From Anaerolineales bacterium (lineage in GTDB: Bacteria; Chloroflexota; Anaerolineae; Anaerolineales; UBA11579), in assembly GCA_026129255.1 (NCBI GenBank), contig JAHCIJ010000002.1, positions 125,799 to 189,798 on the forward strand: a stretch of DNA of 64,000 bases. The letters are read 5' to 3'. The notes beneath the pieces are model-generated. The model did not search any database. It saw only the letters and a program-made list of their open reading frames with translations, and had not been told where the DNA came from. Position numbers and translations under genes: made by a program. Positions 1 through 64,000 of this stretch are shown in pieces. How positions within the stretch are numbered: the first letter of the stretch is position 1; every line of letters begins with the position of its first letter.

Positions 1-398
1 AGGAGCTCGGCGTGAAGCCGCTGGCCCGCGTGGTCGGCTATGCCCAGGCCGCCGTGGATCCTAAGAGCATCTTCATCGCTCCGGCGCGCGCCATCCCCAT
101 CCTGCTCGAGAAGATCGGCTGGACGATGGCGGATGTCGACCTCATCGAGCTCAATGAAGCCTACGCCGCCCAAGTGCTGGCCGATGGCTACGCCTTGGCC
201 GACCAGGGCTGGGACTGGAGCAAGGTCAATGTCAACGGCGGTGCTATCGCACTCGGCCACCCGCTCGGCGCCAGTGGCGCCCGCTTGCTCGCCACGCTGA
301 TCTACGCCCTGAAGGACCGCGGCCTCACGCGCGGCATTGCCTCGTTGTGCCTCGGCGGCGGCGAAGCCGTGGCCATGGCAATCGAGTTGGAGGACTAA
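1..398 (+). CDS. acetyl-CoA C-acetyltransferase (thiolase), C-terminal fragment; 5' end lies outside the window
   Basis: ORF 12..398 is open to the window edge. It has the thiolase C-terminal signature [21 protein letters not shown]...[13 protein letters not shown]. hbd lies just downstream. Confidence 0.9.
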
Positions 399-400
399 AG

Positions 401-892
401 ATGGACAAAGCCGAACGTCAAGAACTCATTGAAAAATACGCCACTGCCTTCGACGAATTCGAAACCGCGCTGAACGCCATCCCCAAAGAAGCCTGGCTGT
501 TCAAGCCCGCGCCGGATGCGTGGAGCGTGCACGAGAACATCATCCATTTGCTCGACAGCGAGACCAACAGCTTCCTGCGTGCCCGACGCCTGGTGGCCGA
601 ACCCGGCCTGCCGCTGATGGCCTACGATCAGGACCTGTGGGCCGTCAAGCTGGATTATCACAGCGAGAACATTGAGGATGCGCTGGCCGTCACCCGACTG
701 GTGCGCAAAGTCACCTATGACTTCATCAAGAATTTGCCGGATGACGTGTGGAGCAACACCGTTGTGCACCCAGAATACGATGAACCCTATACCTTCGAGA
801 AGTGGCTGCGCATCTATTCCAACCACCCCCGCGCCCATGCTCAACAGATCACTGAGAACCATCGCCTCTGGAAAGAGCAAGCTGGCAATTGA
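401..892 (+). CDS. DinB family protein
   Basis: Start moved to ATG 401 (MDKAERQE), 2 nt after the thiolase stop. DinB-like helical pattern with spaced His residues (HENIIHLLDSE...HPRAH). The N-terminal 18 aa of the track ORF overlap the thiolase. Confidence 0.75.
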   Translation: MDKAERQELIEKYATAFDEFETALNAIPKEAWLFKPAPDAWSVHENIIHLLDSETNSFLRARRLVAEPGLPLMAYDQDLWAVKLDYHSENIEDALAVTRLVRKVTYDFIKNLPDDVWSNTVVHPEYDEPYTFEKWLRIYSNHPRAHAQQITENHRLWKEQAGN

Positions 893-947
893 CGGACTAA
901 GTGACTAAACGACTAGTCGACTGGTCTATTGGTCGCTTAGTCCGTAG
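891..947. repeat. 8-nt-phased GACT/GGTC word tract forming an imperfect palindrome
   Basis: gacggact|aagtgact|aaacgact|agtcgact|ggtctatt|ggtcgctt|agtccgta. Outer arms GGACTAAG/CTTAGTCC, centre CGACTAGTCG. Shares TTGGTCGCTTAGTC with the tract at 62623. Confidence 0.6.
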
Positions 948-965
948 ATGCAAAGGAGTCTTTGA

Positions 966-1814
966 ATGGCAATCAAGAAAGTTTTCATCATCGGCGCCGG
1001 CACCATGGGCAACGGCATTGCCCAGACTGCGGCTGTCTCCGGCTACAAGGTCACCATGATGGATGTGGCCGAAGAGTTCGTGCAGCGCGGGGTGAGTACC
1101 ATCGCCAAATCGGTGGAGAAGCTGGCTGAGAAGGGCCGCATCACCGCCGAGCAGAAGCAGGCCGCCCTCGACATTGTGCCGGTAACGGACATCAAAGGTG
1201 TCGCCGAAACCGACCTGGTAATCGAAGCCGCCACCGAGAATCCTGAGATCAAGTTCAAGCTCTTTCAAGACCTGGATGCCATTGCTCGCCCCGAAACCGT
1301 GCTGGCCTCCAACACTTCGTCCATTAGCCTCACCAAGCTGGCCGCGGCCACCAAGCGGCCGGACAAAGTGGTGGGTATGCACTTCTTCAACCCTGTGCCG
1401 CTCATGTCGCTCATCGAGATCGTGCGCGGCCTGGGCACTAGCGATGCCAGCGTCGAGCTGGCGCTCGCGGTCGGCAAGCAGATGGGCAAGACGCCCGTCG
1501 TGGTCAATGACTCACCCGGCTTCGTCTCCAACCGCGTACTGTGCCCCATGATCAACGAAGCCATCTTCGCTCTCGAAGAAGGTGTATCCGATGCCGAAGG
1601 CATCGACACCGTCATGAAGCTGGGCATGGCCCATCCTATGGGCCCACTGACCCTGGCCGATCTCATCGGCCTGGATGTGGTGCTGTACGTGATGGAAGTG
1701 CTGCAGCGCGACCTGGGTGACAGCAAGTACCGCCCGGCCCCGCTGCTGCGCCGCATGGTCGACGCCGGTTACCTTGGCCGCAAGAGTGGCAAGGGCTTCT
1801 ACGAGTACAAGTAA
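966..1814 (+). CDS. hbd: 3-hydroxybutyryl-CoA dehydrogenase
   Basis: Rossmann motif [12 protein letters not shown] and the 3-hydroxyacyl-CoA dehydrogenase C-terminal domain ([21 protein letters not shown]). AAGGAG lies 7 nt upstream of the ATG. Confidence 0.9.
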
Positions 1815-1825
1815 TTCTATTTCGC

Positions 1826-1852
1826 GTGTCGCCCTAGCGAGGAAAAGGGCAA
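1826..1852 (+). repeat. hairpin repeat, GCCCT/AGGGC subfamily (solo copy)
   Basis: GTGTC-GCCCT-AGCGAGGAAA-AGGGC-AAC. Same 5' box as the copy at 1905. Confidence 0.6.
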
Positions 1853-1904
1853 CTGAAAAGCATGGTTTCTTGACCCCATCGCTGCATTGGAGCACTCTTT
1901 TTTT

Positions 1905-1934
1905 GTGTCGCCCTGAGCAGAGCGAAGGGCATTC
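1905..1934 (+). repeat. hairpin repeat, GCCCT/AGGGC subfamily; left terminal copy flanking GIY-YIG gene 1
   Basis: GTGTC-GCCCT-GAGC-AGA-GCGA-AGGGC-ATTC. Its reverse-complement partner is at 2284..2311. Confidence 0.75.
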
Positions 1935-1957
1935 ATAAGGGCGGTTTATAGATCAAC

Positions 1958-2254
1958 ATGACTGAAGCCTACGTCTACATTCTCGGCAACAAAGGCGGCA
2001 GGCTCTATGTAGGTGTAACCAATGACCTACAGCGTCGCGTGCATGAGCACAAAACTAAAGCCACCCCTGGATATGCCAGCAAGCTAGGCATATCTCGCCT
2101 CTTGTACTTTGAGACCTTCAATCACATTGTCGATGCGATAGCTGCAGAAAAGCAGATCAAGGGCTGGATACGAAGCAAGAAGCTGGATTTAATCCGTCAG
2201 CACAACCCTAAGTTTGAAGATTTAAGTGCTGATTGGTTTGAATCAGACTCCTAA
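1958..2254 (+). CDS. GIY-YIG nuclease family protein (COG2827/URI-type, 98 aa)
   Basis: YVYILGN..GRLYVGVTNDLQRRVHEH...EKQIKGW motifs. Visibly AT-richer than its neighbours. Flanked by inverted repeat copies. Confidence 0.85.
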   Translation: MTEAYVYILGNKGGRLYVGVTNDLQRRVHEHKTKATPGYASKLGISRLLYFETFNHIVDAIAAEKQIKGWIRSKKLDLIRQHNPKFEDLSADWFESDS

Positions 2255-2283
2255 TGGCTTGGTTTTTGAGACCATCCTTGCGG

Positions 2284-2311
2284 GTGCTCTTCGCTGCGCT
2301 CAGGGCGACAC
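2284..2311 (-). repeat. hairpin repeat, GCCCT subfamily, inverted; right terminal copy flanking GIY-YIG gene 1
   Basis: Its reverse complement is GTGTCGCCCTGAGC-GCA-GCGAAG-AGCAC. It matches 1905..1928 except for the 3-nt loop. Confidence 0.75.
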
Positions 2312-2351
2312 TATGTAGCGTAGCAGTCCTACCAAGCAACCCTGCGGGACA

Positions 2352-2903
2352 CTACGGGCAAAAGTCTGCCCGTGACCACGCGAATAACTCGCCGTCGTAG
2401 TAACTGGCTGCGGGGTCAATGTACAAATAAGCCGCCGGGCCATAGCTGCGCACAATACCAATCACAGCCACACAATCCCCCGTCTTTACGCCCTCATAGT
2501 AGTAGGAGAATGACGCCACCCGAAAGTGCGCCGAGAGCTCGTTAGTCTCCTCGCTGAAGTGGACGTGATAATTACCGCTTGCCTCTTGCAGCACACCGTT
2601 TTCGTAGACATTACGTTCCCCTGATACTGCACTGGCAATTCCATACACGCACATTTCTTGGTTAATGTGCTCGGCCGTGATCGTGTCCCAGCGCACGCAG
2701 TTCTCAAAGCCACGCTCGTCCAGCAGTGTGGGCCATGGCGTCGCTGCGGGCGCGGGCGTAGCGCTTGGCTGTGGTGGTGTGGTGCTCGGCGGTGGCGTGG
2801 GGCTGGGGAGCGGAGTGGCTGTGGCCGTTGGTTCCGCCGGGGCTGGGCTGCATGCGACTAGCAGAATGAACAGGATCATCAGCCCGAGATTTTGTTTCAT
2901 CAT
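2352..2903 (-). CDS. hypothetical lipoprotein (Pro/Thr-rich linker, Cys-containing C-terminal domain)
   Basis: Only the C-terminal 183 codons of track ORF 2352..3719 are used. MMKQNLGLMILFILLVAC is a lipobox signal peptide, and GGGAGGA lies 5-6 nt upstream of ATG 2903. The upstream part of the ORF is antisense to gatB. Confidence 0.7.
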   Translation of the reverse strand: MMKQNLGLMILFILLVACSPAPAEPTATATPLPSPTPPPSTTPPQPSATPAPAATPWPTLLDERGFENCVRWDTITAEHINQEMCVYGIASAVSGERNVYENGVLQEASGNYHVHFSEETNELSAHFRVASFSYYYEGVKTGDCVAVIGIVRSYGPAAYLYIDPAASYYDGELFAWSRADFCP

Positions 2904-2984
2904 CGCATCCTCCCTTGGTAGTGAATGAACAAAGTCAGTATAACCTGCTGAGCTTGCCAGCCTGCAACTGATAGAATTCCCTCT

Positions 2985-4421
2985 ATGACCCAATATGAAG
3001 TTGTCATCGGTCTTGAAACGCATATTCAACTCAACACCGATAGCAAGATCTTTTGCTCCTGCAGCGCTGATTCCTGGGGTGCGGCGCCCAACACCAATAT
3101 CTGCCCCGTGTGCAGCGGCCTGCCCGGCGTGCTGCCCGTGCTGAATGAGGGCGCGGTGCGCAAGGCCGCCACGCTGGCGGCCGCCATGGGCGCCGAGCTC
3201 CAGCCCATCTCGCATTTTGACCGCAAGAACTACTTCTACCCGGATCTGCCCAAGGGTTACCAGATCTCGCAATACGACATGCCGCTCGCCAACGGCGGGT
3301 ACATGGATCTGCCCACCGCCGAGGGCACACGCCGCATCCGCATCCACAAGCTGCATCTGGAGGAAGACGCCGGCAAGACCGTCAACCGCGCCGATGGCGC
3401 CCGTCTGATCGATTTCAATCGCTGCGGTGTGCCGCTGGTCGAGATGGTCACCGGGCCTGATCTGCGCTCGGCTGAAGAGGCGGCCCAGTACCTCATCCGT
3501 CTGCGCCAGCTCCTGCGCTGGCTGGGCATCTCCGAGGCTGACATGGAGAAGGGCCACCTGCGTGCCGATGCCAACGTATCGATCCGCCCTGTGGGCAGCG
3601 ATGTGCTCAACACCAAGACTGAGATCAAGAATGTCAACTCGATCGACTCGCTGCGCTCGGCTATCGAGGTCGAGATCGAACGCCAGATACGCGAAGTCGA
3701 AGCGGGCGGAACCATCCAACCCTGGACCCTGGGCTGGGACGAGAACAGCGGCACGCTGAGCAAGATGCGCTCCAAGGAAACCGAGGCCGACTATCGCTAC
3801 TTCCGCGAGCCTGACCTGCTGCCGTTGGTGCTCGACGATGCCCGCCGTGCCGAAATTATCGACGCCTTGCCAGAACTGCCCCTGGCCCGCCGCCAGCGCT
3901 TCATCGTTGAGGTCGGCCTGCCGGAGTACGACGCCGATATCCTCAGTGGCGAACGCGCCCTCTCAGACTATTTCGAGGCCGCTGCGGCTGCCTATGGCGG
4001 CGATATCAAGCGCGTCTCCAACTGGCTCATGAACGATGTACTCGCCATGCTCAACGAGAGTGGTGAAACCGCGGATAAGCTTAAGCTCACCCCGCAGTAC
4101 TTTACAGAGGTGCTCAAACTGATGGACTCCGGCGCGGTGAACACGCCCACCGGCAAGAGCTTGCTGCTCAAGGTGCAAGCCAGCGGCAAGGCGCCCGCCG
4201 ATATCGTCCAGGCCGAAGGCCTGGCGCAGGTCTCGGACGAAGGCGAGTTGCGCAAGATCGCCGAAGAGATCGTGGCTACGAACCCAGACAACGTTGCCGC
4301 CTTCCGCGCTGGCAAAGAGGCGCTGATGGGTTGGTTCGTGGGCCAGCTCATGCAGCGCACCAAGGGTAAGGCGGATCCCAAGGCTGCCGCCCGCATCCTG
4401 AGCGAACTGTTGCGGGCATGA
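2985..4421 (+). CDS. gatB: Asp-tRNA(Asn)/Glu-tRNA(Gln) amidotransferase subunit B
   Basis: Full-length GatB pattern (YEVVIGLETHIQLNT, CPVCSGLPGVLP, NRCGVPLVEMV) with the GatB/YqeY C-terminal domain. Confidence 0.95.
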   Translation: MTQYEVVIGLETHIQLNTDSKIFCSCSADSWGAAPNTNICPVCSGLPGVLPVLNEGAVRKAATLAAAMGAELQPISHFDRKNYFYPDLPKGYQISQYDMPLANGGYMDLPTAEGTRRIRIHKLHLEEDAGKTVNRADGARLIDFNRCGVPLVEMVTGPDLRSAEEAAQYLIRLRQLLRWLGISEADMEKGHLRADANVSIRPVGSDVLNTKTEIKNVNSIDSLRSAIEVEIERQIREVEAGGTIQPWTLGWDENSGTLSKMRSKETEADYRYFREPDLLPLVLDDARRAEIIDALPELPLARRQRFIVEVGLPEYDADILSGERALSDYFEAAAAAYGGDIKRVSNWLMNDVLAMLNESGETADKLKLTPQYFTEVLKLMDSGAVNTPTGKSLLLKVQASGKAPADIVQAEGLAQVSDEGELRKIAEEIVATNPDNVAAFRAGKEALMGWFVGQLMQRTKGKADPKAAARILSELLRA

Positions 4422-4924
4422 ACCTCGGCACTCCGTTGCCCGAGTTCAGTATCCAGCCAGCTGTGTTGCAGCACGCTGCCGCCATCCATCAACTCATCCA
4501 AGAAGCCGACTTGTTCCAGCACGGACTGGACTGGCGCAACTTCCTGGTCGCCCTCACACCCTCCGGCGAGTTCATCGGCTGCGGCCAAGTCAAGCAACAT
4601 CGTGACGGCACCTGGGAGCTGGCCTCGATCGCCGTGCTGCCCGCCTGGCAAGGCCGCGGCGTGGGCCGCGCCGTCATTGAGGCTTTATTGGCCAGGCACC
4701 CAGGCGAGTTGTATCTCATGAGCATCTCCGCCCTCAAGCCGCTGTACGAGAAATTCGGCTTCGTGGAAATAGCTCCACCTCGGAGTTCGCACAGCGAACT
4801 CCCGCGCAACGCAGTTGCGCAAATGCCAAAATACTTTCGCCGCCTGACTCGGATGCCCGCCATGATCGCTGAATTTGAACGTGTATATGAGCGTATTATG
4901 GTGATGAAGCGCGAGGCCGCATGA
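4418..4924 (+). CDS. GNAT family N-acetyltransferase carrying an in-frame hairpin-element insertion near the C-terminus
   Basis: Acetyl-CoA site WQGRGVGRAVI. ATGA start/stop overlap with gatB. Codons RSSHSELPRNAVAQ are encoded by the double-hairpin element 4782..4827. Confidence 0.85.
   Translation: MNLGTPLPEFSIQPAVLQHAAAIHQLIQEADLFQHGLDWRNFLVALTPSGEFIGCGQVKQHRDGTWELASIAVLPAWQGRGVGRAVIEALLARHPGELYLMSISALKPLYEKFGFVEIAPPRSSHSELPRNAVAQMPKYFRRLTRMPAMIAEFERVYERIMVMKREAA
4782..4827 (+). repeat. 46-nt double-hairpin element, copy 1 (inside the GNAT coding sequence)
   Basis: GAGTTCGC-aca-GCGAACTC followed by GCGCAAC-gca-GTTGCGC. Identical to copy 2 except for the first loop. Confidence 0.8.
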
Positions 4925-5064
4925 AGCTTGTATGCATACTCAAAGCCGCATGGAGTTCGCTACGCGAACTCCCGCGCAACGCAGTTGCGCAAATGCCCGC
5001 CATGCTTGCCGAGTTCGAACGGGTAGGTGAGCGCATCATGGTGATGCGCCGAGTGGGCGCATGA
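4921..5064 (+). pseudogene. 47-codon ORF, a diverged tandem duplicate of the GNAT C-terminal tail (relic or coupled micro-ORF)
   Basis: My own translation: MKLVCILKAAWSSLRELPRNAVAQMPAMLAEFERVGERIMVMRRVGA. It parallels the GNAT tail ...SELPRNAVAQMP..MPAMIAEFERVYERIMVMKREAA. Its ATG overlaps the GNAT stop (ATGA 4921-4924) and its stop overlaps the next start (ATGA 5061-5064). Too short for the ORF track. Confidence 0.35.
4952..4997 (+). repeat. 46-nt double-hairpin element, copy 2
   Basis: GAGTTCGC-tac-GCGAACTC followed by GCGCAAC-gca-GTTGCGC, 170 nt downstream of copy 1. Confidence 0.8.
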
Positions 5065-5399
5065 GCAAGCCATTGGTGCTGTACGATGGCTACTGCGCGC
5101 TGTGCAACCGCAGCGTAAGTTTCCTGCAGGCCCGCCAGCGCCCTGATGCGCTGGAGTACGCCTCGTTGCAGTCGCCGCGCGGCCAGCGCGTGCTGGCCGC
5201 CGCCAACCTGCCCCTGCAGGATTACGACAGTGTAGTCGTGCAAGACGGGGAACGCGTATACCTGCGCTCGGCGGCCGCGCTGCACCTGCTGCGCTACCTG
5301 CGCTCGCCGTGGCCGCTGCTCGGTGTCCTGCGTCTGGTGCCTGCTTTTCTGCGCGACCCTGTCTATGATCTGGTAGCCCACAACAGACATAAATTGTAG
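5061..5399 (+). CDS. thiol-disulfide oxidoreductase DCC family protein (DUF393)
   Basis: N-terminal LYDGYCALCNRSV CxxC motif and typical length of about 110 aa. Confidence 0.8.
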   Translation: MSKPLVLYDGYCALCNRSVSFLQARQRPDALEYASLQSPRGQRVLAAANLPLQDYDSVVVQDGERVYLRSAAALHLLRYLRSPWPLLGVLRLVPAFLRDPVYDLVAHNRHKL

Positions 5400-5431
5400 A
5401 AGGCAGAAGGTAGAGAGTTGCAAATAGGCTT

Positions 5432-5540
5432 GGGGATTGCTTCACTCGCTACGCTCGCTCGCAAAGACAAGCACGACCGTCTTTGCGAGGAGAGCTGAAA
5501 GTTGCATATTGATGCAACTTTCAGCCCCGAAGCAATCCCC
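5432..5540. repeat. hairpin repeats, ATTGC/GCAAT subfamily, head-to-head dimer
   Basis: Inverted copy at 5432..5468 (GGGGATTGCTTC...CTCGCAAAGAC), a 10-nt spacer, then direct copy at 5479..5540 (GTCTTTGCGAGGAG-[32-nt inner hairpin]-CCCGAAGCAATCCCC). Confidence 0.8.
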
Positions 5541-5584
5541 AAGCAAGCTGGCGAAACAGCCCTCAGGCTGCCTGTACGCAAGTA

Positions 5585-5983
5585 TCAGTGTACTAACTGC
5601 TGTTCTAGTTCGTCGATAGCTTCTTGGCGAGCCGGTTCGCCATCGTGATCCCATTGCACACGGATGCGCAGCGGTGGCGGCTTATCATCCGCATAGCCCA
5701 TCAGGTAAAAGAGGGCTGCGGCGCAGTGGTAGCGTACTAATGAATACGCGTCTCCAGCTTCCCGGCGTAAAACATCCAGCAAGACCGGCGCTGCCTGCTC
5801 TAACGTGGCTTTTTCGCGCAGGCGGTACCAGATCGTGTAGTACCCATCATAATTTCCGGCGGCAATATGGGCCAATAGTTCATCTGCCGACAATGCGACA
5901 AACTGATCGGATGTTTGCTGGGCATGCCACTCCCATGCCTCTTGCCAGTTGGAGAACTCGGGCGGCTCAGCTCCGTTTGGCAT
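5585..5983 (-). CDS. hypothetical protein
   Basis: 132-codon ORF with GGAG 7 nt upstream of the ATG. No recognisable family. Composition looks coding. Confidence 0.55.
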   Translation of the reverse strand: MPNGAEPPEFSNWQEAWEWHAQQTSDQFVALSADELLAHIAAGNYDGYYTIWYRLREKATLEQAAPVLLDVLRREAGDAYSLVRYHCAAALFYLMGYADDKPPPLRIRVQWDHDGEPARQEAIDELEQQLVH

Positions 5984-6093
5984 TGCGCAGCTCCGTGTGG
6001 AGTCTTTTGTATGGCAAAGACAGGCTCATGGATTGATTTTACAGCTTGTTGCCGCCAAACCTGAATGCGCAAGCCGTATAATCCCGCCCATCC

Positions 6094-7521
6094 ATGCGCC
6101 TCCCCAAACTTTTCTCACCCCTGGGCCTATTCTTGCTCGCGCTGGTCCTACGCCTCATCCCGGTGCTGCTCGCCATCAATCTGCCCATCGGCCTGGACGA
6201 CATGTTCCAGTATGACATGCTCGGCCGCAGCCTGGCGGCAGGCGAAGGCTATCGCTGGTACGCCCAGCCGGATCTTGACCTCATGCGCAGCTACATTGAC
6301 ATCGACTTCATCGCGCCCGATTACGATCCACGCGGCCTGGAGACCTCCTTCCGCGCCCCGGCCTATCCGTTCCTGCTGGCGGGCGTGTACACGCTTAGTG
6401 GGCTTGAGAGTCGTCTGCTGGCTGCCCGCTTGGTGAACGCCACTCTAGGCGCTCTGTTGGCGCCTATGGCCTATGCCTTGGCGCGCCGCTTGTTCCCCGA
6501 GCACGAGCGCGCCGCCCGCTTTGCAGGCATCGCGCTGGCCGCCTACCCCATGTTGCTCATTTACCCGCTGGCGCTGGCGACCGAGAACCTGTTCTTCCCG
6601 CTGGTGCTCGGCGGCCTCCTGGCGCTGCTGCGCGCCGCGGAGAAACAGCGCGCGCGAGATTGGCTGCTGGCTGGCGCTATCCTCGGTGCCGCCACGCTGA
6701 CGCGCTCGGTCATCTTCGCCTTCGCCGGGCTGGCCGGTTTGTGGATCTGGTTCGGCCTGCGCAACTTCCGTGCTGCCGTGCTCTACGGCCTGGCTGTCTT
6801 TGCGCTCGTGCTGCCGTGGACCATTCGCAACACCCTGCTCGAAGGTCAATTCACCTTCGTCGAAAACTCCATGGGCTACAACCTGCACATGGGCTACCAC
6901 CCCGCGGGCACCGGCACCTTCCAATATGGCATCTCTGTGGAACTCTTGCCTTATCTGGATGATGGCGAGCGCAATACCTTGGGCACGCAAATGGCGCTCG
7001 AATACATTGAAGATGACCCCGGCCGCGTGCCCTATCTCATGGTGCGCAAGCTGGGTTATTTCTTCGGCCTGGAGCGCCGCGCTATCAGCTACTTCTACAC
7101 CAACAATTTCTTCGGCAGCATATCCACCGTCCCGCTGGTGGCGCTGTTCCTGGCCTTCACCTTGCCGTTCCCTATCATCAGCACGCTGGCTGCGGCTGGG
7201 CTGCCCTTCGTGCGCTGGACACGTGAACATGCTCTTGCCCTGTTGCTACTGGTTGCCTATATCTTTCCGCATGTTCTGCTCATGGCCGAAGATCGCTTTC
7301 ACCTCGCCATCCTGCCGGTGCTGGCCGTCTATGCTGGTTGGGCGTGGGTCGCGTTGCCTGCGCTGCTGCGCAACGGCGTACGCAGCTTGCCCAGGTTGCT
7401 GGCCGCTGGGTTGCTGGTGCTGCTTCTGTGGTTGAATTGGGGCTTGGAATTGCACCGTGACGCCGCCAAGCTGGCCCAGCTCTTTGGGCCAGAGGGCAAT
7501 CACGCTGGCTTCTCCTACTAA
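6094..7521 (+). CDS. GT-C type glycosyltransferase (family 39 / ArnT-PMT-like) membrane protein
   Basis: About 12 hydrophobic segments. First-loop acidic motif GLDDMFQYD. Overall PMT_2/ArnT-like layout, judged by eye. Confidence 0.75.
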   Translation: MRLPKLFSPLGLFLLALVLRLIPVLLAINLPIGLDDMFQYDMLGRSLAAGEGYRWYAQPDLDLMRSYIDIDFIAPDYDPRGLETSFRAPAYPFLLAGVYTLSGLESRLLAARLVNATLGALLAPMAYALARRLFPEHERAARFAGIALAAYPMLLIYPLALATENLFFPLVLGGLLALLRAAEKQRARDWLLAGAILGAATLTRSVIFAFAGLAGLWIWFGLRNFRAAVLYGLAVFALVLPWTIRNTLLEGQFTFVENSMGYNLHMGYHPAGTGTFQYGISVELLPYLDDGERNTLGTQMALEYIEDDPGRVPYLMVRKLGYFFGLERRAISYFYTNNFFGSISTVPLVALFLAFTLPFPIISTLAAAGLPFVRWTREHALALLLLVAYIFPHVLLMAEDRFHLAILPVLAVYAGWAWVALPALLRNGVRSLPRLLAAGLLVLLLWLNWGLELHRDAAKLAQLFGPEGNHAGFSY

Positions 7522-7522
7522 T

Positions 7523-8140
7523 ATGAAAAAACTCTTTGATTTCAACGTCAAATTTGACCGCGAGGTGGTGGCGCTCACCATCGTGAGCACGCTGCTGCTC
7601 ATGATCGATTATTACGAGCGGCTCACGCCCATCAAAGAAATTGACCGTATCGCCCTGTACCTCATCATCCCCCTCGGCATCATTATTTTCGTTTTCCGCC
7701 GCCCGGTAGGCGAGTACGGCTTCCAGCTTGGCGATTGGAAGGCCGGGCTGGCCCTCACCGGGCTGGTGATCCTGATCGGAGCACCTATCCTCTGGTATGT
7801 AGGCCGCAGCGACCCTGCTATGGTGGCGTACTACGCCCACCAAAACGGCCCGGTGACTGCCATTTTCACCTTCTTAGACCTCATCGGCTGGGAATTCTTC
7901 TTTCGCGGCTTCCTGCTCTTCGGCTATGCCCGCTTTTTTGGCGCTAATGCCCTGTGGCTGGCCGCCGTCCCCTTTGCCCTGGTGCATATCCGCAAACCCG
8001 CCATCGAGACCTATTCGACCCTGTTTGGCGGGGTGCTGTTCGGCCTGGTGGCCTGGCGCACAAAGTCCTTTGTATATCCTTTCCTCATCCACTGGTTTGT
8101 CTCCACATTCACCATATTTGCCGCCGGTACCCTGCGTTAG
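7523..8140 (+). CDS. CPBP family intramembrane glutamic endopeptidase (CAAX protease-like)
   Basis: Start moved to ATG 7523 (MKKLFDF), 1 nt after the upstream stop. Motifs GWEFFFRGFL, FALVH and LIHW. Confidence 0.8.
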   Translation: MKKLFDFNVKFDREVVALTIVSTLLLMIDYYERLTPIKEIDRIALYLIIPLGIIIFVFRRPVGEYGFQLGDWKAGLALTGLVILIGAPILWYVGRSDPAMVAYYAHQNGPVTAIFTFLDLIGWEFFFRGFLLFGYARFFGANALWLAAVPFALVHIRKPAIETYSTLFGGVLFGLVAWRTKSFVYPFLIHWFVSTFTIFAAGTLR

Positions 8141-8159
8141 CCCGGCGGCAAGCCTGTGG

Positions 8160-8189
8160 TTGACAGTTACCCGAGTCTGCTCGTATAAT
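8160..8189 (+). promoter_or_regulatory. sigma-70-type promoter for rplU-rpmA(-rpmE)
   Basis: TTGACA (8160-8165), an 18-nt spacer, then TATAAT (8184-8189). This leaves a ~105-nt leader containing the hairpin CGTGTGC-ttg-GCACACG before rplU. Confidence 0.7.
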
Positions 8190-8299
8190 AGCCGCCGCTC
8201 TACTGAGTGGAGCTTTCGTGTGCTTGGCACACGGCCTCTGCCCCGGCAGACTTACTTGCTGGGGCTTACTTTTGAAAATTTACCTTGGAGAAGTTGTTC

Positions 8300-8776
8300 A
8301 TGCGTTACGCAATTATTGAGAGCGGCGGCAAGCAATACAAGGCTGTCGAAGGTGAAACCATTGAGGTGGATCTGGTTGCCGAGGAAGCTGGCAAGCAGAT
8401 CGAAATTGAGCATGTGCTGCTGATCTCAGACGGCGACAACATCCTGGTGGGCACGCCTACCGTGGCTGGCGCCAAAGTGGCCGCCACCGTACTGGACGAC
8501 ACCCAGGGTCCCAAGATCACTGTCTTCAAGTACAAGCCCAAGATCCGCTACCGCGTGCGCACTGGCCATCGCCAGAAGCTCACCCGCCTGTTGATCGACA
8601 GCATCAACATCGCTGGCGAGACGCGCGCCAAAGCCGCCAAGGAAGAAGCCCCCAAGGCTGAGACCAAGCGTACGCGCAAGCCGGCAACGGCAAAAGCTGC
8701 GGCCAAGAAAACCGTAGCCAAGAAAACGGCCACCAAGAAGGCCGCGGTCAAGAAGACCGCCGCCAAAAAGAAATAA
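8300..8776 (+). CDS. rplU: 50S ribosomal protein L21 with a Lys/Ala-rich C-terminal tail
   Basis: MRYAIIESGGKQYKAVEG. GGAG lies 10 nt upstream of ATG 8300. The C-terminal ~55 aa are AKKT/AKKA repeats. Confidence 0.92.
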   Translation: MRYAIIESGGKQYKAVEGETIEVDLVAEEAGKQIEIEHVLLISDGDNILVGTPTVAGAKVAATVLDDTQGPKITVFKYKPKIRYRVRTGHRQKLTRLLIDSINIAGETRAKAAKEEAPKAETKRTRKPATAKAAAKKTVAKKTATKKAAVKKTAAKKK

Positions 8777-8794
8777 TTCTGGAGCGAATGAGAG

Positions 8795-9076
8795 ATGGCA
8801 CATAAAAAGGGCGGCGGTTCTAGCCGCAACGGACGCGATAGTCACTCCCAGCGCTTGGGCATCAAACGCTTCGGCGGTGAGGTGGTCAAGGCTGGCAACA
8901 TTCTGGTTCGTCAGCGCGGCACCAAGATCCACCCCGGCCAGAATGTAGGCCTGGGCAAGGATCACACCATCTTCGCCATCATTGACGGCCAGGTGGTGTT
9001 TGAGACCGTAGCCAACGGCCGCAAGCGCGTGAGTGTGCTACCCGCAACCGGGACCCCCGCTAGCGCAGCGGAGTAA
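8795..9076 (+). CDS. rpmA: 50S ribosomal protein L27
   Basis: [28 protein letters not shown]. Confidence 0.95.
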
Positions 9077-9129
9077 GCGGCAACAAATATCAATTGAAGC
9101 GCTTGCAGCTGAGCGTTGAAAGGAAACAC

Positions 9130-9618
9130 ATGAAGGCAGAGATTCACCCAACTTATTACCCAGACGCCAAAGTAGTCTGCGCGTGCGGCAACAGCTGGAG
9201 CACTGGCTCCACCAAAGCCGAGATCCGCGTGGATATTTGCTCCAATTGCCACCCGTTCTACACTGGTGAGCAGCGCATCGTGGATACTGAAGGCCAGGTA
9301 GACCGCTTCTACAAGCGTCTGGAAGTGCGCACCGAGTACAAGAAATCTCGCGATGCGGCCCAGGTTGCCAAGACGTCGCCCGAGCGCGCCTTGGCCGAGT
9401 TTGAGATCACCAAGAAGACGCTCGAGGCCTACAAGGCTGCTGGCATCGAGACCGCTGGTCAGTTCATCGAGAAGCTGCAAGGCGGCGATGAAGCCGTCTT
9501 GGCGCTGGACGGCGTTGGCCGCAAAGGCCTGGCTGACACCAAGAAGGCCCTCAAGCGCTCCGGCTTTGCCCTGCCTGAGGGCACGGACACTGAGCCCGAA
9601 GCTGAAGCGGCTGAGTAA
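9130..9618 (+). CDS. rpmE: 50S ribosomal protein L31 (type A, CxxC...CxxC) fused to a ~95-aa C-terminal extension
   Basis: Start moved to ATG 9130. [21 protein letters not shown]...[10 protein letters not shown] is followed by an HhH-like segment, [17 protein letters not shown]...[23 protein letters not shown]. Confidence 0.9.
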
Positions 9619-9632
9619 TCCATCGAATACAC

Positions 9633-9660
9633 AAAAGCGCTCCGTCACGGAGCGCTTTTT
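9633..9660 (+). terminator. intrinsic terminator after rpmE
   Basis: GCGCTCCG-tca-CGGAGCGC stem followed by TTTTT. Confidence 0.8.
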
Positions 9661-9734
9661 GATTCACGCGCTGCATAGCAGCGGCAGATGAGGCTGTTTC
9701 TAGTACACTTGCGGCATTCGCATGAGAGGTGAAG

Positions 9735-10304
9735 ATGGAAGGCAAAACTGGAATTTTGGAAGTCATCACTGGCTCCATGTTCTGCGGCAAATCGGATGAG
9801 CTTATCCGCCGCCTGCGCCGGGCCAGGATCGCCCAGAAGAAGATCCAGGTCTTTAAACCCGCCATCGATGATCGCTATGCCGAGGCCAAAGTGGTCTCTC
9901 ATGCTGGCAATGAATTTGACGCCGTAGCCATCGAAAAGGCGGCCGACATCCGCTCCCAGCTGCAGCCGGATACCACCGTGGTGGGCATTGATGAAGCCCA
10001 GTTCATAGACGATGAGATCGTGGCCGTGGTCAAGTACATGGCCGACAACGGCATCCGCGTCATCGTGGCCGGGTTGGATACCGATTTCCGCGGTGAGCCC
10101 TTCGGCAGCATGCCCACCCTCACCGCCCAGGCCGAGCGCGTCGACAAGTTGCACGCCATTTGCATGGTGTGCGGAGGCGATGCCAGCCGCACCCAGCGCC
10201 TGGTCAACAACAGCCCGGCCAACTACAACGACCCCATTGTCATCGTTGGCGCGTCGGAGATGTACGAGGCGCGCTGCCGGGCCCATCACGAGGTCCCCAA
10301 CTAA
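9735..10304 (+). CDS. tdk: thymidine kinase
   Basis: P-loop [11 protein letters not shown] and the C-terminal zinc ribbon CMVCG...RCRAHH. ATG 9735 is preferred over GTG 9729. Confidence 0.92.
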
Positions 10305-10309
10305 CGTCT

Positions 10310-10879
10310 ATGCCACAACCCCCGCTTCCCTACACCGAGCTGCTTGCCGAAACCCTCATCACCGAAGAGCAGCTCCAGGCCCGCATTGCGGAGTTGGGCG
10401 CAGAGATCAGCCGAGATTATGCCGGTAAGGATCTCTTGCTCATCTGTATCCTGCGCGGCGGCGTCATGTTCCTCACCGACCTCGTGCGCCACATCACCAT
10501 CCCGCACATGATGGACTTTATGGCCGTCTCCTCCTACGGCGCCGGGGCGCGCAAAAGCAGCGGCCAGGTGCGCATCACCATGGACCTCAGCCTGGATATT
10601 GCCGGGCGTAATGTGGTGCTGGTGGAGGATATTGTCGATAGTGGCAACACCATCGCCTCCGTGCTCAGCCTGCTGAAGGCACGCAACCCGGCCAGCCTCA
10701 AAGTCTGCAGCCTGCTGGACAAGCCGGAGATGCGCCAGTCTGAAGTGCCCATTGATTACACCGGCTTCAGCATCCCCAATAAGTTTGTGTTTGGCTACGG
10801 ACTGGATCTGGACGAGTACTATCGCAACCTGCCTTTCATCGGCGTGGTCGATACCGAAAAATACGCCACACCGCACTAG
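10310..10879 (+). CDS. hpt: hypoxanthine phosphoribosyltransferase
   Basis: Start moved to ATG 10310 (MPQPPLPY). PRPP motif VVLVEDIVDSGNT. FVFGYGLDLDEYYRNLPFIG. Confidence 0.92.
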   Translation: MPQPPLPYTELLAETLITEEQLQARIAELGAEISRDYAGKDLLLICILRGGVMFLTDLVRHITIPHMMDFMAVSSYGAGARKSSGQVRITMDLSLDIAGRNVVLVEDIVDSGNTIASVLSLLKARNPASLKVCSLLDKPEMRQSEVPIDYTGFSIPNKFVFGYGLDLDEYYRNLPFIGVVDTEKYATPH

Positions 10880-10924
10880 CGCCCCTCGCTGCAGCCGTGC
10901 GGCTAGCACAGTAGACTTGTATCG

Positions 10925-12406
10925 ATGAGTACCCACCCTCAATTGCCGCCGCTGGTGCAGCAGGTGCGCGCCGCCGTCCCGCCAGACCAGCCGCTCTACC
11001 TGGTGGGCGGCGCGGTGCGTGACCTGCTGCTCAACCGCCCGGTGCACGACCTGGATTTTGTCGTGCCGGGCCGCGCCATCCCGCTGGCACGCAAGCTGGC
11101 CAATGCGCTCGGCGGCAACTTCTATGCGCTCGACGCCGAGCGCGATGCGGGCCGCGTGCTGCTGCCCGATGGGCACGCCGCGCTTGATTTTGTCGCCATG
11201 CAAGGCGCCACGCTGGACGAAGACCTGGCCCAGCGCGATTTCACCATCAACGCCATGGCGCTCAGCCTGCACCATGCCAGCTTGCATGACCCGCTGGGCG
11301 GCGCAGCCGACCTGCGTGCCAAACGCTTGCGCTTCGCTGGGTCGTTGGCGTTTGCCAACGACCCGGTACGCATCCTGCGTGCCGTGCGCATGGCGGCAGT
11401 CTTCGGCTTGCAGATCGAGCCGGAGACGCGTGCCGCGCTGCGCGCCGCCGTGCCACACCTCGGCCAAGTCTCGCCTGAGCGCATACGTGATGAAGTGTTC
11501 CGTCTGCTGCTCGCTTCTAAACCGGCAACTTCGCTACGCACGCTGGATGTGTTTGGCGCATTATCCAAGCTGTTTCCTGAGCTCGAGCCGCTCAAGGGCT
11601 TGCAACAATCCCCGCCGCATATCTACGATGTCTGGGATCACAGCCTGCACGTGGTCGACAAGCTCGGTACCGTCTTCAGCGCGCTGGACGAGAACTATCC
11701 CGCTGAAGGGGTGGGTGAGCTGGTCAGCGGGCTGACCGTGCTGCGCCTGGGGCGCTACCGCAGCCAGATCAGCCAGCACCTGGCGAGCGAGCTGGTGCCG
11801 GGGCGCCCGCGCCGCGCCCTGCTGCTGCTGGCGGCGCTGCTGCACGATGCGGGCAAGGCGCTCACGCGCAGCGTGGACGCAAACGGGCGCATCCGCTTCT
11901 TTGAGCACGAAGCGCGTGGCGCTGAGTTGATCGAGCAGCGCGCCCAGGCCATGCACCTGAGCAGTGATGAAACTGAGCTGCTACGCACCATCGTGGCCCA
12001 CCACATGCGCCCGTTCCTGCTCACCCATAGCGGCGAGCCGCCCAGCCGCCGCGCCATCTATCGCTTCTTCCGTGATACCGGTGCAGCCGGCGTCGATATC
12101 TGCCTGCTCTCGCTGGCCGATCAGCTCGGCAAGCGCGGCACAGAGATCGACCAGGCCGAGCTCACCCGCACGCTGGACACACTGCGTGCGCTGCTGGAGG
12201 CCTACTACAAGCAGGCCGAAGAGGTGATCTCACCACCAGTGTTGCTCAATGGCAATGACCTGATGACGGAGCTGGGCCTAAAGCCCGGCCGCAAAGTGGG
12301 CGAGATCCTCGAAGCCCTGCGTGAGGCCCAGGCCATGGGCGATGTGCCCGATCGTGAAGCCGCGCTAGCCTTTGCCCGCAAGCGCGCACAAGCAGGCCGG
12401 AATTGA
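10925..12406 (+). CDS. cca: CCA-adding tRNA nucleotidyltransferase / poly(A) polymerase family protein with HD domain
   Basis: GGAVRDLLL..P.HDLDFVV head domain, RDFTINAM, and an HD region LLHDAGK. Confidence 0.85.
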   Translation: MSTHPQLPPLVQQVRAAVPPDQPLYLVGGAVRDLLLNRPVHDLDFVVPGRAIPLARKLANALGGNFYALDAERDAGRVLLPDGHAALDFVAMQGATLDEDLAQRDFTINAMALSLHHASLHDPLGGAADLRAKRLRFAGSLAFANDPVRILRAVRMAAVFGLQIEPETRAALRAAVPHLGQVSPERIRDEVFRLLLASKPATSLRTLDVFGALSKLFPELEPLKGLQQSPPHIYDVWDHSLHVVDKLGTVFSALDENYPAEGVGELVSGLTVLRLGRYRSQISQHLASELVPGRPRRALLLLAALLHDAGKALTRSVDANGRIRFFEHEARGAELIEQRAQAMHLSSDETELLRTIVAHHMRPFLLTHSGEPPSRRAIYRFFRDTGAAGVDICLLSLADQLGKRGTEIDQAELTRTLDTLRALLEAYYKQAEEVISPPVLLNGNDLMTELGLKPGRKVGEILEALREAQAMGDVPDREAALAFARKRAQAGRN

Positions 12407-12415
12407 CACAGGTTT

Positions 12416-12477
12416 GTCATTGCGAGGAGGGCTGAGAGTTGCATGTTCATGCAACTCTCAGCCCCGAAGCAATCCCC
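12416..12477 (+). repeat. hairpin repeat, ATTGC/GCAAT subfamily
   Basis: GTCATTGCGAGGAG-[GCTGAGAGTTGCAT-gttc-ATGCAACTCTCAGC]-CCCGAAGCAATCCCC. Confidence 0.85.
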
Positions 12478-12547
12478 ACGCTAGCTATACATTCTGGCCT
12501 GGCTGTACCAGACGCGCTCTGCACCAAACAGATAAAATCTGCCTAGC

Positions 12548-13729
12548 ATGCAAATCAGCAACCACCCCACCATCAGCACCAATGCAGACCTGCGCCCCAC
12601 GCACCTACAGATAGACCTGGCGCGCCTCGGCAGCAACCTGCAGGCCATCCAGGCACATGTGGGCGGGGCGCAGGTCATGCCCATCCTCAAAGCCAATGCC
12701 TATGGGCACGGCTTGGTGCGCGTGGGCCAGTACATGCAGAGCCTTGGGGTGGGGCGCATCGGCGTGGCCTATCTTGAAGAGGGCATCCTGCTGCGCGAAG
12801 CGGGCGTTACAACGCCTATCCTGGTGCTGGGTGGCATCCTTGGCAGCCAGGCGCCGCTGTTCCTGCAGCACGGCCTCACCCTCACTGTCTCCTCCACCCA
12901 GAAGCTGGAGCAGGTCGAGGCGGCCGCCGCCGCGGCGGGCGTGGTGGCCAAGGTACACCTCAAGATCGATACCGGCATGGAGCGTATTGGCGTGCACTAC
13001 TACAACGCCGAGGGCTTGCTGGAGGCCACCTTGCGCTGCAAACATGTCGAGGTCGAAGGGATCTTCTCGCACTTCGCCAATGCAGACGCCGCCGACTTGA
13101 CTTCGGCTCGTCTTCAAGTCGAACGCTTTCAGGAGGTGCTGCGCTTCTACGAGCAGCACAGCCTGCCCACGCCGCTGCGCCACATGGCGAACTCCGGCGC
13201 GGTGCTGCAACTGCCCGAAAGCTGGATGGATCTAGTTCGCCCTGGCATTTTGCTCTACGGCGTGTATCCTTCGGCGCAAGCCCAGCGCAGCGTGGCCGTG
13301 CAGCCCGCGCTCACCTGGTCTTCGCGCATCGTGTATTTCAAAGTTGTGCGCCCCGGCCACCCGGTGAGCTATGGCTCCACCTGGCAGAGCGACCATGAAG
13401 TGCGCGTGGTCACCGTGCCCGTGGGCTATGGGGATGGCTACTTCCGTGCCATGTCTGGCAAAGCGCAGGTGCTCATCAAGGGCAAGCGCTATCCGGTGGT
13501 GGGCACGATCTGCATGGATCAGTTCATGGTCAATATTGAGCAAGACTCCGCCTTCAATGAAGACGAGATCATTCTGGTGGGCGAGAGCCAGGGCGAGCAC
13601 ATCACCGAAAGCATCAGCGTAGAAGACCTGGCCGCCTGGGCAGGCACCATCCCCTACGAAATTCTGACCAACATCAATACGCGTGTGCCGCGCGTCTATC
13701 TGCAAGACCAGCCGCTAGCTGACGGATAA
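12548..13729 (+). CDS. alr: alanine racemase
   Basis: PLP-lysine motif VMPILKANAYGHG. Typical C-terminal PVGYGDGY...ICMDQFMV. Confidence 0.92.
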   Translation: MQISNHPTISTNADLRPTHLQIDLARLGSNLQAIQAHVGGAQVMPILKANAYGHGLVRVGQYMQSLGVGRIGVAYLEEGILLREAGVTTPILVLGGILGSQAPLFLQHGLTLTVSSTQKLEQVEAAAAAAGVVAKVHLKIDTGMERIGVHYYNAEGLLEATLRCKHVEVEGIFSHFANADAADLTSARLQVERFQEVLRFYEQHSLPTPLRHMANSGAVLQLPESWMDLVRPGILLYGVYPSAQAQRSVAVQPALTWSSRIVYFKVVRPGHPVSYGSTWQSDHEVRVVTVPVGYGDGYFRAMSGKAQVLIKGKRYPVVGTICMDQFMVNIEQDSAFNEDEIILVGESQGEHITESISVEDLAAWAGTIPYEILTNINTRVPRVYLQDQPLADG

Positions 13730-13748
13730 TGTGTCTCTGGAGGAACTT

Positions 13749-14072
13749 ATGAAAGTCAATCCCCTGATCGTTGTGCTCACGCTGTTCACCGCCATTGTGC
13801 ATTTGGTAGTACTCAATCTCAACGGCTATGTCTTCTTGCCCTTTGTGCTCAACGGGCTCGGCTTCCTGGCGCTGTTGTCTGCCCTGATGTGGAGCGTGGG
13901 TAAGCCGCAGGCGCGTTGGGTGCACTATGCCTTCATCGCTTATACGCTGGTCACCATCGCTGCCTGGGTGCCGATGGGTGCCCGCACTGTGCTGGCCTAC
14001 GCTACCAAGGGCGCCGAGGTTGGCCTGGTGATTGCGCTGGTGCAGAGCCTGCGCAGCCTGCCCGCAAAATAG
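13749..14072 (+). CDS. small hypothetical membrane protein (3-4 TM)
   Basis: GGAGGA lies 6 nt upstream of ATG 13749. The track start at 13731 is a GTG directly after the alr stop. Strongly hydrophobic. Confidence 0.6.
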   Translation: MKVNPLIVVLTLFTAIVHLVVLNLNGYVFLPFVLNGLGFLALLSALMWSVGKPQARWVHYAFIAYTLVTIAAWVPMGARTVLAYATKGAEVGLVIALVQSLRSLPAK

Positions 14073-14148
14073 CCGCGCCGCTCACGCCGGTCTGAGAGCG
14101 CCTGGTGCCGCGGGTAGAATAAGCTTTCATCCCCACCCCTGAGGCTAC

Positions 14149-14694
14149 ATGGCATCCACACCGCAATCGCAACCCGTCATCAACCTGCGCAGCTACCTGT
14201 CTCTGGTGCTCGTTTCAGGCGCCATCATCCTGCTTGACCAACTCACCAAGGCCTGGGTGCGCGACAACCTGGCCCTCAGCCAGACCTGGATGCCCTGGGA
14301 GCAACTGGCTCCCTATGCGCGCATCGTGCACTGGCAGAACAGCGGCGCCGCCTTCGGCATGTTCCAGAACGCCGGCGCCTTTTTCGCCGTGCTGGCCATC
14401 CTCGTGGCAGGCATGATCATCTACTACTTCCCGCGCCTGGAGCCTGGCGACTGGGCCGTGCGCCTGGGCATGAGCCTGCAGTTGGGCGGGGCGCTCGGCA
14501 ACCTGATCGACCGTCTGCAGCACGGCCATGTCACCGATTTCATCTCGATCGGCAACTTCCCCATTTGGAATATTGCCGATGCCGCCATCACCTGCGGTGT
14601 GGCCGTCATGATCCTGGATATGCTCTTCAACCCCACACACAAGAAGCCTGCCGCCACTGCTCCGGTTCACAACGATGACCAAACCTCAAGCTGA
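14149..14694 (+). CDS. lspA: lipoprotein signal peptidase II
   Basis: LDQLTK, NSGAAFGMF, GGALGNLIDR, VTDFI, WNIADAAI. Confidence 0.9.
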   Translation: MASTPQSQPVINLRSYLSLVLVSGAIILLDQLTKAWVRDNLALSQTWMPWEQLAPYARIVHWQNSGAAFGMFQNAGAFFAVLAILVAGMIIYYFPRLEPGDWAVRLGMSLQLGGALGNLIDRLQHGHVTDFISIGNFPIWNIADAAITCGVAVMILDMLFNPTHKKPAATAPVHNDDQTSS

Positions 14695-15688
14695 GCCTGT
14701 AGTGCATGATCTGCAGGTGGCCGCCGGCCCGCAGCGGCTGGACAAGTTCCTGGTAGAGCAGCTGCCAGACTTCTCCCGGGCGCGCCTGCAAGCGCTCATT
14801 AAAGAGGGCCGCGTGCAGGTGGATGGCAAAGCCGCCAGCAAGAGCGGCCAGACGCTGGAAGGGGGCGAGGCGGTGCAAGTGCAGGTGCCGCCTGCCGCGC
14901 CCAGCGAACTGATCCCTGAAGCCATTCCGCTGGATGTGATCTTTGAGAATAACGATGTGCTCATCGTGAACAAGCCCGCTGGCATGGTGGTGCACCCGGC
15001 CGCCGGACACAATACCAGCACCCTCATCCACGCCGCCCTGGCGCACGCCCCGCAGATCCAGGGTGTGGGCGGCGAGCTGCGCCCTGGCCTCGTCCACCGC
15101 TTGGACAAAGACACCTCGGGCCTCATCGTGCTGGCCAAGAATGACGCCGCCCACCACGCCCTGCAGGCCCAGTTCCAGCAGCGCAGCGCACAGAAGACCT
15201 ACATCGCTCTCGTGGATGGCCGCCCCAACACGCCCGAGGGGCGTATTGAGGCCGCCATCGGGCGTGACCTGCGTGAGCGCAAGCGCATGAGCGTCGTGCG
15301 CTCTGCCGGCGGCCGCGGCCGCGGCCGTGAAGCGGTGAGCGAGTACCGCACCCTGCACGAGTACGACGATCACACCCTGCTTGAGGTCAATATCCACACC
15401 GGGCGCACCCACCAAATTCGCGTCCACCTCGCTTTCATCCGTTGCCCGGTTGTGGGCGACACCGTCTATGGTCGCCGCAAACCCAGCCTGCCGCTCAAAC
15501 GCCAATTCCTGCATGCCGCCCGCCTCGGGCTGACCCTGCCCGGCGAGACCGAGATGCGCATCTTCAGCGCACCGCTGCCGGCAGACCTGCAGCATGTGCT
15601 GAATAATATGCGTGACAGATTTAGTTGTCATTCTGAGCCAGCAAGCGGCTTGCCGCTTGCGCCAGCGAAGAATCCATCCTCAAGTTGA
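14675..15688 (+). CDS. rluD: RluA/RluD family 23S rRNA pseudouridine synthase; the last ~20 codons are read from a hairpin repeat
   Basis: S4 domain, catalytic HRLDKDTSGL, and HTGRTHQIRVH. The tail SCHSEPASGLPLAPAKNPSSS is encoded by repeat 15627..15675. Confidence 0.9.
   Translation: MTKPQAEPVVHDLQVAAGPQRLDKFLVEQLPDFSRARLQALIKEGRVQVDGKAASKSGQTLEGGEAVQVQVPPAAPSELIPEAIPLDVIFENNDVLIVNKPAGMVVHPAAGHNTSTLIHAALAHAPQIQGVGGELRPGLVHRLDKDTSGLIVLAKNDAAHHALQAQFQQRSAQKTYIALVDGRPNTPEGRIEAAIGRDLRERKRMSVVRSAGGRGRGREAVSEYRTLHEYDDHTLLEVNIHTGRTHQIRVHLAFIRCPVVGDTVYGRRKPSLPLKRQFLHAARLGLTLPGETEMRIFSAPLPADLQHVLNNMRDRFSCHSEPASGLPLAPAKNPSSS
15627..15675 (+). repeat. hairpin repeat, ATTCT/AGAAT subfamily
   Basis: GTC-ATTCT-GAGC-ca-[GCAAGCGG-cttg-CCGCTTGC]-gcca-GCGA-AGAAT-CC. 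Confidence 0.8.
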
Positions 15689-15753
15689 TTTTCAAGGCTA
15701 GCCGATTGTTAGTGTGCTGCACATCTGAGTGAATTCCGAAGACATGTCTTAGC

Positions 15754-15816
15754 GGATTCCTCACTAGTTAGGGTTCGGCGGGTCTGGTGGTGAGCTATCA
15801 ATCCGTTCGGAATGAC
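15754..15816 (-). repeat. hairpin repeat, ATTCC/GGAAT subfamily, inverted, long variable insert
   Basis: GGATTCCTCAC-[38 nt]-CGTTCGGAATGAC. Confidence 0.75.
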
Positions 15817-15841
15817 ACGGTAAACGTTTTAGAATATCCCC

Positions 15842-16876
<1,035 letters not shown>

Positions 16877-16975
16877 GGCAGGCTGCACAGCCCGCAGCAG
16901 GGCTACTGTTATAATTGTGCTTATTGTCCTTTAGCGTTATTTACCAATCCTTGTTGAATTTGGAGCAGAACATTC

Positions 16976-17812
16976 ATGGGTGATTTCCTCACCAGTGCCG
17001 ATATTGAAGCCGCCGCATCCGCCATCAAGCAAAAAACCAGTCTTAAGCCCCGTATCGGTATGATCCTGGGCTCCGGCCTCGGCTCACTGGCCGAATCGAT
17101 CGAAAATCCTGAATACGTGCCTTATGGCGATATTCCCGGCTGGCCCATCTCCGGTGTCAAGGGCCATGCGGGTCGCCTGGTCTTCGGTACGCTGGAAGGC
17201 CAGCAAGTCGTCGTGATGCAGGGCCGCACCCACTATTACGAGGGCTACGATATGCCCCGGCTGGGCTTGCCCGTGCGTGCCATGCAGGCGCTGGGCATCG
17301 AGATGATTGTCATCACCAACGCCGCCGGTGCTGTAAACCCGGACTTCGATCCGGGCGACCTGATGCTTATCACCGATCATCTCAACTTCATCGGCATGGC
17401 CGGGCAAAATCCCTTGCGCGGCCCCAACCTCGAGGAGCTCGGCCCGCGCTTCCCAGATATGAGCCAGGTGTATGACCGCCAACTGCTGGCGCTCACCCGC
17501 GAGGTTGCCGCCGCCGAGAGCGTCACGCTGCGCGAAGGCGTGTACTGCTGCCTGGCTGGACCCAGTTTTGAAACCCCGGCTGACCTGCGCTTCCTGCGCG
17601 CCGTCGGCGTAGACGCCGTCGGCATGTCCACCGTGCCTGAGGCCACCATCGCCCGCCACAGCGGCACCCGTGTGCTCGGTATCTCCGGCATCAGCAACAA
17701 AGCCAACCTGGACGGCAATACGGAAACCACGCATGAGGAAGTGCTGGAAGCCGGCAAGGTGTTAGCGCCCAAGCTTACACAGGTAGTCCGCGGGGTACTG
17801 CGCAAGCTCTAA
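16976..17812 (+). CDS. purine nucleoside phosphorylase (trimeric PNP/PunA type)
   Basis: ILGSGLG, GHAGRLVFG, GRTHYYEG, GPSFETPAE-like GPSFETPADLR, and VGMSTVPE. Confidence 0.9.
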   Translation: MGDFLTSADIEAAASAIKQKTSLKPRIGMILGSGLGSLAESIENPEYVPYGDIPGWPISGVKGHAGRLVFGTLEGQQVVVMQGRTHYYEGYDMPRLGLPVRAMQALGIEMIVITNAAGAVNPDFDPGDLMLITDHLNFIGMAGQNPLRGPNLEELGPRFPDMSQVYDRQLLALTREVAAAESVTLREGVYCCLAGPSFETPADLRFLRAVGVDAVGMSTVPEATIARHSGTRVLGISGISNKANLDGNTETTHEEVLEAGKVLAPKLTQVVRGVLRKL

Positions 17813-17827
17813 ACGTGTTGTGCTCCC

Positions 17828-18526
17828 ATGGCAGAAGTCTTACGGTTCTTTGTAACGTATGAAGCGGTCCTGTACTTTCTACTGGGCTTGGGCGGTATTC
17901 TCTACTTTTACCGTTTCTGGCTCGCCTGGCAGGAGGTGCGCCTGGCCACTTATGGCCTGGAGCGCCAGGCCAGCCGCGAGCGCCTCAACCAGGCGGCGCT
18001 GATGCTGTTCGGTTTGCTGGTGATCGCGGTCGGTGTATTCGTAATGGTTACCTTTGTATCCACTTCGCTACCGGCGCAAGCTTTGCTCTCTACGCCTACG
18101 CTTTCGCTCTCACTCGAATCACAAACCGGCCAGACCACCGTCACCCCTGCTGGCGATGAAGTGCTGACCACCGCCACCGCACTGCCTACCGTCTCGGTGG
18201 ATGAGACGGCGTGTATCCCGGAGCAGATCATCATCACTGAGCCCACCGCGGACAGTGCCATCCGGGGCTCGGTAGAAGTAGTGGGCACTGTGGATATTGC
18301 CAATTTCGGCTTCTACAAGTTTGAGGTTGCCCGCGCCGAAGAAGAGCTGTGGCTCACCATCCAGGCCGGGCGCTCGATCATCCGGGATGGGGTGTTGGTA
18401 GAGAACTGGGATACCTCACGTTTGCCCACTGGCAACTATGTGCTGCAGCTCGTAGTCACAGACAATAATGGAACAGAACTCCCGCCTTGCCGCATCCCTG
18501 TGCGCATTGAGGCGCCAAGCGAATGA
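17828..18526 (+). CDS. hypothetical membrane-anchored protein with a C-terminal beta-rich domain
   Basis: Two N-terminal TM segments, a Thr/Ser-rich linker and a C-terminal ~100-aa domain. Its stop overlaps the next start (ATGA). Confidence 0.65.
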   Translation: MAEVLRFFVTYEAVLYFLLGLGGILYFYRFWLAWQEVRLATYGLERQASRERLNQAALMLFGLLVIAVGVFVMVTFVSTSLPAQALLSTPTLSLSLESQTGQTTVTPAGDEVLTTATALPTVSVDETACIPEQIIITEPTADSAIRGSVEVVGTVDIANFGFYKFEVARAEEELWLTIQAGRSIIRDGVLVENWDTSRLPTGNYVLQLVVTDNNGTELPPCRIPVRIEAPSE

Positions 18527-19074
18527 ACGACTCTAAACTTAATATGACCCTGCGCCCCTCAACCGAGGACGACCTGCCCGCCCTGATGGGCTTGGACCAT
18601 GGCTACTCCACCGAGTTTGTGTGGCAGATGGAAGTCGACCAGGCCACCCCGCGCATGGGTGCCCGCTTCCGCGAGATGCGTTTGCCGCGCCTGATGCAGG
18701 TCGCCTACCCGCGCGCCAAGCAAGCCCTGGCCGAGCTGGCCCCGCAGCGCAGCCTACTGCTGGTGGCCGAAGCTGAGGGCCAGCCCGTGGGCTACGCCGC
18801 CGTGGCCGGTAACCTGGCCCCGCACACCGCCTGGCTTACCGATGTAGTGGTGGCCGCCACCCAGCGCCGCCGCGGCGTGGCCAGCCGCCTGATCCTGGGC
18901 GTCCAGGCCTGGGCGCGTGAGCGCAATTACCAGCGTCTGGTGCTGGAGATGCAGACCAAGAACCACCCGGCCATCAAGCTGGCTCAGAAGCTGGCTTTTG
19001 AGTTTGCCGGTTTTAACGACCGCTATTATGACAATCAGGATATTGCTGTTTTCTTTGCCAAACGTCTGGCATAG
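18523..19074 (+). CDS. GNAT family N-acetyltransferase
   Basis: Acetyl-CoA motif QRRRGVASRLI, and the C-terminal KLAQKLAFEFAGF. Confidence 0.8.
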   Translation: MNDSKLNMTLRPSTEDDLPALMGLDHGYSTEFVWQMEVDQATPRMGARFREMRLPRLMQVAYPRAKQALAELAPQRSLLLVAEAEGQPVGYAAVAGNLAPHTAWLTDVVVAATQRRRGVASRLILGVQAWARERNYQRLVLEMQTKNHPAIKLAQKLAFEFAGFNDRYYDNQDIAVFFAKRLA

Positions 19075-19095
19075 AGCTTATAAAGATGACACCTC

Positions 19096-20997
19096 ATGGA
19101 TGATCTGGTTCTAAGAAGTTTGGAAACCATCAACCGAATATTTGAGGCTGGCATCGCCATCACGGCGCTGTCACTGTTTTTGCGTTCCCTCACCTTCAAC
19201 CTACGAGACCGCATTTCGCGCGCCTTCGCCGTCATCCTGGCTTGCGTCATGATCAGCTTCCTGGGCGAGGCCGTGGCCGGGGTGCTCAACCAGCCGGGCA
19301 GCCTTGAGATCTGGCTGCGCCTGCAATGGATGGGCACGCTGTTCTTGCCCGCGGCCTACTTGCATTTCTCAGACGCCCTGCTGGAGACCACCGGCCGCCC
19401 CTCACGCGGCCGCCGCCGCTGGGCGGTGCGCTTCTCGTACTTTATTTCGGCGGCTTTCGCCTTGCTGCTGCCCACTACGCTGTTCCTCGGCCCGCTGGCG
19501 CCCGATGGGCAGCCGGTGCCGCACCTCTCGCTCACCCCGCTCTCGTGGGGCTTCACGCTCTACTATGTGGTCACCATGCTCATGGCGTTCTCGGTGATGT
19601 ACCGTGCCCGCCAGCGCACCGTGCTCACCGCCAGCCGCCGCCGCATGACCTACCTGTTTGCTGGCTCGCTGGCCGTGGCGGTGGGCAGCTATCCCTTCCT
19701 GCTGCTGATGACGGATGCCGCCGCCGCCGTGCCCATTCTGTTCTTCCTTAGTGCGTCGATCGCTAACGTATTTGTCTTCTACGCCATGGTGGCCATGGCC
19801 TATGCCACGGCGTTCTTTGGCGTGCCCTGGCCAGACCGCGTGGTCAAGAGCCGCTTGTTCCGCTGGCTGCTGCGCGGCCCGGTGACCGTCTTCATCGTGT
19901 TGGCGCTCATGCCCTGGGCCGATGATATTGGCCGCATTCTGCAAATTCAAGAAGGCGTGGTGATGCCCATTCTGGTGGGGCTCTCTATGCTGCTGGTCTC
20001 GCACACGCTTACTCTGGCTGCACCGGTGCTCGAAAAATGGCTCATTTTTGGCGGAGCAGAAGAGGATATGCAATTCCTGCAGGAGCTGCCCGAACGCTTC
20101 CTGACCGATGCAGATATGCGCCAGTTCCTTGAAGCCGTGCTGGCCGCCGTGTTGGATCGTTTCCAGAGCAAAGCCGCCTTTGTGGTGGCCCTGCACCAAG
20201 GCGAGATGCAGACCGTGGTGGAAGTAGGTTCGCGTAACTTGCGAGACAAAGACAAATCCAAAGACTTGCTGCAAGTCGCTAACCGCCAGGACGGCCAGCG
20301 TGTTTTCACCTGGGGCGCCTATCGCCTGCTGCCGTTACTCAGTAATAATGGCGAGGAGATGATCGGCATGCTGGGCGTGCAACGCGGCCGCAAGGGCGAG
20401 CTGAGCGACGAGCAGTTACGCGCCCTGGAGACCCTGGGCCAGCGCGCCGCCCAGGCGCTGGAAGACCGCCAACAACAGGCAGAGCTGTTGCGCTCCATGC
20501 AAAGCCTGACCCCGCGTATGGAAGTTATCCAGCGGTTGCGTGCCGCTGCGCGCTATGACCAGGCCGAGGTGCTCAGTGAGGTGGAGCAGCTGCCCAAGTA
20601 TCAGGACCTGGTCAAGTGGGTGCGTGATGCGCTGACCCATTATTGGGGCGGCCCCAAGCTCACCCAGAGCCCGCTGCGCGGCCTGCAGGTGGTGCAAAGC
20701 GCGCTGGATGAACACGAGGGCAATCCCTCGTTAGCCGTACGCACGATTTTGAAAGCTGCCATCGAACGCAATCGCCCGGAGGGTGAGCCACGCTTGAATG
20801 GCGAGTGGATGCTCTACAACCTATTGGAAATGAAGTTTATGCAAGGCCGCAAAGTGCGCGAGGTCGCCATGCGCCTGGCCATGTCCGAAGCTGATTTGTA
20901 TCGCAAGCAGCGCGTCGCCATCGAGAGTGTGGCCCGCAGCCTGCTTGAAATGGAAAAAGACACTCTTGCCGTCAAGAATGGAAAGGAAACACATTGA
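19096..20997 (+). CDS. multi-pass membrane protein with cytoplasmic GAF-like domain and C-terminal sigma-70 region-4/LuxR-like HTH
   Basis: About 8 N-terminal TM helices. GAF-like core (AAFVVALHQGEMQTV...MIGMLGV). C-terminal ...KVREVAMRLAMSEADLYRKQRVAIESVA. Stop overlaps the next ATG (ATGA 20994). Confidence 0.75.
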   Translation: MDDLVLRSLETINRIFEAGIAITALSLFLRSLTFNLRDRISRAFAVILACVMISFLGEAVAGVLNQPGSLEIWLRLQWMGTLFLPAAYLHFSDALLETTGRPSRGRRRWAVRFSYFISAAFALLLPTTLFLGPLAPDGQPVPHLSLTPLSWGFTLYYVVTMLMAFSVMYRARQRTVLTASRRRMTYLFAGSLAVAVGSYPFLLLMTDAAAAVPILFFLSASIANVFVFYAMVAMAYATAFFGVPWPDRVVKSRLFRWLLRGPVTVFIVLALMPWADDIGRILQIQEGVVMPILVGLSMLLVSHTLTLAAPVLEKWLIFGGAEEDMQFLQELPERFLTDADMRQFLEAVLAAVLDRFQSKAAFVVALHQGEMQTVVEVGSRNLRDKDKSKDLLQVANRQDGQRVFTWGAYRLLPLLSNNGEEMIGMLGVQRGRKGELSDEQLRALETLGQRAAQALEDRQQQAELLRSMQSLTPRMEVIQRLRAAARYDQAEVLSEVEQLPKYQDLVKWVRDALTHYWGGPKLTQSPLRGLQVVQSALDEHEGNPSLAVRTILKAAIERNRPEGEPRLNGEWMLYNLLEMKFMQGRKVREVAMRLAMSEADLYRKQRVAIESVARSLLEMEKDTLAVKNGKETH

Positions 20998-22091
20998 TGA
21001 ACGAGTATGACCGCGCCAAAAACTCATCTGCCCCCCGGAGTGAAGGGTGGGGCGGTTCCTTGGCCGACGAACATCTTGGGTCGGGGGCGCCCGCCCGCCG
21101 CAGCCCGCAGGGGCGCCGGCCCGCCGGCCGCGGGCGCGCCGATGGGCGCCCTCCTGGCGCACGCCAGCAAGGCGCACGCACGCCGGGTGCCCGCACGCAG
21201 GGCGCACGTGGACCTAAGCCCAAGGCGGATGAGAGCATGGGCTGGGTGGATTGGCGCCGCGTGCTGGAGCTGCAGGAGAACGAAACCGTGTGCTACGCCG
21301 AGGTGGTGAGCTTCAACAAGGGCGGCCTGCTGGTGCGCGCTCAGGAGTTCCAGGGCTTTGTGCCGCGTTCGCACTTGCAGGCTACGGCCAACGGCCAGCG
21401 CATCACGGAGAAGCTGCTCGAGAGCTACATGGGCAAAGAGATGGAGCTCAAGGTCATCGAATGTGACCCGGAGCGCGGCCGCATTGTGCTCTCCGAGCGC
21501 GCCGCCGAAAGTGCCCCCGGCTCACGCCAGGGGTTGCTGCAGACTTTGCAGCCCGGCCAGCAGCTTGAGGGCAAGGTCACCAACGTCACCAACTTCGGCC
21601 TGTTCATCGACTTGGGCGGTGTGGAGGGGTTGGTGCATATCTCCGAGCTTTCTTGGGGCCGCGTCGGCCACCCGCGCGAGGTCGCCGCTCCAGGCGATAC
21701 GCTGTCCGTCGTCGTGTTGGAGATCAATATGGAGATGGAGCGCGTCTCGCTCAGCGTCAAGCGCGGCCAGGACAACCCGTGGGCCAGCGTGATCGAGCGC
21801 TACCCGGTGGGCAAAGAGATCGACGCCGAAATTACTGAAGTTGTGCACTTTGGCGCATTTGCCAAATTGGAAGAAGGGCTGGAAGGCTTGATCCACATCA
21901 CCCAGATGGGGCTGCACCACCGCTTGGACCCGCGCCTGGTGCTTGAGGCGGGTATGCAAGTGCAGGTCAAGGTGCTGCAAGTGGAATCCGAGCGCCAGCG
22001 CCTCAGCCTGCAACTGCTGGGCGAACCCTGGAAAGATAATGACGGCGGCCCAGCCTGGCTGGAAACGCCCGGAGCTGGCGAGAGCGCCTGA
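20994..22091 (+). CDS. S1 RNA-binding domain protein (3-4 S1 repeats) with an Arg/Gly/Pro-rich N-terminus
   Basis: S1 motifs: VVSFNKGGLLV, GKVTNVTNFGLFIDLGGVEGLVHISELS, and ITEVVHFGAFAKLEEGLEGLIHITQM. An alternative start is the internal M before GWVDW. Confidence 0.8.
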   Translation: MMNEYDRAKNSSAPRSEGWGGSLADEHLGSGAPARRSPQGRRPAGRGRADGRPPGARQQGARTPGARTQGARGPKPKADESMGWVDWRRVLELQENETVCYAEVVSFNKGGLLVRAQEFQGFVPRSHLQATANGQRITEKLLESYMGKEMELKVIECDPERGRIVLSERAAESAPGSRQGLLQTLQPGQQLEGKVTNVTNFGLFIDLGGVEGLVHISELSWGRVGHPREVAAPGDTLSVVVLEINMEMERVSLSVKRGQDNPWASVIERYPVGKEIDAEITEVVHFGAFAKLEEGLEGLIHITQMGLHHRLDPRLVLEAGMQVQVKVLQVESERQRLSLQLLGEPWKDNDGGPAWLETPGAGESA

Positions 22092-22118
22092 GCGCGTAAC
22101 GGACAATAATTAGGAACT

Positions 22119-24383
22119 GTGATGCCTGAGTCCCGCCCATCCAAACGCAGCGGCGCCCGCCCGCGCAACATGGCTGCTCCGCGGCCCCCACGGCAGCGCA
22201 GCTTGTGGCAACGCGTCGGCTGGCTGAGTGGCGGCCCGGCAGACTATGTCTCCGATGTGCTCGGCGTGCTGCTCATCGCCCTGGCGCTCATCACCATTCT
22301 TGGCCTGCTGGGGCTCACCGGCGGCGCCTGGCTCACGCCCTGGGTGGGCGTGTGGCGGCGCTGGCTGGGGTGGGGTTCTGTGCTGGTGGTCATCGGCCTG
22401 GGTCTGGCGGGCTGGCAGTTGTTGCAGCGCCGCCGCCTGGGCGCAAACCTGGCGCCCGGTCGCCTGATCGCTTTCGAGATCGCTGTGTTTGCCAGCCTGG
22501 CGCTGCTCAGCCTGGTGACAGGGCTCTCGCTTGAAGAAGCCGAAGCGGGCCGCGCCGGTGGCCTCATCGGCTGGGGTCTGGCCGAAGGCAGCCGCTTGCT
22601 GCTGAATACTTTTCTCCCCAACTGGCTCTCCATCGCCTTCATTGCTCTGGTGTTTCTGGGCATCGCGGCCCTGGCCGGCTTGCGTGCCTTCGGCCGCGCC
22701 TGGCTGGGCGCTCAGCTGGATGAGGATGATGAGCCCACGCTGCCTGCTTATGAACCGCATGGCGAAACGGTGTTCTCTGCCTCGCCCATGGCTAACGCCG
22801 AGCTGGAGCTGGACGACGAGCCGGCACCCGAGCGCCCGCGCAAAGTGCGCCTGCCCGCCGAGTACCGCAAGGACTTCAAGCTGGCCGATGAGTCTCCCAA
22901 GCCGGTCAGAGACCTGCCGCGTTCGGCGGACCTACCGCCGCTCAAGCTGCTCATCGAAGAGCGCAGCACACGCCCGGATGAGCGTCACATCAATGAGATG
23001 GGCGGGCTACTGGAGAAAGCGTTGGCCGAGCTCGGTGTGCCCGCCAAAGTAGTCGATTTCCAAGTTGGCCCCACGGTGACGCAGTTCGCCGTGGAGCCCG
23101 GCTACATCCAGCGCCCCGGTGACCCGCCGGGGCAGGGTGGCCAGCGCGTGCGCGTTTCGCAGATCTCGGCCTTGCAGCGTGACCTGGCGCTGGCGCTCTC
23201 GGCGCAACGCCTGCGCATCCAGGCTCCGGTGCCAGGCCGCGCCTACGTCGGCATCGAGGTGCCCAACCGCCGCACCATGACGGTACGCATGCGCCCTATC
23301 CTCGATAGCGTGGCTTTCCACAAGCTCAACTCGCCGCTGGGTATTGCGCTGGGGCGCGATGTGTCTGGCGAGCCAATCGCTGCCGACCTGGCGCGTATGC
23401 CGCACCTGTTGGTAGCCGGCACCACCGGCTCGGGCAAGTCTGTGCTTATTTCCGCCATCGCCGTGAGCTTACTGATGAACAACAGTCCGGCCGATCTGCG
23501 CCTGATGATGCTTGACCCTAAAATGGTCGAGCTGGTGCGTTTCAATGGCTTGCCGCACCTCATCGGCAAAGTGGAAACGGAGCTGGAGCGCATCACCGCC
23601 AGCCTACGCTGGGTGGTGGCCGAAATGCAGCGCCGCTATAAATTGCTCGAACAGGAACGCGTGCGCGATATTGACGGCTTCAACCGCAAGGTGGAGAAGC
23701 GCGAAGATGCCGAGCGCTTGCCGCGTATCGTAGTCTTGATCGATGAGCTGGCCGACCTGATGATGAACACGGCTGAGCACACCGAAAGCACTTTGGTGCG
23801 CCTGGCACAGATGGCGCGCGCCGTGGGTATTCACCTGGTGGTAGCCACCCAGCGCCCCAGTACCGATGTGGTCACCGGCCTGATCAAGGCCAACTTCCCG
23901 GCGCGCATCTCGTTCGCGGTCGCATCCGCCATCGATTCGCGCGTGATCCTGGATACCACCGGCGCCGAGTCGCTGCTGGGCCGCGGCGACATGCTCTACC
24001 TCTCGCCCGAGGCGGCCGCCCCGCTGCGCTCACAGGGCGTCATGATCACGGATGCCGAGATCGAAGCGGTCATCGCCTATTGGCAGAACGCCTGGCCCAC
24101 AGATGGCGAGGCCGCCCCCTGGGACAGCTTGTTGCAGCGCGAAGCGCTGAGCGAAGACCGCGATGAGTTGATCGACCGCGCCATTGACGTGATCCGTATG
24201 ACCGGCAAGTCCAGCGCCTCGCACCTGCAGCGCGCCCTCAAAGTTGGCTACCCACGGGCCGCCCGCCTGGTGGATGAACTAGAGGAGATGGGCGTGCTCG
24301 GCCCAGCGCAAAGCGGTGGCCGTGAGCGCGAAGTGCTGATGGACCTGGATAACTTTGGCAGTGGGGGTGAAGATGGGGAGTAG
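22119..24383 (+). CDS. ftsK: DNA translocase FtsK/SpoIIIE
   Basis: N-terminal TM block, Walker A GTTGSGKS, Walker B VVLIDELADL, and the gamma winged-helix domain SASHLQRALKVGYPRAARLVDELE. Confidence 0.92.
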   Translation: MMPESRPSKRSGARPRNMAAPRPPRQRSLWQRVGWLSGGPADYVSDVLGVLLIALALITILGLLGLTGGAWLTPWVGVWRRWLGWGSVLVVIGLGLAGWQLLQRRRLGANLAPGRLIAFEIAVFASLALLSLVTGLSLEEAEAGRAGGLIGWGLAEGSRLLLNTFLPNWLSIAFIALVFLGIAALAGLRAFGRAWLGAQLDEDDEPTLPAYEPHGETVFSASPMANAELELDDEPAPERPRKVRLPAEYRKDFKLADESPKPVRDLPRSADLPPLKLLIEERSTRPDERHINEMGGLLEKALAELGVPAKVVDFQVGPTVTQFAVEPGYIQRPGDPPGQGGQRVRVSQISALQRDLALALSAQRLRIQAPVPGRAYVGIEVPNRRTMTVRMRPILDSVAFHKLNSPLGIALGRDVSGEPIAADLARMPHLLVAGTTGSGKSVLISAIAVSLLMNNSPADLRLMMLDPKMVELVRFNGLPHLIGKVETELERITASLRWVVAEMQRRYKLLEQERVRDIDGFNRKVEKREDAERLPRIVVLIDELADLMMNTAEHTESTLVRLAQMARAVGIHLVVATQRPSTDVVTGLIKANFPARISFAVASAIDSRVILDTTGAESLLGRGDMLYLSPEAAAPLRSQGVMITDAEIEAVIAYWQNAWPTDGEAAPWDSLLQREALSEDRDELIDRAIDVIRMTGKSSASHLQRALKVGYPRAARLVDELEEMGVLGPAQSGGREREVLMDLDNFGSGGEDGE

Positions 24384-24386
24384 GTT

Positions 24387-24523
24387 GGGGATTGCTTCGT
24401 CGGCGTGCTGCGCACGCCTTACACGGCAGCCGCACAGCATGCGGCTGCCGCCTCGCAATGACGATCCCGGGCGTCATTGCGAGGAGCGCTGCATCCTAAA
24501 ATGCAGCCGACGAAGCAATCCCC
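24387..24523. repeat. hairpin repeats, ATTGC/GCAAT subfamily, head-to-head dimer
   Basis: Inverted copy at 24387..24462 (GGGGATTGCTTCGTC-[two inner hairpins]-CCTCGCAATGAC), a 10-nt spacer, then direct copy at 24473..24523 (GTCATTGCGAGGAG-[GCTGCAT-cctaaa-ATGCAGC]-CGACGAAGCAATCCCC). Confidence 0.85.
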
Positions 24524-24553
24524 AATTTTGATTTTGAAACAATCCCTCATTGC

Positions 24554-24582
24554 TTGACACCGCCCGCGCGCTCCATTAGCAT
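24554..24582 (+). promoter_or_regulatory. putative promoter for the CDP-alcohol phosphatidyltransferase / lgt pair
   Basis: TTGACA (24554-24559), a 17-nt spacer, then TAGCAT (24577-24582). ATG 24596 is only ~7 nt from the predicted start site and has no SD sequence. Confidence 0.45.
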
Positions 24583-24595
24583 AGCTACATTCCCC

Positions 24596-25243
24596 ATGCG
24601 TGACCCCATAACTTTCACTGACCGCCTGCGCATCAGTTTTGCCTGGCTCATCAACCCCACGGTTGAACTTCTCGACAAACTCGGCGTCACCCCCAACATG
24701 CTCACCATCGTGGGCTTCCTGGGTATCTCGGTAGGCGCCTGGTTCGCTGCCCATGGCAACTTCCCCATGGCTGGCCTGATGGTGCTGCTCATGACGCCCT
24801 TCGATGCGCTGGATGGCGCCCTGGCGCGCCGCCGCGGCGAGCCGCAGGAGTTCGGCGCCTTCGTCGACTCCGTGAGCGACCGCTACGGCGAGCTGGTGGT
24901 CTACGGCGGCCTGCTGTGGTGGGCCAGCCTCAATGGCAACCATTGGCTGGCCATCGCTAGCTATCTGGGCGCCTTTGGCTCCGTGCTGGTGTCGTACATC
25001 CGCGCTCGCGCGCAGAGCGTGGGGTTGGAGGCCAAGGTAGGCCTGCTCAGCCGTGTGGAGCGCTACTTTATTCTGGGCCCATCGCTATTGTTCAACATTC
25101 CTTTGATCGGCGTCAGTATCATTGCCATCGGCGCCAACCTCACTGCCCTGCAACGCATTTGGCACGTTCGCAGTGAATCCCGCAAACTTAACAGCAAGCC
25201 TGCTACGCGTAAAGTGGGGCGGGCGCGCAAGACGCGCAAGTAA
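24596..25243 (+). CDS. CDP-alcohol phosphatidyltransferase family protein
   Basis: D(x)2DG(x)2AR motif FDALDGALARRRG...D...D. ATG 24596 is preferred over the TTG at 24554, which is itself the -35 box. Confidence 0.85.
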   Translation: MRDPITFTDRLRISFAWLINPTVELLDKLGVTPNMLTIVGFLGISVGAWFAAHGNFPMAGLMVLLMTPFDALDGALARRRGEPQEFGAFVDSVSDRYGELVVYGGLLWWASLNGNHWLAIASYLGAFGSVLVSYIRARAQSVGLEAKVGLLSRVERYFILGPSLLFNIPLIGVSIIAIGANLTALQRIWHVRSESRKLNSKPATRKVGRARKTRK

Positions 25244-25251
25244 GGAGTTCT

Positions 25252-26073
25252 ATGTCCATTTCTCAGACTGCAATTCAGATCGGGCCGCTCACCATCCATT
25301 TCTATGGACTGATCCTGATGACGGGCGTGATCGCTGCCGCCTACCTCGCTGAACGCATTGCCACAGAACGCAAGATGAAGAGCGAGTTCATCTGGGACAG
25401 CTTGATCTGGATCGTATTGGGCGGTATTCTCGGCGCCCGCCTATGGCATATCCTCACCCCGCCGCCTTCCATGGTTGAGATGGGTATCACGACGCAGTAC
25501 TACCTCACGCATCCTCTGGATGCGTTGGCGGTGTGGCGCGGTGGCTTGGGCATCCCCGGCGCGGTAGTGGGCGGTGTGATCGCGCTGTACATTATGGCGC
25601 GCAAGCACGGCCAGAAGCTCCCCGCCTGGCTGGACGTCATCGCTGCCCCGCTGGCGCTCGGCCAGGCCATTGGCCGCTGGGGCAACTTCGTCAACCAGGA
25701 ACTATACGGCGCGCCGTCTGATCTGCCCTGGGCCATCACGATCGATGAAGCCCACCGCCTGCCCGAATTCGCCGACGTGGCCAAATATCATCCCATCTTT
25801 TTGTATGAGTCCTTGTGGAGCTTGGCCACGGTGGTGTTCCTCGTTTGGTTGGGGCGCAAATATGGCAAGGTGCTCAAACCGGGCGATCTTTTCCTCACTT
25901 ATCTGATCACCTATCCCACCATCCGCATCCTGCTCGATTTCCTGCGCCTGGATGCTTCGCAGGTGGGCGGCTTCAACGCCAACCAGACCCTGATGGCCAT
26001 CGTGCTGGTGCTGGCCGCTGCCGCGCTGATCTACCGCCACACGCGGCCAGATAAAAAGAAAAAGCGCAAGTAG
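25252..26073 (+). CDS. lgt: prolipoprotein diacylglyceryl transferase
   Basis: HFYGLILMTG, GARLWH, RGGLGIPGAVVGG, GRWGNFVNQELYG, and FLYESLW. Confidence 0.92.
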   Translation: MSISQTAIQIGPLTIHFYGLILMTGVIAAAYLAERIATERKMKSEFIWDSLIWIVLGGILGARLWHILTPPPSMVEMGITTQYYLTHPLDALAVWRGGLGIPGAVVGGVIALYIMARKHGQKLPAWLDVIAAPLALGQAIGRWGNFVNQELYGAPSDLPWAITIDEAHRLPEFADVAKYHPIFLYESLWSLATVVFLVWLGRKYGKVLKPGDLFLTYLITYPTIRILLDFLRLDASQVGGFNANQTLMAIVLVLAAAALIYRHTRPDKKKKRK

Positions 26074-26155
26074 ACTTGCACCTCTCACCCGTTGACTTGC
26101 GTTCTGCTGTTGACTTTGGCCAGCCCTCTCCCGTGGAAGAGGGTGAGCACTCTTT

Positions 26156-26297
26156 GTCATTCCGAACGAAGTGAGGAATCCGTTAAGGGTCGGAGTTAGA
26201 CGGTGCTTGTCTGAGAAAGGTCTTGCGCAGATGGGTAGTACGTTTTCGTACGCACAACGGATTCCTCCTCACCGCTGCGCGGCTCGTTCGGAATGAC
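26156..26297. repeat. hairpin repeats, ATTCC/GGAAT subfamily, tail-to-tail pair enclosing 72 nt
   Basis: Direct copy at 26156..26184 (GTCATTCCGAACG-aagt-GAGGAATCCGTT) and inverted copy at 26256..26297 (AACGGATTCCTC...CGTTCGGAATGAC). Confidence 0.8.
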
Positions 26298-26332
26298 AAG
26301 ACTTGCGGAAAGCTACAACTGCGAAAGTAGCC

Positions 26333-26361
26333 AAAAGGCGGCCATTCGGCCGCCTTTTTTT
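26333..26361. terminator. bidirectional intrinsic terminator
   Basis: AAAAGGCGGCC-att-CGGCCGCCTTTTTTT. Confidence 0.7.
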
Positions 26362-26378
26362 GGGTTTAAAGCGCGCGC

Positions 26379-26463
26379 GTCATCCTGAGCGGGTAAATCA
26401 AACCACACCAGATCACCGAACCCAGGATAGCGAAGGATCCTTCGCTGCACTCAGGGTGCACGC
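26379..26463. repeat. hairpin repeat, ATCCT/AGGAT subfamily, plus a fused inverted partial copy
   Basis: GTC-ATCCT-GAGCG-[45 nt]-GCGA-AGGAT-CC. The 16-nt perfect palindrome GCGAAGGATCCTTCGC joins it to an inverted GTGCACCCTGAGTGCAGCGAA half. Confidence 0.65.
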
Positions 26464-26534
26464 TGGTGCGGCTTATTTTCCTTTAGACGTGAGGAGAATT
26501 GTTGCTCGGCGTCAGCCGAGTAGGTTCTCCAAAA

Positions 26535-26584
26535 TGTGCGCAGCAAGTCAATCTGTTTTTACCGCTGACACTATGCTGCGCACA
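26535..26584 (-). terminator. possible terminator of the HNH gene
   Basis: 11-bp perfect inverted repeat TGTGCGCAGCA/TGCTGCGCACA with a 28-nt loop, followed on the minus strand by TTTT. Confidence 0.4.
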
Positions 26585-27100
26585 TTACCAGCCAACGATA
26601 TAACTATCCCAATCCGTGTTTTCGTTCAAATAGCGGCCAAAAATATACTGCGCCGAGGCGGCCGGCGCATGCGGCTGGCTGAGCAGCTGCATGCCTGCCG
26701 TCTCCAGCACGCGGCCGCCCTTTTGGTGATTGCAGCTACGGCAGGCCGTGATCAGGTTCTCCCAGCTGTGGCGACCACCCAGGCGGCGCGGGATGATATG
26801 GTCCAGCGTCAGTTCCACATCCTGGCGGCCGCAATATTGGCAGGTGTAATGGTCGCGGCGGAAGATCTCTTGCTTATTCAGCTTGACTTTGGGGCGGGGG
26901 CGGCGCACCATGCGCTCCAGGCGGATTACCGAGGGCGCCGGGTACACCTGGCGGGCGGTATGGATCTCGCCTCGGCCATTTTGCAGCATGGAAGCCTTGT
27001 CTGCGAAGATCAGCCCCATGGCGCGGCGCATCGTGCAAACGTTGATCGGTTCGTAATTGGTGTTGAGAACGAGGACGAGTTCCTTCAGGCTTGGTTGCAT
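26585..27100 (-). CDS. HNH endonuclease (stand-alone, ~170 aa)
   Basis: CQYCGRQDVELTLDHIIPRRLGGRHSWENLITACRSCNHQKG. Confidence 0.85.
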   Translation of the reverse strand: MQPSLKELVLVLNTNYEPINVCTMRRAMGLIFADKASMLQNGRGEIHTARQVYPAPSVIRLERMVRRPRPKVKLNKQEIFRRDHYTCQYCGRQDVELTLDHIIPRRLGGRHSWENLITACRSCNHQKGGRVLETAGMQLLSQPHAPAASAQYIFGRYLNENTDWDSYIVGW

Positions 27101-27154
27101 GGGCGTAAGGGTGCAACCTCGCCATTATAGCATTACGGCCAATGGTTGGCTGTA

Positions 27155-27187
27155 TTGAGAGCCGCCTGGACCGTAATGCTATATAAT
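27155..27187 (+). promoter_or_regulatory. putative tyrS leader promoter
   Basis: TTGAGA (27155-27160), then TGcTATATAAT (27177-27187). The spacer is 19 nt to TATATA and 21 nt to TATAAT, so the geometry is imperfect. Confidence 0.35.
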
Positions 27188-27263
27188 GCCCCGCATGCGA
27201 TCAGAAATTGCATTTACGTATGCTTATGCCCCGTCTCACTGAGCTGGTGACGGGTTGCCTGCG

Positions 27264-27292
27264 CGCCCTCGCCAGCGAGGGCGTCTTTGTTT
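27264..27292 (+). terminator. intrinsic terminator/attenuator inside the tyrS 5' leader
   Basis: CGCCCTC-gccagc-GAGGGCG then TCTTTGTTT, ending 3 nt before the tyrS GGAG. There is no upstream plus-strand gene to terminate. Confidence 0.55.
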
Positions 27293-27304
27293 AATGGAGT
27301 AGAG

Positions 27305-28519
27305 ATGAATATCGAAGAGCAAGTCAAGACCCTGATGCAGGGTACCGAATACGGGGACACTAACCTGGCCAAGGCCATGGAAACCGAGCTGCGCCAGCGC
27401 CTCACCGAGGCGCACGCAAGCGGCCGCCCGCTGCGTGTGTACGCCGGCTTTGATCCGCGCACCACAGATCTGCACTTGGGTCACACCATCCCCATGCGCA
27501 AGCTGCGCCAGTTTCAGGATTTTGGCCATCACGTCGTCTTTCTCATCGGCAGCTTTACTTCGCTGATCGGTGACCCCTCCGACAAAGACCAATTGCGCCC
27601 CCAGCTCACCGCCGAGGATGTGGAGCAGAACGCCCGCACCTACGCGGAACAAGCCTTCCGCGTACTGGACCGCGAGAAGACCGAGGTGCGTCAGAATTCA
27701 GAATGGCTCTCGAAGCTCGATTTTGCTGACCTGATCAAATTGGCCGCCAACTTCACCCTGCAGCAATTCATCACGCGCGAGAACTTCCACCTGCGCTGGG
27801 AGAAGGGCGACCCCATCTACTTGCACGAGACCTTCTACCCCATCATGCAGGGCTACGATGCCTACGCCCTCAAGACCGATGTGCAAGTGGGCGGCACGGA
27901 CCAGCTCTTCAATATCCTCACCGCCGGGCGCAAGCTGATGAGCGCCATGGGCGAGAAACCCAACATCGGTATCATCCTCGGCATCCTGCCCGGCACGGAC
28001 GGCGAGATCAAGATGAGCAAATCGCTCGGCAACCATATTCCGCTCAATACCGACGCCAACGACATGTTCGGTAAGGTGATGAGCGTGCCAGACAAGGCCA
28101 TGGGCGCCTACATGCGCCTCGCCACCCGCTGGACTGCCAGCGAGGTGGCCCGCCGCGAGGCGGCCGTGGCCGACGGCAGCCTGCACCCGCGTGAGGCCAA
28201 AGCCGAGTTGGCTTACGAGATCACCGAGATCTTCTACGGAGCAGACCAGGCCGCCGCCGCCCGCCAGCAGTTCGATAGCGTGTTCCAGCAGGGGAATGTG
28301 CCAACGGAGATGGAAAGCTTCACCGCCGGCAGGGAGCAGGCGCTGATCGATGTGCTGACCGCAGCTGGCTTGGTCGCCAGCAAGAGCGAAGGCCGCCGTC
28401 TCATCGAACAAAAAGGGGTGCGTTTGGATGGCGAAGTCTTGAGCGACCCGGCTGCCCCGCTACCGGCTGCTGGCGTGCTGCAGGTGGGCAAACGGCGTTT
28501 CGTCCGCATTGAGTTCTAA
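27305..28519 (+). CDS. tyrS: tyrosine--tRNA ligase
   Basis: Start at ATG 27305 with GGAG 6 nt upstream. HIGH-type DLHLGH, KMSKS motif, and a C-terminal S4 domain. Confidence 0.93.
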   Translation: MNIEEQVKTLMQGTEYGDTNLAKAMETELRQRLTEAHASGRPLRVYAGFDPRTTDLHLGHTIPMRKLRQFQDFGHHVVFLIGSFTSLIGDPSDKDQLRPQLTAEDVEQNARTYAEQAFRVLDREKTEVRQNSEWLSKLDFADLIKLAANFTLQQFITRENFHLRWEKGDPIYLHETFYPIMQGYDAYALKTDVQVGGTDQLFNILTAGRKLMSAMGEKPNIGIILGILPGTDGEIKMSKSLGNHIPLNTDANDMFGKVMSVPDKAMGAYMRLATRWTASEVARREAAVADGSLHPREAKAELAYEITEIFYGADQAAAARQQFDSVFQQGNVPTEMESFTAGREQALIDVLTAAGLVASKSEGRRLIEQKGVRLDGEVLSDPAAPLPAAGVLQVGKRRFVRIEF

Positions 28520-28550
28520 AAAAACACCCGCCAGCTGGCGGGTGTTTTTT
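28518..28550. terminator. bidirectional intrinsic terminator between convergent tyrS and the SEDS-PBP gene
   Basis: AAAAAA-ACACCCGCC-agct-GGCGGGTGT-TTTTT. Confidence 0.85.
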
Positions 28551-28555
28551 CATTT

Positions 28556-31192
28556 CTATTCGCCCAGCGCACTCAGCAGCACCTCGCGCCCGATGCTGCG
28601 TGCCTGTGCTGTGGTGCCGCCTTCGAGCAGCACCACGACCACATGCGGCGCCTGGTTGCCGCGGCTCAGGCTACCCGCTAGATACCAGGCGTAGCGCTGG
28701 TCATTGTCTCCGCGGGCATAGGCTTCCATCTCCCAGATGGGCTGGTCGCTGGCGGCCAGCTTTTGCGCCAGGCTGAAGGCCGCCACGCTGCTCAGCACCG
28801 CTTTTGGTTCAGCTACTTCTGCATACGGGTGCCATTCACCGTTGGCGTCCTTCACAGCCAGCGCCAACTGGGCTTCCGGCAGCAGGCCGCCGTTGCTTAG
28901 TGTGGCGGCAACGCGCGCCATCTGCAAGAGCGTCACGCGCATCCCGGCCTGGCCGGTGGCGGCCTCGCCGGGGCGCGGCAGGCTGGCGGGTGCACTGAAG
29001 CTCGGCTGGGTCAGCGGCACGGCAGGCGTGCTGTACAGGCCCAGCGCGTTGTACAGGTCCAGCAGACCGGTCTCGCCCAACGCCAGGCCCAGCTGGGCCA
29101 GCGCGCCAGGGCAGGCCGCTTGGACCAGTGCATCCCAATCACGCGCAGCGTCTGGCTGGCGGCTGCATTCCAGCGTGCGCTCGTTGAGGGTGTAGCTGGT
29201 TTCGCCGCTGGGTTCAGGCAGCACACTTTGGCTGCGCGCCGCCGCCAGCAACCACGGACCCAGGATGCCCGCCGGCGCATAGGCGCCTTGCACGGCGCGG
29301 TTCATCAGCGGCGAATCTTGGTTGCTAAGCAGCGCGGGCCACTCCTGGCTGAGCGTAGCGGCGCTGAAGCCCGGCTGCGAGGCCATGGCGCGCACCTCGC
29401 CCGTGCTGGCATCCATCAACACCAGCGCACCGCGCTGGCCCTGCAATGCCTGCAGGCTGTGCAACGTGAGCTGCGTATCCAGGCTGAGTTGCACATCCAG
29501 CCCCGGTGAAGGCTGGCCGTACAAGATATGGCTCAACCACAAGCCCCAGGCTGGCTGGCGCTCCTCACCGCGCAGGATCGGGTCCAGACCGTCTTCCAAA
29601 CCGGATTGGCCGAACTGTGCGTGCGAATAGCCCAGAATATTGCCCAGGCTGGATTGAACGTAGGCGCGCGTGTACTGCCCGGCGCCGCCCGTGGTGCTGG
29701 AGAGCAGTTGCAGCTCCATATCCAACAGTGCCCCGCGCCACACATAGCGGTCAGACTGGCCGCGGCGCGCATTGTCTGGCCGGGTCAGCAGGTCTGGCCC
29801 GCGCACCACACCCCACCAGCCGGTAATGAGGGCCGCCAGCGCGAAGGCGCCCAGCAACAGACCGGCGATGATCAGCGTGGGCTTGCTGTTGAGCATCGGC
29901 GCCGAGCGGTGCACACCGTCGTGGCTGACCAGCGTCAATAGCAGCAAGGCGAAGAATGAGATCAGCATGGAGGAGCCGCCGTAGGAGACAAACGGCAGCG
30001 TGACGCCAGTGAGCGGCAGCATGCGAATGTTGCCGCCGATGATGAGCAAACTCTGGCTGGAAATGTAGGCCGCCAAGCCAATGGCGAGATAGCGCTGATA
30101 TGCATCCCGCGCGTGCAGCGAGATGCGCAGGGCACGCACCACCAGAAAGGCGATCAGCGAGAGCAGGGCGATGGCGCCTAGTAGTCCGGTCTCTTCCACG
30201 ATCGAGGTATAGATAAAGTCGCTGTGCGCCACGGGCACGAAGCCGGGGCTGCCCATGCCCGGCCCGCGGCCAAACAAGCCGCCGGCCGCGATTGCCATCA
30301 GAGCTTGCACGATCTGGTACGAGCGATTGGTGGGGTCTAGCCAGGGATTCAGCCAGCTATCGATGCGCGCGTGCACGAGGCCCACCAGCTCGTACCCAGC
30401 GATCATTGCCAACACCAGCACCAGCGCGCTGGCCAGCAGCACGCGGCGTTTGCCCGCCGCGATGTAGATCAGGATCGTATAGATGAAGATGAACACCCAC
30501 GCTGTGCCCAAATCGCGCTGCACCATGAGCAGCAACAGGACTGCGCCGGTCATCACTGCGGTGGGGGCCAGCAACGGCAGCAGGCCGCTCATCAGCGGCT
30601 GCCTGTCGGCCAGGTAGGCGGACAGATAAATAATGAGCAGCAGCTTGAGCAACTCAGATGGCTGGAAATACAGGCCGCAGCAGCCCAGCCACAGATCCGG
30701 CCCGATGCCGGAGGGGTTGGTGCCAAAAAAGAAGGTGAGCGCCGTGATGAGCAGCCCGGCCAGCAGCCACACATACTTGTAGCGTCGCAGGGTGGGCAGA
30801 ATGCGCTCGCGGTAGCGCAGCGCGGCCACAAACAGGGCGCAGCTCACCGCCAGCCAGGCCGTCTGGCGCAAGCCAAACTCAAAGGTCAGCCGCCAGATGG
30901 TGAGCAGCCCCCAGCCCGCCAGCAGCCCGGCCACCGGAATAATAAAGGGGTCACGGTTGGGCAGCTTCTCGCGCGTGCGCCGGTCCAGCCAGAACAGCGC
31001 CAGCACCCACACCGCCACGCCCAGCCAATGCGCCCAGCGCAGCTCGGCCAGCGGCAGCAGGCTGCGCTGCCGCACGGCCGGCGAGAGCGTGAGCGCCAAG
31101 GCAAACAGCCCCAGGAAGGCCGCCGCCAGCCGCAACAGGCTGGCGGACACGCTGGCTGGCAGCAGGCGCCTCAGGGGGCGGGGGATGTTCAT
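28556..31192 (-). CDS. FtsW/RodA (SEDS) peptidoglycan polymerase fused to a class-B PBP-like domain with degenerate active-site motifs
   Basis: N-terminal ~440 aa are SEDS (FQPSELLKL, VQRDLGT, GRGPGMG.P..VP.AHSDFIY, LPLTGVTLPFVSYGGSS). An extra TM follows, then a transpeptidase-fold region (NRAVQGAYAPAG..., GQAGMRVTLLQMARVAATLSNGG). Confidence 0.85.
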   Translation of the reverse strand: MNIPRPLRRLLPASVSASLLRLAAAFLGLFALALTLSPAVRQRSLLPLAELRWAHWLGVAVWVLALFWLDRRTREKLPNRDPFIIPVAGLLAGWGLLTIWRLTFEFGLRQTAWLAVSCALFVAALRYRERILPTLRRYKYVWLLAGLLITALTFFFGTNPSGIGPDLWLGCCGLYFQPSELLKLLLIIYLSAYLADRQPLMSGLLPLLAPTAVMTGAVLLLLMVQRDLGTAWVFIFIYTILIYIAAGKRRVLLASALVLVLAMIAGYELVGLVHARIDSWLNPWLDPTNRSYQIVQALMAIAAGGLFGRGPGMGSPGFVPVAHSDFIYTSIVEETGLLGAIALLSLIAFLVVRALRISLHARDAYQRYLAIGLAAYISSQSLLIIGGNIRMLPLTGVTLPFVSYGGSSMLISFFALLLLTLVSHDGVHRSAPMLNSKPTLIIAGLLLGAFALAALITGWWGVVRGPDLLTRPDNARRGQSDRYVWRGALLDMELQLLSSTTGGAGQYTRAYVQSSLGNILGYSHAQFGQSGLEDGLDPILRGEERQPAWGLWLSHILYGQPSPGLDVQLSLDTQLTLHSLQALQGQRGALVLMDASTGEVRAMASQPGFSAATLSQEWPALLSNQDSPLMNRAVQGAYAPAGILGPWLLAAARSQSVLPEPSGETSYTLNERTLECSRQPDAARDWDALVQAACPGALAQLGLALGETGLLDLYNALGLYSTPAVPLTQPSFSAPASLPRPGEAATGQAGMRVTLLQMARVAATLSNGGLLPEAQLALAVKDANGEWHPYAEVAEPKAVLSSVAAFSLAQKLAASDQPIWEMEAYARGDNDQRYAWYLAGSLSRGNQAPHVVVVLLEGGTTAQARSIGREVLLSALGE

Positions 31193-32052
31193 TCGTTCAG
31201 GTACTTGTCCACCAGCAAGCCAAGCTTCTGGCGCGCCGCCGGGTCGATATTACTTTTGTGGGTGATGAGCGCATCGGCCAGCGCGTTCTCACAGTTGCAC
31301 TCCGGCGCCTGCAGGTTGGCAGCCAGCTCGCGGATGGCGCCTTGGGCGTGGTGCGTGTTCTTTTGCATGGTGCCCATCACCATATCCACGCTTACCGGCT
31401 CATGGTGCCACACGTCATAGTCGGTCACGTGCGCCATCACGGCGTAGCACAGCTCGGCTTCGCGCGCCAAGAAGGCTTCGGGTGAGGTGGTCATACCGAT
31501 GATCGAGAGTCCCCACGAGCGGTAGATGTTGGACTCAGCGCGTGTGGAGAAGCGCGGCCCCTCCACGGTGATGTAATCCGCACCCAGGTGCGCAGTGGCG
31601 CCTGCCGCTACGCAGGCGCTGTGCAGCTGCTTGCTGAAGCTGTGGCAGAACGGGTCTGCTACACCCACATGCGTCACCAGCCCGGGGTCATCAAAGAACG
31701 AGCTGATGCGGCGGCGTGTGAAATCGAACAATTGATTGGGCACTACGATGTGGCCGGGCTCAAAATCCTCGCGCAGCGAGCCGCACGCGCTCACTGCCAC
31801 CACCCAGCGCGCCCCGAGCGACTTCAGCGCGTAGATGTTGGCGCGGTAGTTGACATGCGTGGGCGAGATGGTGTGCTTGAGGCCATGGCGCGCCAGGAAG
31901 GCGACACGGCGGCCCTCCAGCGTGCCGGTGATCACCGGAGCGCTGGGTTCGCCAAACGGCGTGGTGATGATGTGATCCTGTTTGTCTTCCAGGCCGGGCA
32001 TGTCGTACAGCCCAGAGCCACCGATAATGGCGAGGTGCGGTGTGTCGGTCAT
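31189..32052 (-). CDS. mtnP: S-methyl-5'-thioadenosine phosphorylase
   Basis: AIIGGSGLY, FLARHG..H.I.P..VNYRANI.ALK.LG, and IGMTTSPEA. 4-nt overlaps at both ends. Confidence 0.9.
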   Translation of the reverse strand: MTDTPHLAIIGGSGLYDMPGLEDKQDHIITTPFGEPSAPVITGTLEGRRVAFLARHGLKHTISPTHVNYRANIYALKSLGARWVVAVSACGSLREDFEPGHIVVPNQLFDFTRRRISSFFDDPGLVTHVGVADPFCHSFSKQLHSACVAAGATAHLGADYITVEGPRFSTRAESNIYRSWGLSIIGMTTSPEAFLAREAELCYAVMAHVTDYDVWHHEPVSVDMVMGTMQKNTHHAQGAIRELAANLQAPECNCENALADALITHKSNIDPAARQKLGLLVDKYLNE

Positions 32053-32510
32053 GGCAGTTCCTGTGCTTGAGTGGTCTGGGGCAGCGCTTCAATTTGCAGG
32101 GCAAAGCTCACCTGCCCACAGCGAATACGGTCTTGATTGGTTAACACCACCGGGGCGCGCAGCGCATCGCCGTTGAGGAACGTGCCGTTGCGAGAGCCGA
32201 GATCCTCTAGCCACCAATGGTCATGGTGGAACACCAGACGGGCGTGGCGCGAGGAGACGGTGTCATCGTTCAGCATCCACTCGCAGCTGGGGTGGCGGCC
32301 GAGCGTGACCTCGGGCGTGGCAAAGCGTAGCTGCTCACCCCCAGCTTCCTGCGTGATCAGCAGGGCTGGCACGCGTTGGCGCGCCAGGTTGCTGGCCTGC
32401 TGGTTGAGCTCGCGCCATAGGGTGAGAAAGCACCAGGCCAGGAAGCCATACAAGGCTACGGCCATCAAGGCGCGCAGCCCCAAGAGGATGTAGGCGGTGA
32501 GGTCAGCCAT
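32049..32510 (-). CDS. FHA domain protein with N-terminal membrane anchor (FhaB/FipA-like)
   Basis: TM helix, then the FHA core TLGRHPSCEWMLNDDTVSSRHARL...LGSRNGTFLNG. Confidence 0.85.
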   Translation of the reverse strand: MADLTAYILLGLRALMAVALYGFLAWCFLTLWRELNQQASNLARQRVPALLITQEAGGEQLRFATPEVTLGRHPSCEWMLNDDTVSSRHARLVFHHDHWWLEDLGSRNGTFLNGDALRAPVVLTNQDRIRCGQVSFALQIEALPQTTQAQELP

Positions 32511-33298
32511 TAACTCAAACGCTGTGCGCTGGTCTGGATTTCCTGGGTCTCCTGGGCTTTGCCAGAGGCGTCTTGCCCATAGATCAGTGGTACCACACCC
32601 GCCAACTGGATCACGTCGCCCGCCAGCAGGATGGCGTTCTTGTTTTCCACGCCATTGATGTGTGAACCGCCGGTGGAGCCCAGGTCGAAGAAGTGATAGT
32701 GCCCAGCGATGGCACGCAGTTGTGCGTGGCGACGGGATACCTGGGCGTTATCGATGACCAGCTGGTTGTCGTTCTTGCGCCCGATATTGATGATGGGTTG
32801 GGTGAGGGGGAAGATCTCAGCCCCGGCCACGATGAGAAAAGCTCCGGCCGGGATCTGTGCCTGCATGTCGGCGGCGTCCAGCGCCTGCAGGCTCTGCGTG
32901 GTGCTCAGGCTCTCGCCGACGCCTGCCGCCCGCACGCGGAACTCGCCTTCGGCCAGCCCTTCTTGTGGGGCAACGCGCAGCACCAGCTCGCCAGCGATCT
33001 GGATACCTGTCTGGGCCGCAGCGTGCGTGAGCGCACTCGCCAAGCCTTCCAACAGGGCAGTGTTGGCACGCAGGCCGCTGGCATGCTCCGGGTGAGCCAG
33101 GATGGTATAGGTGTTTGGCGCCTGCAGCGCATCCGCGCCAGCCAGTTGTACTTCTGTCTGCATGGCTTCGATCAGTTGGGAGGCCAGCGCCGCCGTGGTG
33201 TCTTGTGACGCGAACAGACGCGAGGTGCCTTCTTCGATCAGGCGTTGCAAGCGCGCTTCCAGCCTGTTTAGCTGGCTTGGGCGTTGGGGCTGGCTCAT
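32510..33298 (-). CDS. FhaA-like protein (DUF3662-type N-terminal domain + C-terminal FHA)
   Basis: Start moved to ATG 33298 (MSQPQRPSQLNRLEARLQRLIEEG). FHA core INIGRKNDNQLVIDNAQVSRRHAQL...GSTGGSHING. The upstream 119 codons of the track ORF have no support. Confidence 0.8.
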   Translation of the reverse strand: MSQPQRPSQLNRLEARLQRLIEEGTSRLFASQDTTAALASQLIEAMQTEVQLAGADALQAPNTYTILAHPEHASGLRANTALLEGLASALTHAAAQTGIQIAGELVLRVAPQEGLAEGEFRVRAAGVGESLSTTQSLQALDAADMQAQIPAGAFLIVAGAEIFPLTQPIINIGRKNDNQLVIDNAQVSRRHAQLRAIAGHYHFFDLGSTGGSHINGVENKNAILLAGDVIQLAGVVPLIYGQDASGKAQETQEIQTSAQRLS

Positions 33299-33412
33299 GC
33301 AAGCGATTTTATCGTTTTCGCCTCCGCCGTGCTGGCACAGGGTGCATGGTTTAATCAACTTTAATACAGTTCTGGCTGCAAGCGGGAACATACTGGGGAT
33401 CGGAGGCGTTGT

Positions 33413-33814
33413 GTGGATATGAAAAAGCAGATTGTTGTTCTTGTACTTCTGGCCGCGGCGCTCGCGGCCTGTGGCGCCCCGGCCGCCGAGAAGCCGGATG
33501 GCACGCACGGCCCGGTGTACTTTGACTCGCTCAACGTGCTGGTGCTGGAGAGCTTTCCTATCCAGCTGCGCCTGGTGATGCAGGGCAACCTGCCTACGCC
33601 GTGCCATGAATTGGCCTATACGATCGCCGCGCCCAATGCCGCCAACGAGATCCATATCGAGGTCTACACCACAGTCGACCCGGCCGTCACCTGCATGCAG
33701 GTGCTGCAGCCCTTCGATGAGTCCATCGCCATCCCGCTGGATGGTGTGCCGGATGGTGAGTACAGCCTGTGGGTCAACGGCGAGCAGGCCGGCGAGTTCA
33801 GCTATCCGGGGTAA
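33413..33814 (+). CDS. hypothetical lipoprotein
   Basis: Lipobox LLAAALAAC. GTG 33413 or ATG 33419, with GGAGG upstream. Confidence 0.65.
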   Translation: MDMKKQIVVLVLLAAALAACGAPAAEKPDGTHGPVYFDSLNVLVLESFPIQLRLVMQGNLPTPCHELAYTIAAPNAANEIHIEVYTTVDPAVTCMQVLQPFDESIAIPLDGVPDGEYSLWVNGEQAGEFSYPG

Positions 33815-33901
33815 GCTGTAGTTGCTCGCTCGCCGTCATTGCGAGGAGTAGTCGCTGCGTAGCAACGGCAACGGACGAAGCAATCTCCAAACTGTAACTG
33901 C

Positions 33902-33965
33902 ACATTGACGAGGGGATTGCTTCGTCGGCTGCACTTCGTGCAGCACTCCTCGCAATGACGTAGAA
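33902..33965 (+). repeat. 64-nt exact direct repeat, copy 1
   Basis: CTGTAACTGCACATTGACGAGGGGATTGCTTCGTCGGCTGCACTTCGTGCAGCACTCCTCGCAA, identical to 34197..34260. Confidence 0.85.
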
Positions 33966-34196
33966 CCATCATTGCGAGGCGCAGGCAGGTCTGCGCACGA
34001 AGCAATCTGAGTTGCAATCCTGCCCCGCGCAAAAGCTTGTTTGTCATTCCGAACGAGGCCGAAGGCCGAGGAGGAATCCGTTATAGGCTGGTTTGAGTTA
34101 AGGCATATGTGGTGGAGCACAAACCACCTGAGTTCGGATTCTTCCGCTGGGCTTCACAGCGGCAACGGACAAGCAATCGATTGCACAATCCCCAAG

Positions 34197-34260
34197 CTGT
34201 AACTGCACATTGACGAGGGGATTGCTTCGTCGGCTGCACTTCGTGCAGCACTCCTCGCAA
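34197..34260 (+). repeat. 64-nt exact direct repeat, copy 2
   Basis: Identical to 33902..33965. Confidence 0.85.
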
Positions 34261-34279
34261 AGACGTAAATTGCCCTTAC

Positions 34280-34318
34280 AAAAAAGAGGCGCAGCATTTG
34301 CTGCGCCTCTTTTTTTTT
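34280..34318. terminator. bidirectional intrinsic terminator; terminates etfBA on the minus strand
   Basis: AAAAAA-GAGGCGCAGCA-tt-TGCTGCGCCTC-TTTTTTTTT. Confidence 0.85.
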
Positions 34319-34387
34319 AGTCAGGTAATTGACGACAACTCAGACTTTAGACCTACAAGCTGAAAGCTAACAGCTAACCGCTAATAG

Positions 34388-35422
34388 CTACTTACCCAGC
34401 CGCTCCTGGAACGCCTTGGTCAGCGCCGGTACGATCTCGTACAGATCGCCCACTACGCCAAAGCGCGCCAGCTTGAAGATCGGCGCGTCCGGGTCTTTGT
34501 TCACGGCCACGATCACCTTGCTGGTGCGCATGCCCGCCAGATGCTGGATGGCGCCGGAGATGCCCAGCGCGATGTATAGATCCGGCGAGACCACTTTGCC
34601 GGTCTGGCCGACTTGATTGGCATACGGAATGTAGCCCGCATCCACCGCAGCGCGGCTGGCGCCCACCGCGCCGTTCAGCGCCTGGGCCAGCTCGCCGATC
34701 ATGACGAAGCCCTGCTGGGCACGCCAGATCTCCTTCTCTTTCTCGTCGGTGATCTCGGCTGGCGGCGTCAGGGCCGGGTTGTTGGCCACGCCGCGCCCAC
34801 CCGAGATAATCACACCTGCATCGCCCAGGCTGACGCGGCCTTCCACGGTGGCGTAATCCACCACCTTGGTTTGCAAGTCACCCTCAGCCACGGCGGCGGC
34901 CACCTTGGTGACCGTGCCGCTGCGGCTGGCGTCCGCCGCCGGCTTGCCGAAGGCGCGCCCGCGTAGCGTGATCAGCGCTGGCTTGGCGTTCACCACCACT
35001 TTGCTCAGCAGCTTGCCGGCATAAATGGGGTGGATGGCAGCCAGTGTGCCGCCTTCATCTTTGATCTCGGTAACATCCGGCAGCACGCCGCTGTCCATGT
35101 CGATCGCCGCCATGGCGGCGATCTCACGCCCGCGCGTGCTGGTGGGGAACAGCACCGCATCCGGTTGCTGCTCCTTGGCCAGCTTGCTCAGCAAGCTGGC
35201 ATATGCCTCGGCGCGGTAATCGGCCAGGCTGGCGTCCTCGCCCAACAGCACCTCGTCGGCGCCGTAGTGGAAGGCGGTCTGTGCCAGCGCGTCCACACCC
35301 TCACCGAAGATGAGCGCGGTCACTTTACTGCCGATCGTCTTGGCGGCTGCGATGGCCTCATACGAGGCGGGCAGGGCCGCGCCTTTGAAATGGTCTACGT
35401 ACACCCACACGTTGCCAGCCAC
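34388..35422 (-). CDS. etfA: electron transfer flavoprotein subunit alpha
   Basis: FAD-binding C-terminal region: [34 protein letters not shown]. Confidence 0.92.
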
Positions 35423-36195
35423 TACAGCACCCCTTCAGCAATGATCAGGTCGGCCAGCTTGGCGGCGATCTCATCGGCATTGGCGCCGGTGATCATTTCG
35501 TTGGTCACTTCACGTTGGGCGGGAGCCGTGATCTCGCTCCAGCTCACCTTGGATTCCGGTGCGCCGATGCCGAGGTCACCCAGGCTCCATACGGGAATCT
35601 CGGCCTTGGAGGCCTTGCGGATGCCCATGAAGGATGGGTAGCGTGGCTCAGAAAAATCTTTGACGATGCTGAGCACCGCCGGCAGCTTGCCTTCCACCAC
35701 CTGGCGGCCTTCTTCGATGGCGCGCTCCACTTTGATCGTGCCAGCCTCCAGCGCCGGGATGGCAGCTATCATGCTCAGCACGGGCCAGCCCAGCACACGC
35801 GCCGTCATGGCCGGGGCCAGGCCGGTGTCTGAGTCGATGGCTTGGCGGCCGAAAACCGCCAGGTCTACGCCGCCCAGCTTTTGCACTGCGGCGGCAAACA
35901 CGCGGGCGGCCGCAGTGGCGTCTGCCGCGGCCAGCGCCGGGTCGCTGATCAGCGTGGCGCTGTTAGCGCCCATCGCCAGGGCGTGTTTGAGCGCCTCTTT
36001 GGCGTTCTCATCGCCCAGGCTGAAGGCGGCCACTTCGCCGTTGTGCTTCTCGGCCAGTTGCAGCGCGGCCTCAACGGCATATTCATCCCACGGGTTGATC
36101 ACCAGCGGGGCGTCGCCCCAATTCACAACACCGTTATCCACCGTCAGCTTGGCGGCAGAATCCGGCACTTGTTTCACAAAGACTGCTATTTTCAA
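35422..36195 (-). CDS. etfB: electron transfer flavoprotein subunit beta
   Basis: MKIAVFVKQVPD...INPWDEYAVE.AL. Its stop abuts the etfA start. Confidence 0.92.
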   Translation of the reverse strand: MKIAVFVKQVPDSAAKLTVDNGVVNWGDAPLVINPWDEYAVEAALQLAEKHNGEVAAFSLGDENAKEALKHALAMGANSATLISDPALAAADATAAARVFAAAVQKLGGVDLAVFGRQAIDSDTGLAPAMTARVLGWPVLSMIAAIPALEAGTIKVERAIEEGRQVVEGKLPAVLSIVKDFSEPRYPSFMGIRKASKAEIPVWSLGDLGIGAPESKVSWSEITAPAQREVTNEMITGANADEIAAKLADLIIAEGVL

Positions 36196-36216
36196 CGTTC
36201 CTCCTAGCTTTTCCTC

Positions 36217-36286
36217 GTCATTGCGAGGAGTATGCAGTGTGATGCATGAAATGCATCACACTGCAACGGACGAAGCAATCTGGTTT
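36217..36286 (+). repeat. hairpin repeat, ATTGC/GCAAT subfamily; terminal copy flanking GIY-YIG gene 2
   Basis: GTCATTGCGAGGAG-[TGCAGTGTGATGCAT-gaa-ATGCATCACACTGCA]-ACGGACGAAGCAATCTGGTTT. Confidence 0.85.
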
Positions 36287-36291
36287 TAAGC

Positions 36292-36588
36292 CTAACTAAA
36301 AAGCTCCGTGTACAAATCTCTCCACTCAGGATTGATACTTTCTATCAGATCAATCTTTCTTTGTCTTGAACCAGCCTTGATCTGCTTCTCTCGGGCAATG
36401 GCGTCAAGCATTTGTTCAGTGGTTTCAAAATACACCAGTTTGTTTACACGATACTTTGCAGTAAACCTTCCTGGCACCTGTTCTCGATGTTCCAAAACCC
36501 TTCGTTGCAGGTTGTTAGTTACACCGGTGTACAGGACTTTATTATGACTATTCGTCATTATGTAAACGCAGGGTTGGTTTTCGCTCAT
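36292..36588 (-). CDS. GIY-YIG nuclease family protein (COG2827/URI-type, 98 aa)
   Basis: Start moved to ATG 36588 (MSENQPCVYIMTN...LYTGVTNNLQRRVLEH...EKQIKAG). The 13 extra N-terminal codons of the track ORF (MSLRAQRSNLVSS) are read from the flanking repeat. AT-richer than its flanks. Confidence 0.85.
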   Translation of the reverse strand: MSENQPCVYIMTNSHNKVLYTGVTNNLQRRVLEHREQVPGRFTAKYRVNKLVYFETTEQMLDAIAREKQIKAGSRQRKIDLIESINPEWRDLYTELFS

Positions 36589-36593
36589 GCTTG

Positions 36594-36625
36594 AAACCAG
36601 ATTGCTTCGCTGCGCTCGCAATGAC
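36594..36625 (-). repeat. hairpin repeat, ATTGC/GCAAT subfamily, inverted; terminal copy flanking GIY-YIG gene 2
   Basis: AAACCAGATTGCTTCG-CTGCG-CTCGCAATGAC. It ends 5 nt from the acd stop codon. Confidence 0.85.
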
Positions 36626-36629
36626 AAGA

Positions 36630-37841
36630 TTATCCTTCAGCCTGCCAGTACTCCGCATCATAGGCGGGTAGCTCACAGCGCAGCTCGGCATCCTTGCGGT
36701 AGCCCAGCGCGTAGCCAGCCTGCATCAGTTGGTGAATTTCACTCGTGCCTTCGTAGATCACGCCACCCTTGGAATTCCGCAGGTAGCGTTCCACATCGTA
36801 CTCATCGCTGTAACCATAGGCGCCGTGCACTTGAATGGCTTCGGAAGCGGCGTCAAACGACGCGTCGGTGGCGTACCACTTGGCCAGCGAGGTCTCGCGC
36901 GTGTTGCGCTCGCCGCGGTTCTTCATCCAGCCCGCTTTCAAGTACAACAAGCGTGAGGTCTCGTATTGCTGCACCATGTAGGCGATCTTTTGTTGTATCA
37001 GTTGGAACTGGCCAATCTCTTTGTTGAACGCCTTGCGCTCATGCGAGTACTTGACACTGGCTTCCAGGCTGGCACGTACCAAGCCAGTAGCCCCAGCCGC
37101 CACGGTGTAGCGGCCGTTGTCCAGGCAGGACATGGCGATCTTGAAGCCTTCGCCTTCCTGGCCCAGTAGGTTGGCGGCGGGCACATGCACATCCTGCATG
37201 GCAATGTAGCCGGTAGACCCGGCGCGCATGCCCAGCTTGCCGTGGATATCGCCGGTGGTGATGCCCTTGCGGTCCAGCTCCACGATGAAGGCGCTGAGCC
37301 CGTCATGCGGGTCAGCATCCGGGTTGGTGCGTGCCACGATCAGCGCATGGTGCGCCTTGCTGGCCAGCGAGATCCACATCTTCTCGCCGTTCAGCACGTA
37401 CTCATCGCCCACTTTGCGGGCGGTGGCCTTCATGCCAGCCACGTCAGAGCCAGCGCCTGGCTCGGTCAGGCCGAAGCAGGCGTATTTCTCGCCCTTGGCT
37501 TGCGGTGTGAGGAACTTTTGCTTCTGCTCCTCGGTGCCCCATTGCAGCAGGGCCATGCTGTTGAGGCCCATGTGTACAGACATCACCACGCGCAGCGGGC
37601 TGTCACCCGCTTCCAGCTCCTCGCACACCAGCCCGAGGGTGATGTAGTCAAAGCCCTGGCCGCCGTAGCGCACTGGCACATTAATGCCCAGGATGCCCAG
37701 CTCAGCCATTCGCGGCAAAATGAAGGGGGCCATCTCTTGTTTGCGGTCCCACTCCTGGATGACGGGCTTGACTTCTTTCTGTACGAAGTCTCGCACCATC
37801 TTTTGCACCATCAGGTGCTCTTCACTTAATTGAAAGTCCAT
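36630..37841 (-). CDS. acyl-CoA dehydrogenase
   Basis: ACAD N-terminal, middle and C-terminal domains (CFGLTEPGAGSD, YIAMQDV, IYEGTSEIHQL). Confidence 0.92.
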   Translation of the reverse strand: MDFQLSEEHLMVQKMVRDFVQKEVKPVIQEWDRKQEMAPFILPRMAELGILGINVPVRYGGQGFDYITLGLVCEELEAGDSPLRVVMSVHMGLNSMALLQWGTEEQKQKFLTPQAKGEKYACFGLTEPGAGSDVAGMKATARKVGDEYVLNGEKMWISLASKAHHALIVARTNPDADPHDGLSAFIVELDRKGITTGDIHGKLGMRAGSTGYIAMQDVHVPAANLLGQEGEGFKIAMSCLDNGRYTVAAGATGLVRASLEASVKYSHERKAFNKEIGQFQLIQQKIAYMVQQYETSRLLYLKAGWMKNRGERNTRETSLAKWYATDASFDAASEAIQVHGAYGYSDEYDVERYLRNSKGGVIYEGTSEIHQLMQAGYALGYRKDAELRCELPAYDAEYWQAEG

Positions 37842-37913
37842 GTGACTCCATTAGAAAAAGCTTGTGATTAATTACGCAGGATGGAATTATACCTAGATAC
37901 CTCTTCCCTCTGT

Positions 37914-37985
37914 CCATTGGTCGGTTGGTCGATTAGTCGATTAGTCTTTCGATTGACTAGCAGACCAATCGACTAGTAGACCATC
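37914..37985. repeat. 8-nt-phased TTGGTCG/TTAGTCG word tract forming an imperfect palindrome
   Basis: ccattggt|cggttggt|cgattagt|cgattagt|ctttcgat|tgactagc|agaccaat|cgactagt|agaccatc. Lies in the divergent acd / TPR promoter gap. Confidence 0.7.
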
Positions 37986-38005
37986 ACACTACTTATAATC
38001 CCCGC

Positions 38006-39067
38006 ATGCGTCGTGCTCCCCGCAAACTCCTGCTGCTCGCGCTGCTAGCTGCCCTGGTGTTCTTGCTGCCCACCTGGTGGATGCGCATCTGGTTGCCGCG
38101 CCAGGGCGGCGTGCCTACGCCCACCGTACAGGCCACGCAGTCCGCGCACGAGCGCAGCTATCGCCAGGCGGTGGAGCTGGCCGCCAGCGAGCCGCTGGAC
38201 GCCTTGCCGCTGCTCAATGAGCTCGCCTTCACAGAGAGTCCGTATGCCAGCGCCGCCCTGACCATCCGCCAGGGCATCCAGAGCGGCCGCCTGAGCGGCG
38301 ACCGCGCCTACCTGCTCACCGCCACCGGCCAGGCGCTGGCCGCAGTGGGGGAGTGGCCCGCCGCCCGCCAGGCGTTCCTGGCCGCGGTGGAGGCCAACCC
38401 GGAATTCGCCGAGGCCTGGGCCTATCTGGGCGAAGCGCTGCAGCAAAACGGGCAGGATGGGCTGGCTGCCCTGGAGAAAGCCGAGCAGCTCGACCCGAAC
38501 TCGCTCTCCGTGCGCCTGTTCCTTGCCCTGTACTGGCAGCGCCAGGCGGATTTTGAGCGCGCCGAGCGCAACTTGCGCGTGGCCGCCCTGCAATACCCGC
38601 AGAATCCGCTGGTGCAGATGCAGTTGGCCGAGAACGCGGTCCTGATGGGCGATACGACCGCCGCCCTGCCGTATTTGGAACGCGCCCTGCAGTTGGCGCC
38701 CAATGACCCGGCCATCTGGCGCGCCGTGGCGGTGTACAGCGTGGAATCGGCCTTGTATGTGGAGGAGGCCGGGCTGGCGGCGCTGGAGCTGCTGCATGAG
38801 CGCTACCCAGGCCAGGCCGACCTGCTCACCCTGCACGCCCGCGCCTTGGCGTTACTGCGCCGCGACAGCCAAGCTGAGGAGTATTTTCAACAGGCGCTGC
38901 AAGCCGATGAAGCCTACACGCCCGCCCACCTGTACTACGGCATCTTTCTGCTGGCGGGCCAACGCACTGCTGAAGCGCGCACGCACCTCAATCAAGTGCT
39001 GGCGTTGCAACCCAGCGGCCCACAGGCCGATCTGGCCGCCCACTGGCTAGCGCAAATTTCCCAGTAA
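38006..39067 (+). CDS. tetratricopeptide repeat protein with N-terminal signal/anchor
   Basis: N-terminal hydrophobic segment, then repeated A..W..LG......G....A...F..AL..-P TPR units. Confidence 0.8.
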   Translation: MRRAPRKLLLLALLAALVFLLPTWWMRIWLPRQGGVPTPTVQATQSAHERSYRQAVELAASEPLDALPLLNELAFTESPYASAALTIRQGIQSGRLSGDRAYLLTATGQALAAVGEWPAARQAFLAAVEANPEFAEAWAYLGEALQQNGQDGLAALEKAEQLDPNSLSVRLFLALYWQRQADFERAERNLRVAALQYPQNPLVQMQLAENAVLMGDTTAALPYLERALQLAPNDPAIWRAVAVYSVESALYVEEAGLAALELLHERYPGQADLLTLHARALALLRRDSQAEEYFQQALQADEAYTPAHLYYGIFLLAGQRTAEARTHLNQVLALQPSGPQADLAAHWLAQISQ

Positions 39068-39122
39068 GACTAATAACATACCCATGCTAGAATCGTTTTC
39101 TGGATGATTAAAGGAGAGAAAT

Positions 39123-39800
39123 ATGCGTAAACAATTGTGGTTAGTGATCATTGTGGTGTTGTTTGCAGGTTCCGCCTGCGGCTCTGGCGCCAGCAGCGGT
39201 CCGGCAGAATCCCCCTCCACCGGCACGCAGAACAACAATACGGCTGCCTCGAACGTCCTGTTCCAGGATGATTTCTCCAGCACCAGCAGCGGTTGGGATC
39301 GTGCAGCCTATGACTTTGGTGAGACCGACTATGTAGACGGCGGTTATCACATCTCTGTCGGTGCAGATTACTCCTCTGTGTGGGCCAACCCGGGCATCAA
39401 CGCTTCGGACGTTAGCGTTGAAGTGGATGCCGTCAAGCGCGGCGGTGTGGATGATAACGAGTTCGGTGTCATCTGCCGCTATCAGGATGAGAGCAACTTC
39501 TACGCTGGCAGCGTGAGCAGCGATGGCTTCTATGCCGTGATCCTGATCCGCAATGGCGAGTTTGGCTATGTGGGTTCTGACTCCATGCAGCCGTCTGACC
39601 TCATCCGCCTGGGTGACACCGTCAATCGTGTGCGCATGGATTGTGTAGGCTCCACCCTCACGCTGTATGTCAATGGTTCCATGCTCACGTCTGTCACGGA
39701 CAGCACGCTGGGCAGCGGTGACGTGGGTATGTACGCAGGCAGCTTTGCTACCGGCGGCATCGATATCTTCTTCGACAACTTCGTTGCCAAGCGCCCATAA
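39123..39800 (+). CDS. secreted lipoprotein, paralog 1 (concanavalin-A-like/LamG-type beta-sandwich; fold assignment tentative)
   Basis: Lipobox FAGSAC. FQDDFSS..SGW...NEFGVICRYQDESNFY...VGMYAGSF...FDNF. AAAGGAGAGAAAT RBS, shared with the paralog. Confidence 0.75.
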   Translation: MRKQLWLVIIVVLFAGSACGSGASSGPAESPSTGTQNNNTAASNVLFQDDFSSTSSGWDRAAYDFGETDYVDGGYHISVGADYSSVWANPGINASDVSVEVDAVKRGGVDDNEFGVICRYQDESNFYAGSVSSDGFYAVILIRNGEFGYVGSDSMQPSDLIRLGDTVNRVRMDCVGSTLTLYVNGSMLTSVTDSTLGSGDVGMYAGSFATGGIDIFFDNFVAKRP

Positions 39801-39816
39801 CATCACTCGTTTTACG

Positions 39817-39859
39817 GCGGCCAGGCTTGCTGAGGCAAGCCTGGCCGCTTGCTTTGTTT
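39817..39859 (+). terminator. intrinsic terminator between the two paralogs
   Basis: CGGCCAGGCTTGC-tgag-GCAAGCCTGGCCG, then CTTGCTTTGTTT. Confidence 0.7.
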
Positions 39860-39870
39860 AAAGGAGAGAA

Positions 39871-40629
39871 ATGCACTACAAGAAATTGATCCTCGTTATT
39901 GGTTTGCTTAGCCTGGCTGCCCTGGCCTGTGCAGGCATTTCGCTGCCCAGCGCAGGTGACCTGGTGGGCGATGTTGTCGGCACCGCCTTGGCCACGGCCG
40001 GCCTGGATGTAGGCGATGGCACCACCATTCCGCTGGAAACATTGATGGCCCAGTTTGGCGAGCAAGCCTCTGGCGCTGTGGTCTACACAGATGATTTCTC
40101 CAGCAGCAACAGCGGCTGGCCGATCGACTCGTTCCCCGAGGGCGCTACCAGCTATTACAACGGTCAGTACCGCATTACTGTGAATGAAACCAACTATGCC
40201 GTGTGGTCCAGCTCAGGTAGCGGCAACTACGGCGCCATTTCGGTTGAAGCGGATGCCGTGAAACTGGGCGGCCCAGATGAGAACGAGTTCGGTCTGCTGT
40301 GCCGCTTTGTGGACAACAGCAACTTCTATGCTGCCACCATCGCCAGCGATGGCTACTACTTCATCTGGCGTCGCCTCAACGGCGGCGACTGGGAGCTGGT
40401 GGGCATGGACAACGGCGAGTTCAGCGCGGCCATCTACACCGACACACAGAGCAACCGCATCCGCCTGGACTGTGTAGACTCTTCCATCACCCTCTACGCC
40501 AATGGCACTCAGCTCATCCAGGTCTTCGACAGCTCGCTGACCTCGGGTGATGTGGGCCTGTACGCGGGCAGCTTTGACGTGGGCGGAGTGGACGTGGTCT
40601 TCGACAACTTCCTCGTCTCCCAACCCTAA
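39871..40629 (+). CDS. secreted lipoprotein, paralog 2 of 39123..39800
   Basis: Lipobox-like LAALAC. YTDDFSS.NSGW...NEFGLLCRFVDNSNFY...VGLYAGSF...FDNF. Same RBS. Confidence 0.75.
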   Translation: MHYKKLILVIGLLSLAALACAGISLPSAGDLVGDVVGTALATAGLDVGDGTTIPLETLMAQFGEQASGAVVYTDDFSSSNSGWPIDSFPEGATSYYNGQYRITVNETNYAVWSSSGSGNYGAISVEADAVKLGGPDENEFGLLCRFVDNSNFYAATIASDGYYFIWRRLNGGDWELVGMDNGEFSAAIYTDTQSNRIRLDCVDSSITLYANGTQLIQVFDSSLTSGDVGLYAGSFDVGGVDVVFDNFLVSQP

Positions 40630-40653
40630 AACGCACAAGCTTTCCATATAATT

Positions 40654-40691
40654 AAGCGGTGTATCCATTCGGATACACCGCTTTTTATTTT
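40654..40691 (+). terminator. intrinsic terminator
   Basis: AGCGGTGTATCC-att-CGGATACACCGCT, then TTTTATTTT. Confidence 0.85.
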
Positions 40692-40702
40692 GCCCAGCAA
40701 AG

Positions 40703-41059
40703 GTGGCCTATATGACGGAGAGCTGTATCTTTTGCAAAATTGTGGATGGGGAGCTGCCTTCTACGCAGCTGTATCAGGATGAACTGGTCACCGCCTTTCG
40801 TGACCTGCACCCTGTGGCGCCGACGCACATCCTCATCGTCCCCAATGCGCATCTGGCCAGCACCAATGACCTCACCCCAGAGCACGCTGAGGCGGCCGGG
40901 CGCATGCTGACCCTGGTGCCCGAGCTGGCCCGCCAGGAGGACATTGCTGAGAGCGGCTACCGCCTGGTCATGAACACCGGCGCCGATGGCCGTCAGGAAG
41001 TGCCGCACATGCACTTGCACCTTATAGGTGGCCGCCGCATGCAGCACCCGCTGGGGTAG
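40703..41059 (+). CDS. HIT family (histidine triad) protein
   Basis: CIFCKI, HILIVP, and the HMHLHLIGG triad. Confidence 0.9.
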   Translation: MAYMTESCIFCKIVDGELPSTQLYQDELVTAFRDLHPVAPTHILIVPNAHLASTNDLTPEHAEAAGRMLTLVPELARQEDIAESGYRLVMNTGADGRQEVPHMHLHLIGGRRMQHPLG

Positions 41060-41264
41060 GCGGGTTACGCTGCTATGCAGCGGGTATAGACCCGCCCCTA
41101 TGCCATTCTGTATTGACTTCATGCCAGCTTATAGGATCGCCCTGTAGGCAAACAGCATCTGCGTTCATCTGTGGGAAATTGGCCCTCCGCCCTGCCTACC
41201 TCCAAAATTGGCCCTTTGCCGCAAGCGTATTCATCTGTATCCTGAAAGGTATAATTAACTCCTT

Positions 41265-41711
41265 ATGAGCAAGAAAACCGAGCTTGAAGCTGCACTGAAA
41301 GTGGCCATGAAGGCCAATGACACCGTGCGCAAGAACACCCTGCGGATGGCCCTAGCTGCAGTGAAAGAAGCCGAAGTCGCCAAACGTGGCGAGTTGGATG
41401 AAGCCGCCGTGATCTCCATCCTGCAGAAGGAGCTCAAGGCGCGCCAGGAAGCCATAGCCGAAGGCACCACCGCCAACCGGGCCGATCTGGTGGCGGCCGC
41501 CAAGGATGAGGCTGCCATTTTGGAGGCTTTCCTGCCCGCCGGCCTGAGTGCCGAGGAAATTGAAGCGATTGTGACCGCAGCCATTGCCGAGGCGGGCGCC
41601 AGCTCGCCGGCGGACATGGGCAAGGTAATGAAGCTGATCCTGCCTAAGGTGCAGGGCCGCGCCGATGGCGGCCAGGTCAGCGCCCTGGTGAAGGCCAAGC
41701 TGCAGGGGTAA
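41265..41711 (+). CDS. GatB/YqeY domain-containing protein
   Basis: L...MKA.D..R...LR...A..K..E......L.......IL.KE.K.R.E, typical YqeY, 148 aa. Confidence 0.88.
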   Translation: MSKKTELEAALKVAMKANDTVRKNTLRMALAAVKEAEVAKRGELDEAAVISILQKELKARQEAIAEGTTANRADLVAAAKDEAAILEAFLPAGLSAEEIEAIVTAAIAEAGASSPADMGKVMKLILPKVQGRADGGQVSALVKAKLQG

Positions 41712-41728
41712 TCCCAATTATTGACTCT

Positions 41729-43876
41729 ATGCAAAAAAAGCCCATAAGCTCCCAGCGCAAAGAACCGCGTTGGTCCACTCGCAAACGCGTTTTCTTGTGG
41801 ACCCTGTGGGCAGCCTGCCTGACCATTTCCATTGCCGCCCTGGTGATGCCCTTCTCCACGCGCCAGGCCAGTTTGCGCGCCCAGGTGGGCGATGTGGTCA
41901 GCCAGGACATTGTGGCGCCGCGCACCCTCAATTACCAGAGTGCCGTCTACACTGAGCGTGACCGCAGCCAGGCCGCCGATGCCGTGGCGCCTGTGTACGG
42001 CGCCCCGGATGCCAATGTGGCCCGCCAGCAACTGGAGCACCTGCGCTCTGCCGTAGAGTTTATTGACAGCGTGCGCGCCGATAGCTACGCCACGCTGGAG
42101 CAAAAGATCGGCGATCTCAGCGCCCTGCAAAACGTCTCCATAGGCCGTGAGAGCATTCAGGCCATCCTGCTGCTCAGTGACAGCGCCTGGCAGAATGTAC
42201 GCCAGGAGGCCATCGTGGTGCTGGAGCAGATCATGCGCAGCAGCATCCGCCAAAGCCGCCTGGACGAAGCCCGCAACAGCGTCCCGGCCCTGGTCAGCCT
42301 GTCGCTGCCCCAGGACCAGGCCACCCTGGTCTCAGAGCTGGTGGCCGCCTTCGTGGCGCCCAACAGCTTCTATTCCGAGGCGCTAACCCAGACCGCCCGT
42401 GATGAAGCCAGCGCTGCAGTGCCCCCGGCGGTACGCACCTTTGTCACTAACGAGATCATCGTCTCGCGCGGCCAGGTGCTCAACGAGGCCGATCTTGAAG
42501 CCTTGCAGCAATTTGGCTTAGTCCAGCCGGAAACCGGCTGGCAGAACTATGTGGGCGCGGTGGCGGTCGCCGTGGTGGCCTTTGCGTTGGCGGCGCTGTT
42601 CCTGCGCTTCCGTCCACAACTGCTTGACAAAGTGCGCGAGCTCACCCTGGTCGCCACGCTGTTTGTAGCCTTCCTGTTGGTGGCGCGCTTTGTCATCGTA
42701 GACCGCACGGTCATGCCCTACCTGTTTCCCGTGGCAGGCTTTGGCCTGCTGGTGGCCACGCTATACAGCTCACAGGCCGCCATGATCTTCTCCCTGGTGC
42801 TGGGTTTGCTGGCAGCCTATAACCTGCCCAACGCCTTTGACCTCACGCTGTATTACTTCTTCGGCAGCGTGTTTGGCATCCTGTTCCTCAAGCGCGCTCA
42901 GCGCGTGATGACCTATTTCTGGGCTGGTGCGGCGGTGATGGTGGCCGGTGCGGCCGTGTTGATCGCCTACCGCTTGCCGTTGGCCTCCACAGACATCGTC
43001 GGCTTGCTTACGCTGCTCGGCGCGGCGGGGCTCAATGGCTTCTTCTCGGCCAGCCTCACCATCGTGCTGCAATTGTTCCTGGCCCAGTGGCTGGGGCTCA
43101 CCACCACGGTACAGCTCATGGAGCTGGCCCGCCCAGACCACCCCCTGCTGCAGTTCATCATGCGCCGCGCCCCCGGCACTTACCAGCACAGCTTGCTGAT
43201 CGCCAACCTGGCTGAGCAGGCCGCCGAGGCCATTGGCGCGGATGCCTTGCTGACCCGCATCGGCTCGCTGTATCACGATGCGGGCAAGGCACGCCAGCCG
43301 CACTTTTTCATCGAGAACCAGGTCACCGGCGCCCCCAACCCGCACGAGGATCTCAGCCCCACCGAGAGCGCCCAGCACATCATCCGCCACGTACCGGATG
43401 GGGTCGAGCTGGCCCACAAGCACCGCCTGCCGCAGCGCATCATCGACTTCATCAAAGAGCACCACGGCACACTCGTGACGCGCTTTCAGTATGCGCGCGC
43501 CCTGGAAGCCGCCGGCGGTGACGAGAGCAAGATAAACATTCAGGATTTCCGCTACGATGGCCCGCGCCCCCAATCGCGCGAGACGGCGCTGGTCATGCTG
43601 GCGGATGGCTGCGAGGCACGCACACGCGCCGAGCGTCCCAAGACCAACGAGGAGCTTGCCGCGCTGGTCAAGAGCGTGATCGATAGCCGCCTCAACAACG
43701 GCCAGCTGGATAACACCACCCTCACCATGCATGACCTGGCCGTGGTGGCTGAGACCTTTGTGGCGGGCTTGCGCGGCGTATACCACCCCCGCCTGGTCTA
43801 CCCAGACCTGGATGAGAAGACGCTCAATGCCCTGGACGCGCAGCCATCCATCAAATCTTTGCCGCCTAAGCAATAA
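41729..43876 (+). CDS. 7TM receptor with intracellular HD hydrolase (HDIG; PgpH/YqfF-like)
   Basis: N-terminal extracellular domain, 7 TM segments, and an HD domain (YQHSLLIANLAE, LYHDAGK, IKEHHGT). Confidence 0.88.
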   Translation: MQKKPISSQRKEPRWSTRKRVFLWTLWAACLTISIAALVMPFSTRQASLRAQVGDVVSQDIVAPRTLNYQSAVYTERDRSQAADAVAPVYGAPDANVARQQLEHLRSAVEFIDSVRADSYATLEQKIGDLSALQNVSIGRESIQAILLLSDSAWQNVRQEAIVVLEQIMRSSIRQSRLDEARNSVPALVSLSLPQDQATLVSELVAAFVAPNSFYSEALTQTARDEASAAVPPAVRTFVTNEIIVSRGQVLNEADLEALQQFGLVQPETGWQNYVGAVAVAVVAFALAALFLRFRPQLLDKVRELTLVATLFVAFLLVARFVIVDRTVMPYLFPVAGFGLLVATLYSSQAAMIFSLVLGLLAAYNLPNAFDLTLYYFFGSVFGILFLKRAQRVMTYFWAGAAVMVAGAAVLIAYRLPLASTDIVGLLTLLGAAGLNGFFSASLTIVLQLFLAQWLGLTTTVQLMELARPDHPLLQFIMRRAPGTYQHSLLIANLAEQAAEAIGADALLTRIGSLYHDAGKARQPHFFIENQVTGAPNPHEDLSPTESAQHIIRHVPDGVELAHKHRLPQRIIDFIKEHHGTLVTRFQYARALEAAGGDESKINIQDFRYDGPRPQSRETALVMLADGCEARTRAERPKTNEELAALVKSVIDSRLNNGQLDNTTLTMHDLAVVAETFVAGLRGVYHPRLVYPDLDEKTLNALDAQPSIKSLPPKQ

Positions 43877-43892
43877 TGCACTAGCCCCACAC

Positions 43893-44363
43893 ATGCTCCA
43901 TCTGCAGATCGATGCCCGTTACCAGTCCCAAAAATTTGAGCAGGCGCTCAAGCAAGCCGTCAAGGTCGCACTCGAGCACCAGGGACGCCAGGCGCAGGCG
44001 CTGGACCTCACTGTGGTGCTCACAGGCGATGCGCGTCTGCGTGCCCTCAACCAGCAGTTCCGCGGCATAGACGCCGCTACGGATGTCTTGTCGTTTGGCG
44101 ACGGCAGCCCGGACGCGGAGAGCGGCCGCCCGTATCTCGGCGACGTCGTGATCTCGGTGCCGCGGGCGCGCGCCCAGGCGCGCGCCGCCGGGCACAGCCT
44201 GGCCGCCGAGCTGCAGCTGCTCACCGTGCACGGTGTGCTGCACCTGCTGGGGCACGACCATGCCAAGCCCGCCCAGCGCCGCAGGATGTGGGCCGCCCAG
44301 GATGCGATCTTACAGACGCTGGGGTTGGATATTGTCTCGGCCGAGATGGAAATGCGCGTGTAA
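43893..44363 (+). CDS. ybeY: rRNA maturation endoribonuclease YbeY
   Basis: Start moved to ATG 43893. TDVLSF and the zinc motif HGVLHLLGHDH. Confidence 0.9.
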   Translation: MLHLQIDARYQSQKFEQALKQAVKVALEHQGRQAQALDLTVVLTGDARLRALNQQFRGIDAATDVLSFGDGSPDAESGRPYLGDVVISVPRARAQARAAGHSLAAELQLLTVHGVLHLLGHDHAKPAQRRRMWAAQDAILQTLGLDIVSAEMEMRV

Positions 44364-44378
44364 GACAAAGAGTCAAAC

Positions 44379-44412
44379 AAAAAGAGCCTCGGCAGTTCCC
44401 GAGGCTCTTTTG
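44379..44412. terminator. bidirectional intrinsic terminator between ybeY and phnE
   Basis: AAAAAGAGCCTCGG-cagttc-CCGAGGCTCTTTTG. Confidence 0.85.
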
Positions 44413-44430
44413 TATTCTGCATAACAACCG

Positions 44431-46599
44431 CTACACGAAGCGCTCGCGGATCTCGGAGCTCACATAGTCCAGCGCGGCCACGGTGATGGCGATCAGCCAT
44501 ACGGCAATGCCCACCGCCTCATACTGATACAAGCGGATCCACTGCAGCAGGATGAAACCGATACCACCGCCGCCCACAAAACCCAGCAGGGTCGACATAC
44601 GCACGTTGATGTCCCAGCGATACACCGTGAACGAGATCACCGGCGGCAGGATCTGCGGCACCACCGCGTAAACGATGGTCTGCAAGCGATTGGCGCCTAC
44701 GGCGTCCAGCGCTTCCAGTGGGCCAGGGTCAATGCTCTCGATGGCTTCGGAGTACAGCTTGGCCAGCGAGGCGATGGTGTGCAAGGTCAGCGCCAGCGTA
44801 CCGGCGAAGGGGCCGAGGCCCACCCAGATGGCGGCGATGATGGCATAGATCAGCGCTTCCACTGAGCGCACCACATTGAAGATCGTGCGCACCACGCCGT
44901 ACAGCATCAGGCCCACCGGTACCCGGCGGGTGTGGCGTTTGCCGTACAGATACCAGAACACCAGCACGGCCACAAGCACAGCGCCCAGTGCTCCGTACCA
45001 CTCTTCATTGATGGCGGCCACTTCTGCCCCCAGCACAATGCTGCGGATGCCACGGCTGAAGCCCAGGCCCAGAATGTAGCCAGGGTAGGCGGCCAGCAAC
45101 GCCAGCACGCCAGACGAGACCCAGTAGCCGCCGTCTTTGCCCAGGCGGGTCAGAGCGGCTTCGCTCAGGCGCCCGCCCAACTGCAGGCCAGCGATGCCCA
45201 GGCCGAGCACGGCCAACATTCCGATGAGGAAGACCTGCACCGGGGCAGCCTCGAGGCCGCCCAGTGAGGCAGAGGCAAAGTCGGTTACCTGGATGCCCAG
45301 CCAACCGCCCGCCAGCACACCCAGCACGTTGCCAAGGATGCGCTCCGGGGTACCCATGATGGGCGACATCAGGTTCTTGGCGGCCAGGAAGGACAGCGGG
45401 AAGGCGGCCACGATGCCGAAGAAGGTCGCCATCAGACCGATCATGATGGTTTCCAGCAGGCCGATCAGCGCCAGGTTCATTTCATTGCTCAGACGGTTGC
45501 CAAATACGCGCACACTCTCCTGGCGCACGATCAGCGAGTGGATCTGGTCACCGGAAGCCGTTTCAGGGGAGACGACCGCATCAGGGATGTTGAGCGTGGT
45601 GGTGAAGCCGCCATTTTCATCAATGATCAGCGTGGTCTCACCCATGCCGCGCGGGGTGAAGGGATTGCCGATGGGGTTGGCCCAGCGGATCAGCACCTCT
45701 TGCCCCGGTACAAAGTTGCCGGCTGTGATGGTTAGCTCCGTCCCCAAGATCAAGCCGCCCGTAGTGGGGCGCACACTGAGGTCGCCACAGGTAGGCGTGG
45801 CGCTGACCCAGGGATCATTTGCCAGCACCGGGTTGGAACCCGGGCCGGTGGCGCCGTCCGGGCAGGGCGCTTGGATCTTTTGCACGACTTCGAACACTTC
45901 CTGGTCGTAGGCAAAGGCGGCGCGCCACGGCCACAGGATGCGTGGCAGCAAAATGCCCACATCCTGGTACTCGCGGATCGCCTTGGGCAGGTTCACGCCC
46001 GTTAGGTTGTAGCCTAGGGCGAACACCAGCAAACAGGCGATGACGATGGCGCCGCCCATGGAAGGCGTGCGCTTGCCGGTTAGATGCTCGCCGCCGATGC
46101 GTGCGGCATCGCCCACCTGCCAGAGCCATAATGCCGCCAGCGCCGCGCCGGAATACAAACCGGTCATGCCGTGGATGTGGCTCAAGCTTTCAGCGGAGAG
46201 CACGGTTGCCAGAATATCGTCGCCTACGAACATCACCAGCACAAAGAACAGCAAGACGACGCCATACAGGCTAAAGGTTTCTGCCAGCGGGTCTTTGAGC
46301 ACAAAGCGTGTCAACAGATGGCGCAGGGCTAGCAGGAACACCAGCAGCGCCGCGCACGCCAATACAATGCGCAGGTAATCACCGGTTACGACGGCGTATT
46401 CGGGAAAGCGCGCCCGCTGGGCGATGGTCCACATGCTCAACCCGAACAAGGTCAGCACCGTCACCAGCAGGGTCAGGCCACGCGTACGTGCCCCGGCCAC
46501 AAATTGACCCAGGCCGGGCACGATGAGCGACAGCAACCCGTGCAGCGCGCTGCGGCGGGGAGCTTCTACGACGGGAGGGGCGATCTTGCTATCGGCCAT
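44431..46599 (-). CDS. phnE: phosphonate ABC transporter permease PhnE, unusually long (722 aa) with extra N-terminal TM block and a periplasmic domain
   Basis: The C-terminal ~270 aa are canonical PhnE (EAIESIDPGPLEAL.A.GA...Q.I.Y.V.PQ..P). About 450 upstream aa hold additional TM helices and a ~150-aa Cys-containing soluble segment. Confidence 0.85.
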   Translation of the reverse strand: MADSKIAPPVVEAPRRSALHGLLSLIVPGLGQFVAGARTRGLTLLVTVLTLFGLSMWTIAQRARFPEYAVVTGDYLRIVLACAALLVFLLALRHLLTRFVLKDPLAETFSLYGVVLLFFVLVMFVGDDILATVLSAESLSHIHGMTGLYSGAALAALWLWQVGDAARIGGEHLTGKRTPSMGGAIVIACLLVFALGYNLTGVNLPKAIREYQDVGILLPRILWPWRAAFAYDQEVFEVVQKIQAPCPDGATGPGSNPVLANDPWVSATPTCGDLSVRPTTGGLILGTELTITAGNFVPGQEVLIRWANPIGNPFTPRGMGETTLIIDENGGFTTTLNIPDAVVSPETASGDQIHSLIVRQESVRVFGNRLSNEMNLALIGLLETIMIGLMATFFGIVAAFPLSFLAAKNLMSPIMGTPERILGNVLGVLAGGWLGIQVTDFASASLGGLEAAPVQVFLIGMLAVLGLGIAGLQLGGRLSEAALTRLGKDGGYWVSSGVLALLAAYPGYILGLGFSRGIRSIVLGAEVAAINEEWYGALGAVLVAVLVFWYLYGKRHTRRVPVGLMLYGVVRTIFNVVRSVEALIYAIIAAIWVGLGPFAGTLALTLHTIASLAKLYSEAIESIDPGPLEALDAVGANRLQTIVYAVVPQILPPVISFTVYRWDINVRMSTLLGFVGGGGIGFILLQWIRLYQYEAVGIAVWLIAITVAALDYVSSEIRERFV

Positions 46600-47366
46600 T
46601 ACGCACCTCCCATACGGATGGCATCTTCGCCATAAATTTCTCTGAAGCGTTCATCACTCATCTTGGCGATGTCTTCCTTGCTGCCTTCGAACACGATCCT
46701 TCCGTTGCGCAGGCCGATGACGCGTTCGCAATAGCGTTGCACCAGGTCAAGGTAGTGCAGGCTGCACAGCACGGTGATGTTGTCTTCAGTGTTGAGTTTT
46801 TCAAGATAGCCGAGGATGGAATGCGCCAGCACAGGATCCAGGCTGGCTACTGGCTCGTCGGCCAGGATCATCTTGGGGTCCTGCATCAGCGCACGCGCAA
46901 TGCCCACGCGCTGCTGCTGGCCGCCACTCAGCTCGTCGGCGCGGTTGTGCGCCTTGTCCGGGATACCCACGCGCTGCAGCGCTTGGAAAGCCAGCTCGCG
47001 ATCCTGACGGCTAAAACGGTTGGCCAAGGCCCAACTGGGCGGGGTGTAGCCCAGGCGGCCGGAGAGCACATTGGTGAGTACACTGGAACGCTTGACGAGA
47101 TTGAACTGTTGGAACACCATACCGATCTCTCGGCGGACGGTGCGTAGCTCGCCCTGGGGCAGGTGGGTAATGTCCTTGTCATTCCATAGGATGCGCCCTT
47201 CGGTTGGCTCCAAGAGTCGGTTGATGCAGCGCAGCAAGGTGGATTTGCCAGATCCGCTCAGCCCAATAACGCCCAGGAATTCGCCTTCTTTGACTTCAAA
47301 GCTCACATCCTTAAGCGCTACGGTACCGTCGGGGTAGACCATGGTAAGGTGTTCGACTGTAAGCAT
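46599..47366 (-). CDS. phnC: phosphonate ABC transporter ATP-binding protein
   Basis: Start moved to ATG 47366 (MLTVEHL). Walker [10 protein letters not shown], signature LSGGQQQRV, and Walker B ILADEP. Confidence 0.92.
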
Positions 47367-47406
47367 AAGCGTAATTGTAAAAGAAAATCCTCTGGTTAAT
47401 AAGCAC

Positions 47407-47458
47407 AAAAAAAACGGGAAGGTGAGCGCCGATTTGGCGTACCTTCCCGTTTTTTGTT
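47407..47458 (-). terminator. intra-operon intrinsic terminator between phnD and phnC
   Basis: ACGGGAAGGT-[17 nt]-ACCTTCCCGT flanked by A and T runs. Confidence 0.7.
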
Positions 47459-47478
47459 TACTTAGCCGTGCTTAGACC

Positions 47479-48465
47479 TTAGCAGTCTTCGCTGATGCGG
47501 CCTTGGTCGCTGATGCACATACCCGCGGCCTCAAGCTGCTGGCGGAAACCGTCGTAGAAGCTGTCTACGGTGGTGTCCAAGCCGCTCCAGCTGTACAGCT
47601 GGTTGAGCTGGGCCAGGCCCTCGTCACTCTTGTTCAGCTCGAGCAGGGCGGCGGTGATGGCGTCCCTAACTTCAGCCGGCATGTCGGCGGCGAAGCTGAT
47701 CGTGTCGTTGGGGATCGGAGCGCTCTCGGTGAGCACGGTGACCACTTCGTTCACGTCAGGGTAAGCCTCAGCCACATTGGTGCGGGCATCGGTGAAGCTG
47801 GAGCCAGCATCGCAGTCGCCGTTGTACACGCTGATGATCACACCATCGTGACCGCCGGCGTCGACGATCGTCATGTCCACTTCGGGGTCAATACCCTCAG
47901 CCTTGATGGCGATGGAGGGCAGTACCCAACCGGAGGTGGAGGTGGGGTCAGGGCGGCAGAAGGTGGTGCCGACCAGGTCAGCCAGGCTGCTGATGCCGGT
48001 CTCGGGGCGGGTCACGATCTGGCCGGTGTAGAAGGTGCTGCCAAAGCGCATGGAAACCAGGCCAACTTCAGCGCAACCACGTTGCTTGGCTACGATGTAG
48101 TTGAAGGTGTTCAGCGCGCCCATCTGGGCCTCGCCGCTACACATGGCTTCTACAGCCGCGGTGAAGTCGGTGGAGATCACAGGAGTGATCACGTAACCGG
48201 TGGCTGCCTCAACGGCCGCCGCGATGCCGCCCGCGCCGCTCAACACGGCGTCAGTGTCCTGCGAAGGAACCAGCACCCAAACGATGGGGTTCTCCTCGGT
48301 GCCGTACAGATAGGGTTCTGCAGTCGGCTCAGGGGCGGTGGTGGGGGCAGGCGCCTGAGTGGGGGCCGCAGGGGCCTCGGTCGGCGCAGCAGCGCCGCCG
48401 CATGCAGCCAACAGCAGCGACAAAACTACTGCCAAGGCTAGCACGGGAAAGAAACGAATCTTCAT
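47479..48465 (-). CDS. phnD: phosphonate ABC transporter substrate-binding lipoprotein
   Basis: Start moved to ATG 48465 with AAGGAGAAG upstream. Lipobox LLAAC, then a Pro/Ala/Thr linker and the PhnD fold (F.YIVAKQRG...TSTSG). Confidence 0.88.
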   Translation of the reverse strand: MKIRFFPVLALAVVLSLLLAACGGAAAPTEAPAAPTQAPAPTTAPEPTAEPYLYGTEENPIVWVLVPSQDTDAVLSGAGGIAAAVEAATGYVITPVISTDFTAAVEAMCSGEAQMGALNTFNYIVAKQRGCAEVGLVSMRFGSTFYTGQIVTRPETGISSLADLVGTTFCRPDPTSTSGWVLPSIAIKAEGIDPEVDMTIVDAGGHDGVIISVYNGDCDAGSSFTDARTNVAEAYPDVNEVVTVLTESAPIPNDTISFAADMPAEVRDAITAALLELNKSDEGLAQLNQLYSWSGLDTTVDSFYDGFRQQLEAAGMCISDQGRISEDC

Positions 48466-48611
48466 AGCTCTTCTCCTTGTGGGTTTACAGCTCGATGGCT
48501 GCGTTTGACGAATGATAACATCCCTATATGGGTAAACCTTAAAATTTCCCCCATACATGGCGTGTTGGACGCATTACTAATCTGTTAAGCCTGGCAGTAA
48601 AATCAGCGGGT

Positions 48612-49928
48612 ATGGCAACCCCCACGTTGCAACGCTATCTGCAAAGCCTGCCCGACCTGGCGCAGCGCAACCAGCACGGCCTGCAGGCCGCGGAGTTCAC
48701 GCTGCACCGCCTGCAGGCGCTGCTGGCCGCCGTAGGCGACCCGCAGCAAGCGTATCCCAGCCTGCATGTGGCCGGCACCAACGGCAAGGGCTCCGTGTGT
48801 GCCCTGTGTGCTGCGGCCCTGCAGGCGGAGGGCTACCGCGTGGGCCTGTTCACCTCGCCGCACATTCAGGGAGCGCTGCACGGCATTCGTGTGGACGGCC
48901 AACCCGCCAGCGCCGCCGAGTTGCAGGCCGCCTTTGATATGCTCTACCCGCACCTGGCTCAGCAGGAGGGCTGGACCCATTTTGAGATCGTAGTGGCGGT
49001 GATGTTTACCCATTTTGCGCGCGCCGCGGTGCAGGTAGCGGTTATTGAAGTGGGCTTGGGCGGCTTGCTGGATGCTACCAACGTGCTACTGCCCGCCGTT
49101 AGCGTCATTACCCCGATAGACTTTGACCACACTACGATTCTTGGCGATGAACTGGCCCAGATCGCCGTCCACAAGGCAGGCATCATCAAGCCCGGCGTGC
49201 CCGTGGTCAGCGCGCCGCAGCCGCCTGAGGCCGCGGCTGTCATCGCCCCCCAGGCCGCCGCGCAGCATGCCGCGCTCAGCGAAGTGGCCGCCGATTGGCA
49301 GGTGGAGTTGGTCTCGGCAGGTTGGCACGGCCAGCAGTTGCGCCTGCGCCGTCACGACGGTGAATGGCAGGAGTTGCAGCTGGCCCTGCTGGGCAAGTAT
49401 CAACTCACCAATGCGGCCACGGCTTACGCCGCCCTGCACGAGTTGAGCAAGACTGGTTTCAGCATCAGCCCCGCATCCATCCGCGCTGGGTTTGCCGCGG
49501 CGCGCTGGCCGGGCCGCTTCGAGCGGCTGCCGGGGGAGCCGCTCACCATTCTGGATGGCGCCCACAGCCCCGCCGCGGCGCAGGCGCTACGCGAAGCACT
49601 GGACGAATATGCCCCGCAGCAGCCGGTGCTGCTGGTGCTGGGCATCTCGGCCGACAAAGACCTGCACGCCGTGCTGGCTCCGCTGGCGCCGCTCGTGCAG
49701 GCGGTGTATGCCACCCAGTCCGCCCAGCCGCGCGCCATGCCCGCTGCCGCCCTGGCGCAGCAGGTGCAAACCTTCGGCTTGCCCGCACACGCCGTCGAGC
49801 CGCCCGTGGCGGCCTTGCAGGCTGCACGCGCCGCCTGCCCGCCCGGCGGGCTGGTGCTGGTGGCCGGCTCGGTGTTCTTGGTGGATGAAGTGCGTGGGTA
49901 TATAGGACTCGAACCTTCAACCAATTGA
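48612..49928 (+). CDS. folC: bifunctional folylpolyglutamate synthase / dihydrofolate synthase
   Basis: P-loop HVAGTNGKGS, IEVGLGG..DATN, and the Mur ligase C-terminal domain. Confidence 0.9.
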   Translation: MATPTLQRYLQSLPDLAQRNQHGLQAAEFTLHRLQALLAAVGDPQQAYPSLHVAGTNGKGSVCALCAAALQAEGYRVGLFTSPHIQGALHGIRVDGQPASAAELQAAFDMLYPHLAQQEGWTHFEIVVAVMFTHFARAAVQVAVIEVGLGGLLDATNVLLPAVSVITPIDFDHTTILGDELAQIAVHKAGIIKPGVPVVSAPQPPEAAAVIAPQAAAQHAALSEVAADWQVELVSAGWHGQQLRLRRHDGEWQELQLALLGKYQLTNAATAYAALHELSKTGFSISPASIRAGFAAARWPGRFERLPGEPLTILDGAHSPAAAQALREALDEYAPQQPVLLVLGISADKDLHAVLAPLAPLVQAVYATQSAQPRAMPAAALAQQVQTFGLPAHAVEPPVAALQAARAACPPGGLVLVAGSVFLVDEVRGYIGLEPSTN

Positions 49929-49950
49929 TGTAGGTTCGAGTCCTCATTTT
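49904..49950 (+). terminator. folC terminator: 13-bp perfect hairpin whose arms resemble a tRNA T-arm
   Basis: AGGACTCGAACCT-[15 nt]-AGGTTCGAGTCCT, then CATTTT. The left arm and loop encode the last folC codons and the stop. Confidence 0.6.
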
Positions 49951-49974
49951 AGGACCCACCCATATAACCTCATC

Positions 49975-50001
49975 GTGCATCCCGAGCGTAGCGAGGGATC
50001 C
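49975..50001 (+). repeat. hairpin repeat, ATCCC/GGGAT subfamily (minimal copy)
   Basis: GTGC-ATCCC-GAGCG-ta-GCGA-GGGAT-CC. Confidence 0.7.
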
Positions 50002-50050
50002 TTACTGTGGCATAAATAACTCAACTCAACGTAGAAGACCTGCCAGCAAA

Positions 50051-50113
50051 GGATTCTTCCCTGGTCTGGGCTCGGCGATTCGGGTGTGCATGTACAAACC
50101 CGGTCAGAATGAC
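50051..50113 (-). repeat. hairpin repeat, ATTCT/AGAAT subfamily, inverted
   Basis: GGATTCTTCC-[42 nt]-GGTCAGAATGAC. Confidence 0.65.
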
Positions 50114-50199
50114 ATGCGCTCGTAAAAGCGTGACCTCCTGTGCCCGTGGGTTAGGCTTGTCTCACTACAACTCCAAGAATTCAATGTGATAATTATTCG

Positions 50200-51069
50200 A
50201 TGAAGCCAATACACGCAGTGCTGTGTGCCCTCACCTCGCTGGCCCTGGCGGCCTGCAATCTGCCGGCCACGCCCGTACAGCCCACGGCCACCAGCATCAC
50301 CTTGCCCCCAGCCACCCAAACCGCCGCGCCCACGCCGCCGGCGGCCGAGCCTACCCCCAGCGGCGAAGTGGCTCTCGAAGCCATCCTCATCGGCAGCCCC
50401 GGTTTCGGTTCGACCCTGACCTCGCCCGTCACGGTAAGCGGGCAATCTCGCCCCACCTTTGAGCAGACCTTGGTGATCGCCATCTATGATGAAGCGGGTA
50501 ACCAGATTGCGTTGACGCCCACCACAATTGCTGCAGACATGGGCAACCCCGGACCCTTCTCTGCCGAACTTAGCTTCACCGTACCCTACGAGCAGCCCGG
50601 CCGTGTGGCGGTGATGGAACACAGCGCTATGGACGGTGGCTTGGTACACCTCACCAGTGTGGAAGTTACGCTACTGCCCTCCGGCAGCGCAGTAGTGCTG
50701 CCGCAACCTGTAGCTGGCGAGAATATTGATATTCAATTCCCGCTGCCCAACAGTACGATCAGCGGCGGTAGCCTCAGCGTAAGCGGATACTCGCAGTATT
50801 ACTTTGAAGCCAATCTGGGCCTGATGTTGTGCGGCGCAGGCGACGGCAGCGGCGAGCCGCATGCCATTTGCGGTGAGAGCAGTAATGTGCTCGCTGCCAG
50901 CTATGCCACTATCGCTTCACCAGACATCGGCCAACCCGGCCCTTTTAGTGGCGCACTCACTTGGTCGGTGAGTGCCGCCACGCCGGGGCGCATCGTGCTG
51001 TATGCTGAGTCCATGCGTGATGGCGGCTTACTCCATCTGAACAGTATCCCTGTGTTGATCCAACCTTGA
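50200..51069 (+). CDS. lipoprotein with two Gmad2-like immunoglobulin-fold domains
   Basis: Lipobox LALAAC. The block GS.L.SP..VSG......E..L......D..G........ is duplicated, and each copy ends ...DGGL.HL.S..V. Confidence 0.75.
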   Translation: MKPIHAVLCALTSLALAACNLPATPVQPTATSITLPPATQTAAPTPPAAEPTPSGEVALEAILIGSPGFGSTLTSPVTVSGQSRPTFEQTLVIAIYDEAGNQIALTPTTIAADMGNPGPFSAELSFTVPYEQPGRVAVMEHSAMDGGLVHLTSVEVTLLPSGSAVVLPQPVAGENIDIQFPLPNSTISGGSLSVSGYSQYYFEANLGLMLCGAGDGSGEPHAICGESSNVLAASYATIASPDIGQPGPFSGALTWSVSAATPGRIVLYAESMRDGGLLHLNSIPVLIQP

Positions 51070-51872
51070 GCGGCCCGAAGCCTGTCGCCATTGTCACAGG
51101 CGCCTCGTCCGGAATTGGTGAGGCCACGGCGCGCCTGTTGGCCGCCGATGGCTACCGCGTCGTGCTGGCCGCCCGCCGCCTGGAGCGCCTGGAGGCGCTC
51201 CAGCAGGCGATCGCCGCCGCGGGCGGCGAGGCGCTTGCGGTGCGCACGGATGTAGGCCACCCGGCGGACGTGCAGGCGCTGGTGGAGCGCACGCTGGCAG
51301 CCTATGGCCAGGTGGATGTGCTCTTCAATAATGCCGGTTTTGGCCGCACCAAATGGTTGGATGAGTTGGACCCTGAGAAAGACATCCTGCCCCAGATCCA
51401 GGTCAACCTCAGCGGTACGATCCTGACCACGCGCGCCGTGCTGCCCCACATGATCGCCCGCCGCCGCGGCCATATCATCAACATGAGCTCGCTGGGTGGC
51501 CTGATGGCCACGCCCACCTATAGCGTGTACGCCGCCACCAAATATGGCTTGCGCGGTTTCAGCGACGCGCTGCGCCGTGAAGTGGGCGTGTTCGGCATTA
51601 AGGTCTCGGTGGTGTACCCGGGCGGCGTCTCCGGTGACTTTGCCAGCCACACCGGTATGCAGCGCAAATCGCAGCTCAGCACGCCCCGCGCGCTGGTGCT
51701 TACCCCACAGCAAGTGGCGCAGGCCGTGCGCGGCCTGGTGCGCCGCCCGCGGCGCAGCCTGGTGCTGCCGTGGGTCTATCGTCTCGTTGTGTTGTTCTCA
51801 GAGCTCTTCCCCAGTCTGAATGACTGGGTGCAGGAGCAGATTTTTACCCGCCCAGAGCGCGGGATGAAATAG
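51066..51872 (+). CDS. SDR family oxidoreductase
   Basis: TGASSGIG, NNAG, and the catalytic YAATKYG. ATGA-type overlap with the upstream gene. Confidence 0.9.
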   Translation: MSGPKPVAIVTGASSGIGEATARLLAADGYRVVLAARRLERLEALQQAIAAAGGEALAVRTDVGHPADVQALVERTLAAYGQVDVLFNNAGFGRTKWLDELDPEKDILPQIQVNLSGTILTTRAVLPHMIARRRGHIINMSSLGGLMATPTYSVYAATKYGLRGFSDALRREVGVFGIKVSVVYPGGVSGDFASHTGMQRKSQLSTPRALVLTPQQVAQAVRGLVRRPRRSLVLPWVYRLVVLFSELFPSLNDWVQEQIFTRPERGMK

Positions 51873-51920
51873 GGGCATAACCGTATAATCCCTTAAATCC
51901 ATCGGCACCAGAGGAGTGAT

Positions 51921-53828
51921 ATGAAGCCATCTTTTGGCGACCGCCTGCGTTACCGCTTTGATAACCTGATGTCTCTCGGCACACCGGCGCTCATCGGTGT
52001 GCTTTTTGTGGTTTCCCTCCTAGTGGTGCTGCTGGCCGCCGCCATCCTCTCCATCGCTGGCTTCGTACCCGAGGGCGACCTCGAGCCGCTGAGCTTCGCC
52101 GAGGCCGCCTGGCAGAGCCTGATGCGTACGCTCGATTCAGGCACCATGGGCGGCGACACCGGGGCGGGCTACCGCGCCGTGATGCTGGCGGTGACCCTGG
52201 GCGGCGTGTTCATTGTCAGCGCCCTGATCGGCGTGCTCAACAATGGCATTGAGCGCCGCATCGAGGAGATGCGCAAGGGCCGCTCACGCGTGCTGGAATA
52301 CGGGCACACCCTGATCCTGGGCTGGTCTCCGCAGATCTTCACCATCCTCAACGAGCTGATCATTGCCAACCAGAATCAGAAGCACGCCTGCATTGTGGTG
52401 CTGGCTGACCGTGACAAAGTGGAGATGGAAGACGAGCTGCGCGAGCGCGTGGCCCTGCGCGGCAGCAATACGCGCATCATCTGCCGCACCGGCAGCCCCA
52501 GCGACCCGGCTGACATCAACATTGCCAATCCGCAGACCAGCAAATCCATAATCATCCTCCCGCCGGATACGGCTGACCCGGATGCCGAAGTCATCAAGTC
52601 GGTACTGGCCATCACCAATGCTGCCAACCGCCGCGAGGAGCCCTATTCGATCAGCACGCAGGTGCGCAATGCCCGCAACCTGAATTTGCTCAACCTGGTC
52701 AGCGCCCAGGACAAGCTGCAAGTGGTGCTGATCGGCGATCTGATCTCGCGCCTCGTGGCGCAGGCCAATCACCAATCTGGCCTCTCGGTGGTCTACACCG
52801 AGCTGATGAACTTTGATGGCGACGAGATCTACTTCAAAGAAGAGCCACAGTTGGTGGGCAAGACCTACGGCGAAGCCGTGCTGGCCTATGAGGACTCTGC
52901 CGTGATGGGCCTGCGCAAAATGGATGGCGCCATTTTGCTGAACCCGCCCATGGACGCGCTCATTGAGCCAGGCGACCACATCTTTGCACTCTCGTCTGAC
53001 GATGACACCATCCACCTGACGAATGCAGAGATGATCGACATTCAGGATGAGCTCATTCTTAACGATGTGCAGGCGGCGCCTGCTGAGCCGGTGCGCACGC
53101 TGATTCTGGGCTGGAACCAAAATGGCTTCACCATCATGCGCGAGCTGGATCACTACGTCACACGTGGCTCCGAGCTGCGCGTAGTGGCCGACATCAGCGA
53201 AGCGGCTGCCGAGGGCATCCGCACGCAGGCCACCGCCCTGCAAAACCTGCAGCTGGTGGTAATGCAAGGCGACGCTACTGACCGTGGCCTGCTGGATGCC
53301 CTGCGCGTGGATGACTACAATCACGTCATCGTGCTGGCCTACATTGAGCGCGGCGTGCAGCAAGCAGATGCCCTGACGCTGGTCACTCTGTTGCACCTGC
53401 GAGACATCTTCCATCACGATCAGACGCCCTTCTCCATCGTGAGCGAGATGCTCGACCTGCGCAACCGTGAGCTGGCCCAGGTAGCCCGCGTGGATGACTT
53501 CATCGTCAGCGAGCAGCTCATCAGCCTGATGATGGCGCAGTTTGCCGAGAACGCAGACCTGTACGCCGTCTTTGAGGACATTTTTGACCCGCAGGGCTCC
53601 GAGATCTACCTCAAACCCGTAGAGTTATATGTGGAAAAGGGGCGCCCGGTGAACTTCTATACGGTGGCCGAAGCCGCCCGCCGCCGCGGCGAAACCGCCA
53701 TCGGCTACCGCATCCAGGCCGACGCCAACCACCCAGAGGAAGCGTACGGCGTGCACACCAACCCGCCCAAGTCTGAGTCGATCATCTTCGGCGACGGCGA
53801 TAAGGTCATTGTGCTGGCGGAGAATTAG
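51921..53828 (+). CDS. CASTOR/POLLUX-related putative ion channel with tandem RCK/TrkA-N-like domains
   Basis: Two to three N-terminal TM segments with a pore-like segment TMGGDTG. Two HTLILGW / TLILGWN RCK-type domains. Confidence 0.8.
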   Translation: MKPSFGDRLRYRFDNLMSLGTPALIGVLFVVSLLVVLLAAAILSIAGFVPEGDLEPLSFAEAAWQSLMRTLDSGTMGGDTGAGYRAVMLAVTLGGVFIVSALIGVLNNGIERRIEEMRKGRSRVLEYGHTLILGWSPQIFTILNELIIANQNQKHACIVVLADRDKVEMEDELRERVALRGSNTRIICRTGSPSDPADINIANPQTSKSIIILPPDTADPDAEVIKSVLAITNAANRREEPYSISTQVRNARNLNLLNLVSAQDKLQVVLIGDLISRLVAQANHQSGLSVVYTELMNFDGDEIYFKEEPQLVGKTYGEAVLAYEDSAVMGLRKMDGAILLNPPMDALIEPGDHIFALSSDDDTIHLTNAEMIDIQDELILNDVQAAPAEPVRTLILGWNQNGFTIMRELDHYVTRGSELRVVADISEAAAEGIRTQATALQNLQLVVMQGDATDRGLLDALRVDDYNHVIVLAYIERGVQQADALTLVTLLHLRDIFHHDQTPFSIVSEMLDLRNRELAQVARVDDFIVSEQLISLMMAQFAENADLYAVFEDIFDPQGSEIYLKPVELYVEKGRPVNFYTVAEAARRRGETAIGYRIQADANHPEEAYGVHTNPPKSESIIFGDGDKVIVLAEN

Positions 53829-53884
53829 CTTTAACTCGGCAGGCTTGTTATACCTCTCGCGCTGCATAGAAGAGGTGCCTGCAT

Positions 53885-53946
53885 GGATTCCTCACTGATA
53901 CAGCCTCGGTAGGCAGGTGTAGGCTTAATCACCCGTTCGGAATGAC
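53885..53946 (-). repeat. hairpin repeat, ATTCC/GGAAT subfamily, inverted
   Basis: GGATTCCTCAC-[37 nt]-CCGTTCGGAATGAC. Confidence 0.75.
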
Positions 53947-53999
53947 ATGTGGGCAGTAGGCACATGCGGTGCTTCCACCGCATGTGCCTTTCCCTAGCC

Positions 54000-54047
54000 G
54001 TCATTGTGAGGAGTGCTGCACGAAGTGCAGCCGACGAAGCAATCTCC
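54000..54047 (+). repeat. hairpin repeat, ATTGC/GCAAT subfamily
   Basis: GTCATTGTGAGGAG-[TGCTGCAC-gaa-GTGCAGC]-CGACGAAGCAATCTCC. Same inner hairpin as the copies at 33922 and 34217. Confidence 0.85.
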
Positions 54048-54081
54048 AGGATTGTTTGCTGTATCTGCATAAACTGCTCAA

Positions 54082-54117
54082 CAAAAAACGCCCGCGCAGA
54101 TCGCGGGCGTCTAAAAC
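54082..54117 (-). terminator. intrinsic terminator of the coaD-coiled-coil operon
   Basis: Minus strand reads GACGCCCGCGA-tc-TGCGCGGGCGT, then TTTTTTG. Confidence 0.8.
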
Positions 54118-54135
54118 CTTCAGCCTAAACAAAAC

Positions 54136-54639
54136 TTAGACGGCCGGGGTGTCTCCGCCGCCTTGCCGAGCCTGCATCTCTGCCCGCTTCTCTTCCTGCT
54201 GCTGCATCACGGCACGGATACCGTTGCGCACCTGGTTGAGCACGCGCTCCAGCTCCATCTCCAGGCTGGTCAGCGTCTCGATGACGTAATCATCGGCTTC
54301 CTGGCGAGTGGCTTCGGCGTCTAAGTGCGCTTGCTGCAGGATCTGCTCCGCCTTGCTCTCGGCCGCCGCCACCACCGAATCGCGCTCCACCAGGCCATCG
54401 CTCTTTTCGCGGGCCAGCTGCAGGGTGCGCTGGGCTTCTTCCTGCGCCTGGGCCATGGTGCGGTCGCGCTCAGCGATCAGCTTTTGGGCCTTTTTGACCT
54501 CATCGGGGATCGCCACGCGCATCTGGTCGATCAGGTCCAGCATGCGGTCTTCGTCCACAATGACGTTGTTGGTCAGCGGCAGGGGGCGGCTCTGATTAAA
54601 GAGCTCTTCCAGCTTGTCTACGAGTTGAAGAATGTCCAT
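54136..54639 (-). CDS. hypothetical coiled-coil protein (ATP-synthase-b/DivIVA-like heptads)
   Basis: Start moved to ATG 54639 (MDILQLVDKLEE). Long Ala/Glu/Gln-rich helix. Lies downstream of coaD on the same strand. Confidence 0.65.
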   Translation of the reverse strand: MDILQLVDKLEELFNQSRPLPLTNNVIVDEDRMLDLIDQMRVAIPDEVKKAQKLIAERDRTMAQAQEEAQRTLQLAREKSDGLVERDSVVAAAESKAEQILQQAHLDAEATRQEADDYVIETLTSLEMELERVLNQVRNGIRAVMQQQEEKRAEMQARQGGGDTPAV

Positions 54640-54777
54640 AGAGTTGTGTCTTGCCTTCTTGCCCTTAAGATGCAAGATTTGAGCCTAGCTTATCGGTAAA
54701 TCTCCATTTAGGCAACTTGCAGGGAGAGCCAAATCCTTAATCTAAAGCCATCGGTTAATCAAACCCGGTGATAGCTT

Positions 54778-54821
54778 TGATTAATCGATTGGTTCTGATT
54801 AGTTGATTGGTTTTTGATTAC
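54778..54821. repeat. 8-nt-phased GATT/TTGGT word tract (looser member of the octamer class)
   Basis: attaatcg|attggttc|tgattagt|tgattggt|ttttgatt. Confidence 0.4.
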
Positions 54822-54826
54822 TCGCA

Positions 54827-55354
54827 TCAGTCCCGTAACGGCGTGGCCGGATACTTCGGCTCGCCGTTGGCCGCCATCTCCTCGATGCGGTCGGCCAGAG
54901 CCTGCTTCACATGCGGCGGCACCATGCTACCCACATCGCCGCCCAGCGAGGCCACCTCGCGCACCGTGGTGGACGAGAGGAAGCTGTGCTCCTTGCTGGT
55001 AATCAGCGAGACGGTTTCCAGGTCCGGCGCCAGTTGGCGGTTGGCCAGCGCCATGCGGAACTCGTACTCAAAGTCGGAGAAGACGCGCAGCCCGCGTACG
55101 ATCACCTGGGCGCCGATCTGGCGGCAGTAGTCCACCGTAAGACCGGAGTAGGTAGTGACGGTGATCTTCTTCTCGTCCTTGAAGGTCTCTTTGACCAGCT
55201 CGACACGCGTCTCGGTCGAGAGCAGCAGGTTCTTCTGCGGCAGTTCGTACACCGCCACAATGATCTCGTCGAACAGCTTGCTGGCACGCAGGGCAATGTC
55301 AATATGCCCGTTGTGGATGGGGTCAAAGGTGGCGGGGAACAATGCTCGGATCAT
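54827..55354 (-). CDS. coaD: phosphopantetheine adenylyltransferase
   Basis: FPATFDPIHNGHIDI, and the C-terminal ISSTTVREV. Confidence 0.93.
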   Translation of the reverse strand: MIRALFPATFDPIHNGHIDIALRASKLFDEIIVAVYELPQKNLLLSTETRVELVKETFKDEKKITVTTYSGLTVDYCRQIGAQVIVRGLRVFSDFEYEFRMALANRQLAPDLETVSLITSKEHSFLSSTTVREVASLGGDVGSMVPPHVKQALADRIEEMAANGEPKYPATPLRD

Positions 55355-57939
55355 CAGCTCAAATCTCCCTTGCCATCGCGCGTGTAATGGATCAGCGCGG
55401 CGGCGATTGGTTTGTGTTCTGGCTGGCTGAGCTCGGGGTCAGCCGCCAGCAAGGCTTCCGCCTGGCGGCGCGCCTTGTCGATCAATCGTGTATCCGTCAG
55501 CAGCGTGAGCTGCAGGTCGCCAAAGCCGGCCTGCGCCATGCCCATGAACTGGCCGGGGCCGCGCTGCTGCAGATCGATCTCGGCCAGCTTGAAGCCGTCA
55601 TGCGTACGCGCCAACGCCGTCAGGCGCCCGTTCTCCATGGTGTCCGCGCTGTCGGGCACCAGGATGCAGTAGGCCTGGTCGCTACCGCGGCCCACGCGGC
55701 CGCGCAGCTGGTGCAGCTGCGCCAGGCCGAAGCGGTTGGCGCCTTCGATCAGCATCACCGTGGCGTTGGGCACATCCACGCCCACCTCGATCACCGTAGT
55801 GGAGACCAGCACATCGATCTGGCGGTCACGGAAGGCGCTCATCACGGCGTCCTTCTCGTCAGCGCTCATGCGGCCGTGCAACAAGCCTAATTTTAGTTGC
55901 GGAAAGACTTCTTTGCTCAGCCGGGCGTGCTCGGCTACCGCAGCTTTGGCGTGTGAGTTCTCGTTCTCTTCGATCAGCGGGTAGATGATGAAAGCCTGCC
56001 GCCCGGCCGCAGCCTCTTTGCGGATGTAGTTGTAGGCGCGCTCGATCTCGCGCGGCGCCAGCACATGTGTGCTCACTTCCTGGCGGCCCGGCGGCAGCTC
56101 GCCGATCACGCTCACGTCCAGATCGCCATACAGCGTGAGCGCCAACGAACGCGGAATGGGTGTGGCGCTCATCACCAGCAGGTGCGGGTTCGCGCCCTTG
56201 TTGCGCAGGGCGGCGCGCTGGCCCACGCCGAAACGGTGTTGCTCATCGATGACGATGAGCTCCAGCGCGTCGAACACCACCGGGTCTTCGATCAACGTAT
56301 GCGTGCCGATGATGAGCTTGATGCTGCCATCTGCCAGCCCGGCCTTGATCTCGTCTTTCTCGGCCTTGCTGGTGGCGCCGATCATCAGGCGTATCAGTGG
56401 GCCGCCTTCGCTGGCCAGCAGCTTGCTCAGGCTGGCGTAGTGCTGCTCCGCCAGGATGCTGGTGGGCGCCATGATGGCTGCCTGGGCGCTGTGCGCCGCC
56501 ACCAGCGCCGCGCACAGCGCCGCCACCACCGTCTTGCCGGAGCCGACATCGCCTTGTAGCAAGCGGTTCATCGGGCGGCCGGAAGCCATATCCGCCAGCA
56601 GGTCGGCCAGGGCGGTGTGCTGTGCCGCGGTGAGCGCAAACGGCAGGCGTGCCGTCTGCGCTTCCAGCCAGCCGGCGGCCGGAGCAAACTGGCGGGCGCG
56701 CTCGCCCTGCCAGATGCGCTTTTGGATGAGCACCGCCAGCTGCAGCAGGAACAGCTCGTTGAACGCCAGACGCAGCTTGGCCGCCTCCAGCTGCTCTTGC
56801 GAATCCGGAAAGTGCGCTTGCTGCAGCGCATCGGCGTAGGGCAGCAGGCCAGCGCTGGCTAGCAGGTCGGCAGGTAGCATGTCGGGCAGGCGCGGCGCCC
56901 AGTAGCTCACCACTTTCTTCATCAGGCCGCGCAGCCAGCGCTGGCGGATGTCTGCGGTGAGCGGATACACCGGCACGATGCGGTTGGTGTGCTGCGTATC
57001 CGCGGCGGCTTCCTCATCCTCCACCAGCTCCCATTCCGGGCTGTTGAGCGTCAGGCGGCCCAGGTACTGGTCGATCTTGCCTGAGAGCACCACCTCATCG
57101 CCCTCGCGGAAATTCTTGTACATCCACGGCTGGTTGAACCAGATGGCACGCAGCGCCGCCGTGCCGTCATCCACCACGATCTCAAAGACTTGCTTGCCAC
57201 CGTGCGGCCGCCCGTGGCGGCTCTTGCTCTTCACCGTGCCGATCACTGTCACCACTTGCTCATAGCGCAGTTCACGGATGGGCAGCAGCTGGCTATAGTC
57301 ATCATAGCGGCGCGGAAAGTGATACAGCATGTCGCCCAAGGTGTAGATGCCCAGTTTTTCGAGCCGCTCGGCGTTCACCGGGCCGACGCCGGTCAGCACG
57401 GTGGTGCTGGCCTCCAGGGCGGCCGGTTCGCCCTCGATCTTGGCGCGCCGTGCCGCGGGTTTGCTGCGTCGGGCGGCCGGTTTGGGTGCAGGCGCATCCA
57501 CCGCCTTTGCGGGCAGGGCTTTACTTTGTGCCCTTTGTGTCTTTGTGGTTCGTGCTTTAGCCGGCGTGGTTTTGGCCGCAGGAGTGTCTGTCTGCTTTTC
57601 TGAGGCAGTGTTTCTTTGTGTGCTTTGTGTCTTTGTGGTTGTTGTTGTTCTTTGGCTTGTGGTCTTTTTGGCAGCCACCCGGCGGGGCGCTGGCTTACCC
57701 TGCGCAATTGCCCAGGCTGCCTTCAGCGCCGCAGCGCGCTGTGCGGGCTCCAGCACGTCATAGTTCTTGAGCTGCTGGGTCAGCGCCGCCACCAAGGCTT
57801 CGTCCAACCCTTCGGCGCGGGCATTGCTAGCCCACAGGGGCAGCATCTTTTCCAGCCCGCCCAGCACGGCACGGTTGTCGTAGCCGCGCTCGGCCTCGAG
57901 ACGGAAATACTTCCTCAGGGTGCTGAGGGCAGGGTGCAT
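55354..57939 (-). CDS. recG: ATP-dependent DNA helicase RecG with a ~215-aa N-terminal extension
   Basis: Wedge domain; helicase motifs GDVGSGKT, DEQHRFG, MSATPIPR, and GRVGRG. The N-terminus holds a conserved-looking ~85-aa module plus a Thr/Lys/Ala-rich basic linker. Confidence 0.92.
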   Translation of the reverse strand: MHPALSTLRKYFRLEAERGYDNRAVLGGLEKMLPLWASNARAEGLDEALVAALTQQLKNYDVLEPAQRAAALKAAWAIAQGKPAPRRVAAKKTTSQRTTTTTKTQSTQRNTASEKQTDTPAAKTTPAKARTTKTQRAQSKALPAKAVDAPAPKPAARRSKPAARRAKIEGEPAALEASTTVLTGVGPVNAERLEKLGIYTLGDMLYHFPRRYDDYSQLLPIRELRYEQVVTVIGTVKSKSRHGRPHGGKQVFEIVVDDGTAALRAIWFNQPWMYKNFREGDEVVLSGKIDQYLGRLTLNSPEWELVEDEEAAADTQHTNRIVPVYPLTADIRQRWLRGLMKKVVSYWAPRLPDMLPADLLASAGLLPYADALQQAHFPDSQEQLEAAKLRLAFNELFLLQLAVLIQKRIWQGERARQFAPAAGWLEAQTARLPFALTAAQHTALADLLADMASGRPMNRLLQGDVGSGKTVVAALCAALVAAHSAQAAIMAPTSILAEQHYASLSKLLASEGGPLIRLMIGATSKAEKDEIKAGLADGSIKLIIGTHTLIEDPVVFDALELIVIDEQHRFGVGQRAALRNKGANPHLLVMSATPIPRSLALTLYGDLDVSVIGELPPGRQEVSTHVLAPREIERAYNYIRKEAAAGRQAFIIYPLIEENENSHAKAAVAEHARLSKEVFPQLKLGLLHGRMSADEKDAVMSAFRDRQIDVLVSTTVIEVGVDVPNATVMLIEGANRFGLAQLHQLRGRVGRGSDQAYCILVPDSADTMENGRLTALARTHDGFKLAEIDLQQRGPGQFMGMAQAGFGDLQLTLLTDTRLIDKARRQAEALLAADPELSQPEHKPIAAALIHYTRDGKGDLS

Positions 57940-57963
57940 GCTGCGATTTTATCAGTGGGAGGT

Positions 57964-58803
57964 TCAGGCCAGGATCGTGAACAGGCCCAGCGAGTGCGGG
58001 CCTACATAGCTGGCCAGCGGCGCATTGATGGTCTGCTCGCTGATCGGCGTGGTAAAGCCTTCTTCGGCCAGGCGTTCGCGCAGGGCACGCGTCTCGGCCT
58101 CAAACGCTGGCGAGCCTTGCAGCAGGGCGATGTGCTGTAGCTGGGTGAACTCAGACAAGAATTCGTACATCACATCCACAAGTTGGCGTGTGTTGCGCGC
58201 TTTCTGCGTGGGCACCAGCTGGCCGTTGTCCAGCGTGAAGACTTGCAGGATCTCCAAATATTCGCCCACCACCGCCTGGCTGTGGTTCACTTGGCCGCTG
58301 CGCTCCAGGTAGCTTAGCCCTGGCACGCACAGCATGCCAAACAAGCGCGGCAGCAGCCCGCGCACATACAGTTCCAGCTCCGCCAGCGCCATACCCTCGG
58401 CGCTGGCTTGCGCCGCGGCCTGCACCACCAGGCCCAACCCCAGCGAGATGTTGAGGCTGTCCACTACGCGCACGGCGACTTTGCCATGCACGCTGCCTGA
58501 GGCGGCCTGGGCTTCTTCTTCGATCTTACTGAAGTGATTGGAATGCAGCACTACCAACACCCCATCGTGGTTTGGCCCCAGTTGGCGATATAGTGCTTCA
58601 AAGTCGGCGGCGCGCGGCGGCAGCAAGCGCGGCGTCTCTCCTGCCCCGCGCAGGGCGGGCGGGAAGTCGCTGGCCTTCAGGCGCTCCACGCCAGCGGGCA
58701 GCGCAGGCTGCCAGCCCGGCGAGAGGATGTGCACCAACTCCCGCCCGGGGAAGACCGGGCTGGGGAAGGAGACGGTGCTGTCAGTGATGATGGCGACGGG
58801 CAT
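57964..58803 (-). CDS. DegV family fatty-acid-binding protein
   Basis: VAIITDST...; DegV length and layout. Lies next to the DAK2 gene. Confidence 0.85.
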   Translation of the reverse strand: MPVAIITDSTVSFPSPVFPGRELVHILSPGWQPALPAGVERLKASDFPPALRGAGETPRLLPPRAADFEALYRQLGPNHDGVLVVLHSNHFSKIEEEAQAASGSVHGKVAVRVVDSLNISLGLGLVVQAAAQASAEGMALAELELYVRGLLPRLFGMLCVPGLSYLERSGQVNHSQAVVGEYLEILQVFTLDNGQLVPTQKARNTRQLVDVMYEFLSEFTQLQHIALLQGSPAFEAETRALRERLAEEGFTTPISEQTINAPLASYVGPHSLGLFTILA

Positions 58804-58817
58804 GCCAGGGGTGTGGT

Positions 58818-60506
58818 CTATTCCACCGCGAAGATGAACTGATAGTGGGGCTGCCCGCCGTGCTGCACTTCAATTTCCTGGTCGGGGTACGTCTGGCGGA
58901 TGGTGTTGGCAACCGACTCGGCCACCTGTGCCTCTACTTCTTCGCCGTAATAGATGGAAAGCACTTCCATGCTCTCGAATTGCATCTCTTTGAGCAGCTC
59001 CAGACTGGCTTCTTCAACATCGCCTGCAGCCACTTTGAGCTTGCCATTGTGCAGGCCAATGATCTGGCCGTCTTTCACTTTTACGCCGTCGATCTCCACG
59101 CTGCGTGTGGCCGTGGTGACTTCGCCAGTCTGCACCTTGGCCAGCGCCTTGCCCATCGCTTCGCTCACCGCTTCCAGCTCGCCCTTGGGGTCCCACACCA
59201 ACATCGCTGCAATGCCTTGCGGTACGGTGGTCGTAGGCAGCACCACAGCCTGCTTCACCGTGAGCTCGGCGGCTGATTGCGCTGCCAGGGCGATGTTCTT
59301 GTTGTTGGGCAGGATGATGACCTTGTCGGTCGGCAGGTTCTCAAAAGACTTGAGGATGTCTGCCGTGCTGGGGTTCATGGTTTGGCCACCTTCAATGATC
59401 GCCGCCACGCCCAGGTCGGCAAAGTGGCGCGCGATCCCCGCACCGGGGGCGACGGCCACCACGGCCACCTGTCCGGCGGCGATGGGCCGCACGGTGTACT
59501 CGCCGCGGCCTTTGGCCTGGGCAGTGATGTCATCCATCTGCGCCATCAGGTTCTCGATGGCCACATTGGTGACCGTGCCGAGACCCATGATGTAGTCGAT
59601 GGGTTCGTAGCGTTTCTCAGTGGGCACGTGGATGTGCATGCGGAACATGCCTTCGCCTTCGCCTACCTGGATCGAGGTGCCCATCTTCTCCAGCTCGGCG
59701 TAGAACTCCTGCAGGGCCAGCTCGCCATTGGGGCGGAAGTCCACCACGACCTCATAATCCTGGCCCTCTTCCACCGCTTCCAACGAGCTCTCCAGATTCA
59801 ACGCCGCGATCGGGGCAATGATGCTTTCGGCGTTGCGCACTTGCTGGCCGCGCACCCAGCGCAGCATGCCTTCGATCAGGAAGTACAGCCCTTTGCCGCC
59901 CGAGTCCACGACGCCGGCTTCTTTGAGGATGGGCAGCAACTCTGGCGTGTGGCGCACGGAGGCGTCTGCCGCCTTCAGCACAGCTTCCAGCAGTTGGATC
60001 GGGTCATGCATGCCACTGGCAATGGCTTCTTCGGCGGCGGCGGCCATGTCCTTGGACACAGTGAGGATCGTGCCTTCCACCGGGCGCACGACGCCTTTGT
60101 AAGCCGTATCGCGCGATTCGCTGAAGCCGCGCGCCAGATCCTCGGCGGTGAGCAGGTCCTTGCCTTCGGCGGCGCGCGCAAAGCCGCGCCACAGCTGCGA
60201 AAGGATCACGCCCGAGTTGCCGCGTGCCCCCATGAGGGCACCGCGAGCAATGGCTTCCAGAACCTTGCCAGCCTTTTGCTCGGTGGTCTTGTGCATTTCT
60301 TCAATAGCCGAGCGCATCGTCAGCACCATGTTGGTGCCGGTGTCGCCATCCGGCACAGGGAACACATTAAGCGCGTTGACGGATTGCTTGTTAGCTTCCA
60401 ACCAGCCAAAGCCTGCCTGGGCGAGGCTGCGCACGCCGTTGCCGTCTACGGGACGCTGCTGCAGAATGCTGGCGCGGTGGGCGCGTTCTTGCGAGAGTTC
60501 TGACAT
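58818..60506 (-). CDS. DAK2 domain fusion protein YloV
   Basis: LNVFPVPDGDTGTNM, GARGNSGVILSQ, and the C-terminal DhaL-associated domain. Confidence 0.9.
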   Translation of the reverse strand: MSELSQERAHRASILQQRPVDGNGVRSLAQAGFGWLEANKQSVNALNVFPVPDGDTGTNMVLTMRSAIEEMHKTTEQKAGKVLEAIARGALMGARGNSGVILSQLWRGFARAAEGKDLLTAEDLARGFSESRDTAYKGVVRPVEGTILTVSKDMAAAAEEAIASGMHDPIQLLEAVLKAADASVRHTPELLPILKEAGVVDSGGKGLYFLIEGMLRWVRGQQVRNAESIIAPIAALNLESSLEAVEEGQDYEVVVDFRPNGELALQEFYAELEKMGTSIQVGEGEGMFRMHIHVPTEKRYEPIDYIMGLGTVTNVAIENLMAQMDDITAQAKGRGEYTVRPIAAGQVAVVAVAPGAGIARHFADLGVAAIIEGGQTMNPSTADILKSFENLPTDKVIILPNNKNIALAAQSAAELTVKQAVVLPTTTVPQGIAAMLVWDPKGELEAVSEAMGKALAKVQTGEVTTATRSVEIDGVKVKDGQIIGLHNGKLKVAAGDVEEASLELLKEMQFESMEVLSIYYGEEVEAQVAESVANTIRQTYPDQEIEVQHGGQPHYQFIFAVE

Positions 60507-60534
60507 GATGTGTTCCTGCTTCTTTGCTGGATTT

Positions 60535-60888
60535 TTAGTCTGCGCTGATGCGCAGCCCTTGGATATGTACGTTGACGTGTTGGATCGGCAGACCTAGAGC
60601 CTTCTCTACGTTGAAGCGCACGCTCTGTGCTACGCTGGCAGCAATGGTCTTGATGTTGGTGCCGTATTCCACCACAATATAAATGTCGATCTGGATGGCG
60701 CCGTCTTCATAGCTCACTTCAATGCCGTGGGTAGGGTCTTTGACAATGAAGTGGCTGACACCATCCATGAAGTTCTTAGCAGCCAGCCCCACCACACCGT
60801 AAGATTGCACAGCGGCCTGGTAGGCAATCGTGGCAATCGCGCGGGGCGATACATGTATGCTGCCGTGAGGGGCGTCGTTTGCAGTCAT
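60535..60888 (-). CDS. Asp23/Gls24 family envelope stress response protein
   Basis: IA..A...YGVVGL......V.......I.I.IY..V.YG..I......V......E.. pattern, 117 aa. Confidence 0.88.
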   Translation of the reverse strand: MTANDAPHGSIHVSPRAIATIAYQAAVQSYGVVGLAAKNFMDGVSHFIVKDPTHGIEVSYEDGAIQIDIYIVVEYGTNIKTIAASVAQSVRFNVEKALGLPIQHVNVHIQGLRISAD

Positions 60889-60896
60889 GGCTTGTC

Positions 60897-61574
60897 CTAA
60901 TTCTGGGATACCAGCTGGGCGTTGCGCAGGGCGCGCACGCCTGCCGCGATCCCTTGGGGGTGGGCGAACACTGCATTCCCGGCCACAAAGGCCGAGCCCC
61001 CCGCAGCAAAGGCGGCCGGCAGGGTGCTGGCATCGATGCCGCCGTCCAGTTCGATCAGCGTGTCCAGGCCAGCCGCCTCGATGGCTTCATGCAGGATACG
61101 GATCTTGGCCAGGCTCTCGGGGATAAAGGCCTGGCCTGAGCGGCCCGGGTTGACACTCATCACCAGCACAATGTCGGCTTCGGCCAGGTAAGGTAGCACG
61201 CGCTCCACGGGGGTGGGCGGGTTGAGCGCCAGGCCAGCTTTGCAGCCCAGGGCGCGGATGGCCCGCAGGCTGGCCGCCGGGTCTGGGCTGGCTTCTACAT
61301 GAATGTGGATGTGGTCGGCGCCTGCCTCGGCGAAAGAGGCCAGCATGCCATCCGGCGCCTCGACCATCAGATGCACATCCAGCGGCAGCTGGCTGTGCGT
61401 GCGGCACACCTGGGTGACGATCTGCCCCATGGTAATGGGCGGCACAAAGTGCCCGTCCATGACGTCAATATGCAGCCAATCAGCCCCGGCCTGCTCGGCC
61501 AAGGCGATCTGCTCGGCCAGATGGCCAAAATCTGCACTGAGGATTGAGGGAGCGATAAGTGGCTTCGAAGCCAT
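60897..61574 (-). CDS. rpe: ribulose-phosphate 3-epimerase
   Basis: IAPSILSADF, HIDVMDGHFVP, DVHLMV, VMSVNPG..GQ.F, and DGGI. Confidence 0.93.
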   Translation of the reverse strand: MASKPLIAPSILSADFGHLAEQIALAEQAGADWLHIDVMDGHFVPPITMGQIVTQVCRTHSQLPLDVHLMVEAPDGMLASFAEAGADHIHIHVEASPDPAASLRAIRALGCKAGLALNPPTPVERVLPYLAEADIVLVMSVNPGRSGQAFIPESLAKIRILHEAIEAAGLDTLIELDGGIDASTLPAAFAAGGSAFVAGNAVFAHPQGIAAGVRALRNAQLVSQN

Positions 61575-61630
61575 CCGAAAATTATAACTGAGACGGCGGT
61601 TGGCCCTGTGAGACCCATTTTGTGTCGGGT

Positions 61631-61700
61631 CAACTGGTCGGCTGGTCGGTTGGTCAATGGAGTGGATGGGTGGGACTAGCCGACCAAACGACGTCTAGAC
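61631..61700. repeat. 8-nt-phased CTGGTCG/TTGGTC word tract forming an imperfect palindrome
   Basis: caactggt|cggctggt|cggttggt|caatggag|tggatggg|tgggacta|gccgacca|aacgacgt|ctagac. Lies in the divergent rpe / padR gap. Confidence 0.65.
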
Positions 61701-61717
61701 TTCCTCTTTCCTCTCCC

Positions 61718-61746
61718 TTGACATATATATCCGTAACAGATATATT
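61718..61746 (+). promoter_or_regulatory. promoter of the padR operon; predicted leaderless transcript
   Basis: TTGACA (61718-61723), a 17-nt spacer, then TATATT (61741-61746). ATG 61754 is 7-8 nt after the -10 box with no SD. An AT-rich dyad ATATATAT..ATATAT overlaps the spacer and is a possible PadR operator. Confidence 0.65.
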
Positions 61747-61753
61747 CTGCGAC

Positions 61754-62098
61754 ATGACAGACAAGCGCACCCCGCCACTCACCCCCGCCGTGTTACACAT
61801 ACTCATTGCGCTCTCTGCGGGTGAGCTGCATGGCTATGCCATCATGAAGCAAGTACAACAGGATTCGGATGGGGAGGTTTCCATGGGTCCTGGAACCCTG
61901 TACGGCTCGCTGAACCGCATGATGGCCGCTGGCCTGGTGGCCGAGAGCGCCAAGCGCTCCGCCCCCGAGCTGGACGATGCGCGCCGCATCTACTATCGCA
62001 TCACTCCCCAAGGCAAAGCCGCGCTGGACGCAGAGCTGCAGCGCCTGGAGCAGGTGGTGGCGGTTGCCCGCCAGCGCAAAACGGGGTTGGCTTCGTGA
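61754..62098 (+). CDS. PadR family transcriptional regulator
   Basis: Start moved to ATG 61754. L.ILIALS.GELHGYAIMK.V.......V..GPGTLYGSLNRM...GL winged helix. Confidence 0.88.
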   Translation: MTDKRTPPLTPAVLHILIALSAGELHGYAIMKQVQQDSDGEVSMGPGTLYGSLNRMMAAGLVAESAKRSAPELDDARRIYYRITPQGKAALDAELQRLEQVVAVARQRKTGLAS

Positions 62099-62613
62099 AG
62101 GCGCGCCAACGGGCGATCTATGCCTGGCTGATCGCGCGCTTCCCGGCGGCCTACAGAGCGCGGGTGGGGCAGAGCATGCTGGACACGTTTGATGACTTGC
62201 TTGAACGTGAGCAGGCGTCTCTGTTCAACCTGTATGCAGATGCCTGTCTGCATCTACTAAAGGAGAACTTGATGCAAACCAATCTTCGATTCGTAATTGT
62301 CGCCATCCTGGCGCTGTTGTGTGGTTTTGTACCGCGTGCGCTCGGTCTGCAGGTGCCCGGTTCGGTGTACGTCGTGTGGGGCGTGCTGGCCCTCCTGATC
62401 GGCGCTGCCCAGTCGGATATCCGTACGATGCTTGTGAGCGGCGGCCTGTTCGGCATGCTGCTGGCGCTTAGCTTGCTGGCGCCTGGCATGGCTAGCGCAC
62501 CGGATACGCTCGGCTATGTTGCCATGCTGGTGTTTGTAAGCCTGGCGGCGGTAGGCGCCGGCATCCTGGCGGGCGCGGCGGGTTTTTGGGCAAGAAATCG
62601 GCTAATTAGCTGA
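62095..62613 (+). CDS. hypothetical membrane protein co-transcribed with padR
   Basis: GTG start overlaps the padR stop (GTGA). Cytoplasmic helical N-terminus, then 3-4 TM segments. Confidence 0.65.
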   Translation: MKARQRAIYAWLIARFPAAYRARVGQSMLDTFDDLLEREQASLFNLYADACLHLLKENLMQTNLRFVIVAILALLCGFVPRALGLQVPGSVYVVWGVLALLIGAAQSDIRTMLVSGGLFGMLLALSLLAPGMASAPDTLGYVAMLVFVSLAAVGAGILAGAAGFWARNRLIS

Positions 62614-62622
62614 TCTGACAGT

Positions 62623-62686
62623 CAGTTGGTCGCTTAGTCATTGCTTTAGTTGACTAGATGACCAATTGACCAGTTGACCAGTTGTT
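62623..62686. repeat. 8-nt-phased TTGGTCG/TTGACCA word tract forming an imperfect palindrome
   Basis: cagttggt|cgcttagt|cattgctt|tagttgac|tagatgac|caattgac|cagttgac|cagttgtt. Lies between convergent genes and touches the kinase stop codon. Confidence 0.65.
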
Positions 62687-63701
62687 AGTTTATCGGGGGG
62701 TTATAGACCAAATACACCCACATCCAGAACGGCAGCAGGCCGCCCACTGTCAAGGCGGCCAGCAGGCCCAGCGCCACAGCTACCCAATCGGTCTTGCTGT
62801 CTGCCGGGTTGGCCGTGGCCGGCTCGGCGGCGGGCAGGCTGATCGTCGGTGCATCCTGCGCCTGCTCCGCGGCAATCTGCGGGGCGGCGAAGGTGAGCAG
62901 CACGCGGCCCAGCTGGTCTGCCGCACGGTAGCGCGCCGAGGGTTCCTTGGAGAGCACTTTGAGCAGGATCTCGTTCAGCGCGGGCGGGATGTTGGGGTTG
63001 AGCTGGTTGGGCGGCAGCGGCTGCTCATAACGGTGCTGCTGGCCCAACTCGGCAGGGCTCTTGCTGGTGAAGGGCAATTGCCCTGTGAACATCAGGTACA
63101 TGATCACGCCCATGCTATATACATCCGACGCGGGCGAGGGGGCGCTGCCCGCCGCCTGCTCGGGCGAGAAGTATTGCGGCGAGCCCCACACGACCTCTTG
63201 CTCTTCGCTGGGGTTGATCGAGGCCAGCGCCCGCGCAATGCCAAAGTCAGTCACTTTGACGCGGCCGTCCGGCGTCACCAGGAAGTTGTGCGGCTTGATG
63301 TCGCAGTGCACCAGCCCGGCCCGGTGGGCATAGCCCAACCCTTTGCAGGCCTGGATCACCAGAGGAATGCCCTCTTCCAGCGAATAGATGCGTTTCTGCT
63401 TGATGAGTGTGTTGAGGTCGGTGCCGGGCACATACTCCATCACGATGAAGAGATGCTCCTCATCGTAGCCAAAGTCATACACGGTGACGATATTGCTGTG
63501 GCTGAGGTTGGCGGCTGCCTTGGCCTCCTGGCGGAAGCGCTCGCGGAAACCGGCGTCCTTGGAATACTCCTCGCGCAGCACCTTGATGGCTACGTCACGC
63601 TCCAGCATCAGGTCGCGGCCGCGGTACACACTGGCCATACCGCCTTTCTCCAGGAAGTCCTGCAGTTGGTAACGCTTGTTGAGTAGCATTTTTTCGGCCA
63701 T
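62685..63701 (-). CDS. Ser/Thr protein kinase (Hanks type) with C-terminal TM anchor and no extracellular domain
   Basis: GGMASVY, VAIKVL, HRAGLVHCDIKPHNFLV, DFGIA, and SPEQ. TM segment VAVALGLLAALTVGGLL near the C-terminus. Confidence 0.9.
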   Translation of the reverse strand: MAEKMLLNKRYQLQDFLEKGGMASVYRGRDLMLERDVAIKVLREEYSKDAGFRERFRQEAKAAANLSHSNIVTVYDFGYDEEHLFIVMEYVPGTDLNTLIKQKRIYSLEEGIPLVIQACKGLGYAHRAGLVHCDIKPHNFLVTPDGRVKVTDFGIARALASINPSEEQEVVWGSPQYFSPEQAAGSAPSPASDVYSMGVIMYLMFTGQLPFTSKSPAELGQQHRYEQPLPPNQLNPNIPPALNEILLKVLSKEPSARYRAADQLGRVLLTFAAPQIAAEQAQDAPTISLPAAEPATANPADSKTDWVAVALGLLAALTVGGLLPFWMWVYLVYNPPIN

Positions 63702-63738
63702 AGCAGGCTGATTCTATCGTATGGCCTGCCTTTCCTCA

Positions 63739-63955
63739 TAGGAAATCCTGATGATTGACACGGCGTACGCCCATGGTGCCTGTAGGAATCTTGATGATTG
63801 ACAGAGCGTACGCCCAACGTTCCCTAGGAAACCTGATGATTGACAGGGCGCACGCCCCAGGGTGCCTTTAGGAATCTTGATGATTGACAGGGCGAAACGC
63901 CCAACGTCCCCTAGGAAACCTGATGATTGACAACGCGTACTATTCCTCTTAGACT
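63739..63955. repeat. tandem repeat: five 42-44-nt units alternating between two subtypes (about 2.5 copies of an ~86-nt unit)
   Basis: Units start at 63739, 63783, 63825, 63869 and 63912. Each has the form TAGGAAwCyTGATGATTGACA-sr-GCGyACGCCC... Odd and even units form two subtypes. Confidence 0.85.
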
Positions 63956-64000
63956 GCATTCACTTTTTTCATAAGGAGATCAGGGCTGATGCAGTGGAGG

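Follow-up and report, generated by a model that had tools for sequence, protein, structure and literature searches.

In the 64,000-nt stretch of an Anaerolineales genome analyzed here (hereafter the window), we identified a gene for a small GIY-YIG endonuclease lying between two inverted, oriented hairpins. This locus is most probably a cassette of the Ssn type, in which, judging from the sequence, the hairpins would be the enzyme's own recognition element (SRM). The pairing of gene and repeat is real and of a kind already known, that of the Ssn family described in 2025, and the repeat is a structural variant of the published hairpin, with a 5-bp outer stem on a sheared G.A/A.G step (GAG/CGA) and a GC-GNA-GC mini-hairpin.

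The gene spans positions 1958..2254 of the + strand, stop codon included, and codes for a 98-aa protein whose residues 4-75 match the Pfam GIY-YIG domain (PF01541, E 1.5e-12), with no other domain. In an alignment of 14 sequences comprising this protein and its relatives, Y7, Y17, G19, R27, H31, E64, and N83 are invariant. Against the orthologues that occupy this site in two Anaerolineales MAGs, dN/dS is 0.04-0.05, indicating purifying selection on a functional, resident gene. Its composition is nevertheless atypical, with a GC content of 46.8% vs 61.4% for the window and a GC3 of 53% vs about 80%. The cassette occupies an intergenic position, after hbd and before a convergent lipoprotein gene. 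A second 98-aa homologue is encoded on the - strand at 36292-36588 (ORF 36295..36588), and the identity of roughly 45% that the earlier note had estimated by eye is exact (42/93 = 45%, E 2e-28).

The Ssn enzymes are single-domain GIY-YIG proteins of about 94 aa encoded in the architecture “NTS/SRM-ssnA-NTS/SRM” (Chenal et al., Nat Commun 2025; PMC11893778). They bind an oriented ssDNA hairpin and cut just 5' of it, and every homologue tested cut ssDNA beside its own flanking hairpin, with partial cross-specificity (PMC11893778). The substitutions Y6A, Y17A, and E64A abolish cleavage by SsnA of N. meningitidis, the GTC head and the base after the stem are critical for cleavage and for binding, and the loop of the SsnA hairpin can be replaced or extended (PMC11893778). 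In the published survey, proteins were filtered at under 150 aa, and members of the family were defined by blastp to CAX49033.1 (E < 1e-10, >=75% coverage) and by cd10448 (GIY-YIG_unchar_3) as top CDD match (PMC11893778). The protein of the window agrees with this family in its size (98 aa vs about 94) and bare GIY-YIG domain, and its Y7, Y17, and E64 would correspond to Y6, Y17, and E64 of N. meningitidis SsnA, an equivalence drawn from motif and numbering and not from an alignment with SsnA. Its host belongs to the Anaerolineales, whereas Chloroflexi are unmentioned in the main text of the Ssn paper (PMC11893778).

Concerning homology to the Ssn family, we used the ORF adjacent to the NTS repeat of one locus, L248, as a proxy for N. 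meningitidis SsnA. Scanning genomes for the exact NTS pattern yielded 120 loci, of which only two, neither from Neisseria, contain homologues: exact canonical NTS repeats adjoin the homologous ORFs of L248, from an Anaerolineales MAG, and of L249, from a gammaproteobacterial MAG, where there is one on each side. The L248 protein is 42% identical to the focal protein over 88 aa (E 1e-23) and 44% identical to the second paralog of the window (E 2e-28). The best matches of the focal protein among solved structures are far weaker than this homologue, namely the UPF0213 proteins BH0048 (E 7e-6) and EF2693 (E 0.04). The Pfam and NCBIfam models do not separate GIY-YIG subfamilies, and the PADLOC and PHROGs libraries of defence and phage proteins returned marginal matches to the GIY-YIG domain only.

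The upstream hairpin (1905..1930, + strand) is of the G.A type and has the same anatomy as a consensus of 199 units. It consists of the head G-TGTC (1905-1909), a stem formed by GCCCT (1910-1914) and AGGGC (1926-1930), and the core GAGC-AGA-GCGA (1915-1925), and its predicted DNA fold is (((((..((...))..))))) at -5.1 kcal/mol (z -1.5). The downstream unit (2286..2311, - strand) is inverted and reads GTGTC-GCCCT-GAGCGCAGCGA-AGAGC on its own strand, with one stem mismatch and a weak fold by itself. As in the Ssn family, inverted hairpins with GTC 5' of the stem and C 3' of it flank the gene at 1905-1930 (+) and 2286-2311 (-). In the focal units, however, this C belongs to the tail only if the stem is taken as 4 bp long; in the 5-bp reading it is the final base of the stem, and the one that follows is A and not C. 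The focal units also start their stem with G, whereas A holds this position in 99% of units. Predicted energies of the hairpins in the window are at best modestly below those of shuffled sequences (z -1.5 to +0.9), and we used them neither for nor against any reading. The nearest-neighbour model gives no credit to sheared G.A pairs and GNA loops.

The two units had been described in the earlier note as a 24-nt terminal inverted repeat with differences in the loop only. This stands for 21 of 23 positions, both differences falling in the 3-nt loop, although each copy measures 23 nt, the left one (GTGTCGCCCTGAGCAGAGCGAAG) at 1905-1927 and the right one (CTTCGCTGCGCTCAGGGCGACAC) at 2289-2311 rather than 2284-2311. 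The exact 14-mer GTGTCGCCCTGAGC occurs at two sites in the 64 kb, which are both focal terminal copies. Moreover, the inverted repeat extends further than had been noted, over 41 nt at 78%, and from the hairpin heads to the ORF edges the two flanks, of 53 and 57 nt, share 40 identical positions. Aligning the upstream flank with the reverse complement of the downstream one identifies the 5' leader, from the hairpin to the start codon (1931..1957), and the 3' trailer (2255..2285) as inverted counterparts within this long repeat.

A third copy, at 1826..1852 on the + strand, was recovered in part. The 10-mer GTGTCGCCCT at 1826-1835 is an exact repeat of 1905-1914, comprising the GTGTC head, and closes a hairpin in which 1831-1835 pairs with 1848-1852 (GCCCT/AGGGC), but the core AGCGAGGAAA is degenerate and the unit is decayed, its 5-bp stem folding at -4.1 kcal/mol, no better than shuffles. 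It is the first unit of a direct array of two, which align with a score of 26 (shuffles 12.9 +/- 2.0), and tandem units are also present at the orthologous loci, two in L001 and about seven in L002. The spacer of this first unit (1853..1904, + strand) ends in a T run and contains a segment, 1864-1899, with a weak likeness to the 3' trailer (2257-2290). The claim of a direct repeat of ~35 nt between 1864-1899 and 2260-2290 is the one that fared worst: it shrinks to a 21-nt core with 17 identities and, though it looks real, is marginal, with a local alignment score of 20 that 0.5% of shuffles reach (11.5 +/- 2.2), and the likeness may come in part from a quasi-palindromic GGTTT...AAACC segment.

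For comparison, the second cassette of the window (36216..36626, - strand) has hairpins of a different stem, ATTGC, around its ssn paralog: one with a long inserted stem at 36216-36279 (+) and a minimal one at 36601-36626 (-). The orientation is the same in both cassettes, as had been proposed, with the GTC heads outermost and the 3' halves toward the gene. The second gene is also poor in GC (41.8%, GC3 44%, vs 61.4% and about 80% for the window). Orphan hairpins of the ATTGC type are scattered at at least 11 sites in the 64 kb, and the majority of the units in the window, which carry TGTC or CGTC heads, are orphans distant from any ssn gene.

The association extends well beyond this genome. 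We analyzed 80 loci encoding relatives of the focal protein (46-62% identity) from more than 10 phyla, counting as strict units those with xGTC, an exact 5-bp stem, and GAG...CGA. Their density is 5.1 per kb up to 150 nt from the gene vs 0.125 per kb in the rest of the same 80 loci, and 0.004 per kb in 489 kb of Anaerolineales-rich control hbd loci devoid of the gene. This enrichment, of 40-fold to more than 1000-fold, strongly supports the argument of the earlier note that the nuclease and the repeats are associated and are not chance neighbours. At least one unit lies within 500 nt of the gene in 62/80 loci, and units lie on both sides in 47/80; the remaining loci mostly have near-variants instead of strict units. 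In 25 of the 39 loci with units on both sides, the nearest ones are on the + strand upstream and the - strand downstream, i.e. with heads outward, which is also the arrangement of both cassettes of the window.

When hairpins with an exact stem and GAG...CGA were collected within 150 nt of the genes with no requirement on the head, a GTC head was present in 126/142 and a C after the stem in 134/142. The 199-unit consensus has a TGTC head in 90% of cases and CGTC in 7%, with a CTC tail, and its core combines tandem G.A/A.G with a GNA mini-hairpin (TGTC-5 bp-GAG...CGA-5 bp-C). The window repeat is like that of the Ssn family in its inverted oriented hairpins on both sides, its unpaired YGTC head, its stem starting A-T/C and the C after it, as well as in its dispersed orphan copies and free loop length. 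In some copies the GC-GNA-GC mini-hairpin is swapped for a long inserted stem; these include the window units at 36216 and 15626, L006, and many other loci, and such variable inner stems agree with the published tolerance for replacement or extension of the loop (PMC11893778).

The main difference from the published repeat concerns the core, which in the window is not a continuous Watson-Crick stem (ATTCCCGC/GCGGGAAT) but 5 bp followed by tandem G.A/A.G and GC-GNA-GC. The published SRM is defined as HGTCWYN(0-2)YYVSBRHN(0-5)WNVSBRGN(0-2)RNCYNB, with at least one copy within 500 bp on both sides (PMC11893778). This search sequence has no match in the window, L001, L002, or L006, and one, probably spurious, among the 80 homologous loci, so that the repeat falls outside the published operational definition. 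The same expression does detect the NTS units of L248 and L249.

The earlier note had allowed that alignment with more copies could turn the terminal repeats into ordinary terminator hairpins. That they are intrinsic terminators of this sort, or generic intergenic REP elements among which a small gene happened to land, is extremely unlikely. The intergenic position between hbd and the convergent lipoprotein gene would suit such elements, and REP-like repeats tagged with CGTC or TGTC are widespread. However, the near absence of units from the control loci as opposed to their density beside the genes (0.004 vs 5.1 per kb) is at odds with both, and a conserved unpaired head, a tail, and a fixed orientation to the gene are not properties of terminators. 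Moreover, the sole T run lies before the hairpin and not after it, and a search of 1600-2600 on both strands gave no stem with a T tract that resembled a terminator. These observations contradict ordinary terminator hairpins.

The hairpins might alternatively act in RNA, either as structures of the 5' and 3' UTRs or as a 5'-3' panhandle stabilising or autoregulating the ssn mRNA, with RNA as the possible real substrate. They do lie near the gene ends: the spacing is 27 nt from the upstream unit to the start codon and 31 nt from the stop to the downstream one, the medians over the 80 loci being 42 and 34 nt. A transcript could also close on itself through flanks that are complementary over about 40 of 55 nt, and tandem G.A pairs, being stable in RNA too, would not stand in the way. 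We nonetheless regard this reading as very unlikely. The downstream copy would be present in the mRNA as the C/T-mismatched complement and not as the G.A strand, most units of the window are orphans far from ssn genes, and no Rfam family is matched; in N. meningitidis, SsnA neither binds nor cuts RNA of the same sequence (PMC11893778). An RNA gene was likewise dropped as a candidate, as Rfam gave nothing credible (whole window at gathering thresholds, 1780-2360 at E <= 10) and ARAGORN neither tRNA nor tmRNA.

Other known repeat systems resemble the locus in part. CGTC-tagged REPs, including Neisseria dRS3 and Rickettsia RPE, were described by Di Nocera et al. (BMC Genomics 2013; PMC3733652), who state that a dedicated enzyme for them could not be found; the Ssn paper gives one for the NTS subset of dRS3 (PMC11893778). 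By their prose description, they share with the window repeats an unpaired CGTC/TGTC head, an A-T stem start, a short unpaired tail, frequent head-to-head dimers, and an intergenic location (PMC3733652), and the window units do carry the tag, an unpaired CGTC (or TGTC/CCTC) at one end of the stem-loop. However, in the same description they have fully paired stems of 8-9 bp, loops of 4-5 nt, and a CCA tail, with no report from Chloroflexi (PMC3733652), whereas the window class has 5-bp stems followed by G.A/A.G and 2 bp, 3-nt GNA loops or long inserts, and mostly a CTC tail, the focal units starting with G. By stem, loop, and tail, the window units depart from this description.

In REPtrons, a RAYT, i.e. 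a Y1 HUH transposase like those of IS200/IS605, is paired with GTAG-tagged REPs/REPINs. The likeness lies in a single gene between inverted hairpins, in dispersed orphans and dimers, and in an enzyme that reads a hairpin and the adjacent unpaired tetranucleotide in ssDNA. Here, however, the enzyme is a GIY-YIG hydrolase and not a HUH tyrosine transposase, and the tag is YGTC and not GTAG, which places the locus outside this group. Stand-alone GIY-YIG proteins of the UPF0213/YhbQ type (PDB 1zg2 for BH0048, 1ywl for EF2693) have the same size and fold class and are the sole solved structures detectable by sequence; the match is distant, and we know of no association of such proteins with hairpin repeats. 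GIY-YIG homing endonucleases of the I-TevI type share the catalytic domain and the occurrence of the gene as a compositionally foreign insert, but they have a separate DNA-binding domain and cut dsDNA, whereas here there is a bare domain of 98 aa. This candidate was rejected, the NCBIfam model for group I intron endonucleases (TIGR01453) scoring 17.8 bits against a cut-off of 56 and the PHROG match reaching only E 6e-4.

A further possibility, compatible with the Ssn reading but adding a claim on the enzyme's purpose, is that the cassette is a mobile selfish unit, similar to an insertion sequence, a REPtron, or a free-standing homing endonuclease, that nicks at hairpins and lets repair or replication copy both whole units and solo hairpins. 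The flanks are indeed terminal inverted repeats of about 55 nt reaching up to the ORF edges, and the Ssn authors call the architecture 'identical to' that of insertion sequences (PMC11893778). The low GC and GC3 of both ssn genes persist in orthologues after a dS of about 1.4, and outside the clade the nearest relatives, at about 60% identity, belong to other phyla. Looking for empty sites beside hbd, as the earlier note had proposed, we found relatives at <=74% identity only, none with the cassette; the empty-site comparator is L088, where the order is dinB, hbd, 87 nt, gatB. Gene and hairpins are thus jointly missing from syntenic L088, as they are from 80 hbd loci. The orphans of the second paralog's type, and tandem arrays that in L002 comprise the hairpin, the leader, and the first roughly 15 nt of the ORF, with others in L049 and L010, also point to mobility. 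Given the low GC of the genes and the fact that gene and repeats are present or absent together, the mobile element stays a live hypothesis, but we consider it rather unlikely. Through a dS of about 1.4 the cassette has kept its one chromosomal site under strong purifying selection, the window has no near-identical second copy (the paralogs being 45% identical), and neither a target-site duplication nor a filled/empty pair of close strains was found. In addition, a single cut per strand at opposite ends excises nothing by itself, and we know of no GIY-YIG hydrolase with strand-transfer chemistry.

If the Ssn reading holds, the protein would, by homology with the Neisseria and Wolbachia enzymes, bind the hairpin in ssDNA only, on the strand reading TGTC-stem-GAG...CGA-stem, and would recognise sequence through the unpaired GTC head and the first base 3' to the stem. 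The cut would be expected a few nt 5' of the head. For the upstream hairpin (+ strand) this would place it in the T run immediately left of 1906, and for the downstream one (- strand) immediately right of 2310. Both the ssDNA specificity and the cut site are an extrapolation from proteins that share about 40% identity with relatives of the enzymes tested. The cellular role might be to curb the recombination or uptake of ssDNA carrying the repeat, as in Neisseria, or alternatively to ensure the spread and maintenance of the repeats.

A particularity of this genome, compared with the published system, is the presence of two divergent paralogs, each with its own repeat subfamily. The earlier note had proposed cognate pairs on this basis, and this is consistent with the window, where the GCCCT type is present only around the focal paralog and the ATTGC type flanks the second one and is also dispersed, as well as in a second genome, PEA bin13 (L022, L043), which has the same subfamily-per-paralog pattern. 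The two flanks also share a stem in 14/25 loci vs 6.1 expected. By contrast, stems track proteins only weakly across 51 loci, and many loci have different stems on the two sides. The co-phylogeny of nuclease and repeat stem suggested in the note, which we ran on these 51 loci rather than on one genome, is borderline: protein identity is 62.2% vs 60.4% with respect to the 5-bp stem (permutation p = 0.05), a difference confounded by host relatedness. Cognate specificity at the level of subfamilies is therefore plausible but weakly supported.

More tentatively, the G.A-type hairpin could define a large, so far undescribed specificity class of Ssn, present in more than 10 phyla and missed by the SRM motif. 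The genome would then contain two orthogonal pairs, one in which the ATTGC type has expanded and dispersed with paralog 2 and one in which the GCCCT type is confined to the focal flanks, and the cassettes would be mobile now or recently, leaving behind tandem arrays into which the 5' end of the ORF is incorporated.

To our knowledge, no site-specific endonucleases other than the Ssn enzymes act exclusively on ssDNA, and this family is under development for use as tools. Each new enzyme-hairpin pair is a potential new specificity, and a genome in which two divergent paralogs go with different repeat subfamilies represents a natural test of orthogonality. The focal locus and its 80 relatives indicate that a large part of the family uses a non-Watson-Crick G.A hairpin that the published motif misses, so that the published shares of Ssn genes with cognate repeats (71%, 42%) are probably too low. 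The hairpins also account for the spurious N- and C-terminal extensions of many database entries annotated as 'GIY-YIG nuclease family protein'.

The stop codon of hbd, the 3-hydroxyacyl-CoA dehydrogenase gene (966-1814), precedes a region bounded on the right by a convergent lipoprotein-like ORF and then gatB. This region encodes a GIY-YIG ORF of 98 codons (1958-2254, + strand), with Pfam GIY-YIG (E 1.5e-12) as the sole domain matched. An earlier note had described this ORF as framed by inverted hairpins, and this holds, with coordinates correct within 5 nt: GTGTCGCCCTGAGCAGAGCGAAGGGC lies upstream (1905-1930) and GTGTCGCCCTGAGCGCAGCGAAGAGC downstream on the opposite strand (2311-2286), and they share an exact 14-mer that has no other site in the 64 kb. 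The inverted repeat runs beyond the hairpins, from the heads to the ORF edges, with 40 identical positions of 53 and 57. The third copy claimed left of the cassette is present at 1826-1852 in decayed form, and the proposed ~35-nt direct repeat shows similarity just marginally above chance. The second GIY-YIG ORF of the window (paralog 2, 36295-36588, - strand) codes for a protein 45% identical to the focal one and has the same layout, but with a different stem. Had the hairpins been ordinary terminators, the alternative raised in the same note, terminator-like sites would be expected here; none was detected in 1600-2600, nor any promoter-like site, and no Rfam family matched.

The window units were examined alongside 199 units gathered from relatives. 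Their consensus consists of T-G-T-C, a 5-bp stem A-[T/C]-[T/C/G]-C-[T/C], GAG, an inner element, CGA, the complementary 5 nt and a final C. The first stem position is A in 99% of units and G in the focal ones. From the sequence, GAG opposite CGA can be read as a tandem G.A/A.G step followed by a G-C pair, in line with the well-known sheared G.A pairs. Because the smallest inner element is C-GNA-G, the core contains GCGNAGC, a classic stable DNA mini-hairpin, while in many copies a long perfect stem replaces the inner element (for example 36216-36279, 15626-15673 and the relative L006). Nearest-neighbour folding of 1902-1934 gives the expected shape at -5.1 kcal/mol; as this is not significantly better than shuffles, folding energies were not used as evidence.

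A profile built from both window proteins plus 12 relatives matched 9,957 clusters (50% identity clustering, E <= 1e-10). We analyzed a sample of 80 loci encoding relatives with 46-62% identity, from Chloroflexota, Planctomycetota, Cyanobacteria, Ignavibacteria, Acidobacteriota, Deltaproteobacteria, CPR and others. In a strict scan (xGTC, an exact 5-bp stem and GAG...CGA), the density of units was 5.1 per kb up to 150 nt from the gene, against 0.125 per kb in the remainder of the same loci; hbd loci without an ssn gene, 489 kb in all, had 0.004 per kb. Nuclease and repeats are therefore paired beyond chance. A unit lies within 500 nt of the gene in 62 of the 80 loci and on both sides in 47, and most of the other 18 carry near-variants missed by the strict scan. 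Heads outward (+ upstream, - downstream) is the dominant order, in 25 of the 39 loci with units on both sides. When the head was not imposed, GTC still preceded the stem in 126 of 142 gene-proximal hairpins, and C followed it in 134. Adjoining the ssn genes of other Chloroflexota, there are also long arrays of alternating or same-sense units that recall BIME-like clusters (L049:5290-6220, L010:4536-5658, L029:5328-6330, L065:4854-5954), with no obvious gene remnants in the spacers.

This architecture was already published in 2025. Starting from a subset of the Neisseria dRS3 repeats named NTS (CGTCATTCCCGCGMAVGCGGGAATCYRG), Chenal et al. reported that ssnA homologues across bacteria are flanked by NTS-like repeats, 71% having one nearby and 42% on both sides (PMC11893778). 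SsnA is a single-domain GIY-YIG protein of 94 aa (CDD cd10448) that binds the hairpin solely in ssDNA and on one strand alone, cuts a few nt 5' of it, and does not act on dsDNA or RNA (PMC11893778). Binding depends most on the C that follows the palindrome and cleavage on the three bases ahead of the palindrome, while the loop is dispensable or extendable; Y6A, Y17A and E64A each abolish cleavage (PMC11893778). In the window protein Y7, Y17 and E64 are invariant.

As a proxy for a comparison with SsnA, we scanned genomes for exact NTS and obtained 120 loci, two of which encode homologues. In a Gammaproteobacteria MAG (L249), NTS units flank the homologue gene with heads outward. The other homologue, in an exact-NTS locus of an Anaerolineales MAG (L248), matches the focal protein at 42% identity (E 1e-23) and the paralog 2 protein at 44% (E 2e-28), a similarity comparable to that between the two paralogs themselves. 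The closest proteins of solved structure, from UPF0213, are far less similar. The window locus shares with Ssn the single GIY-YIG gene with oriented flanking hairpins, whose head and tail positions are those critical in the Neisseria enzyme. However, the published motifs (NTS, NTSvar and SRM, the Ssn-related motif) all have Watson-Crick stems, whereas the window-type hairpin has a G.A step. Because of this step, the degenerate SRM sequence, searched as a regular expression, detects the NTS units of L248 and L249 but has no match in the window, L001, L002 or L006, and just one in the 80 loci, which is probably spurious; a large share of the Ssn family escapes the published motif. Neither Chloroflexi nor paralogs nor non-canonical pairs appear in the main text of the paper (PMC11893778). 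The locus is an uncharacterised new Ssn member, and we file its repeat as a structural variant of the Ssn hairpin lying outside the published SRM pattern.

A relaxed scan of the window found the GCCCT type at the focal locus only, in three copies and with no orphan. The ATTGC type, which flanks paralog 2, has at least 11 sites. Its orphans, built as CGTC-ATTGC-GAGGAG-variable stem-CGACGAAGCAAT-CCCC, lie at 5432-5468(-), 5478-5536(+), 12415-12473(+), 24391-24463(-), 24472-24519(+), 33834-33884(+), 33916-33960(-), 34221-34265(-) and 53999-54043(+), often as head-to-head (5432/5478, 24391/24472) or tail-to-tail (33834/33916) pairs. Single units with other stems (ATTCT, ATTCC, ATCCT, ACCCT-like, ATCCC) occur at 15626-15673(+), 26255-26297(-), 26378-26438(+) with 26438-26462(-), and 49973-50003(+). 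The long ORF 14675-15688 overlaps the unit at 15626 with its 3' end, and its called protein would end in hairpin-encoded residues. Just upstream of unit 49973 is a perfect, tRNA T-arm-like 13-nt inverted repeat (AGGACTCGAACCT / AGGTTCGAGTCCT, 49905-49950), where ARAGORN finds no tRNA.

The observation of the earlier note is confirmed and its interpretation essentially right, its further proposal of cognate nuclease-subfamily pairs being plausible. The confinement of the GCCCT type to the focal locus agrees with it, as does PEA bin13, where two paralogs each have their own stem on both sides (L022 ATTCC, L043 ATCCT). Of 25 heads-outward loci, 14 have the same stem on both flanks, where 6.1 would be expected, but the other 11 have different ones, and protein identity is 62.2% for same-stem pairs vs 60.4% for others (p = 0.05, host relatedness not corrected). 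Because of these mixed flanks and the small identity gap, we go no further than to consider it plausible that the enzymes discriminate by the 5-bp stem. On the coarser scale, the separation of G.A-type from NTS-type is stark in our sample, which includes just two NTS-type proteins. The two pairs of enzyme and hairpin in the window are candidates for orthogonality.

In two Anaerolineales MAGs (L001, L002) the cassette likewise lies between hbd and the lipoprotein gene, with 87% protein identity, and in a third (L006, 73%) it is directly upstream of gatB. Against L001 and L002 the focal gene has a dN/dS of 0.04-0.05, indicating selection on the protein, and a dS of 1.4-1.7 vs 0.56-0.63 for neighbouring hbd. 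Its GC (46.8%) and GC3 (53.5%) are far under the 61.4% GC of the window and the ~80% GC3 of hbd and gatB; paralog 2 (36292-36588) has 41.8% and 44%, and the focal orthologues are equally GC-poor, even after a dS of ~1.4. The focal gene is compositionally foreign, yet long kept and constrained. For the empty-site check that the note suggested, a more distant relative, L088 (Hbd 74%, GatB 80%), shows the order dinB, hbd, 87 nt, gatB, with both gene and hairpin absent; an ssn gene is absent from all 80 hbd loci examined. Gene and hairpins were therefore gained or lost jointly.

These relatives also contain tandem structures. L002:3505-3990 (CP075367.1) has ~7 copies and L001:3880-3975 two, with a period of ~65-75 nt. 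Besides the hairpin and the 5' leader, each copy includes ~15 nt from the start of the ssn ORF (...CAACATGGCTGAAGCCT), and it abuts the GTGTC head of the following copy; the G...C variant of the window recurs in one L002 copy. In the hbd-gatB spacer of L088 (3521-3615), ~42 nt of the 5' end of gatB are imperfectly duplicated in tandem (ATGCCCACCGATGAAGCCGTCATAGGCCCGGAAACCCA vs ATGCCTACCTACGAAGCCGTCATAGGGCTGGAAACCCA), with CGTCAT inside the duplicated segment; in the window, gatB starts ...GAAGTTGTCATCGG. gatB adjoins the cassette in L006 and is near it in the window.

By homology with SsnA, the protein would bind the G.A strand of the hairpin when DNA is single-stranded, candidate settings being replication, repair, conjugation, transformation and ssDNA phage. 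Based on the oligonucleotide lengths in PMC11893778, the cut is predicted ~3 nt from the YGTC head on its 5' side, which on the + strand falls within the T run to the left of 1906 and on the - strand immediately to the right of 2310. As the two units are inverted, either strand of the cassette would be cleavable at one site, located at the 5' boundary of that strand. Two roles are live options. The system may restrict repeat-bearing ssDNA, as in N. meningitidis, where SsnA lowers transformation by NTS-bearing DNA (PMC11893778), or it may be a selfish or domesticated element spreading its own repeats, an option that the Ssn authors also raise (PMC11893778). Composition, joint gain or loss, dispersed orphans and tandem arrays favour a mobile past, while the long stay at a single site speaks against frequent movement.

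The GIY motif region (A-Y-V-Y-I-L) of the focal ORF (1967-1987), and likewise of L001/L002 (4010-4030), is encoded by GCCTACGTCTACATTCT, which holds a CGTC tag and, 3 nt on, ATTCT, the commonest 5' stem half. This may be a coincidence or a microhomology source for the array junctions. Finally, many database entries of the family (P0125, P0128, P0133, P0191, P0263 and others) reach 120-200 aa solely since their ORF calls run through flanking hairpins. They are annotation artefacts, and the hairpin-derived peptides in their tails and heads (SFTSFRMT, VIPTAGRNL, SLRSGWQ) could serve as a repeat marker.

Follow-up and report, generated by a model that had tools for sequence, protein, structure and literature searches.

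The intergenic repeats of the window (the whole 64-kb stretch of Anaerolineales DNA analysed here) are real, structure-constrained DNA hairpins. They most probably represent hairpins of the CGTC-tagged REP / Ssn-related motif (SRM) kind, with copies that are mobile and that are cut by an Ssn-type GIY-YIG nuclease of their own class. The system itself has already been described; the hairpin shape found here escapes the published search motif.

Identification of hairpin repeats in the window

A tolerant scan with curation of the 64-kb window recovered 24 clear copies of a (Y)GTC-X5-GA...GA(A)-X5'-C(C) hairpin, 24–72 nt in full length, together with two to three fragments. The original prediction had put the number at approximately 28, and the elements were located where it had placed them, except for a few that were about 10 nt off (33835 rather than 33845, 33968 rather than 33978, and 33912-14 rather than 33922). 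The copies and the two nuclease genes are as follows.

1828..1852 (+), degenerate GCCCT-class copy (GTCGCCCTAGCGAGGAAAAGGGCAA) within a left-end duplication 5' of ssn gene 1
1907..1932 (+), short-form GCCCT-class copy, GTC-GCCCT-GAGC-AGA-GCGA-AGGGC; left flank of ssn gene 1
1958..2254 (+), ssn-like gene 1, single-domain GIY-YIG nuclease, 98 aa (Pfam PF01541, E=1.5e-12)
2284..2309 (-), GCCCT-class copy with one stem mismatch; inverted right flank of ssn gene 1
5434..5468 (-), ATTGC-class copy (TTTGC variant), head-to-head with 5479..5538
5479..5538 (+), ATTGC-class copy (TTTGC variant) with a 16-bp upper hairpin
12416..12475 (+), ATTGC-class copy starting 10 nt past the upstream gene's stop codon
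15627..15675 (+), ATTCT-class copy; extends over the end of ORF 14675-15688 and rewrites its C-terminus
15754..15816 (-), ATTCC-class copy, long-insert form, 62-63 nt
24389..24462 (-), ATTGC-class copy (ATTCG-free) with two upper hairpins, head-to-head with 24473..24521; orthologous site in L085 empty
24473..24521 (+), ATTGC-class copy
26156..26181 (+), short-form ATTCC-class copy, GTC-ATTCC-GAAC-GAA-GTGA-GGAAT-CC, tail-to-tail with 26259-26297
26259..26297 (-), ATTCC-class copy
26379..26440 (+), ATCCT-class copy, long-insert form
26435..26460 (-), degenerate inverted copy with TGC tag and ACCCT/AGGAT stem, sharing a GGATCC tail with 26379..26440 (read from sequence)
33835..33886 (+), ATTGC-class copy
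33914..33959 (-), ATTGC-class copy
33968..34008 (+), ATTGC-class copy with tag ATC in place of GTC
34043..34079 (+), ATTCC-class copy
34128..34175 (no strand), chimeric fragment in which an inverted ATTCT copy's tail adjoins an ATTGC copy's 3' part (read from sequence)
34219..34264 (-), ATTGC-class copy (TTTGC variant) inside an 82-nt duplication of 33881-33962
36217..36281 (+), ATTGC-class copy flanking the 3' end of ssn gene 2
36292..36588 (-), ssn-like gene 2, single-domain GIY-YIG nuclease, 98 aa (Pfam PF01541, E=1e-15)
36599..36625 (-), short-form ATTGC-class copy, GTC-ATTGC-GAGC-GCA-GCGA-A-GCAAT-CT, flanking the 5' end of ssn gene 2
49976..50001 (+), short-form ATCCC-class copy with TGC tag
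50051..50113 (-), ATTCT-class copy, long-insert form; near-identical copies in relatives L081 and L082
53885..53946 (-), ATTCC-class copy, long-insert form
54000..54045 (+), ATTGC-class copy (ATTGT variant) with one G·T pair

The strict form GTC-X5-GA...(AA, GA or AG)-revcomp(X5) gave 16 matches (50 shuffles averaged 2.4 and never exceeded 6), and 16/16 of these lie outside genes, though the copy at 15627..15675 overlaps the C-terminal end of ORF 14675-15688. The loose 5' box alone, GTCNNNNNGARSG, was not enriched in the window (12 matches, 8.5 expected). The majority of copies sit directly 3' of genes, and head-to-head or tail-to-tail pairs are frequent. On a rough ORF map with about 20 intergenic gaps of 100 bp or more, repeats occur in about 10 of them, and not in almost every gap longer than ~100 bp as had been claimed; the recurrent pseudo-peptides ascribed to the repeats (LSLRAQRSNL and CHSEPAS...AKNP) are both real.

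Hairpin anatomy and covariation of the stems

As read from the sequences, each hairpin begins on its 5' side with a Y-GTC tag, and its class is set by the lower stem of five Watson-Crick pairs that comes next. Above this stem, tandem G·A/A·G mismatches and then G-C pairs form one or two modules, the top is either a G-N-A triloop or a variable, perfectly paired hairpin no longer than ~50 nt, and on the 3' side the complementary stem arm is followed by C(C). All six predicted stem classes are present, namely ATTGC (with TTTGC and ATTGT variants), ATTCC, ATTCT, ATCCT, ATCCC and GCCCT; they share the YGTC tag, the stem-adjacent GA and the C tail, as expected of the single superfamily with constant boxes that had been proposed. 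In the 24 curated copies, the tag is GTC in 22 (ATC and TGC in the other two), a pyrimidine (T or C) occupies position -1 in 23, the stem begins with AT in 18 (the exceptions being the GCCCT class and the TTTGC variants), and C directly follows the stem in 21, with A in the three GCCCT-class copies; the tail reads CC, CT or C.

The two stem arms were predicted to change together, and they do: changes on both sides were observed at 5/5 stem pairs of the curated copies, with 96.7% of cells paired versus 76.6% in shuffles (a value that 0/500 shuffles reached) and at most 56% in a sliding register. A pairing-free test assigned the nearest 3' half-site to the same class for 16 of 17 5' half-sites, and to a different class for none. 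These data correspond to approximately 5–6 independent covariation events rather than 28, because copies within a class share descent. Generic DNA folding energies were unremarkable (z -2.0 to +0.9, from an energy model that does not cover tandem G·A and GNA-loop stability), which leaves covariation as the argument for structure. A hairpin may gain extra stability from tandem G·A pairs and GNA loops.

Two GIY-YIG nuclease genes and their flanking hairpins

PF01541 spans residues 4-75 and 19-91 of the two ORFs tested, and Pfam revealed no further domains in either protein, bar a weak T5orf172 overlap. At 98 aa each, both are single-domain GIY-YIG proteins of the family size (~100 aa, or <150 aa). 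Gene 1 exhibited 37% identity over nearly the full length (E=1e-21) to a 94-aa Neisseria gonorrhoeae protein (L104 1498-1782), and gene 2 exhibited 43% identity to it over 93 aa, gap-free, with a pairwise E=1e-27 (tblastn E=8e-18 in a search against 7.3 Gb). The gonococcal protein, whose gene is flanked by canonical NTS repeats, is probably the ortholog of SsnA (CAX49033.1); both window proteins are similar to SsnA as measured against this protein, which stands in for N. meningitidis (Nm) SsnA. It has the residues that were mutated in Nm SsnA (Y6, Y17 and E64), and published Ssn homologs were defined by E<=1e-10, at least 75% cover and the top CDD assignment cd10448 (GIY-YIG_unchar_3) (PMC11893778). 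Close membership of UPF0213 was rejected, PDB matches to UPF0213 proteins being weak (E ~0.4).

Gene 1 lies between inverted GCCCT hairpins at 1907-1932 (+) and 2284-2309 (-), and gene 2, whose insertion separates an acyl-CoA dehydrogenase gene from etfB/etfA, lies between inverted ATTGC hairpins at 36217-36281 (+) and 36599-36625 (-). At both genes the hairpins are <500 bp away on each side, the placement of SRMs, and their tails point towards the gene. The link to GIY-YIG paralogs hinted at in the original prediction is thus borne out, with one stem class for each gene.

This pairing extends to 76 evaluable loci from Chloroflexota, Cyanobacteria, Bacteroidota, Proteobacteria, Patescibacteria and others: an ATTGC-type hairpin lies <=200 nt from the gene-2-like gene in 76/76 and on both sides of it in 61, and hairpins number 5.3 per kb near the gene versus 0.44 per kb elsewhere. 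The simple arrangement (forward upstream and inverted downstream, nearest copies) occurs in only 35/76 loci, and the N. gonorrhoeae hairpins point their tags at the gene, so flanking orientation varies. Furthermore, ACCCT/GCCCT hairpins flank gene-1 orthologs, and distant homologs in Shinella, Azospirillum, Novosphingobium, Spirosoma, Aeromonas and Neisseria each go with a different stem. The ATTCC, ATTCT, ATCCT and ATCCC classes have no cognate nuclease gene in the window.

Hairpin turnover between related genomes

The coding DNA is 82–86% identical to that of L081 and L082, yet the hairpin content of the orthologous intergenic region is entirely different. At two gene junctions where the window carries 150–170 nt of hairpins, the L085 genes overlap or lie 10 nt from each other. 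Related Anaerolineales thus carry different hairpins or none at orthologous sites, an insertion polymorphism which indicates that the repeats turn over. Gene-1 orthologs hold the same syntenic place in two to three related Anaerolineales genomes.

The hairpin clusters of the window are mosaics with truncated and chimeric pieces. Taken together, hairpin turnover, gene damage, mosaics and cross-phylum spread look like selfish spread and decay.

Proposed mechanism and alternative explanations

By homology to characterized Ssn systems, the hairpin would fold when DNA becomes single-stranded (e.g., during replication, repair or DNA uptake), and a small single-domain Ssn-family GIY-YIG nuclease would bind it by shape and sequence and nick the hairpin-bearing strand a few nucleotides upstream of the tag. 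Each nuclease paralog would serve one stem class (gene 1, GCCCT; gene 2, ATTGC), and both proteins are predicted from sequence to cut these hairpins. A gene between two inverted own-class copies resembles an insertion sequence or a REP-flanked RAYT; solitary copies and gene-less dimers are most likely non-autonomous derivatives, multiplying and decaying within the genome, and the gene-plus-hairpin unit probably also moves between phyla. The cut may drive copying of the repeats. GIY-YIG enzymes are hydrolases of DNA with no known strand-joining activity, which counts against this copying step.

The hairpins could instead be targets of ssDNA restriction or recombination control, as proposed for Neisseria, and not mobile elements, a possibility we regard as real but rather unlikely. 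The host would keep hairpins around its genes as sites at which Ssn cleaves ssDNA that is incoming or exposed; this partly overlaps with our preferred reading and differs in how copies are maintained. Nm SsnA lowers transformation by NTS-containing DNA ~5-fold (PMC11893778), and the gene-1 ortholog stays at the same chromosomal place in relatives, as a domesticated gene would. Host upkeep is, however, difficult to reconcile with hairpin content that differs wholly between orthologous sites of 82–86% identical genomes, with the copy that damages a gene's C-terminus, with clusters made of truncated and chimeric pieces, and with the occurrence of the same gene-plus-hairpin unit across phyla. We also know of no natural competence in the Anaerolineales host lineage.

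Covariation alone does not separate RNA from ssDNA, and the original prediction of selection on a folded strand had left both open: its fold is backed by covariation, whereas RNA is opposed for the nuclease interaction, as Nm SsnA showed no binding to the hairpin as RNA (PMC11893778). Elements acting as RNA (terminators, mRNA stabilisers or small RNAs), with the nuclease genes as bystanders, would suit the position of most copies directly after genes, as for CGTC REPs (PMC3733652), but we consider this improbable: the 24 curated copies use both strands relative to neighbouring genes (14 on +, 10 on -) and often form head-to-head or tail-to-tail pairs, no T-run follows the hairpins and separate classical terminators adjoin some (34270-34318), Rfam gave no family match, and the strict cross-phylum association with a DNA nuclease gene would go unexplained. 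The tagged hairpins, dimers and mosaic clusters have the general shape of REPs/BIMEs, and could be ordinary REPs moved by a Y1 (RAYT / IS200-like) transposase encoded elsewhere, the GIY-YIG adjacency being secondary. This is highly improbable, as the tag is (C/T)GTC and not GTAG, a search for RAYT association of CGTC REPs found none (PMC3733652), and the only genes flanked by repeats, in the window and in 76/76 related loci, are GIY-YIG genes.

Comparison with known systems

Small GIY-YIG Ssn nucleases bind their hairpin as ssDNA and cut just upstream of the tag, and the association of ssn genes with hairpin repeats has been published (Chenal et al. 2025, Nat Commun, PMC11893778). Neisseria SsnA binds and cuts ssDNA only, neither RNA nor dsDNA, and in Nm the GTC 5' of the stem and the C 3' of it are critical for cutting and binding (PMC11893778); the window repeats conserve both. 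Most classes share with SRMs, including Neisseria NTS/dRS3, an AT-starting stem besides the (C/T)GTC tag and the C right after the stem, and the lower stems ATTCC, ATCCC, ATCCT and GCCC- also occur in canonical SRMs of other bacteria. Likewise common to both are single-domain GIY-YIG proteins of 94–98 aa (37–43% identical to the gonococcal protein, the probable SsnA), hairpin-flanked genes, and different homologs going with different hairpins. The published motif HGTCWYN(0-2)YYVSBRHN(0-5)WNVSBRGN(0-2)RNCYNB, in an implementation that matches the NTS and NTSvar consensus sequences, nevertheless had 0 matches in the window (0.39 expected by chance) and 5 across the 910 kb of related loci. Two substitutions separate the short ATTCC and ATTGC forms from this motif, and more than two the GCCCT, ACCCT and ATCCC forms. 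Whereas the canonical SRM has a perfect 8–9-bp stem and a 3–5-nt loop, the stem of the window repeats is 5 bp long and continues into tandem G·A pairs, with a GNA triloop or long variable upper hairpin on top. The host also differs, being an environmental Anaerolineales bacterium and not a symbiont or pathogen, and the activity of its two proteins is predicted from sequence.

CGTC-tagged REPs comprise four families with 8–9-bp stems and 4–5-nt loops, located mostly just downstream of genes, with no dedicated enzyme found (Di Nocera, De Gregorio and Rocco 2013, BMC Genomics, PMC3733652). The window repeats resemble them in the unpaired terminal CGTC/TGTC tag, the A-T/T-A stem start (the first two stem pairs being A-T in five of six classes), the short unpaired C-rich tail (consensus CCA in the REPs), the intergenic location mostly after genes, the frequent inverted dimers with occasional gene-end insertion, and the lack of a tyrosine transposase link, judged in the window from the flanked genes. 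They differ in their 5-bp stems with G·A modules, their long inserts, and the GIY-YIG gene inside dimers.

The RAYT system, defined by a GTAG tag and a Y1 (HUH) transposase, differs in both: the window tag is (C/T)GTC, of CGTC type, and the flanked genes are GIY-YIG. RAYTs, HUH tyrosine transposases related to IS200/IS605, cut and rejoin through a covalent intermediate, whereas GIY-YIG enzymes only hydrolyse, and the two are unrelated in sequence and fold. The organization is nonetheless similar to REP/REPIN and RAYT: intergenic hairpins with an unpaired tag, dimers, mosaic clusters and (in the window, predicted) action on ssDNA, and a single-copy enzyme gene between inverted copies of its own repeat, co-varying with that repeat and fixed in place across related genomes as the repeats turn over. 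Particular to this window are hairpins outside the published SRM motif, in which a 5-bp stem is joined through tandem G·A pairs to an upper hairpin that varies, and six stem classes together in 64 kb.

Inventory and stem covariation of the hairpin repeats

The original prediction had described a superfamily of hairpin repeats in six stem classes, and we confirmed the repeat sequences at the positions where it had placed them, a few starts being about 10 nt off. A tolerant scan followed by manual curation yielded 24 copies in the window, along with two or three fragments, all copies being intergenic and grouped in ten clusters. The six classes, named by the five bases of the 5' arm (X5), were all recovered: ATTGC (with TTTGC and ATTGT variants), ATTCC, ATTCT, ATCCT, ATCCC and GCCCT. 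The loose 5' box proposed for them was not enriched by itself (12 matches vs 8.5 expected); the full form, GTC-X5-GA-spacer-AA/GA/AG-reverse complement of X5, was matched 16 times, whereas 50 shuffles averaged 2.4 matches and never exceeded 6. The claim that copies occupy almost every longer intergenic gap proved overstated, as about 10 of some 20 gaps of at least 100 bp hold one on a rough ORF map.

The predicted covariation of the stem was borne out in an alignment of the 24 curated copies from which the variable middle was excluded. Both-side changes occurred at all five pairs, and 96.7% of stem cells were paired, compared with 76.6% in shuffles (0 of 500 reached 96.7%) and at most 56% in a slid register. 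Because copies are partly recognised by pairing, we also performed a pairing-free test, in which all 5' and 3' half-sites of ten known classes were collected and the nearest downstream 3' class was scored. In the window, 16 of 17 5' halves had a partner of their own class as the nearest and none had one of another class; in 910 kb (the window plus related loci), 372 pairs were same-class and 39 cross-class, 14 of the latter joining ACCCT with its one-mismatch relative. Same-class copies share descent, and the independent covariation events number about five or six. MAFFT alignments were unreliable at the 3' arm (variable inserts), and copies were recovered by pattern scans.

Rfam searches of the hairpins gave no match at the gathering threshold or at E ≤ 1, with sub-threshold matches on terminators only, and a tRNA search of the window found none. 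A hammerhead-like reading of 'GTC...GA' was dropped on account of core misfit and the silence of Rfam. A BIME-like mosaic at 33835-34265 combines five hairpins from two classes with one chimeric fragment and a duplication of 82 nt (96% identity), and is followed by a separate bidirectional terminator (34270-34318).

Architecture of the hairpins

Short forms of the hairpin, by stem class
ATTCC class: GTC-ATTCC-GAAC-GAA-GTGA-GGAAT-CC
GCCCT class: GTC-GCCCT-GAGC-AGA-GCGA-AGGGC
ATCCC class: TGC-ATCCC-GAGC-GTA-GCGA-GGGAT-CC
ATTGC class: GTC-ATTGC-GAGC-GCA-GCGA-A-GCAAT-CT

Read from the sequence, the 5-bp stem is adjoined by 5'-GA-3' opposite 3'-AG-5' and then by one or two G-C or A-T pairs, and the short forms are topped by a three-base loop, which is G-N-A in four of five. 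The ATTGC class carries one additional A adjoining the 3' arm, and often has two GA-plus-GC modules (GAGGAG / CGACGA). DNA hairpins are known to gain stability from tandem G·A pairs and C-GNA-G triloops, the classic case being d(GCGAAGC). Generic DNA folding energies of the hairpins were unremarkable, as computed with a folding tool that has no terms for either element.

Long forms bear a perfect upper hairpin in place of the triloop, different in each copy. A further, long-insert form of 62-63 nt (15754-15816, 26379-26440, 50051-50113 and 53885-53946) contains a conserved insert of about 38 nt (CGG-RT...CACC...CCGA-RSC...) on one scaffold, in three different stem classes. It is near-identical in two related Anaerolineales loci, L081 (16515-16576) and L082 (16956-17017), was found in no sequences other than the window and its close relatives, and has an inner structure that is predicted to be weak.

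Two nuclease genes between inverted hairpins

Single-domain GIY-YIG proteins of family cd10448 have been named Ssn, and their genes are flanked by the Neisseria hairpin NTS (CGTCATTCCCGCGMAVGCGGGAATCYRG) and related 'SRM' hairpins (Chenal et al. 2025; PMC11893778). Two ssn-like genes lie in the window, each encoding a 98-aa GIY-YIG protein, the two products being 45% identical.

Nuclease genes of the window
1958-2254, + strand: gene 1, flanked by GCCCT hairpins, forward at 1907-1932 and inverted at 2284-2309
36292-36588, - strand: gene 2, between mutually inverted ATTGC hairpins (36217-36281 and 36599-36625)

At both genes the tags face outward and the inverted repeat runs slightly past the hairpin. 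Gene 2 and its hairpins are inserted 4 nt past an acyl-CoA dehydrogenase stop codon, before the etfB and etfA genes. For comparison, a gonococcal chromosome encodes, between canonical NTS repeats, a protein of 94 aa that carries Y6, Y17 and E64, the residues mutated in the Ssn study (PMC11893778); we infer that it is the SsnA ortholog. The gene 2 protein is 43% identical to it, ungapped, and the gene 1 protein 37%, about the same as between the window pair. The N. gonorrhoeae records NZ_CP119140.1 and NZ_CP119142.1, one of which encodes this protein, are labelled plasmids in PLSDB, with a whole-chromosome size of 2.17 Mb. A PDB sequence search returned nothing beyond weak matches to UvrC and UPF0213, and no structure of an Ssn protein.

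At the left end of gene 1, the hairpin, 5' leader and first ssn codons are duplicated head-to-tail in the window (1828-1932, two units), in L081 (9870-9975, two units) and in L082 (9500-9970, seven units). All junctions fall just upstream of the GTGTC tag, where an Ssn cut would be expected.

Homologs in other genomes

Gene 2 has thousands of relatives. We sampled 80 loci from one-genome-per-species contigs (56-83% identity), spanning Chloroflexota, Cyanobacteria, Bacteroidota, Ignavibacteria, Alpha-, Gamma- and Deltaproteobacteria, Patescibacteria, Spirochaetes and Acidobacteriota. An ATTGC-type hairpin lay within 200 nt of the gene in every one of the 76 loci with enough flank—on both sides in 61, and as a forward copy upstream with an inverted copy downstream in 54—and hairpin density near the gene was twelve times that of the rest of the locus. 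In three Anaerolineales genomes, the gene 1 ortholog has ACCCT/GCCCT hairpins at its flanks, and more distant homologs have stems of their own: ATCCTCGGG in Shinella, ATCCCCGCG in Azospirillum, GCCCCGTG in Novosphingobium, ATCCC plus GAGG in Spirosoma, and ATTCCCGCG in Aeromonas and Neisseria. When the first 80 loci were screened for additional GIY-YIG paralogs associated with other hairpin classes, one weak match was obtained.

Among 2.9 million viral contigs, gene 2 relatives occurred at one locus, and phages are therefore not obvious carriers; 17 viral matches to canonical NTS pairs about 300 nt apart included none with an ssn gene.

Turnover between related genomes

The window is collinear with the Anaerolineales assemblies GCA_019637675.1 and GCA_019454165.1 (coding DNA 82-86% identical), a third Anaerolineales assembly being 70-76% identical, and the breaks in collinearity coincide exactly with the hairpin clusters. 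The interval between the DCC1-like and PMT_2 genes holds an ATTGC dimer in the window, ACCCT arrays with a long-insert ATTCT copy in L081, and ATTGC, ACCCT and ATTCC hairpins plus two long-insert copies in L082. In the related locus L085, the FtsK stop codon overlaps the start of the next gene, a junction that in the window spans 170 nt and carries two hairpins, and the pseudouridine-synthase gene lies 10 nt from its neighbour, compared with 150 nt in the window. Because hairpin content differs in this way at orthologous sites, the repeats are gained and lost on a short time scale. The gene 1 ortholog keeps its place across the relatives.

The C-terminus of the pseudouridine-synthase-like ORF 14675-15688 runs through a hairpin copy in the window (...FSCHSEPASGLPLAPAKNPSSS), and the L085 ortholog ends in ...LRAAGRKGA. 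Judged from these two sequences, the hairpin is a repeat insertion that rewrites the protein end, with the last residues replaced. The recurrent pseudo-peptide HSEPAS...AKNP, attributed to the repeats in the original prediction, was traced to this ORF end (CHSEPAS...AKNP).

Other features near the repeats

An HNH endonuclease gene (PF01844, PF14279; 26585-27100, - strand) adjoins the hairpin cluster 26156-26460. A 132-aa ORF (5585-5983, - strand) adjoins the cluster 5434-5538; it has no Pfam match, blastn found no counterpart of the stretch in L081, L082 or L085, and it may represent cargo or be a spurious ORF. The final ~140 nt of an acetyltransferase gene (4782-4924) are duplicated about 140-170 nt downstream (4952-5064; 78-93% identity). 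Repeated GTCGATTAGTC / GACTAGT motifs at 37928-38002, immediately preceding the gene that starts at 38006, resemble an operator array. Five tandem units of about 43 nt at 63725-63940, each with CTGATGATTGACA (including a TTGACA hexamer), lie just upstream of the gene at 62685-63701 (- strand).

Discussion

Each of four purified Ssn homologs bound its own hairpin solely as ssDNA of one strand, with cleavage a few nucleotides upstream; cutting depended most on the three bases before the stem and binding most on the C after it, and altering the stem sequence with the fold kept abolished activity (PMC11893778). By homology, the hairpins of the window would fold in single-stranded DNA, the 5-bp stem and its flanks would be read by a cognate Ssn paralog, and that paralog would nick upstream of the tag. 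Architecture, cross-phylum spread and insertion polymorphism further suggest that gene-plus-hairpin units act as autonomous elements, with single hairpins and gene-less dimers as their non-autonomous offspring. This five-step account is the best supported. A role in ssDNA restriction may apply as well and could coexist with it: in N. meningitidis, the Ssn enzyme reduces transformation by NTS-bearing DNA (PMC11893778). The proposals that the repeats act as RNA, or that they are mobilised by a Y1 transposase, are both poorly supported. The Ssn authors noted an IS-like, REP/RAYT-like architecture (PMC11893778).

We consider it possible, at somewhat less than an even chance, that Ssn proteins are the missing mobilising enzymes of the CGTC-tagged REPs, a GIY-YIG counterpart of REPIN/RAYT, with a single genome able to hold six or more orthogonal nuclease-hairpin classes. 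If so, the 5-bp stem would tell the classes apart, a shared G·A-zipper scaffold would bear the variable upper hairpins, and the published SRM census, blind to that scaffold, would badly under-count the system in Chloroflexota, Cyanobacteria and other environmental phyla. The close relatives supply clean filled and empty sites, the kind of evidence needed on whether the nucleases spread the repeats. The window also offers two new candidate nuclease-hairpin pairs, and four further classes whose enzymes should sit elsewhere in the genome; such pairs would be useful if Ssn enzymes become site-specific ssDNA cutters.

The hairpin repeats are real and were well read in the original prediction, but they are already explained in kind: the kind of system is known, and no new field is opened. 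Their particular value lies in a motif-escaping variant, six coexisting stem classes and the clean filled/empty sites. CGTC-tagged REPs have an unpaired CGTC/TGTC tag, an A-T-starting stem and a CCA-like tail, are intergenic and frequently form inverted dimers; Neisseria dRS3 and the Rickettsia repeats RPE-4 and RPE-6 are among them, and they were concluded to 'lack a dedicated transposase' (Di Nocera et al. 2013; PMC3733652). Our literature search found no Ssn-family paper later than Chenal et al. 2025. The tag and tail positions are conserved in the window's repeats. The published degenerate SRM motif, which as implemented here does match NTS and NTSvar, matches none of the window copies and five in 910 kb of ATTGC-hairpin-dense loci; furthermore, the hairpins fall outside the published stem and loop dimensions of CGTC REPs. 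The published search motif thus misses a widespread architecture—a 5-bp stem, tandem G·A pairs and a variable top—that flanks all 76 homologs sampled across many phyla. Because tag and tail are kept while the SRM motif and the CGTC REP dimensions are not, we class the window's repeats as a structural variant of the known CGTC REP/SRM hairpins rather than plain members.

Follow-up and report, generated by a model that had tools for sequence, protein, structure and literature searches.

The roughly 410-bp unit between the acyl-CoA dehydrogenase gene (acd) and etfB in the window (the whole stretch of Anaerolineales DNA analysed here, 64,000 nucleotides) is very probably an SRM-ssn-SRM module, in which a gene for a small GIY-YIG nuclease of the Ssn family lies between inverted copies of a hairpin repeat, the Ssn-related motif (SRM). 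The nuclease gene, designated ssn-2, occupies 36292..36588 on the minus strand and encodes a single-domain protein of 98 aa (PF01541). Its left border is acd (36630..37841, minus; Pfam Acyl-CoA_dh_N, _M and _1) and its right border is etfB (35422..36195, minus; Pfam ETF), with etfA, which has the expected Pfam domains, at 34388..35422 on the same strand. The SRM upstream of ssn-2 (36594..36625, minus) is a short-loop form, GTCATTGCGAG-CGCAG-CGAAGCAATC-TGGTTT, lying forward on the gene strand 4 nt from the acd stop codon. The SRM downstream of ssn-2 (36217..36286, plus) contains a 15-bp inner hairpin, is inverted relative to the upstream copy, and is separated from the TTG start of etfB by 21 nt that include the ribosome-binding site. 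An earlier note, made from the sequence alone, had described a 98-codon GIY-YIG ORF at this position between inverted copies of one element; the coordinates of the ORF and of both copies were confirmed, and the 16-nt CGAAGCAATCTGGTTT is repeated at 36271-36286 (plus) and 36594-36609 (minus) with 0 mismatches. Allowing up to 3 mismatches, CGAAGCAATCTGGTTT was found 4 times in the window (0.41 expected by chance), and the core GTCATTGCGAG with at most 1 mismatch was found 12 times (1.7 expected), a count reached in 0/100 shuffles. The unit had also been called AT-richer than its flanks, in line with the GC content of ssn-2 (41.8%) against 60-66% for the neighbouring genes and 61.4% for the window. 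No T-tract terminators were found at the ssn-2 module.

From its sequence, the ssn-2 product is highly likely to belong to the Ssn family, and is a predicted site-specific ssDNA endonuclease. Chenal et al. 2025 (Nat Commun 16:2388, PMC11893778) described single-domain GIY-YIG Ssn nucleases (CDD cd10448) together with the SRM hairpins that typically flank their genes, and reported that Ssn proteins are site-specific ssDNA endonucleases that bind their cognate SRMs and cut just 5′ of them; SsnA did not cut dsDNA, and bound ssDNA but not RNA. The statement in the earlier note that no description of such a system was known is thus superseded: the system is already published, and the window is a Chloroflexi example with a repeat variant missed by the published pattern. 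No later work on Ssn was found in a literature search. In Pfam, residues 6-78 of the ssn-2 protein generated a hit on PF01541 (GIY-YIG) at E 7e-16, and no other domain was found. The SsnA comparator used here was a 94-aa, NTS-flanked N. gonorrhoeae orthologue extracted in this analysis, not the assayed N. meningitidis protein; pairwise alignment with it was gap-free, with 43% identity over 93 aa (E 1e-27), and the N. gonorrhoeae match was obtained by tblastn at E 8e-18 in a database of 7.3 Gb. The products of ssn-2 and of a second paralogue in the window, ssn-1 (see below), both lie below the threshold of E < 1e-10 that Chenal et al. applied for homology to the characterised SsnA. Residues Y9, Y20 and E67 of ssn-2 align with Y6, Y17 and E64 of SsnA, mutation of which abolished nuclease activity (PMC11893778). 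The three residues are present in ssn-1 as well, and are invariant or nearly so among 26 homologues. An AlphaFold2 model of ssn-2 is a single compact GIY-YIG fold (pLDDT 90.7) that, among solved folds, most resembles UPF0213 BH0048, Slx1 and the N-terminal domain of UvrC; a sequence search of solved structures with the ssn protein generated no hit at E up to 0.01. Searches of NCBIfam, PADLOC and PHROGs generated weak generic GIY-YIG matches and no specific family for the window protein. The homology search returned at least 8000 clusters of Ssn homologues, the named matches being Chloroflexota or Anaerolineales.

The published SRM pattern, HGTCWYN(0-2)YYVSBRHN(0-5)WNVSBRGN(0-2)RNCYNB, which was hand-built from 29 genomes (PMC11893778), generated 0 matches in the window and in 0/80 loci, with 9 in a 3.3-kb Neisseria control, and a structural scan was therefore written. 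The SRM variant of this clade consists of YGTC, a 5-bp outer stem, GAG and CGA(A) boxes, a variable inner hairpin, and a final C. Conservation of GTC and of the final C was measured with anchors excluding those bases: 5′ of ATTGCGA, the G, T and C positions were conserved at 91-92% and the Y position was T in 63% and C in 21%, while just 3′ of AAGCAAT, C was present at 87%. Chenal et al. place the key SRM positions in the trinucleotide on the 5′ side of the palindrome and in the C that follows it. Within the Watson-Crick outer stem of 5 bp, the conserved GAG and CGA(A) boxes possibly form tandem G.A pairs; the interior measures 16-54 nt and often has its own hairpin, the inner hairpin ranging from 0 to about 40 nt. 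Rare compensatory stems (ACTGC/GCAGT, ATTAC/GTAAT and ATCGC/GCGAT) were also found. By nearest-neighbour energy, the short SRM at 36594..36625 is a weak hairpin (-2.7 kcal/mol, z +0.95), and the ssDNA fold of the long SRM at 36217..36286 has a z of -7.6.

The structural scan identified 12 complete elements in the window, two flanking ssn-2 and ten gene-less. The ten further copies counted in the earlier note are thereby borne out, and they occupy five intergenic regions, or six if 33835-34007 and 34220-34264 are split; the gene-less SRMs were intergenic in every case. A head-to-head doublet of a GTCTTTGC variant lies at 5435-5468(-)/5479-5537(+), and the copy at 5479-5549 shares 89% identity with 12416-12486, where a solo SRM is located (12416..12474, plus). 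In a second head-to-head doublet (24390-24462(-)/24473-24520(+)) the GTC ends face each other 10 nt apart, and the fold of 24390..24520 as a whole is a large structure of cruciform type (z -13). Downstream of etfA is a gene-less cluster of four ATTGC-type SRMs in alternating orientation (33835-33885(+)/33915-33959(-)/33968-34007(+)/34220-34264(-)), which also holds a GTCATTCC..GGAATC SRM at 34043-34078 and an 82-nt segment duplicated at 96% identity; no remnant of a decayed ssn gene was found inside it by tblastn. Another solo SRM lies at 54000..54044 (plus), and its inner hairpin matches 33915-33959 and 34220-34264, about 20 kb away, at 94-96% over 49 nt. Three doublets are head-to-head (5435-5537, 24390-24520 and 33915-34007) and one is tail-to-tail (33835-33959), small numbers in both cases, and the SRM pairs around both ssn genes are tail-to-tail. 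Altogether, the 64 kb holds only 2 ssn genes against more than 20 SRMs.

The window also has additional subfamilies of the element, of the GTCATTCC...GGAATC kind, which the earlier note had missed. Rfam at the gathering threshold generated 0 matches in the whole window, and a permissive Rfam scan of 33700-36700 returned sub-threshold hits only, mostly to sRNA or miRNA families near the etfA terminator, none of them credible. A hammerhead-like core (GUC plus GA-rich boxes) was considered and rejected, as the conserved boxes come in the wrong order for one and none of the ribozyme models gave a score.

The second paralogue, ssn-1 (1958..2254, plus; 98 aa), is 45% identical to ssn-2 and 37% identical to the N. 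gonorrhoeae SsnA orthologue used here in place of the assayed N. meningitidis protein (E 1e-21); an exact sequence look-up of the ssn-1 protein returned no record. This gene and its different flanking element had been missed in the earlier note. An ssn-1-type SRM, GTCGCCCTGAG-CAGAG-CGAAGGGC-A, lies forward upstream of the gene (1907..1931, plus), with a degenerate extra copy at 1828-1850, and an inverted one lies downstream (2286..2311, minus); the inverted repeat around ssn-1 has 41-nt arms that are 78% complementary. Orthologues of ssn-1 with 87% identity are syntenic downstream of a 3-hydroxyacyl-CoA dehydrogenase gene at two loci of relatives, L193 and L194. The ssn-1 element type, GTCRCCCTGAG..CGAAGGG, flanks orthologues in four genomes (the window, L193, L194 and L198), and the tandem SRM array upstream of ssn-1 has 7 copies in L194 and 2 in L193. 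With 2 mismatches allowed, the ssn-1-type 12-mer was not enriched in the window (16 found, 13 expected), only the gene-adjacent copies standing out. The two paralogues, ssn-1 and ssn-2, each carry their own repeat type.

Among 80 metagenome loci encoding relatives of the window protein, the association of the Ssn clade with the repeat is strong, orientation-biased and spread across many genomes. Elements numbered 6.8 per kb up to 200 nt from the gene and 0.43 per kb beyond 500 nt, a 16-fold difference, and an element was present within 200 nt upstream at 53/73 loci, downstream at 60/72, and on both sides at 41/65. In the published survey, 71% of Ssn homologues had at least one SRM and 42% had SRMs on both sides (PMC11893778). 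The SRM-ssn-SRM layout of the window was the commonest (25 loci), and the variant descriptor matched 75/80 real flanks against 11/80 shuffled flanks. The ssn gene always occupied the spacer of a doublet, be it tail-to-tail like the window module or head-to-head (L083, L098 and L135), and it was AT-richer than its flanks at 60/62 loci. Homologues were often found in or beside restriction-modification or defence operons, including Type III mod-ssn-res (L087), MmeI-ssn-DISARM drmA (L178) and hsdR-ssn (L189). The prediction in the earlier note that related GIY-YIG genes elsewhere carry flanking copies was borne out. Its comparison of gene and hairpins, as a cognate pair, to RAYT and REP is supported by the density near the gene, the both-sided loci, the commonest layout and the separate element type of the second paralogue in four genomes.

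Using acd, 80 orthologous loci were fetched for comparison of the insertion site. The SRM-ssn-SRM unit was present at the same site in two close relatives (L001 and L002), and in the next seven (L003-L009) the acd-etfB spacer was empty and 43-67 nt long, so that the unit is not fixed at the locus, the point for which the earlier note had proposed this comparison. The module therefore entered as an insertion. Relative to sister genomes it is an insertion that was then inherited in place under purifying selection, with a dN/dS of 0.045 (about 0.05) between ssn-2 and its L002 orthologue. The synonymous divergence of ssn (dS 2.2 or saturated) lies far above that of its neighbours (0.45-0.9), and descent may not have been strictly vertical throughout. 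The upstream SRM is kept in place in L001 and L002, with an inner hairpin of about 35 nt instead of CGCAG in L001; the outer boxes of the downstream SRM are conserved in both, and its inner hairpin sequence differs in each genome. No target-site duplication was found at the module borders; the spacers of the empty sites have diverged too far from the filled site to be aligned with it. Gene-less SRM arrays turn over even among close relatives: L002, the closest, lacks the cluster that follows etfA, L001 has a different one in its place, and arrays were gained or lost between genomes with 95% identical ACD proteins.

The module resembles REPtrons, in which RAYT genes (TnpA-REP, a Y1 HUH transposase) are flanked by inverted REPs, with REPINs or BIMEs as the dispersed copies. 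In both, a small nuclease gene lies between inverted hairpin repeats that also occur without the gene, as singlets and doublets dispersed over intergenic regions; the substrate of the enzyme is an ssDNA hairpin (for Ssn, as judged from published relatives); and the gene occupies one locus, passes on vertically and evolves under purifying selection. Both also have their flanking repeats in inverted orientation; the tag in the window is GTC, not GTAG, and a GIY-YIG hydrolytic nickase takes the place of an HUH tyrosine enzyme with a covalent intermediate. The comparison of Ssn/SRM with IS elements and RAYT/REP/BIME was already drawn by Chenal et al., who raised SRM mobility, or a 'domesticated IS', only as a hypothesis. 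The window shares with the Neisseria system a GIY-YIG protein with one domain and about 94-98 aa (identity to the orthologue 37-43%, Y/Y/E kept), a gene framed by hairpin repeats of which many further, gene-less copies lie between genes, a repeat loop that varies and can be dispensed with, and cognate repeats that are specific to each paralogue. Like the NTS repeat CGTCATTCCCGCG..CGCGGGAATC, the window repeat begins with (C/T)GTC-AT... and ends with ...AT-C, but its outer stem is 5 bp, with GAG and CGA(A) boxes and an inner hairpin of 0 to about 40 nt, whereas the Neisseria SRM has a 9-bp stem. The host also differs, being Chloroflexota (Anaerolineales), and the main text of PMC11893778 neither mentions Chloroflexi nor contains a comparison of filled and empty sites such as that made here.

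The window elements also share features with the CGTC-tagged REPs of Di Nocera et al. 2013 (BMC Genomics 14:522, PMC3733652), which include Neisseria dRS3 and Rickettsia RPE-4/6 and for which those authors found no dedicated enzyme. In both, an unpaired CGTC or TGTC tag stands next to a stem whose first two positions are A-T, a short tail is left unpaired, and the elements are intergenic with head-to-head dimers, which are common among CGTC-tagged REPs (PMC3733652). The CGTC-tagged REPs have 8-9-bp stems and 4-5-nt loops, whereas the window elements have 5-bp stems and long structured inserts. Chloroflexi are listed in that paper only for GTAG repeats, and Novosphingobium aromaticivorans is listed for CGTC-2 repeats; we found an ssn homologue on pNL2 of N. 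aromaticivorans framed by inverted CGTC-GCCCCGTG-CTTGA-CACGGGGC repeats.

How the module would act was extrapolated from four Ssn proteins whose enzymology is published, and the binding specificity is itself extrapolated because the published SRM pattern matches none of these elements. When a region becomes single-stranded, as lagging-strand template, during repair or as incoming DNA, Ssn would bind the folded SRM on the forward-sense strand, and the bound Ssn would nick a few nucleotides 5′ of GTC. At the ssn-2 module the predicted nicks would fall just outside the unit and on opposite strands, at about 36626-36632 (minus) and about 36208-36216 (plus). The window Ssn proteins are expected to be inactive on dsDNA and RNA. 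We tentatively prefer the reading, itself somewhat short of probable, that ssn is a long-resident, RAYT-like 'domesticated' nuclease whose nicks shape ssDNA recombination or processing and seed the spread and turnover of SRMs as a by-product, without hopping in the manner of an IS at present.

Somewhat unlikely is a role in serving the host, with Ssn restricting or controlling recombination of ssDNA by cutting incoming or exposed strands at SRMs whose positions are selected by the host; the flanking copies could then mainly regulate or protect the ssn locus. Such a role was demonstrated for N. meningitidis SsnA, the knockout of which raised the transformation rate 5-fold in a manner dependent on NTS repeats (PMC11893778). 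The strong purifying selection and long residence of the window ssn genes, as well as the frequent defence-operon contexts of homologues, fit it too. However, the present data gave no sign of natural transformation in the Anaerolineales lineage, PADLOC matched no defence family beyond weak GIY-YIG similarity, and host control explains neither the spread of SRMs nor the regular framing of the gene.

An active IS-like transposon, with the nuclease as its transposase and the gene-less SRM doublets as MITE- or REPIN-like non-autonomous derivatives moved in trans, is unlikely. The layout of the module does resemble terminal inverted repeats, the whole unit is inserted relative to empty sites in sister genomes, and the gene-less pairs at 33835-33959 and in the L052 spacer share the geometry of the module ends. 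The differing SRM arrays of genomes with 95% identical ACD proteins, the near-identical SRMs at distant loci of the window, the 7-copy array of L194 against 2 in L193, and the AT-richness of ssn at nearly all loci point the same way, and the same idea was raised by Chenal et al. (PMC11893778). On the other side, identical ssn proteins were found in one genomic context each in four tests (four homologues, 9 to 24 contigs each), and both window paralogues are syntenic in relatives diverged to dS 0.5-0.9; stable synteny and identical proteins in single contexts argue against a currently hopping element. Neither near-identical copies (the two window genes are 45% identical) nor several contexts nor a target-site duplication at the filled site, as would mark an insertion sequence, were found, and only 2 genes are present for the >20 SRMs. 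GIY-YIG enzymes are hydrolytic nickases and are not known to catalyse strand transfer, so that joining would need host repair. We consider it similarly doubtful that SRM-ssn-SRM propagates itself, or did so until recently, as a cassette mobilised by a hydrolytic GIY-YIG ssDNA nickase together with host repair, SRM singlets and doublets being its non-autonomous offspring.

The GIY-YIG fold is the classic homing-endonuclease fold, and the window protein has this catalytic fold in common with I-TevI, I-BmoI and Seg proteins, as well as with Slx1/UPF0213. A free-standing homing endonuclease gene that cuts gene-less SRM doublets, with repair copying the gene in from a filled doublet, would account for the constant position of ssn in a doublet spacer, tail-to-tail or head-to-head, and exchange of the gene for paralogous copies could explain why ssn, at a syntenic site, shows excess divergence at synonymous positions. 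Such homing is nevertheless very improbable: the protein is single-domain, without the DNA-binding extension of I-TevI-type enzymes; the gene lies in a chromosomal operon spacer, without intron or phage context and with weak PHROGs matches; most doublets are gene-less; and identical copies of the four homologues, each seen on 9 to 24 contigs, did not turn up at more than one site. For Ssn, ssDNA hairpins are the published substrate, as opposed to duplex or branched DNA for homing endonucleases and Slx1/UPF0213, and SsnA leaves dsDNA uncut (PMC11893778). Coincidence, in which the hairpins have nothing to do with the nuclease and are REP-like terminators, stabilisers of mRNA or an RNA element, would suit their intergenic positions, often just after genes, and the long-held view of CGTC-type REPs as lacking a dedicated enzyme (PMC3733652), but it is effectively refuted by the 16-fold enrichment beside ssn genes with its orientation bias at 80 unrelated loci, the paralogue-specific element types, and the excess of descriptor matches in real over shuffled flanks. 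The absence of an Rfam match and of T-tract terminators at the module, and the binding of SsnA to ssDNA rather than RNA (PMC11893778), also speak against it.

Added here to the published system are the SRM variant, ssn-1 with its own SRM type, the comparison of acd-etfB sites with and without the module, and the differences between SRM arrays. A very large Ssn clade uses an SRM architecture wholly missed by the published search pattern, and the published association statistics may therefore count too few of its members. In their long, variable inner hairpins, the SRMs of this clade offer natural counterparts of the loop extensions that Chenal et al. engineered for programmable ssDNA cutting, and as two paralogue-repeat pairs lie within 64 kb, their cross-specificity is directly testable. 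The acd-etfB locus provides a clean filled/empty pair for the cassette, and the cluster downstream of etfA provides a presence/absence polymorphism for the gene-less repeats. Taken together, these sites and the SRM-array polymorphisms show that cassette and repeats are both inserted DNA, which is the kind of evidence needed by the 'domesticated IS' hypothesis of Chenal et al. If the cassette were self-propagating, it would supply an enzyme for the 'orphan' CGTC-type REPs, and bacterial mobile DNA would gain a class with a new mechanism.

The open reading frame at 36292..36588 (minus strand, 98 codons), designated ssn-2, matched GIY-YIG in Pfam (E 7e-16) and lies, as the earlier note had claimed and the ORF map confirmed, between the acyl-CoA dehydrogenase gene acd (36630..37841) and etfB (35422..36195), with etfA (34388..35422) beyond. 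The three neighbours gave the expected Pfam domains, and the ORF listing, together with reading of 36000-36900, placed all four genes on the minus strand. The GC content of ssn-2 is 42% against 61% for the window, which bears out for the gene the AT-richness ascribed to the unit, and in NCBIfam, PADLOC and PHROGs ssn-2 matched no curated family other than GIY-YIG. The gene is indeed framed by inverted copies of one element: the upstream copy runs on the gene strand from 36625 down to 36594 (GTCATTGCGAG-CGCAG-CGAAGCAATC-TGGTTT), and its inverted counterpart downstream (36217-36286, plus strand) carries a 15-bp inner hairpin. The 16-nt arms of the two copies are identical.

The earlier note knew of no description of such a system, but one has been published (Chenal et al. 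2025, PMC11893778). SsnA of N. meningitidis (NMV_0044) belongs to CDD cd10448 and is a 94-aa protein with a single GIY-YIG domain (PMC11893778). Its binding of the NTS repeat CGTCATTCCCGCGMAVGCGGGAATCYRG is confined to ssDNA, and the cut falls a few nucleotides 5′ of the repeat; cleavage is governed by the three bases 5′ of the palindrome and binding by the C after it, and the NTS loop is dispensable and extendable (PMC11893778). Homologues in many phyla have at least one flanking Ssn-related motif (SRM) in 71% of cases and SRMs on both sides in 42% (PMC11893778). The proposal of a GIY-YIG counterpart of the REPtron, a RAYT gene flanked by inverted REPs, was right in kind, as to the cognate pairing of gene and hairpin, but already in print.

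PLSDB files two 2.17-Mb N. gonorrhoeae records as plasmids (NZ_CP119140.1, NZ_CP119142.1) that are evidently chromosomes; in one of them the sole match to the ssn-2 protein (E 8e-18) was an ORF of 94 aa with NTS repeats around it. Aligned end to end with this ORF, ssn-2 showed 43% identity (E 1e-27) and its window paralogue ssn-1 37% (E 1e-21), and both window proteins keep the residues matching SsnA Y6, Y17 and E64, at which Y6A, Y17A and E64A abolish nuclease activity (PMC11893778). The AlphaFold2 model of ssn-2 was confident (pLDDT 90.7) and nearest to the solved folds of UPF0213 BH0048, Slx1 and the UvrC N-terminal domain. CGTC-tagged REPs, defined by Di Nocera et al. 2013 and noted as lacking a dedicated enzyme, carry CGTC or TGTC as an unpaired tag, begin the stem with A-T and have a short tail; many form head-to-head dimers, and Neisseria dRS3 is among them (PMC3733652). 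Novosphingobium aromaticivorans, listed there for CGTC-2 repeats (PMC3733652), carries on pNL2 an ssn homologue framed by inverted CGTC-tagged hairpins. SsnA homology, the kept residues, the GIY-YIG model and the link to CGTC-tagged REPs identify the window unit, at the level of sequence, as an SRM-ssn-SRM module.

The published degenerate SRM pattern matched nothing in the window or in any of 80 loci, although it gave 9 hits in a 3.3-kb Neisseria control, and no Rfam family matched the elements. The SRM of this clade combines an outer stem of 5 bp with conserved GAG and CGA(A) boxes and an inner insert that may be as short as 5 nt or as long as a 40-nt hairpin. Most copies have ATTGC/GCAAT as their stem; compensatory variants are few (ACTGC/GCAGT, ATTAC/GTAAT, ATCGC/GCGAT). 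Tandem G.A pairs could form between the boxes, which also occur in a copy on a Planktothrix plasmid; the short form alone gave no stable hairpin by nearest-neighbour energies. When only ATTGCGA or AAGCAAT was used as anchor, so that the neighbouring bases were unconstrained, the positions immediately 5′ of the stem read G, T and C in 91-92% of the 313 copies, after a T or C, and the base 3′ of the stem was C in 87%. This YGTC tag and 3′ C agree with the positions critical for SsnA (PMC11893778), and both are conserved. The clade repeat is an SRM variant that the published pattern misses.

In the window, the core 11-mer of the ssn-2-type element occurs 12 times (1.7 expected), and a relaxed scan found 12 complete elements. 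Ten are gene-less, the number given in the earlier note, and they fall in five intergenic regions, or six loci when the groups at 33835-34007 and 34220-34264 are taken separately. The window also holds SRM-like subfamilies nearer the Neisseria NTS (GTCATTCC...GGAATC). The intergenic elements GTCATTCCGAAC..GAGGAATC and GTCATTCTGAG..CGAAGAATC (26156-26180, plus; 26260-26297, minus; 34043-34078, plus; 15627-15674, plus) are nearer to NTS than the ATTGC type is. Four intergenic SRM-like elements of 61-62 nt, GTCATYCY...RGRATC (15755-15816, minus; 26379-26439, plus; 50052-50113 and 53886-53946, minus), share the inner core CGG(G/A)T..ACACC..CCGA(R)CC, not a simple hairpin, and perhaps constitute a separate composite subfamily for which the window holds no cognate ssn gene. 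The window end (63725-63940) has a 43-44-nt unit (...TAGGAAAYCTGATGATTGACAGGGCG...) in five tandem copies, unrelated to SRMs. At 4782-5064, a segment of ~140-170 nt covering the 3′ end of an acetyltransferase ORF and the sequence directly downstream is present twice, with 93% identity over 46 nt and 78% over 72 nt.

Relatives of the ssn-2 protein form at least 8000 database clusters; few of those listed carry names, and the named ones are from Anaerolineales or Chloroflexota. Association was assessed in 80 metagenome loci encoding relatives of 55-70% identity, under a strict SRM definition (GTC, a 5-nt stem starting A/T, at most 70 nt, the exact stem complement, then C). An SRM lay within 200 nt upstream of the gene in 53/73 loci, downstream in 60/72, and on both sides in 41/65, the flanking of relatives elsewhere to which the earlier note had looked. 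Near the gene there were 6.8 SRMs per kb, and more than 500 nt away from it 0.43. The layout seen most often (25 loci) was that of the window, forward element, gene, inverted element; the gene always sat in the spacer of a doublet, tail-to-tail or head-to-head, and between two complete doublets in L083, L087, L098 and L135. The second paralogue, ssn-1 (1958..2254, plus strand), a GIY-YIG gene 45% identical to ssn-2 and missed in the earlier note, lies between oppositely oriented copies of another SRM type (1828-1850, 1907-1931 and 2286-2311; GTCGCCCTGAG-CAGAG-CGAAGGGC). This type, GTCRCCCTGAG...CGAAGGG, was found in the window and three other Anaerolineales genomes (L193, L194, L198). Upstream of the ssn-1 orthologue, L194 has a seven-copy tandem array of SRM plus leader (period ~70 nt), against two copies each in L193 and the window. 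A looser descriptor, GTC-N5-GAR...SGA(A)-N5-C, matched 75/80 real flanks against a mean of 11/80 shuffled flanks. Mere coincidence of gene and hairpin is excluded by this excess, the enrichment near the gene and the paralogue-specific element types. As for other neighbours, homologues in further genomes are found within or next to operons for restriction or defence: between Type III mod and res (L087, 1501-1797), on a Planktothrix plasmid with an MmeI-type enzyme gene on one side and DISARM drmA on the other (L178, 1486-1770), and directly after hsdR (L189, 1501-1833); no PADLOC family matched the Ssn protein.

A filled-site versus empty-site comparison at acd-etfB bears on the mobility hypothesis. 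With the ACD protein as query, 80 orthologous loci were obtained from species-representative genomes. Two Anaerolineales MAGs, L002 and L001, carry ssn-2 (86% and 83% identity) with both flanking elements at the same acd-etfB position, and relatives L003-L009 (ACD 77-84% identical) have a spacer of 43-67 nt with neither gene nor element, the presence/absence pattern that the earlier note had thought informative. Because these spacers are short and empty and tight acd-etfB spacing is widespread among the fetched loci, the ~410-nt unit must have been inserted in the ancestor shared by the window genome, L001 and L002. On one side the acd stop is 1-4 nt away; on the other, ~22 nt remain, which hold the ribosome-binding site of etfB. 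Comparison of the three loci revealed no recognisable target-site duplication. The spacer of another Anaerolineales MAG (L052, ~2260-2335) holds a gene-less tail-to-tail SRM pair (GTCATTGCAAGCC..GAAGCACTCTC, 13 nt, GAATTGCTTCC..CTCGCAATGAC) and no ssn insert, an independent landing in the same operon spacer.

The gene is under purifying selection (dN/dS 0.045 versus L002). Its synonymous divergence was 2.2 or saturated, against 0.45-0.9 for acd, etfB and etfA (window versus L001:3600-3866 and L002:4001-4267), an excess that could stem from weak codon bias in so AT-rich a gene, from hypermutation at this locus or from its replacement with paralogous copies. ssn-2 is AT-rich in all three genomes, and ssn was AT-richer than its own flanks in 60/62 other loci.

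Among the window, L001 and L002, orthologous flanking elements conserve the outer boxes, and their inner hairpins are unrelated; by inspection, one L002 inner hairpin closely resembles those of the window elements at 5479 and 12416. Downstream of etfA, the window has a 430-nt element cluster that is missing in L002, where only a terminator and 20 nt precede the next gene, and L001 has a different cluster there. Since hairpins and clusters differ among relatives and nearly identical inner hairpins occur 20 kb apart in the window, SRM repeats turn over much faster than the ssn gene moves. Four homologues, each on 9 to 24 contigs, had one genomic context each, and both window paralogues are syntenic in relatives; ssn therefore behaves as a long-resident gene, not a hopping insertion sequence. 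The NTS-ssnA-NTS layout has been likened both to an IS and to the RAYT/REP/BIME system (PMC11893778). We tentatively favour the view that ssn encodes a nuclease domesticated long ago, much like RAYT, and that its activity drives SRM turnover as well. That the module is a currently active IS is less likely, and that ssn is a homing endonuclease is very improbable.

By analogy with the enzymes of Neisseria, N. elongata, N. wadsworthii and Wolbachia, Ssn-2 would bind the SRM when the DNA is single-stranded and nick a few nucleotides 5′ of GTC on the strand with the forward motif. The predicted nicks fall just outside the ssn-2 module on opposite strands, near 36626-36632 at the acd stop codon (minus) and near 36208-36216 between the etfB ribosome-binding site and the SRM (plus). 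The window module belongs to the known Ssn/SRM system, and what is new here is the repeat variant missed by the published pattern; the nicks may serve to propagate SRMs, to restrict incoming ssDNA in the manner of Neisseria, or to do both.
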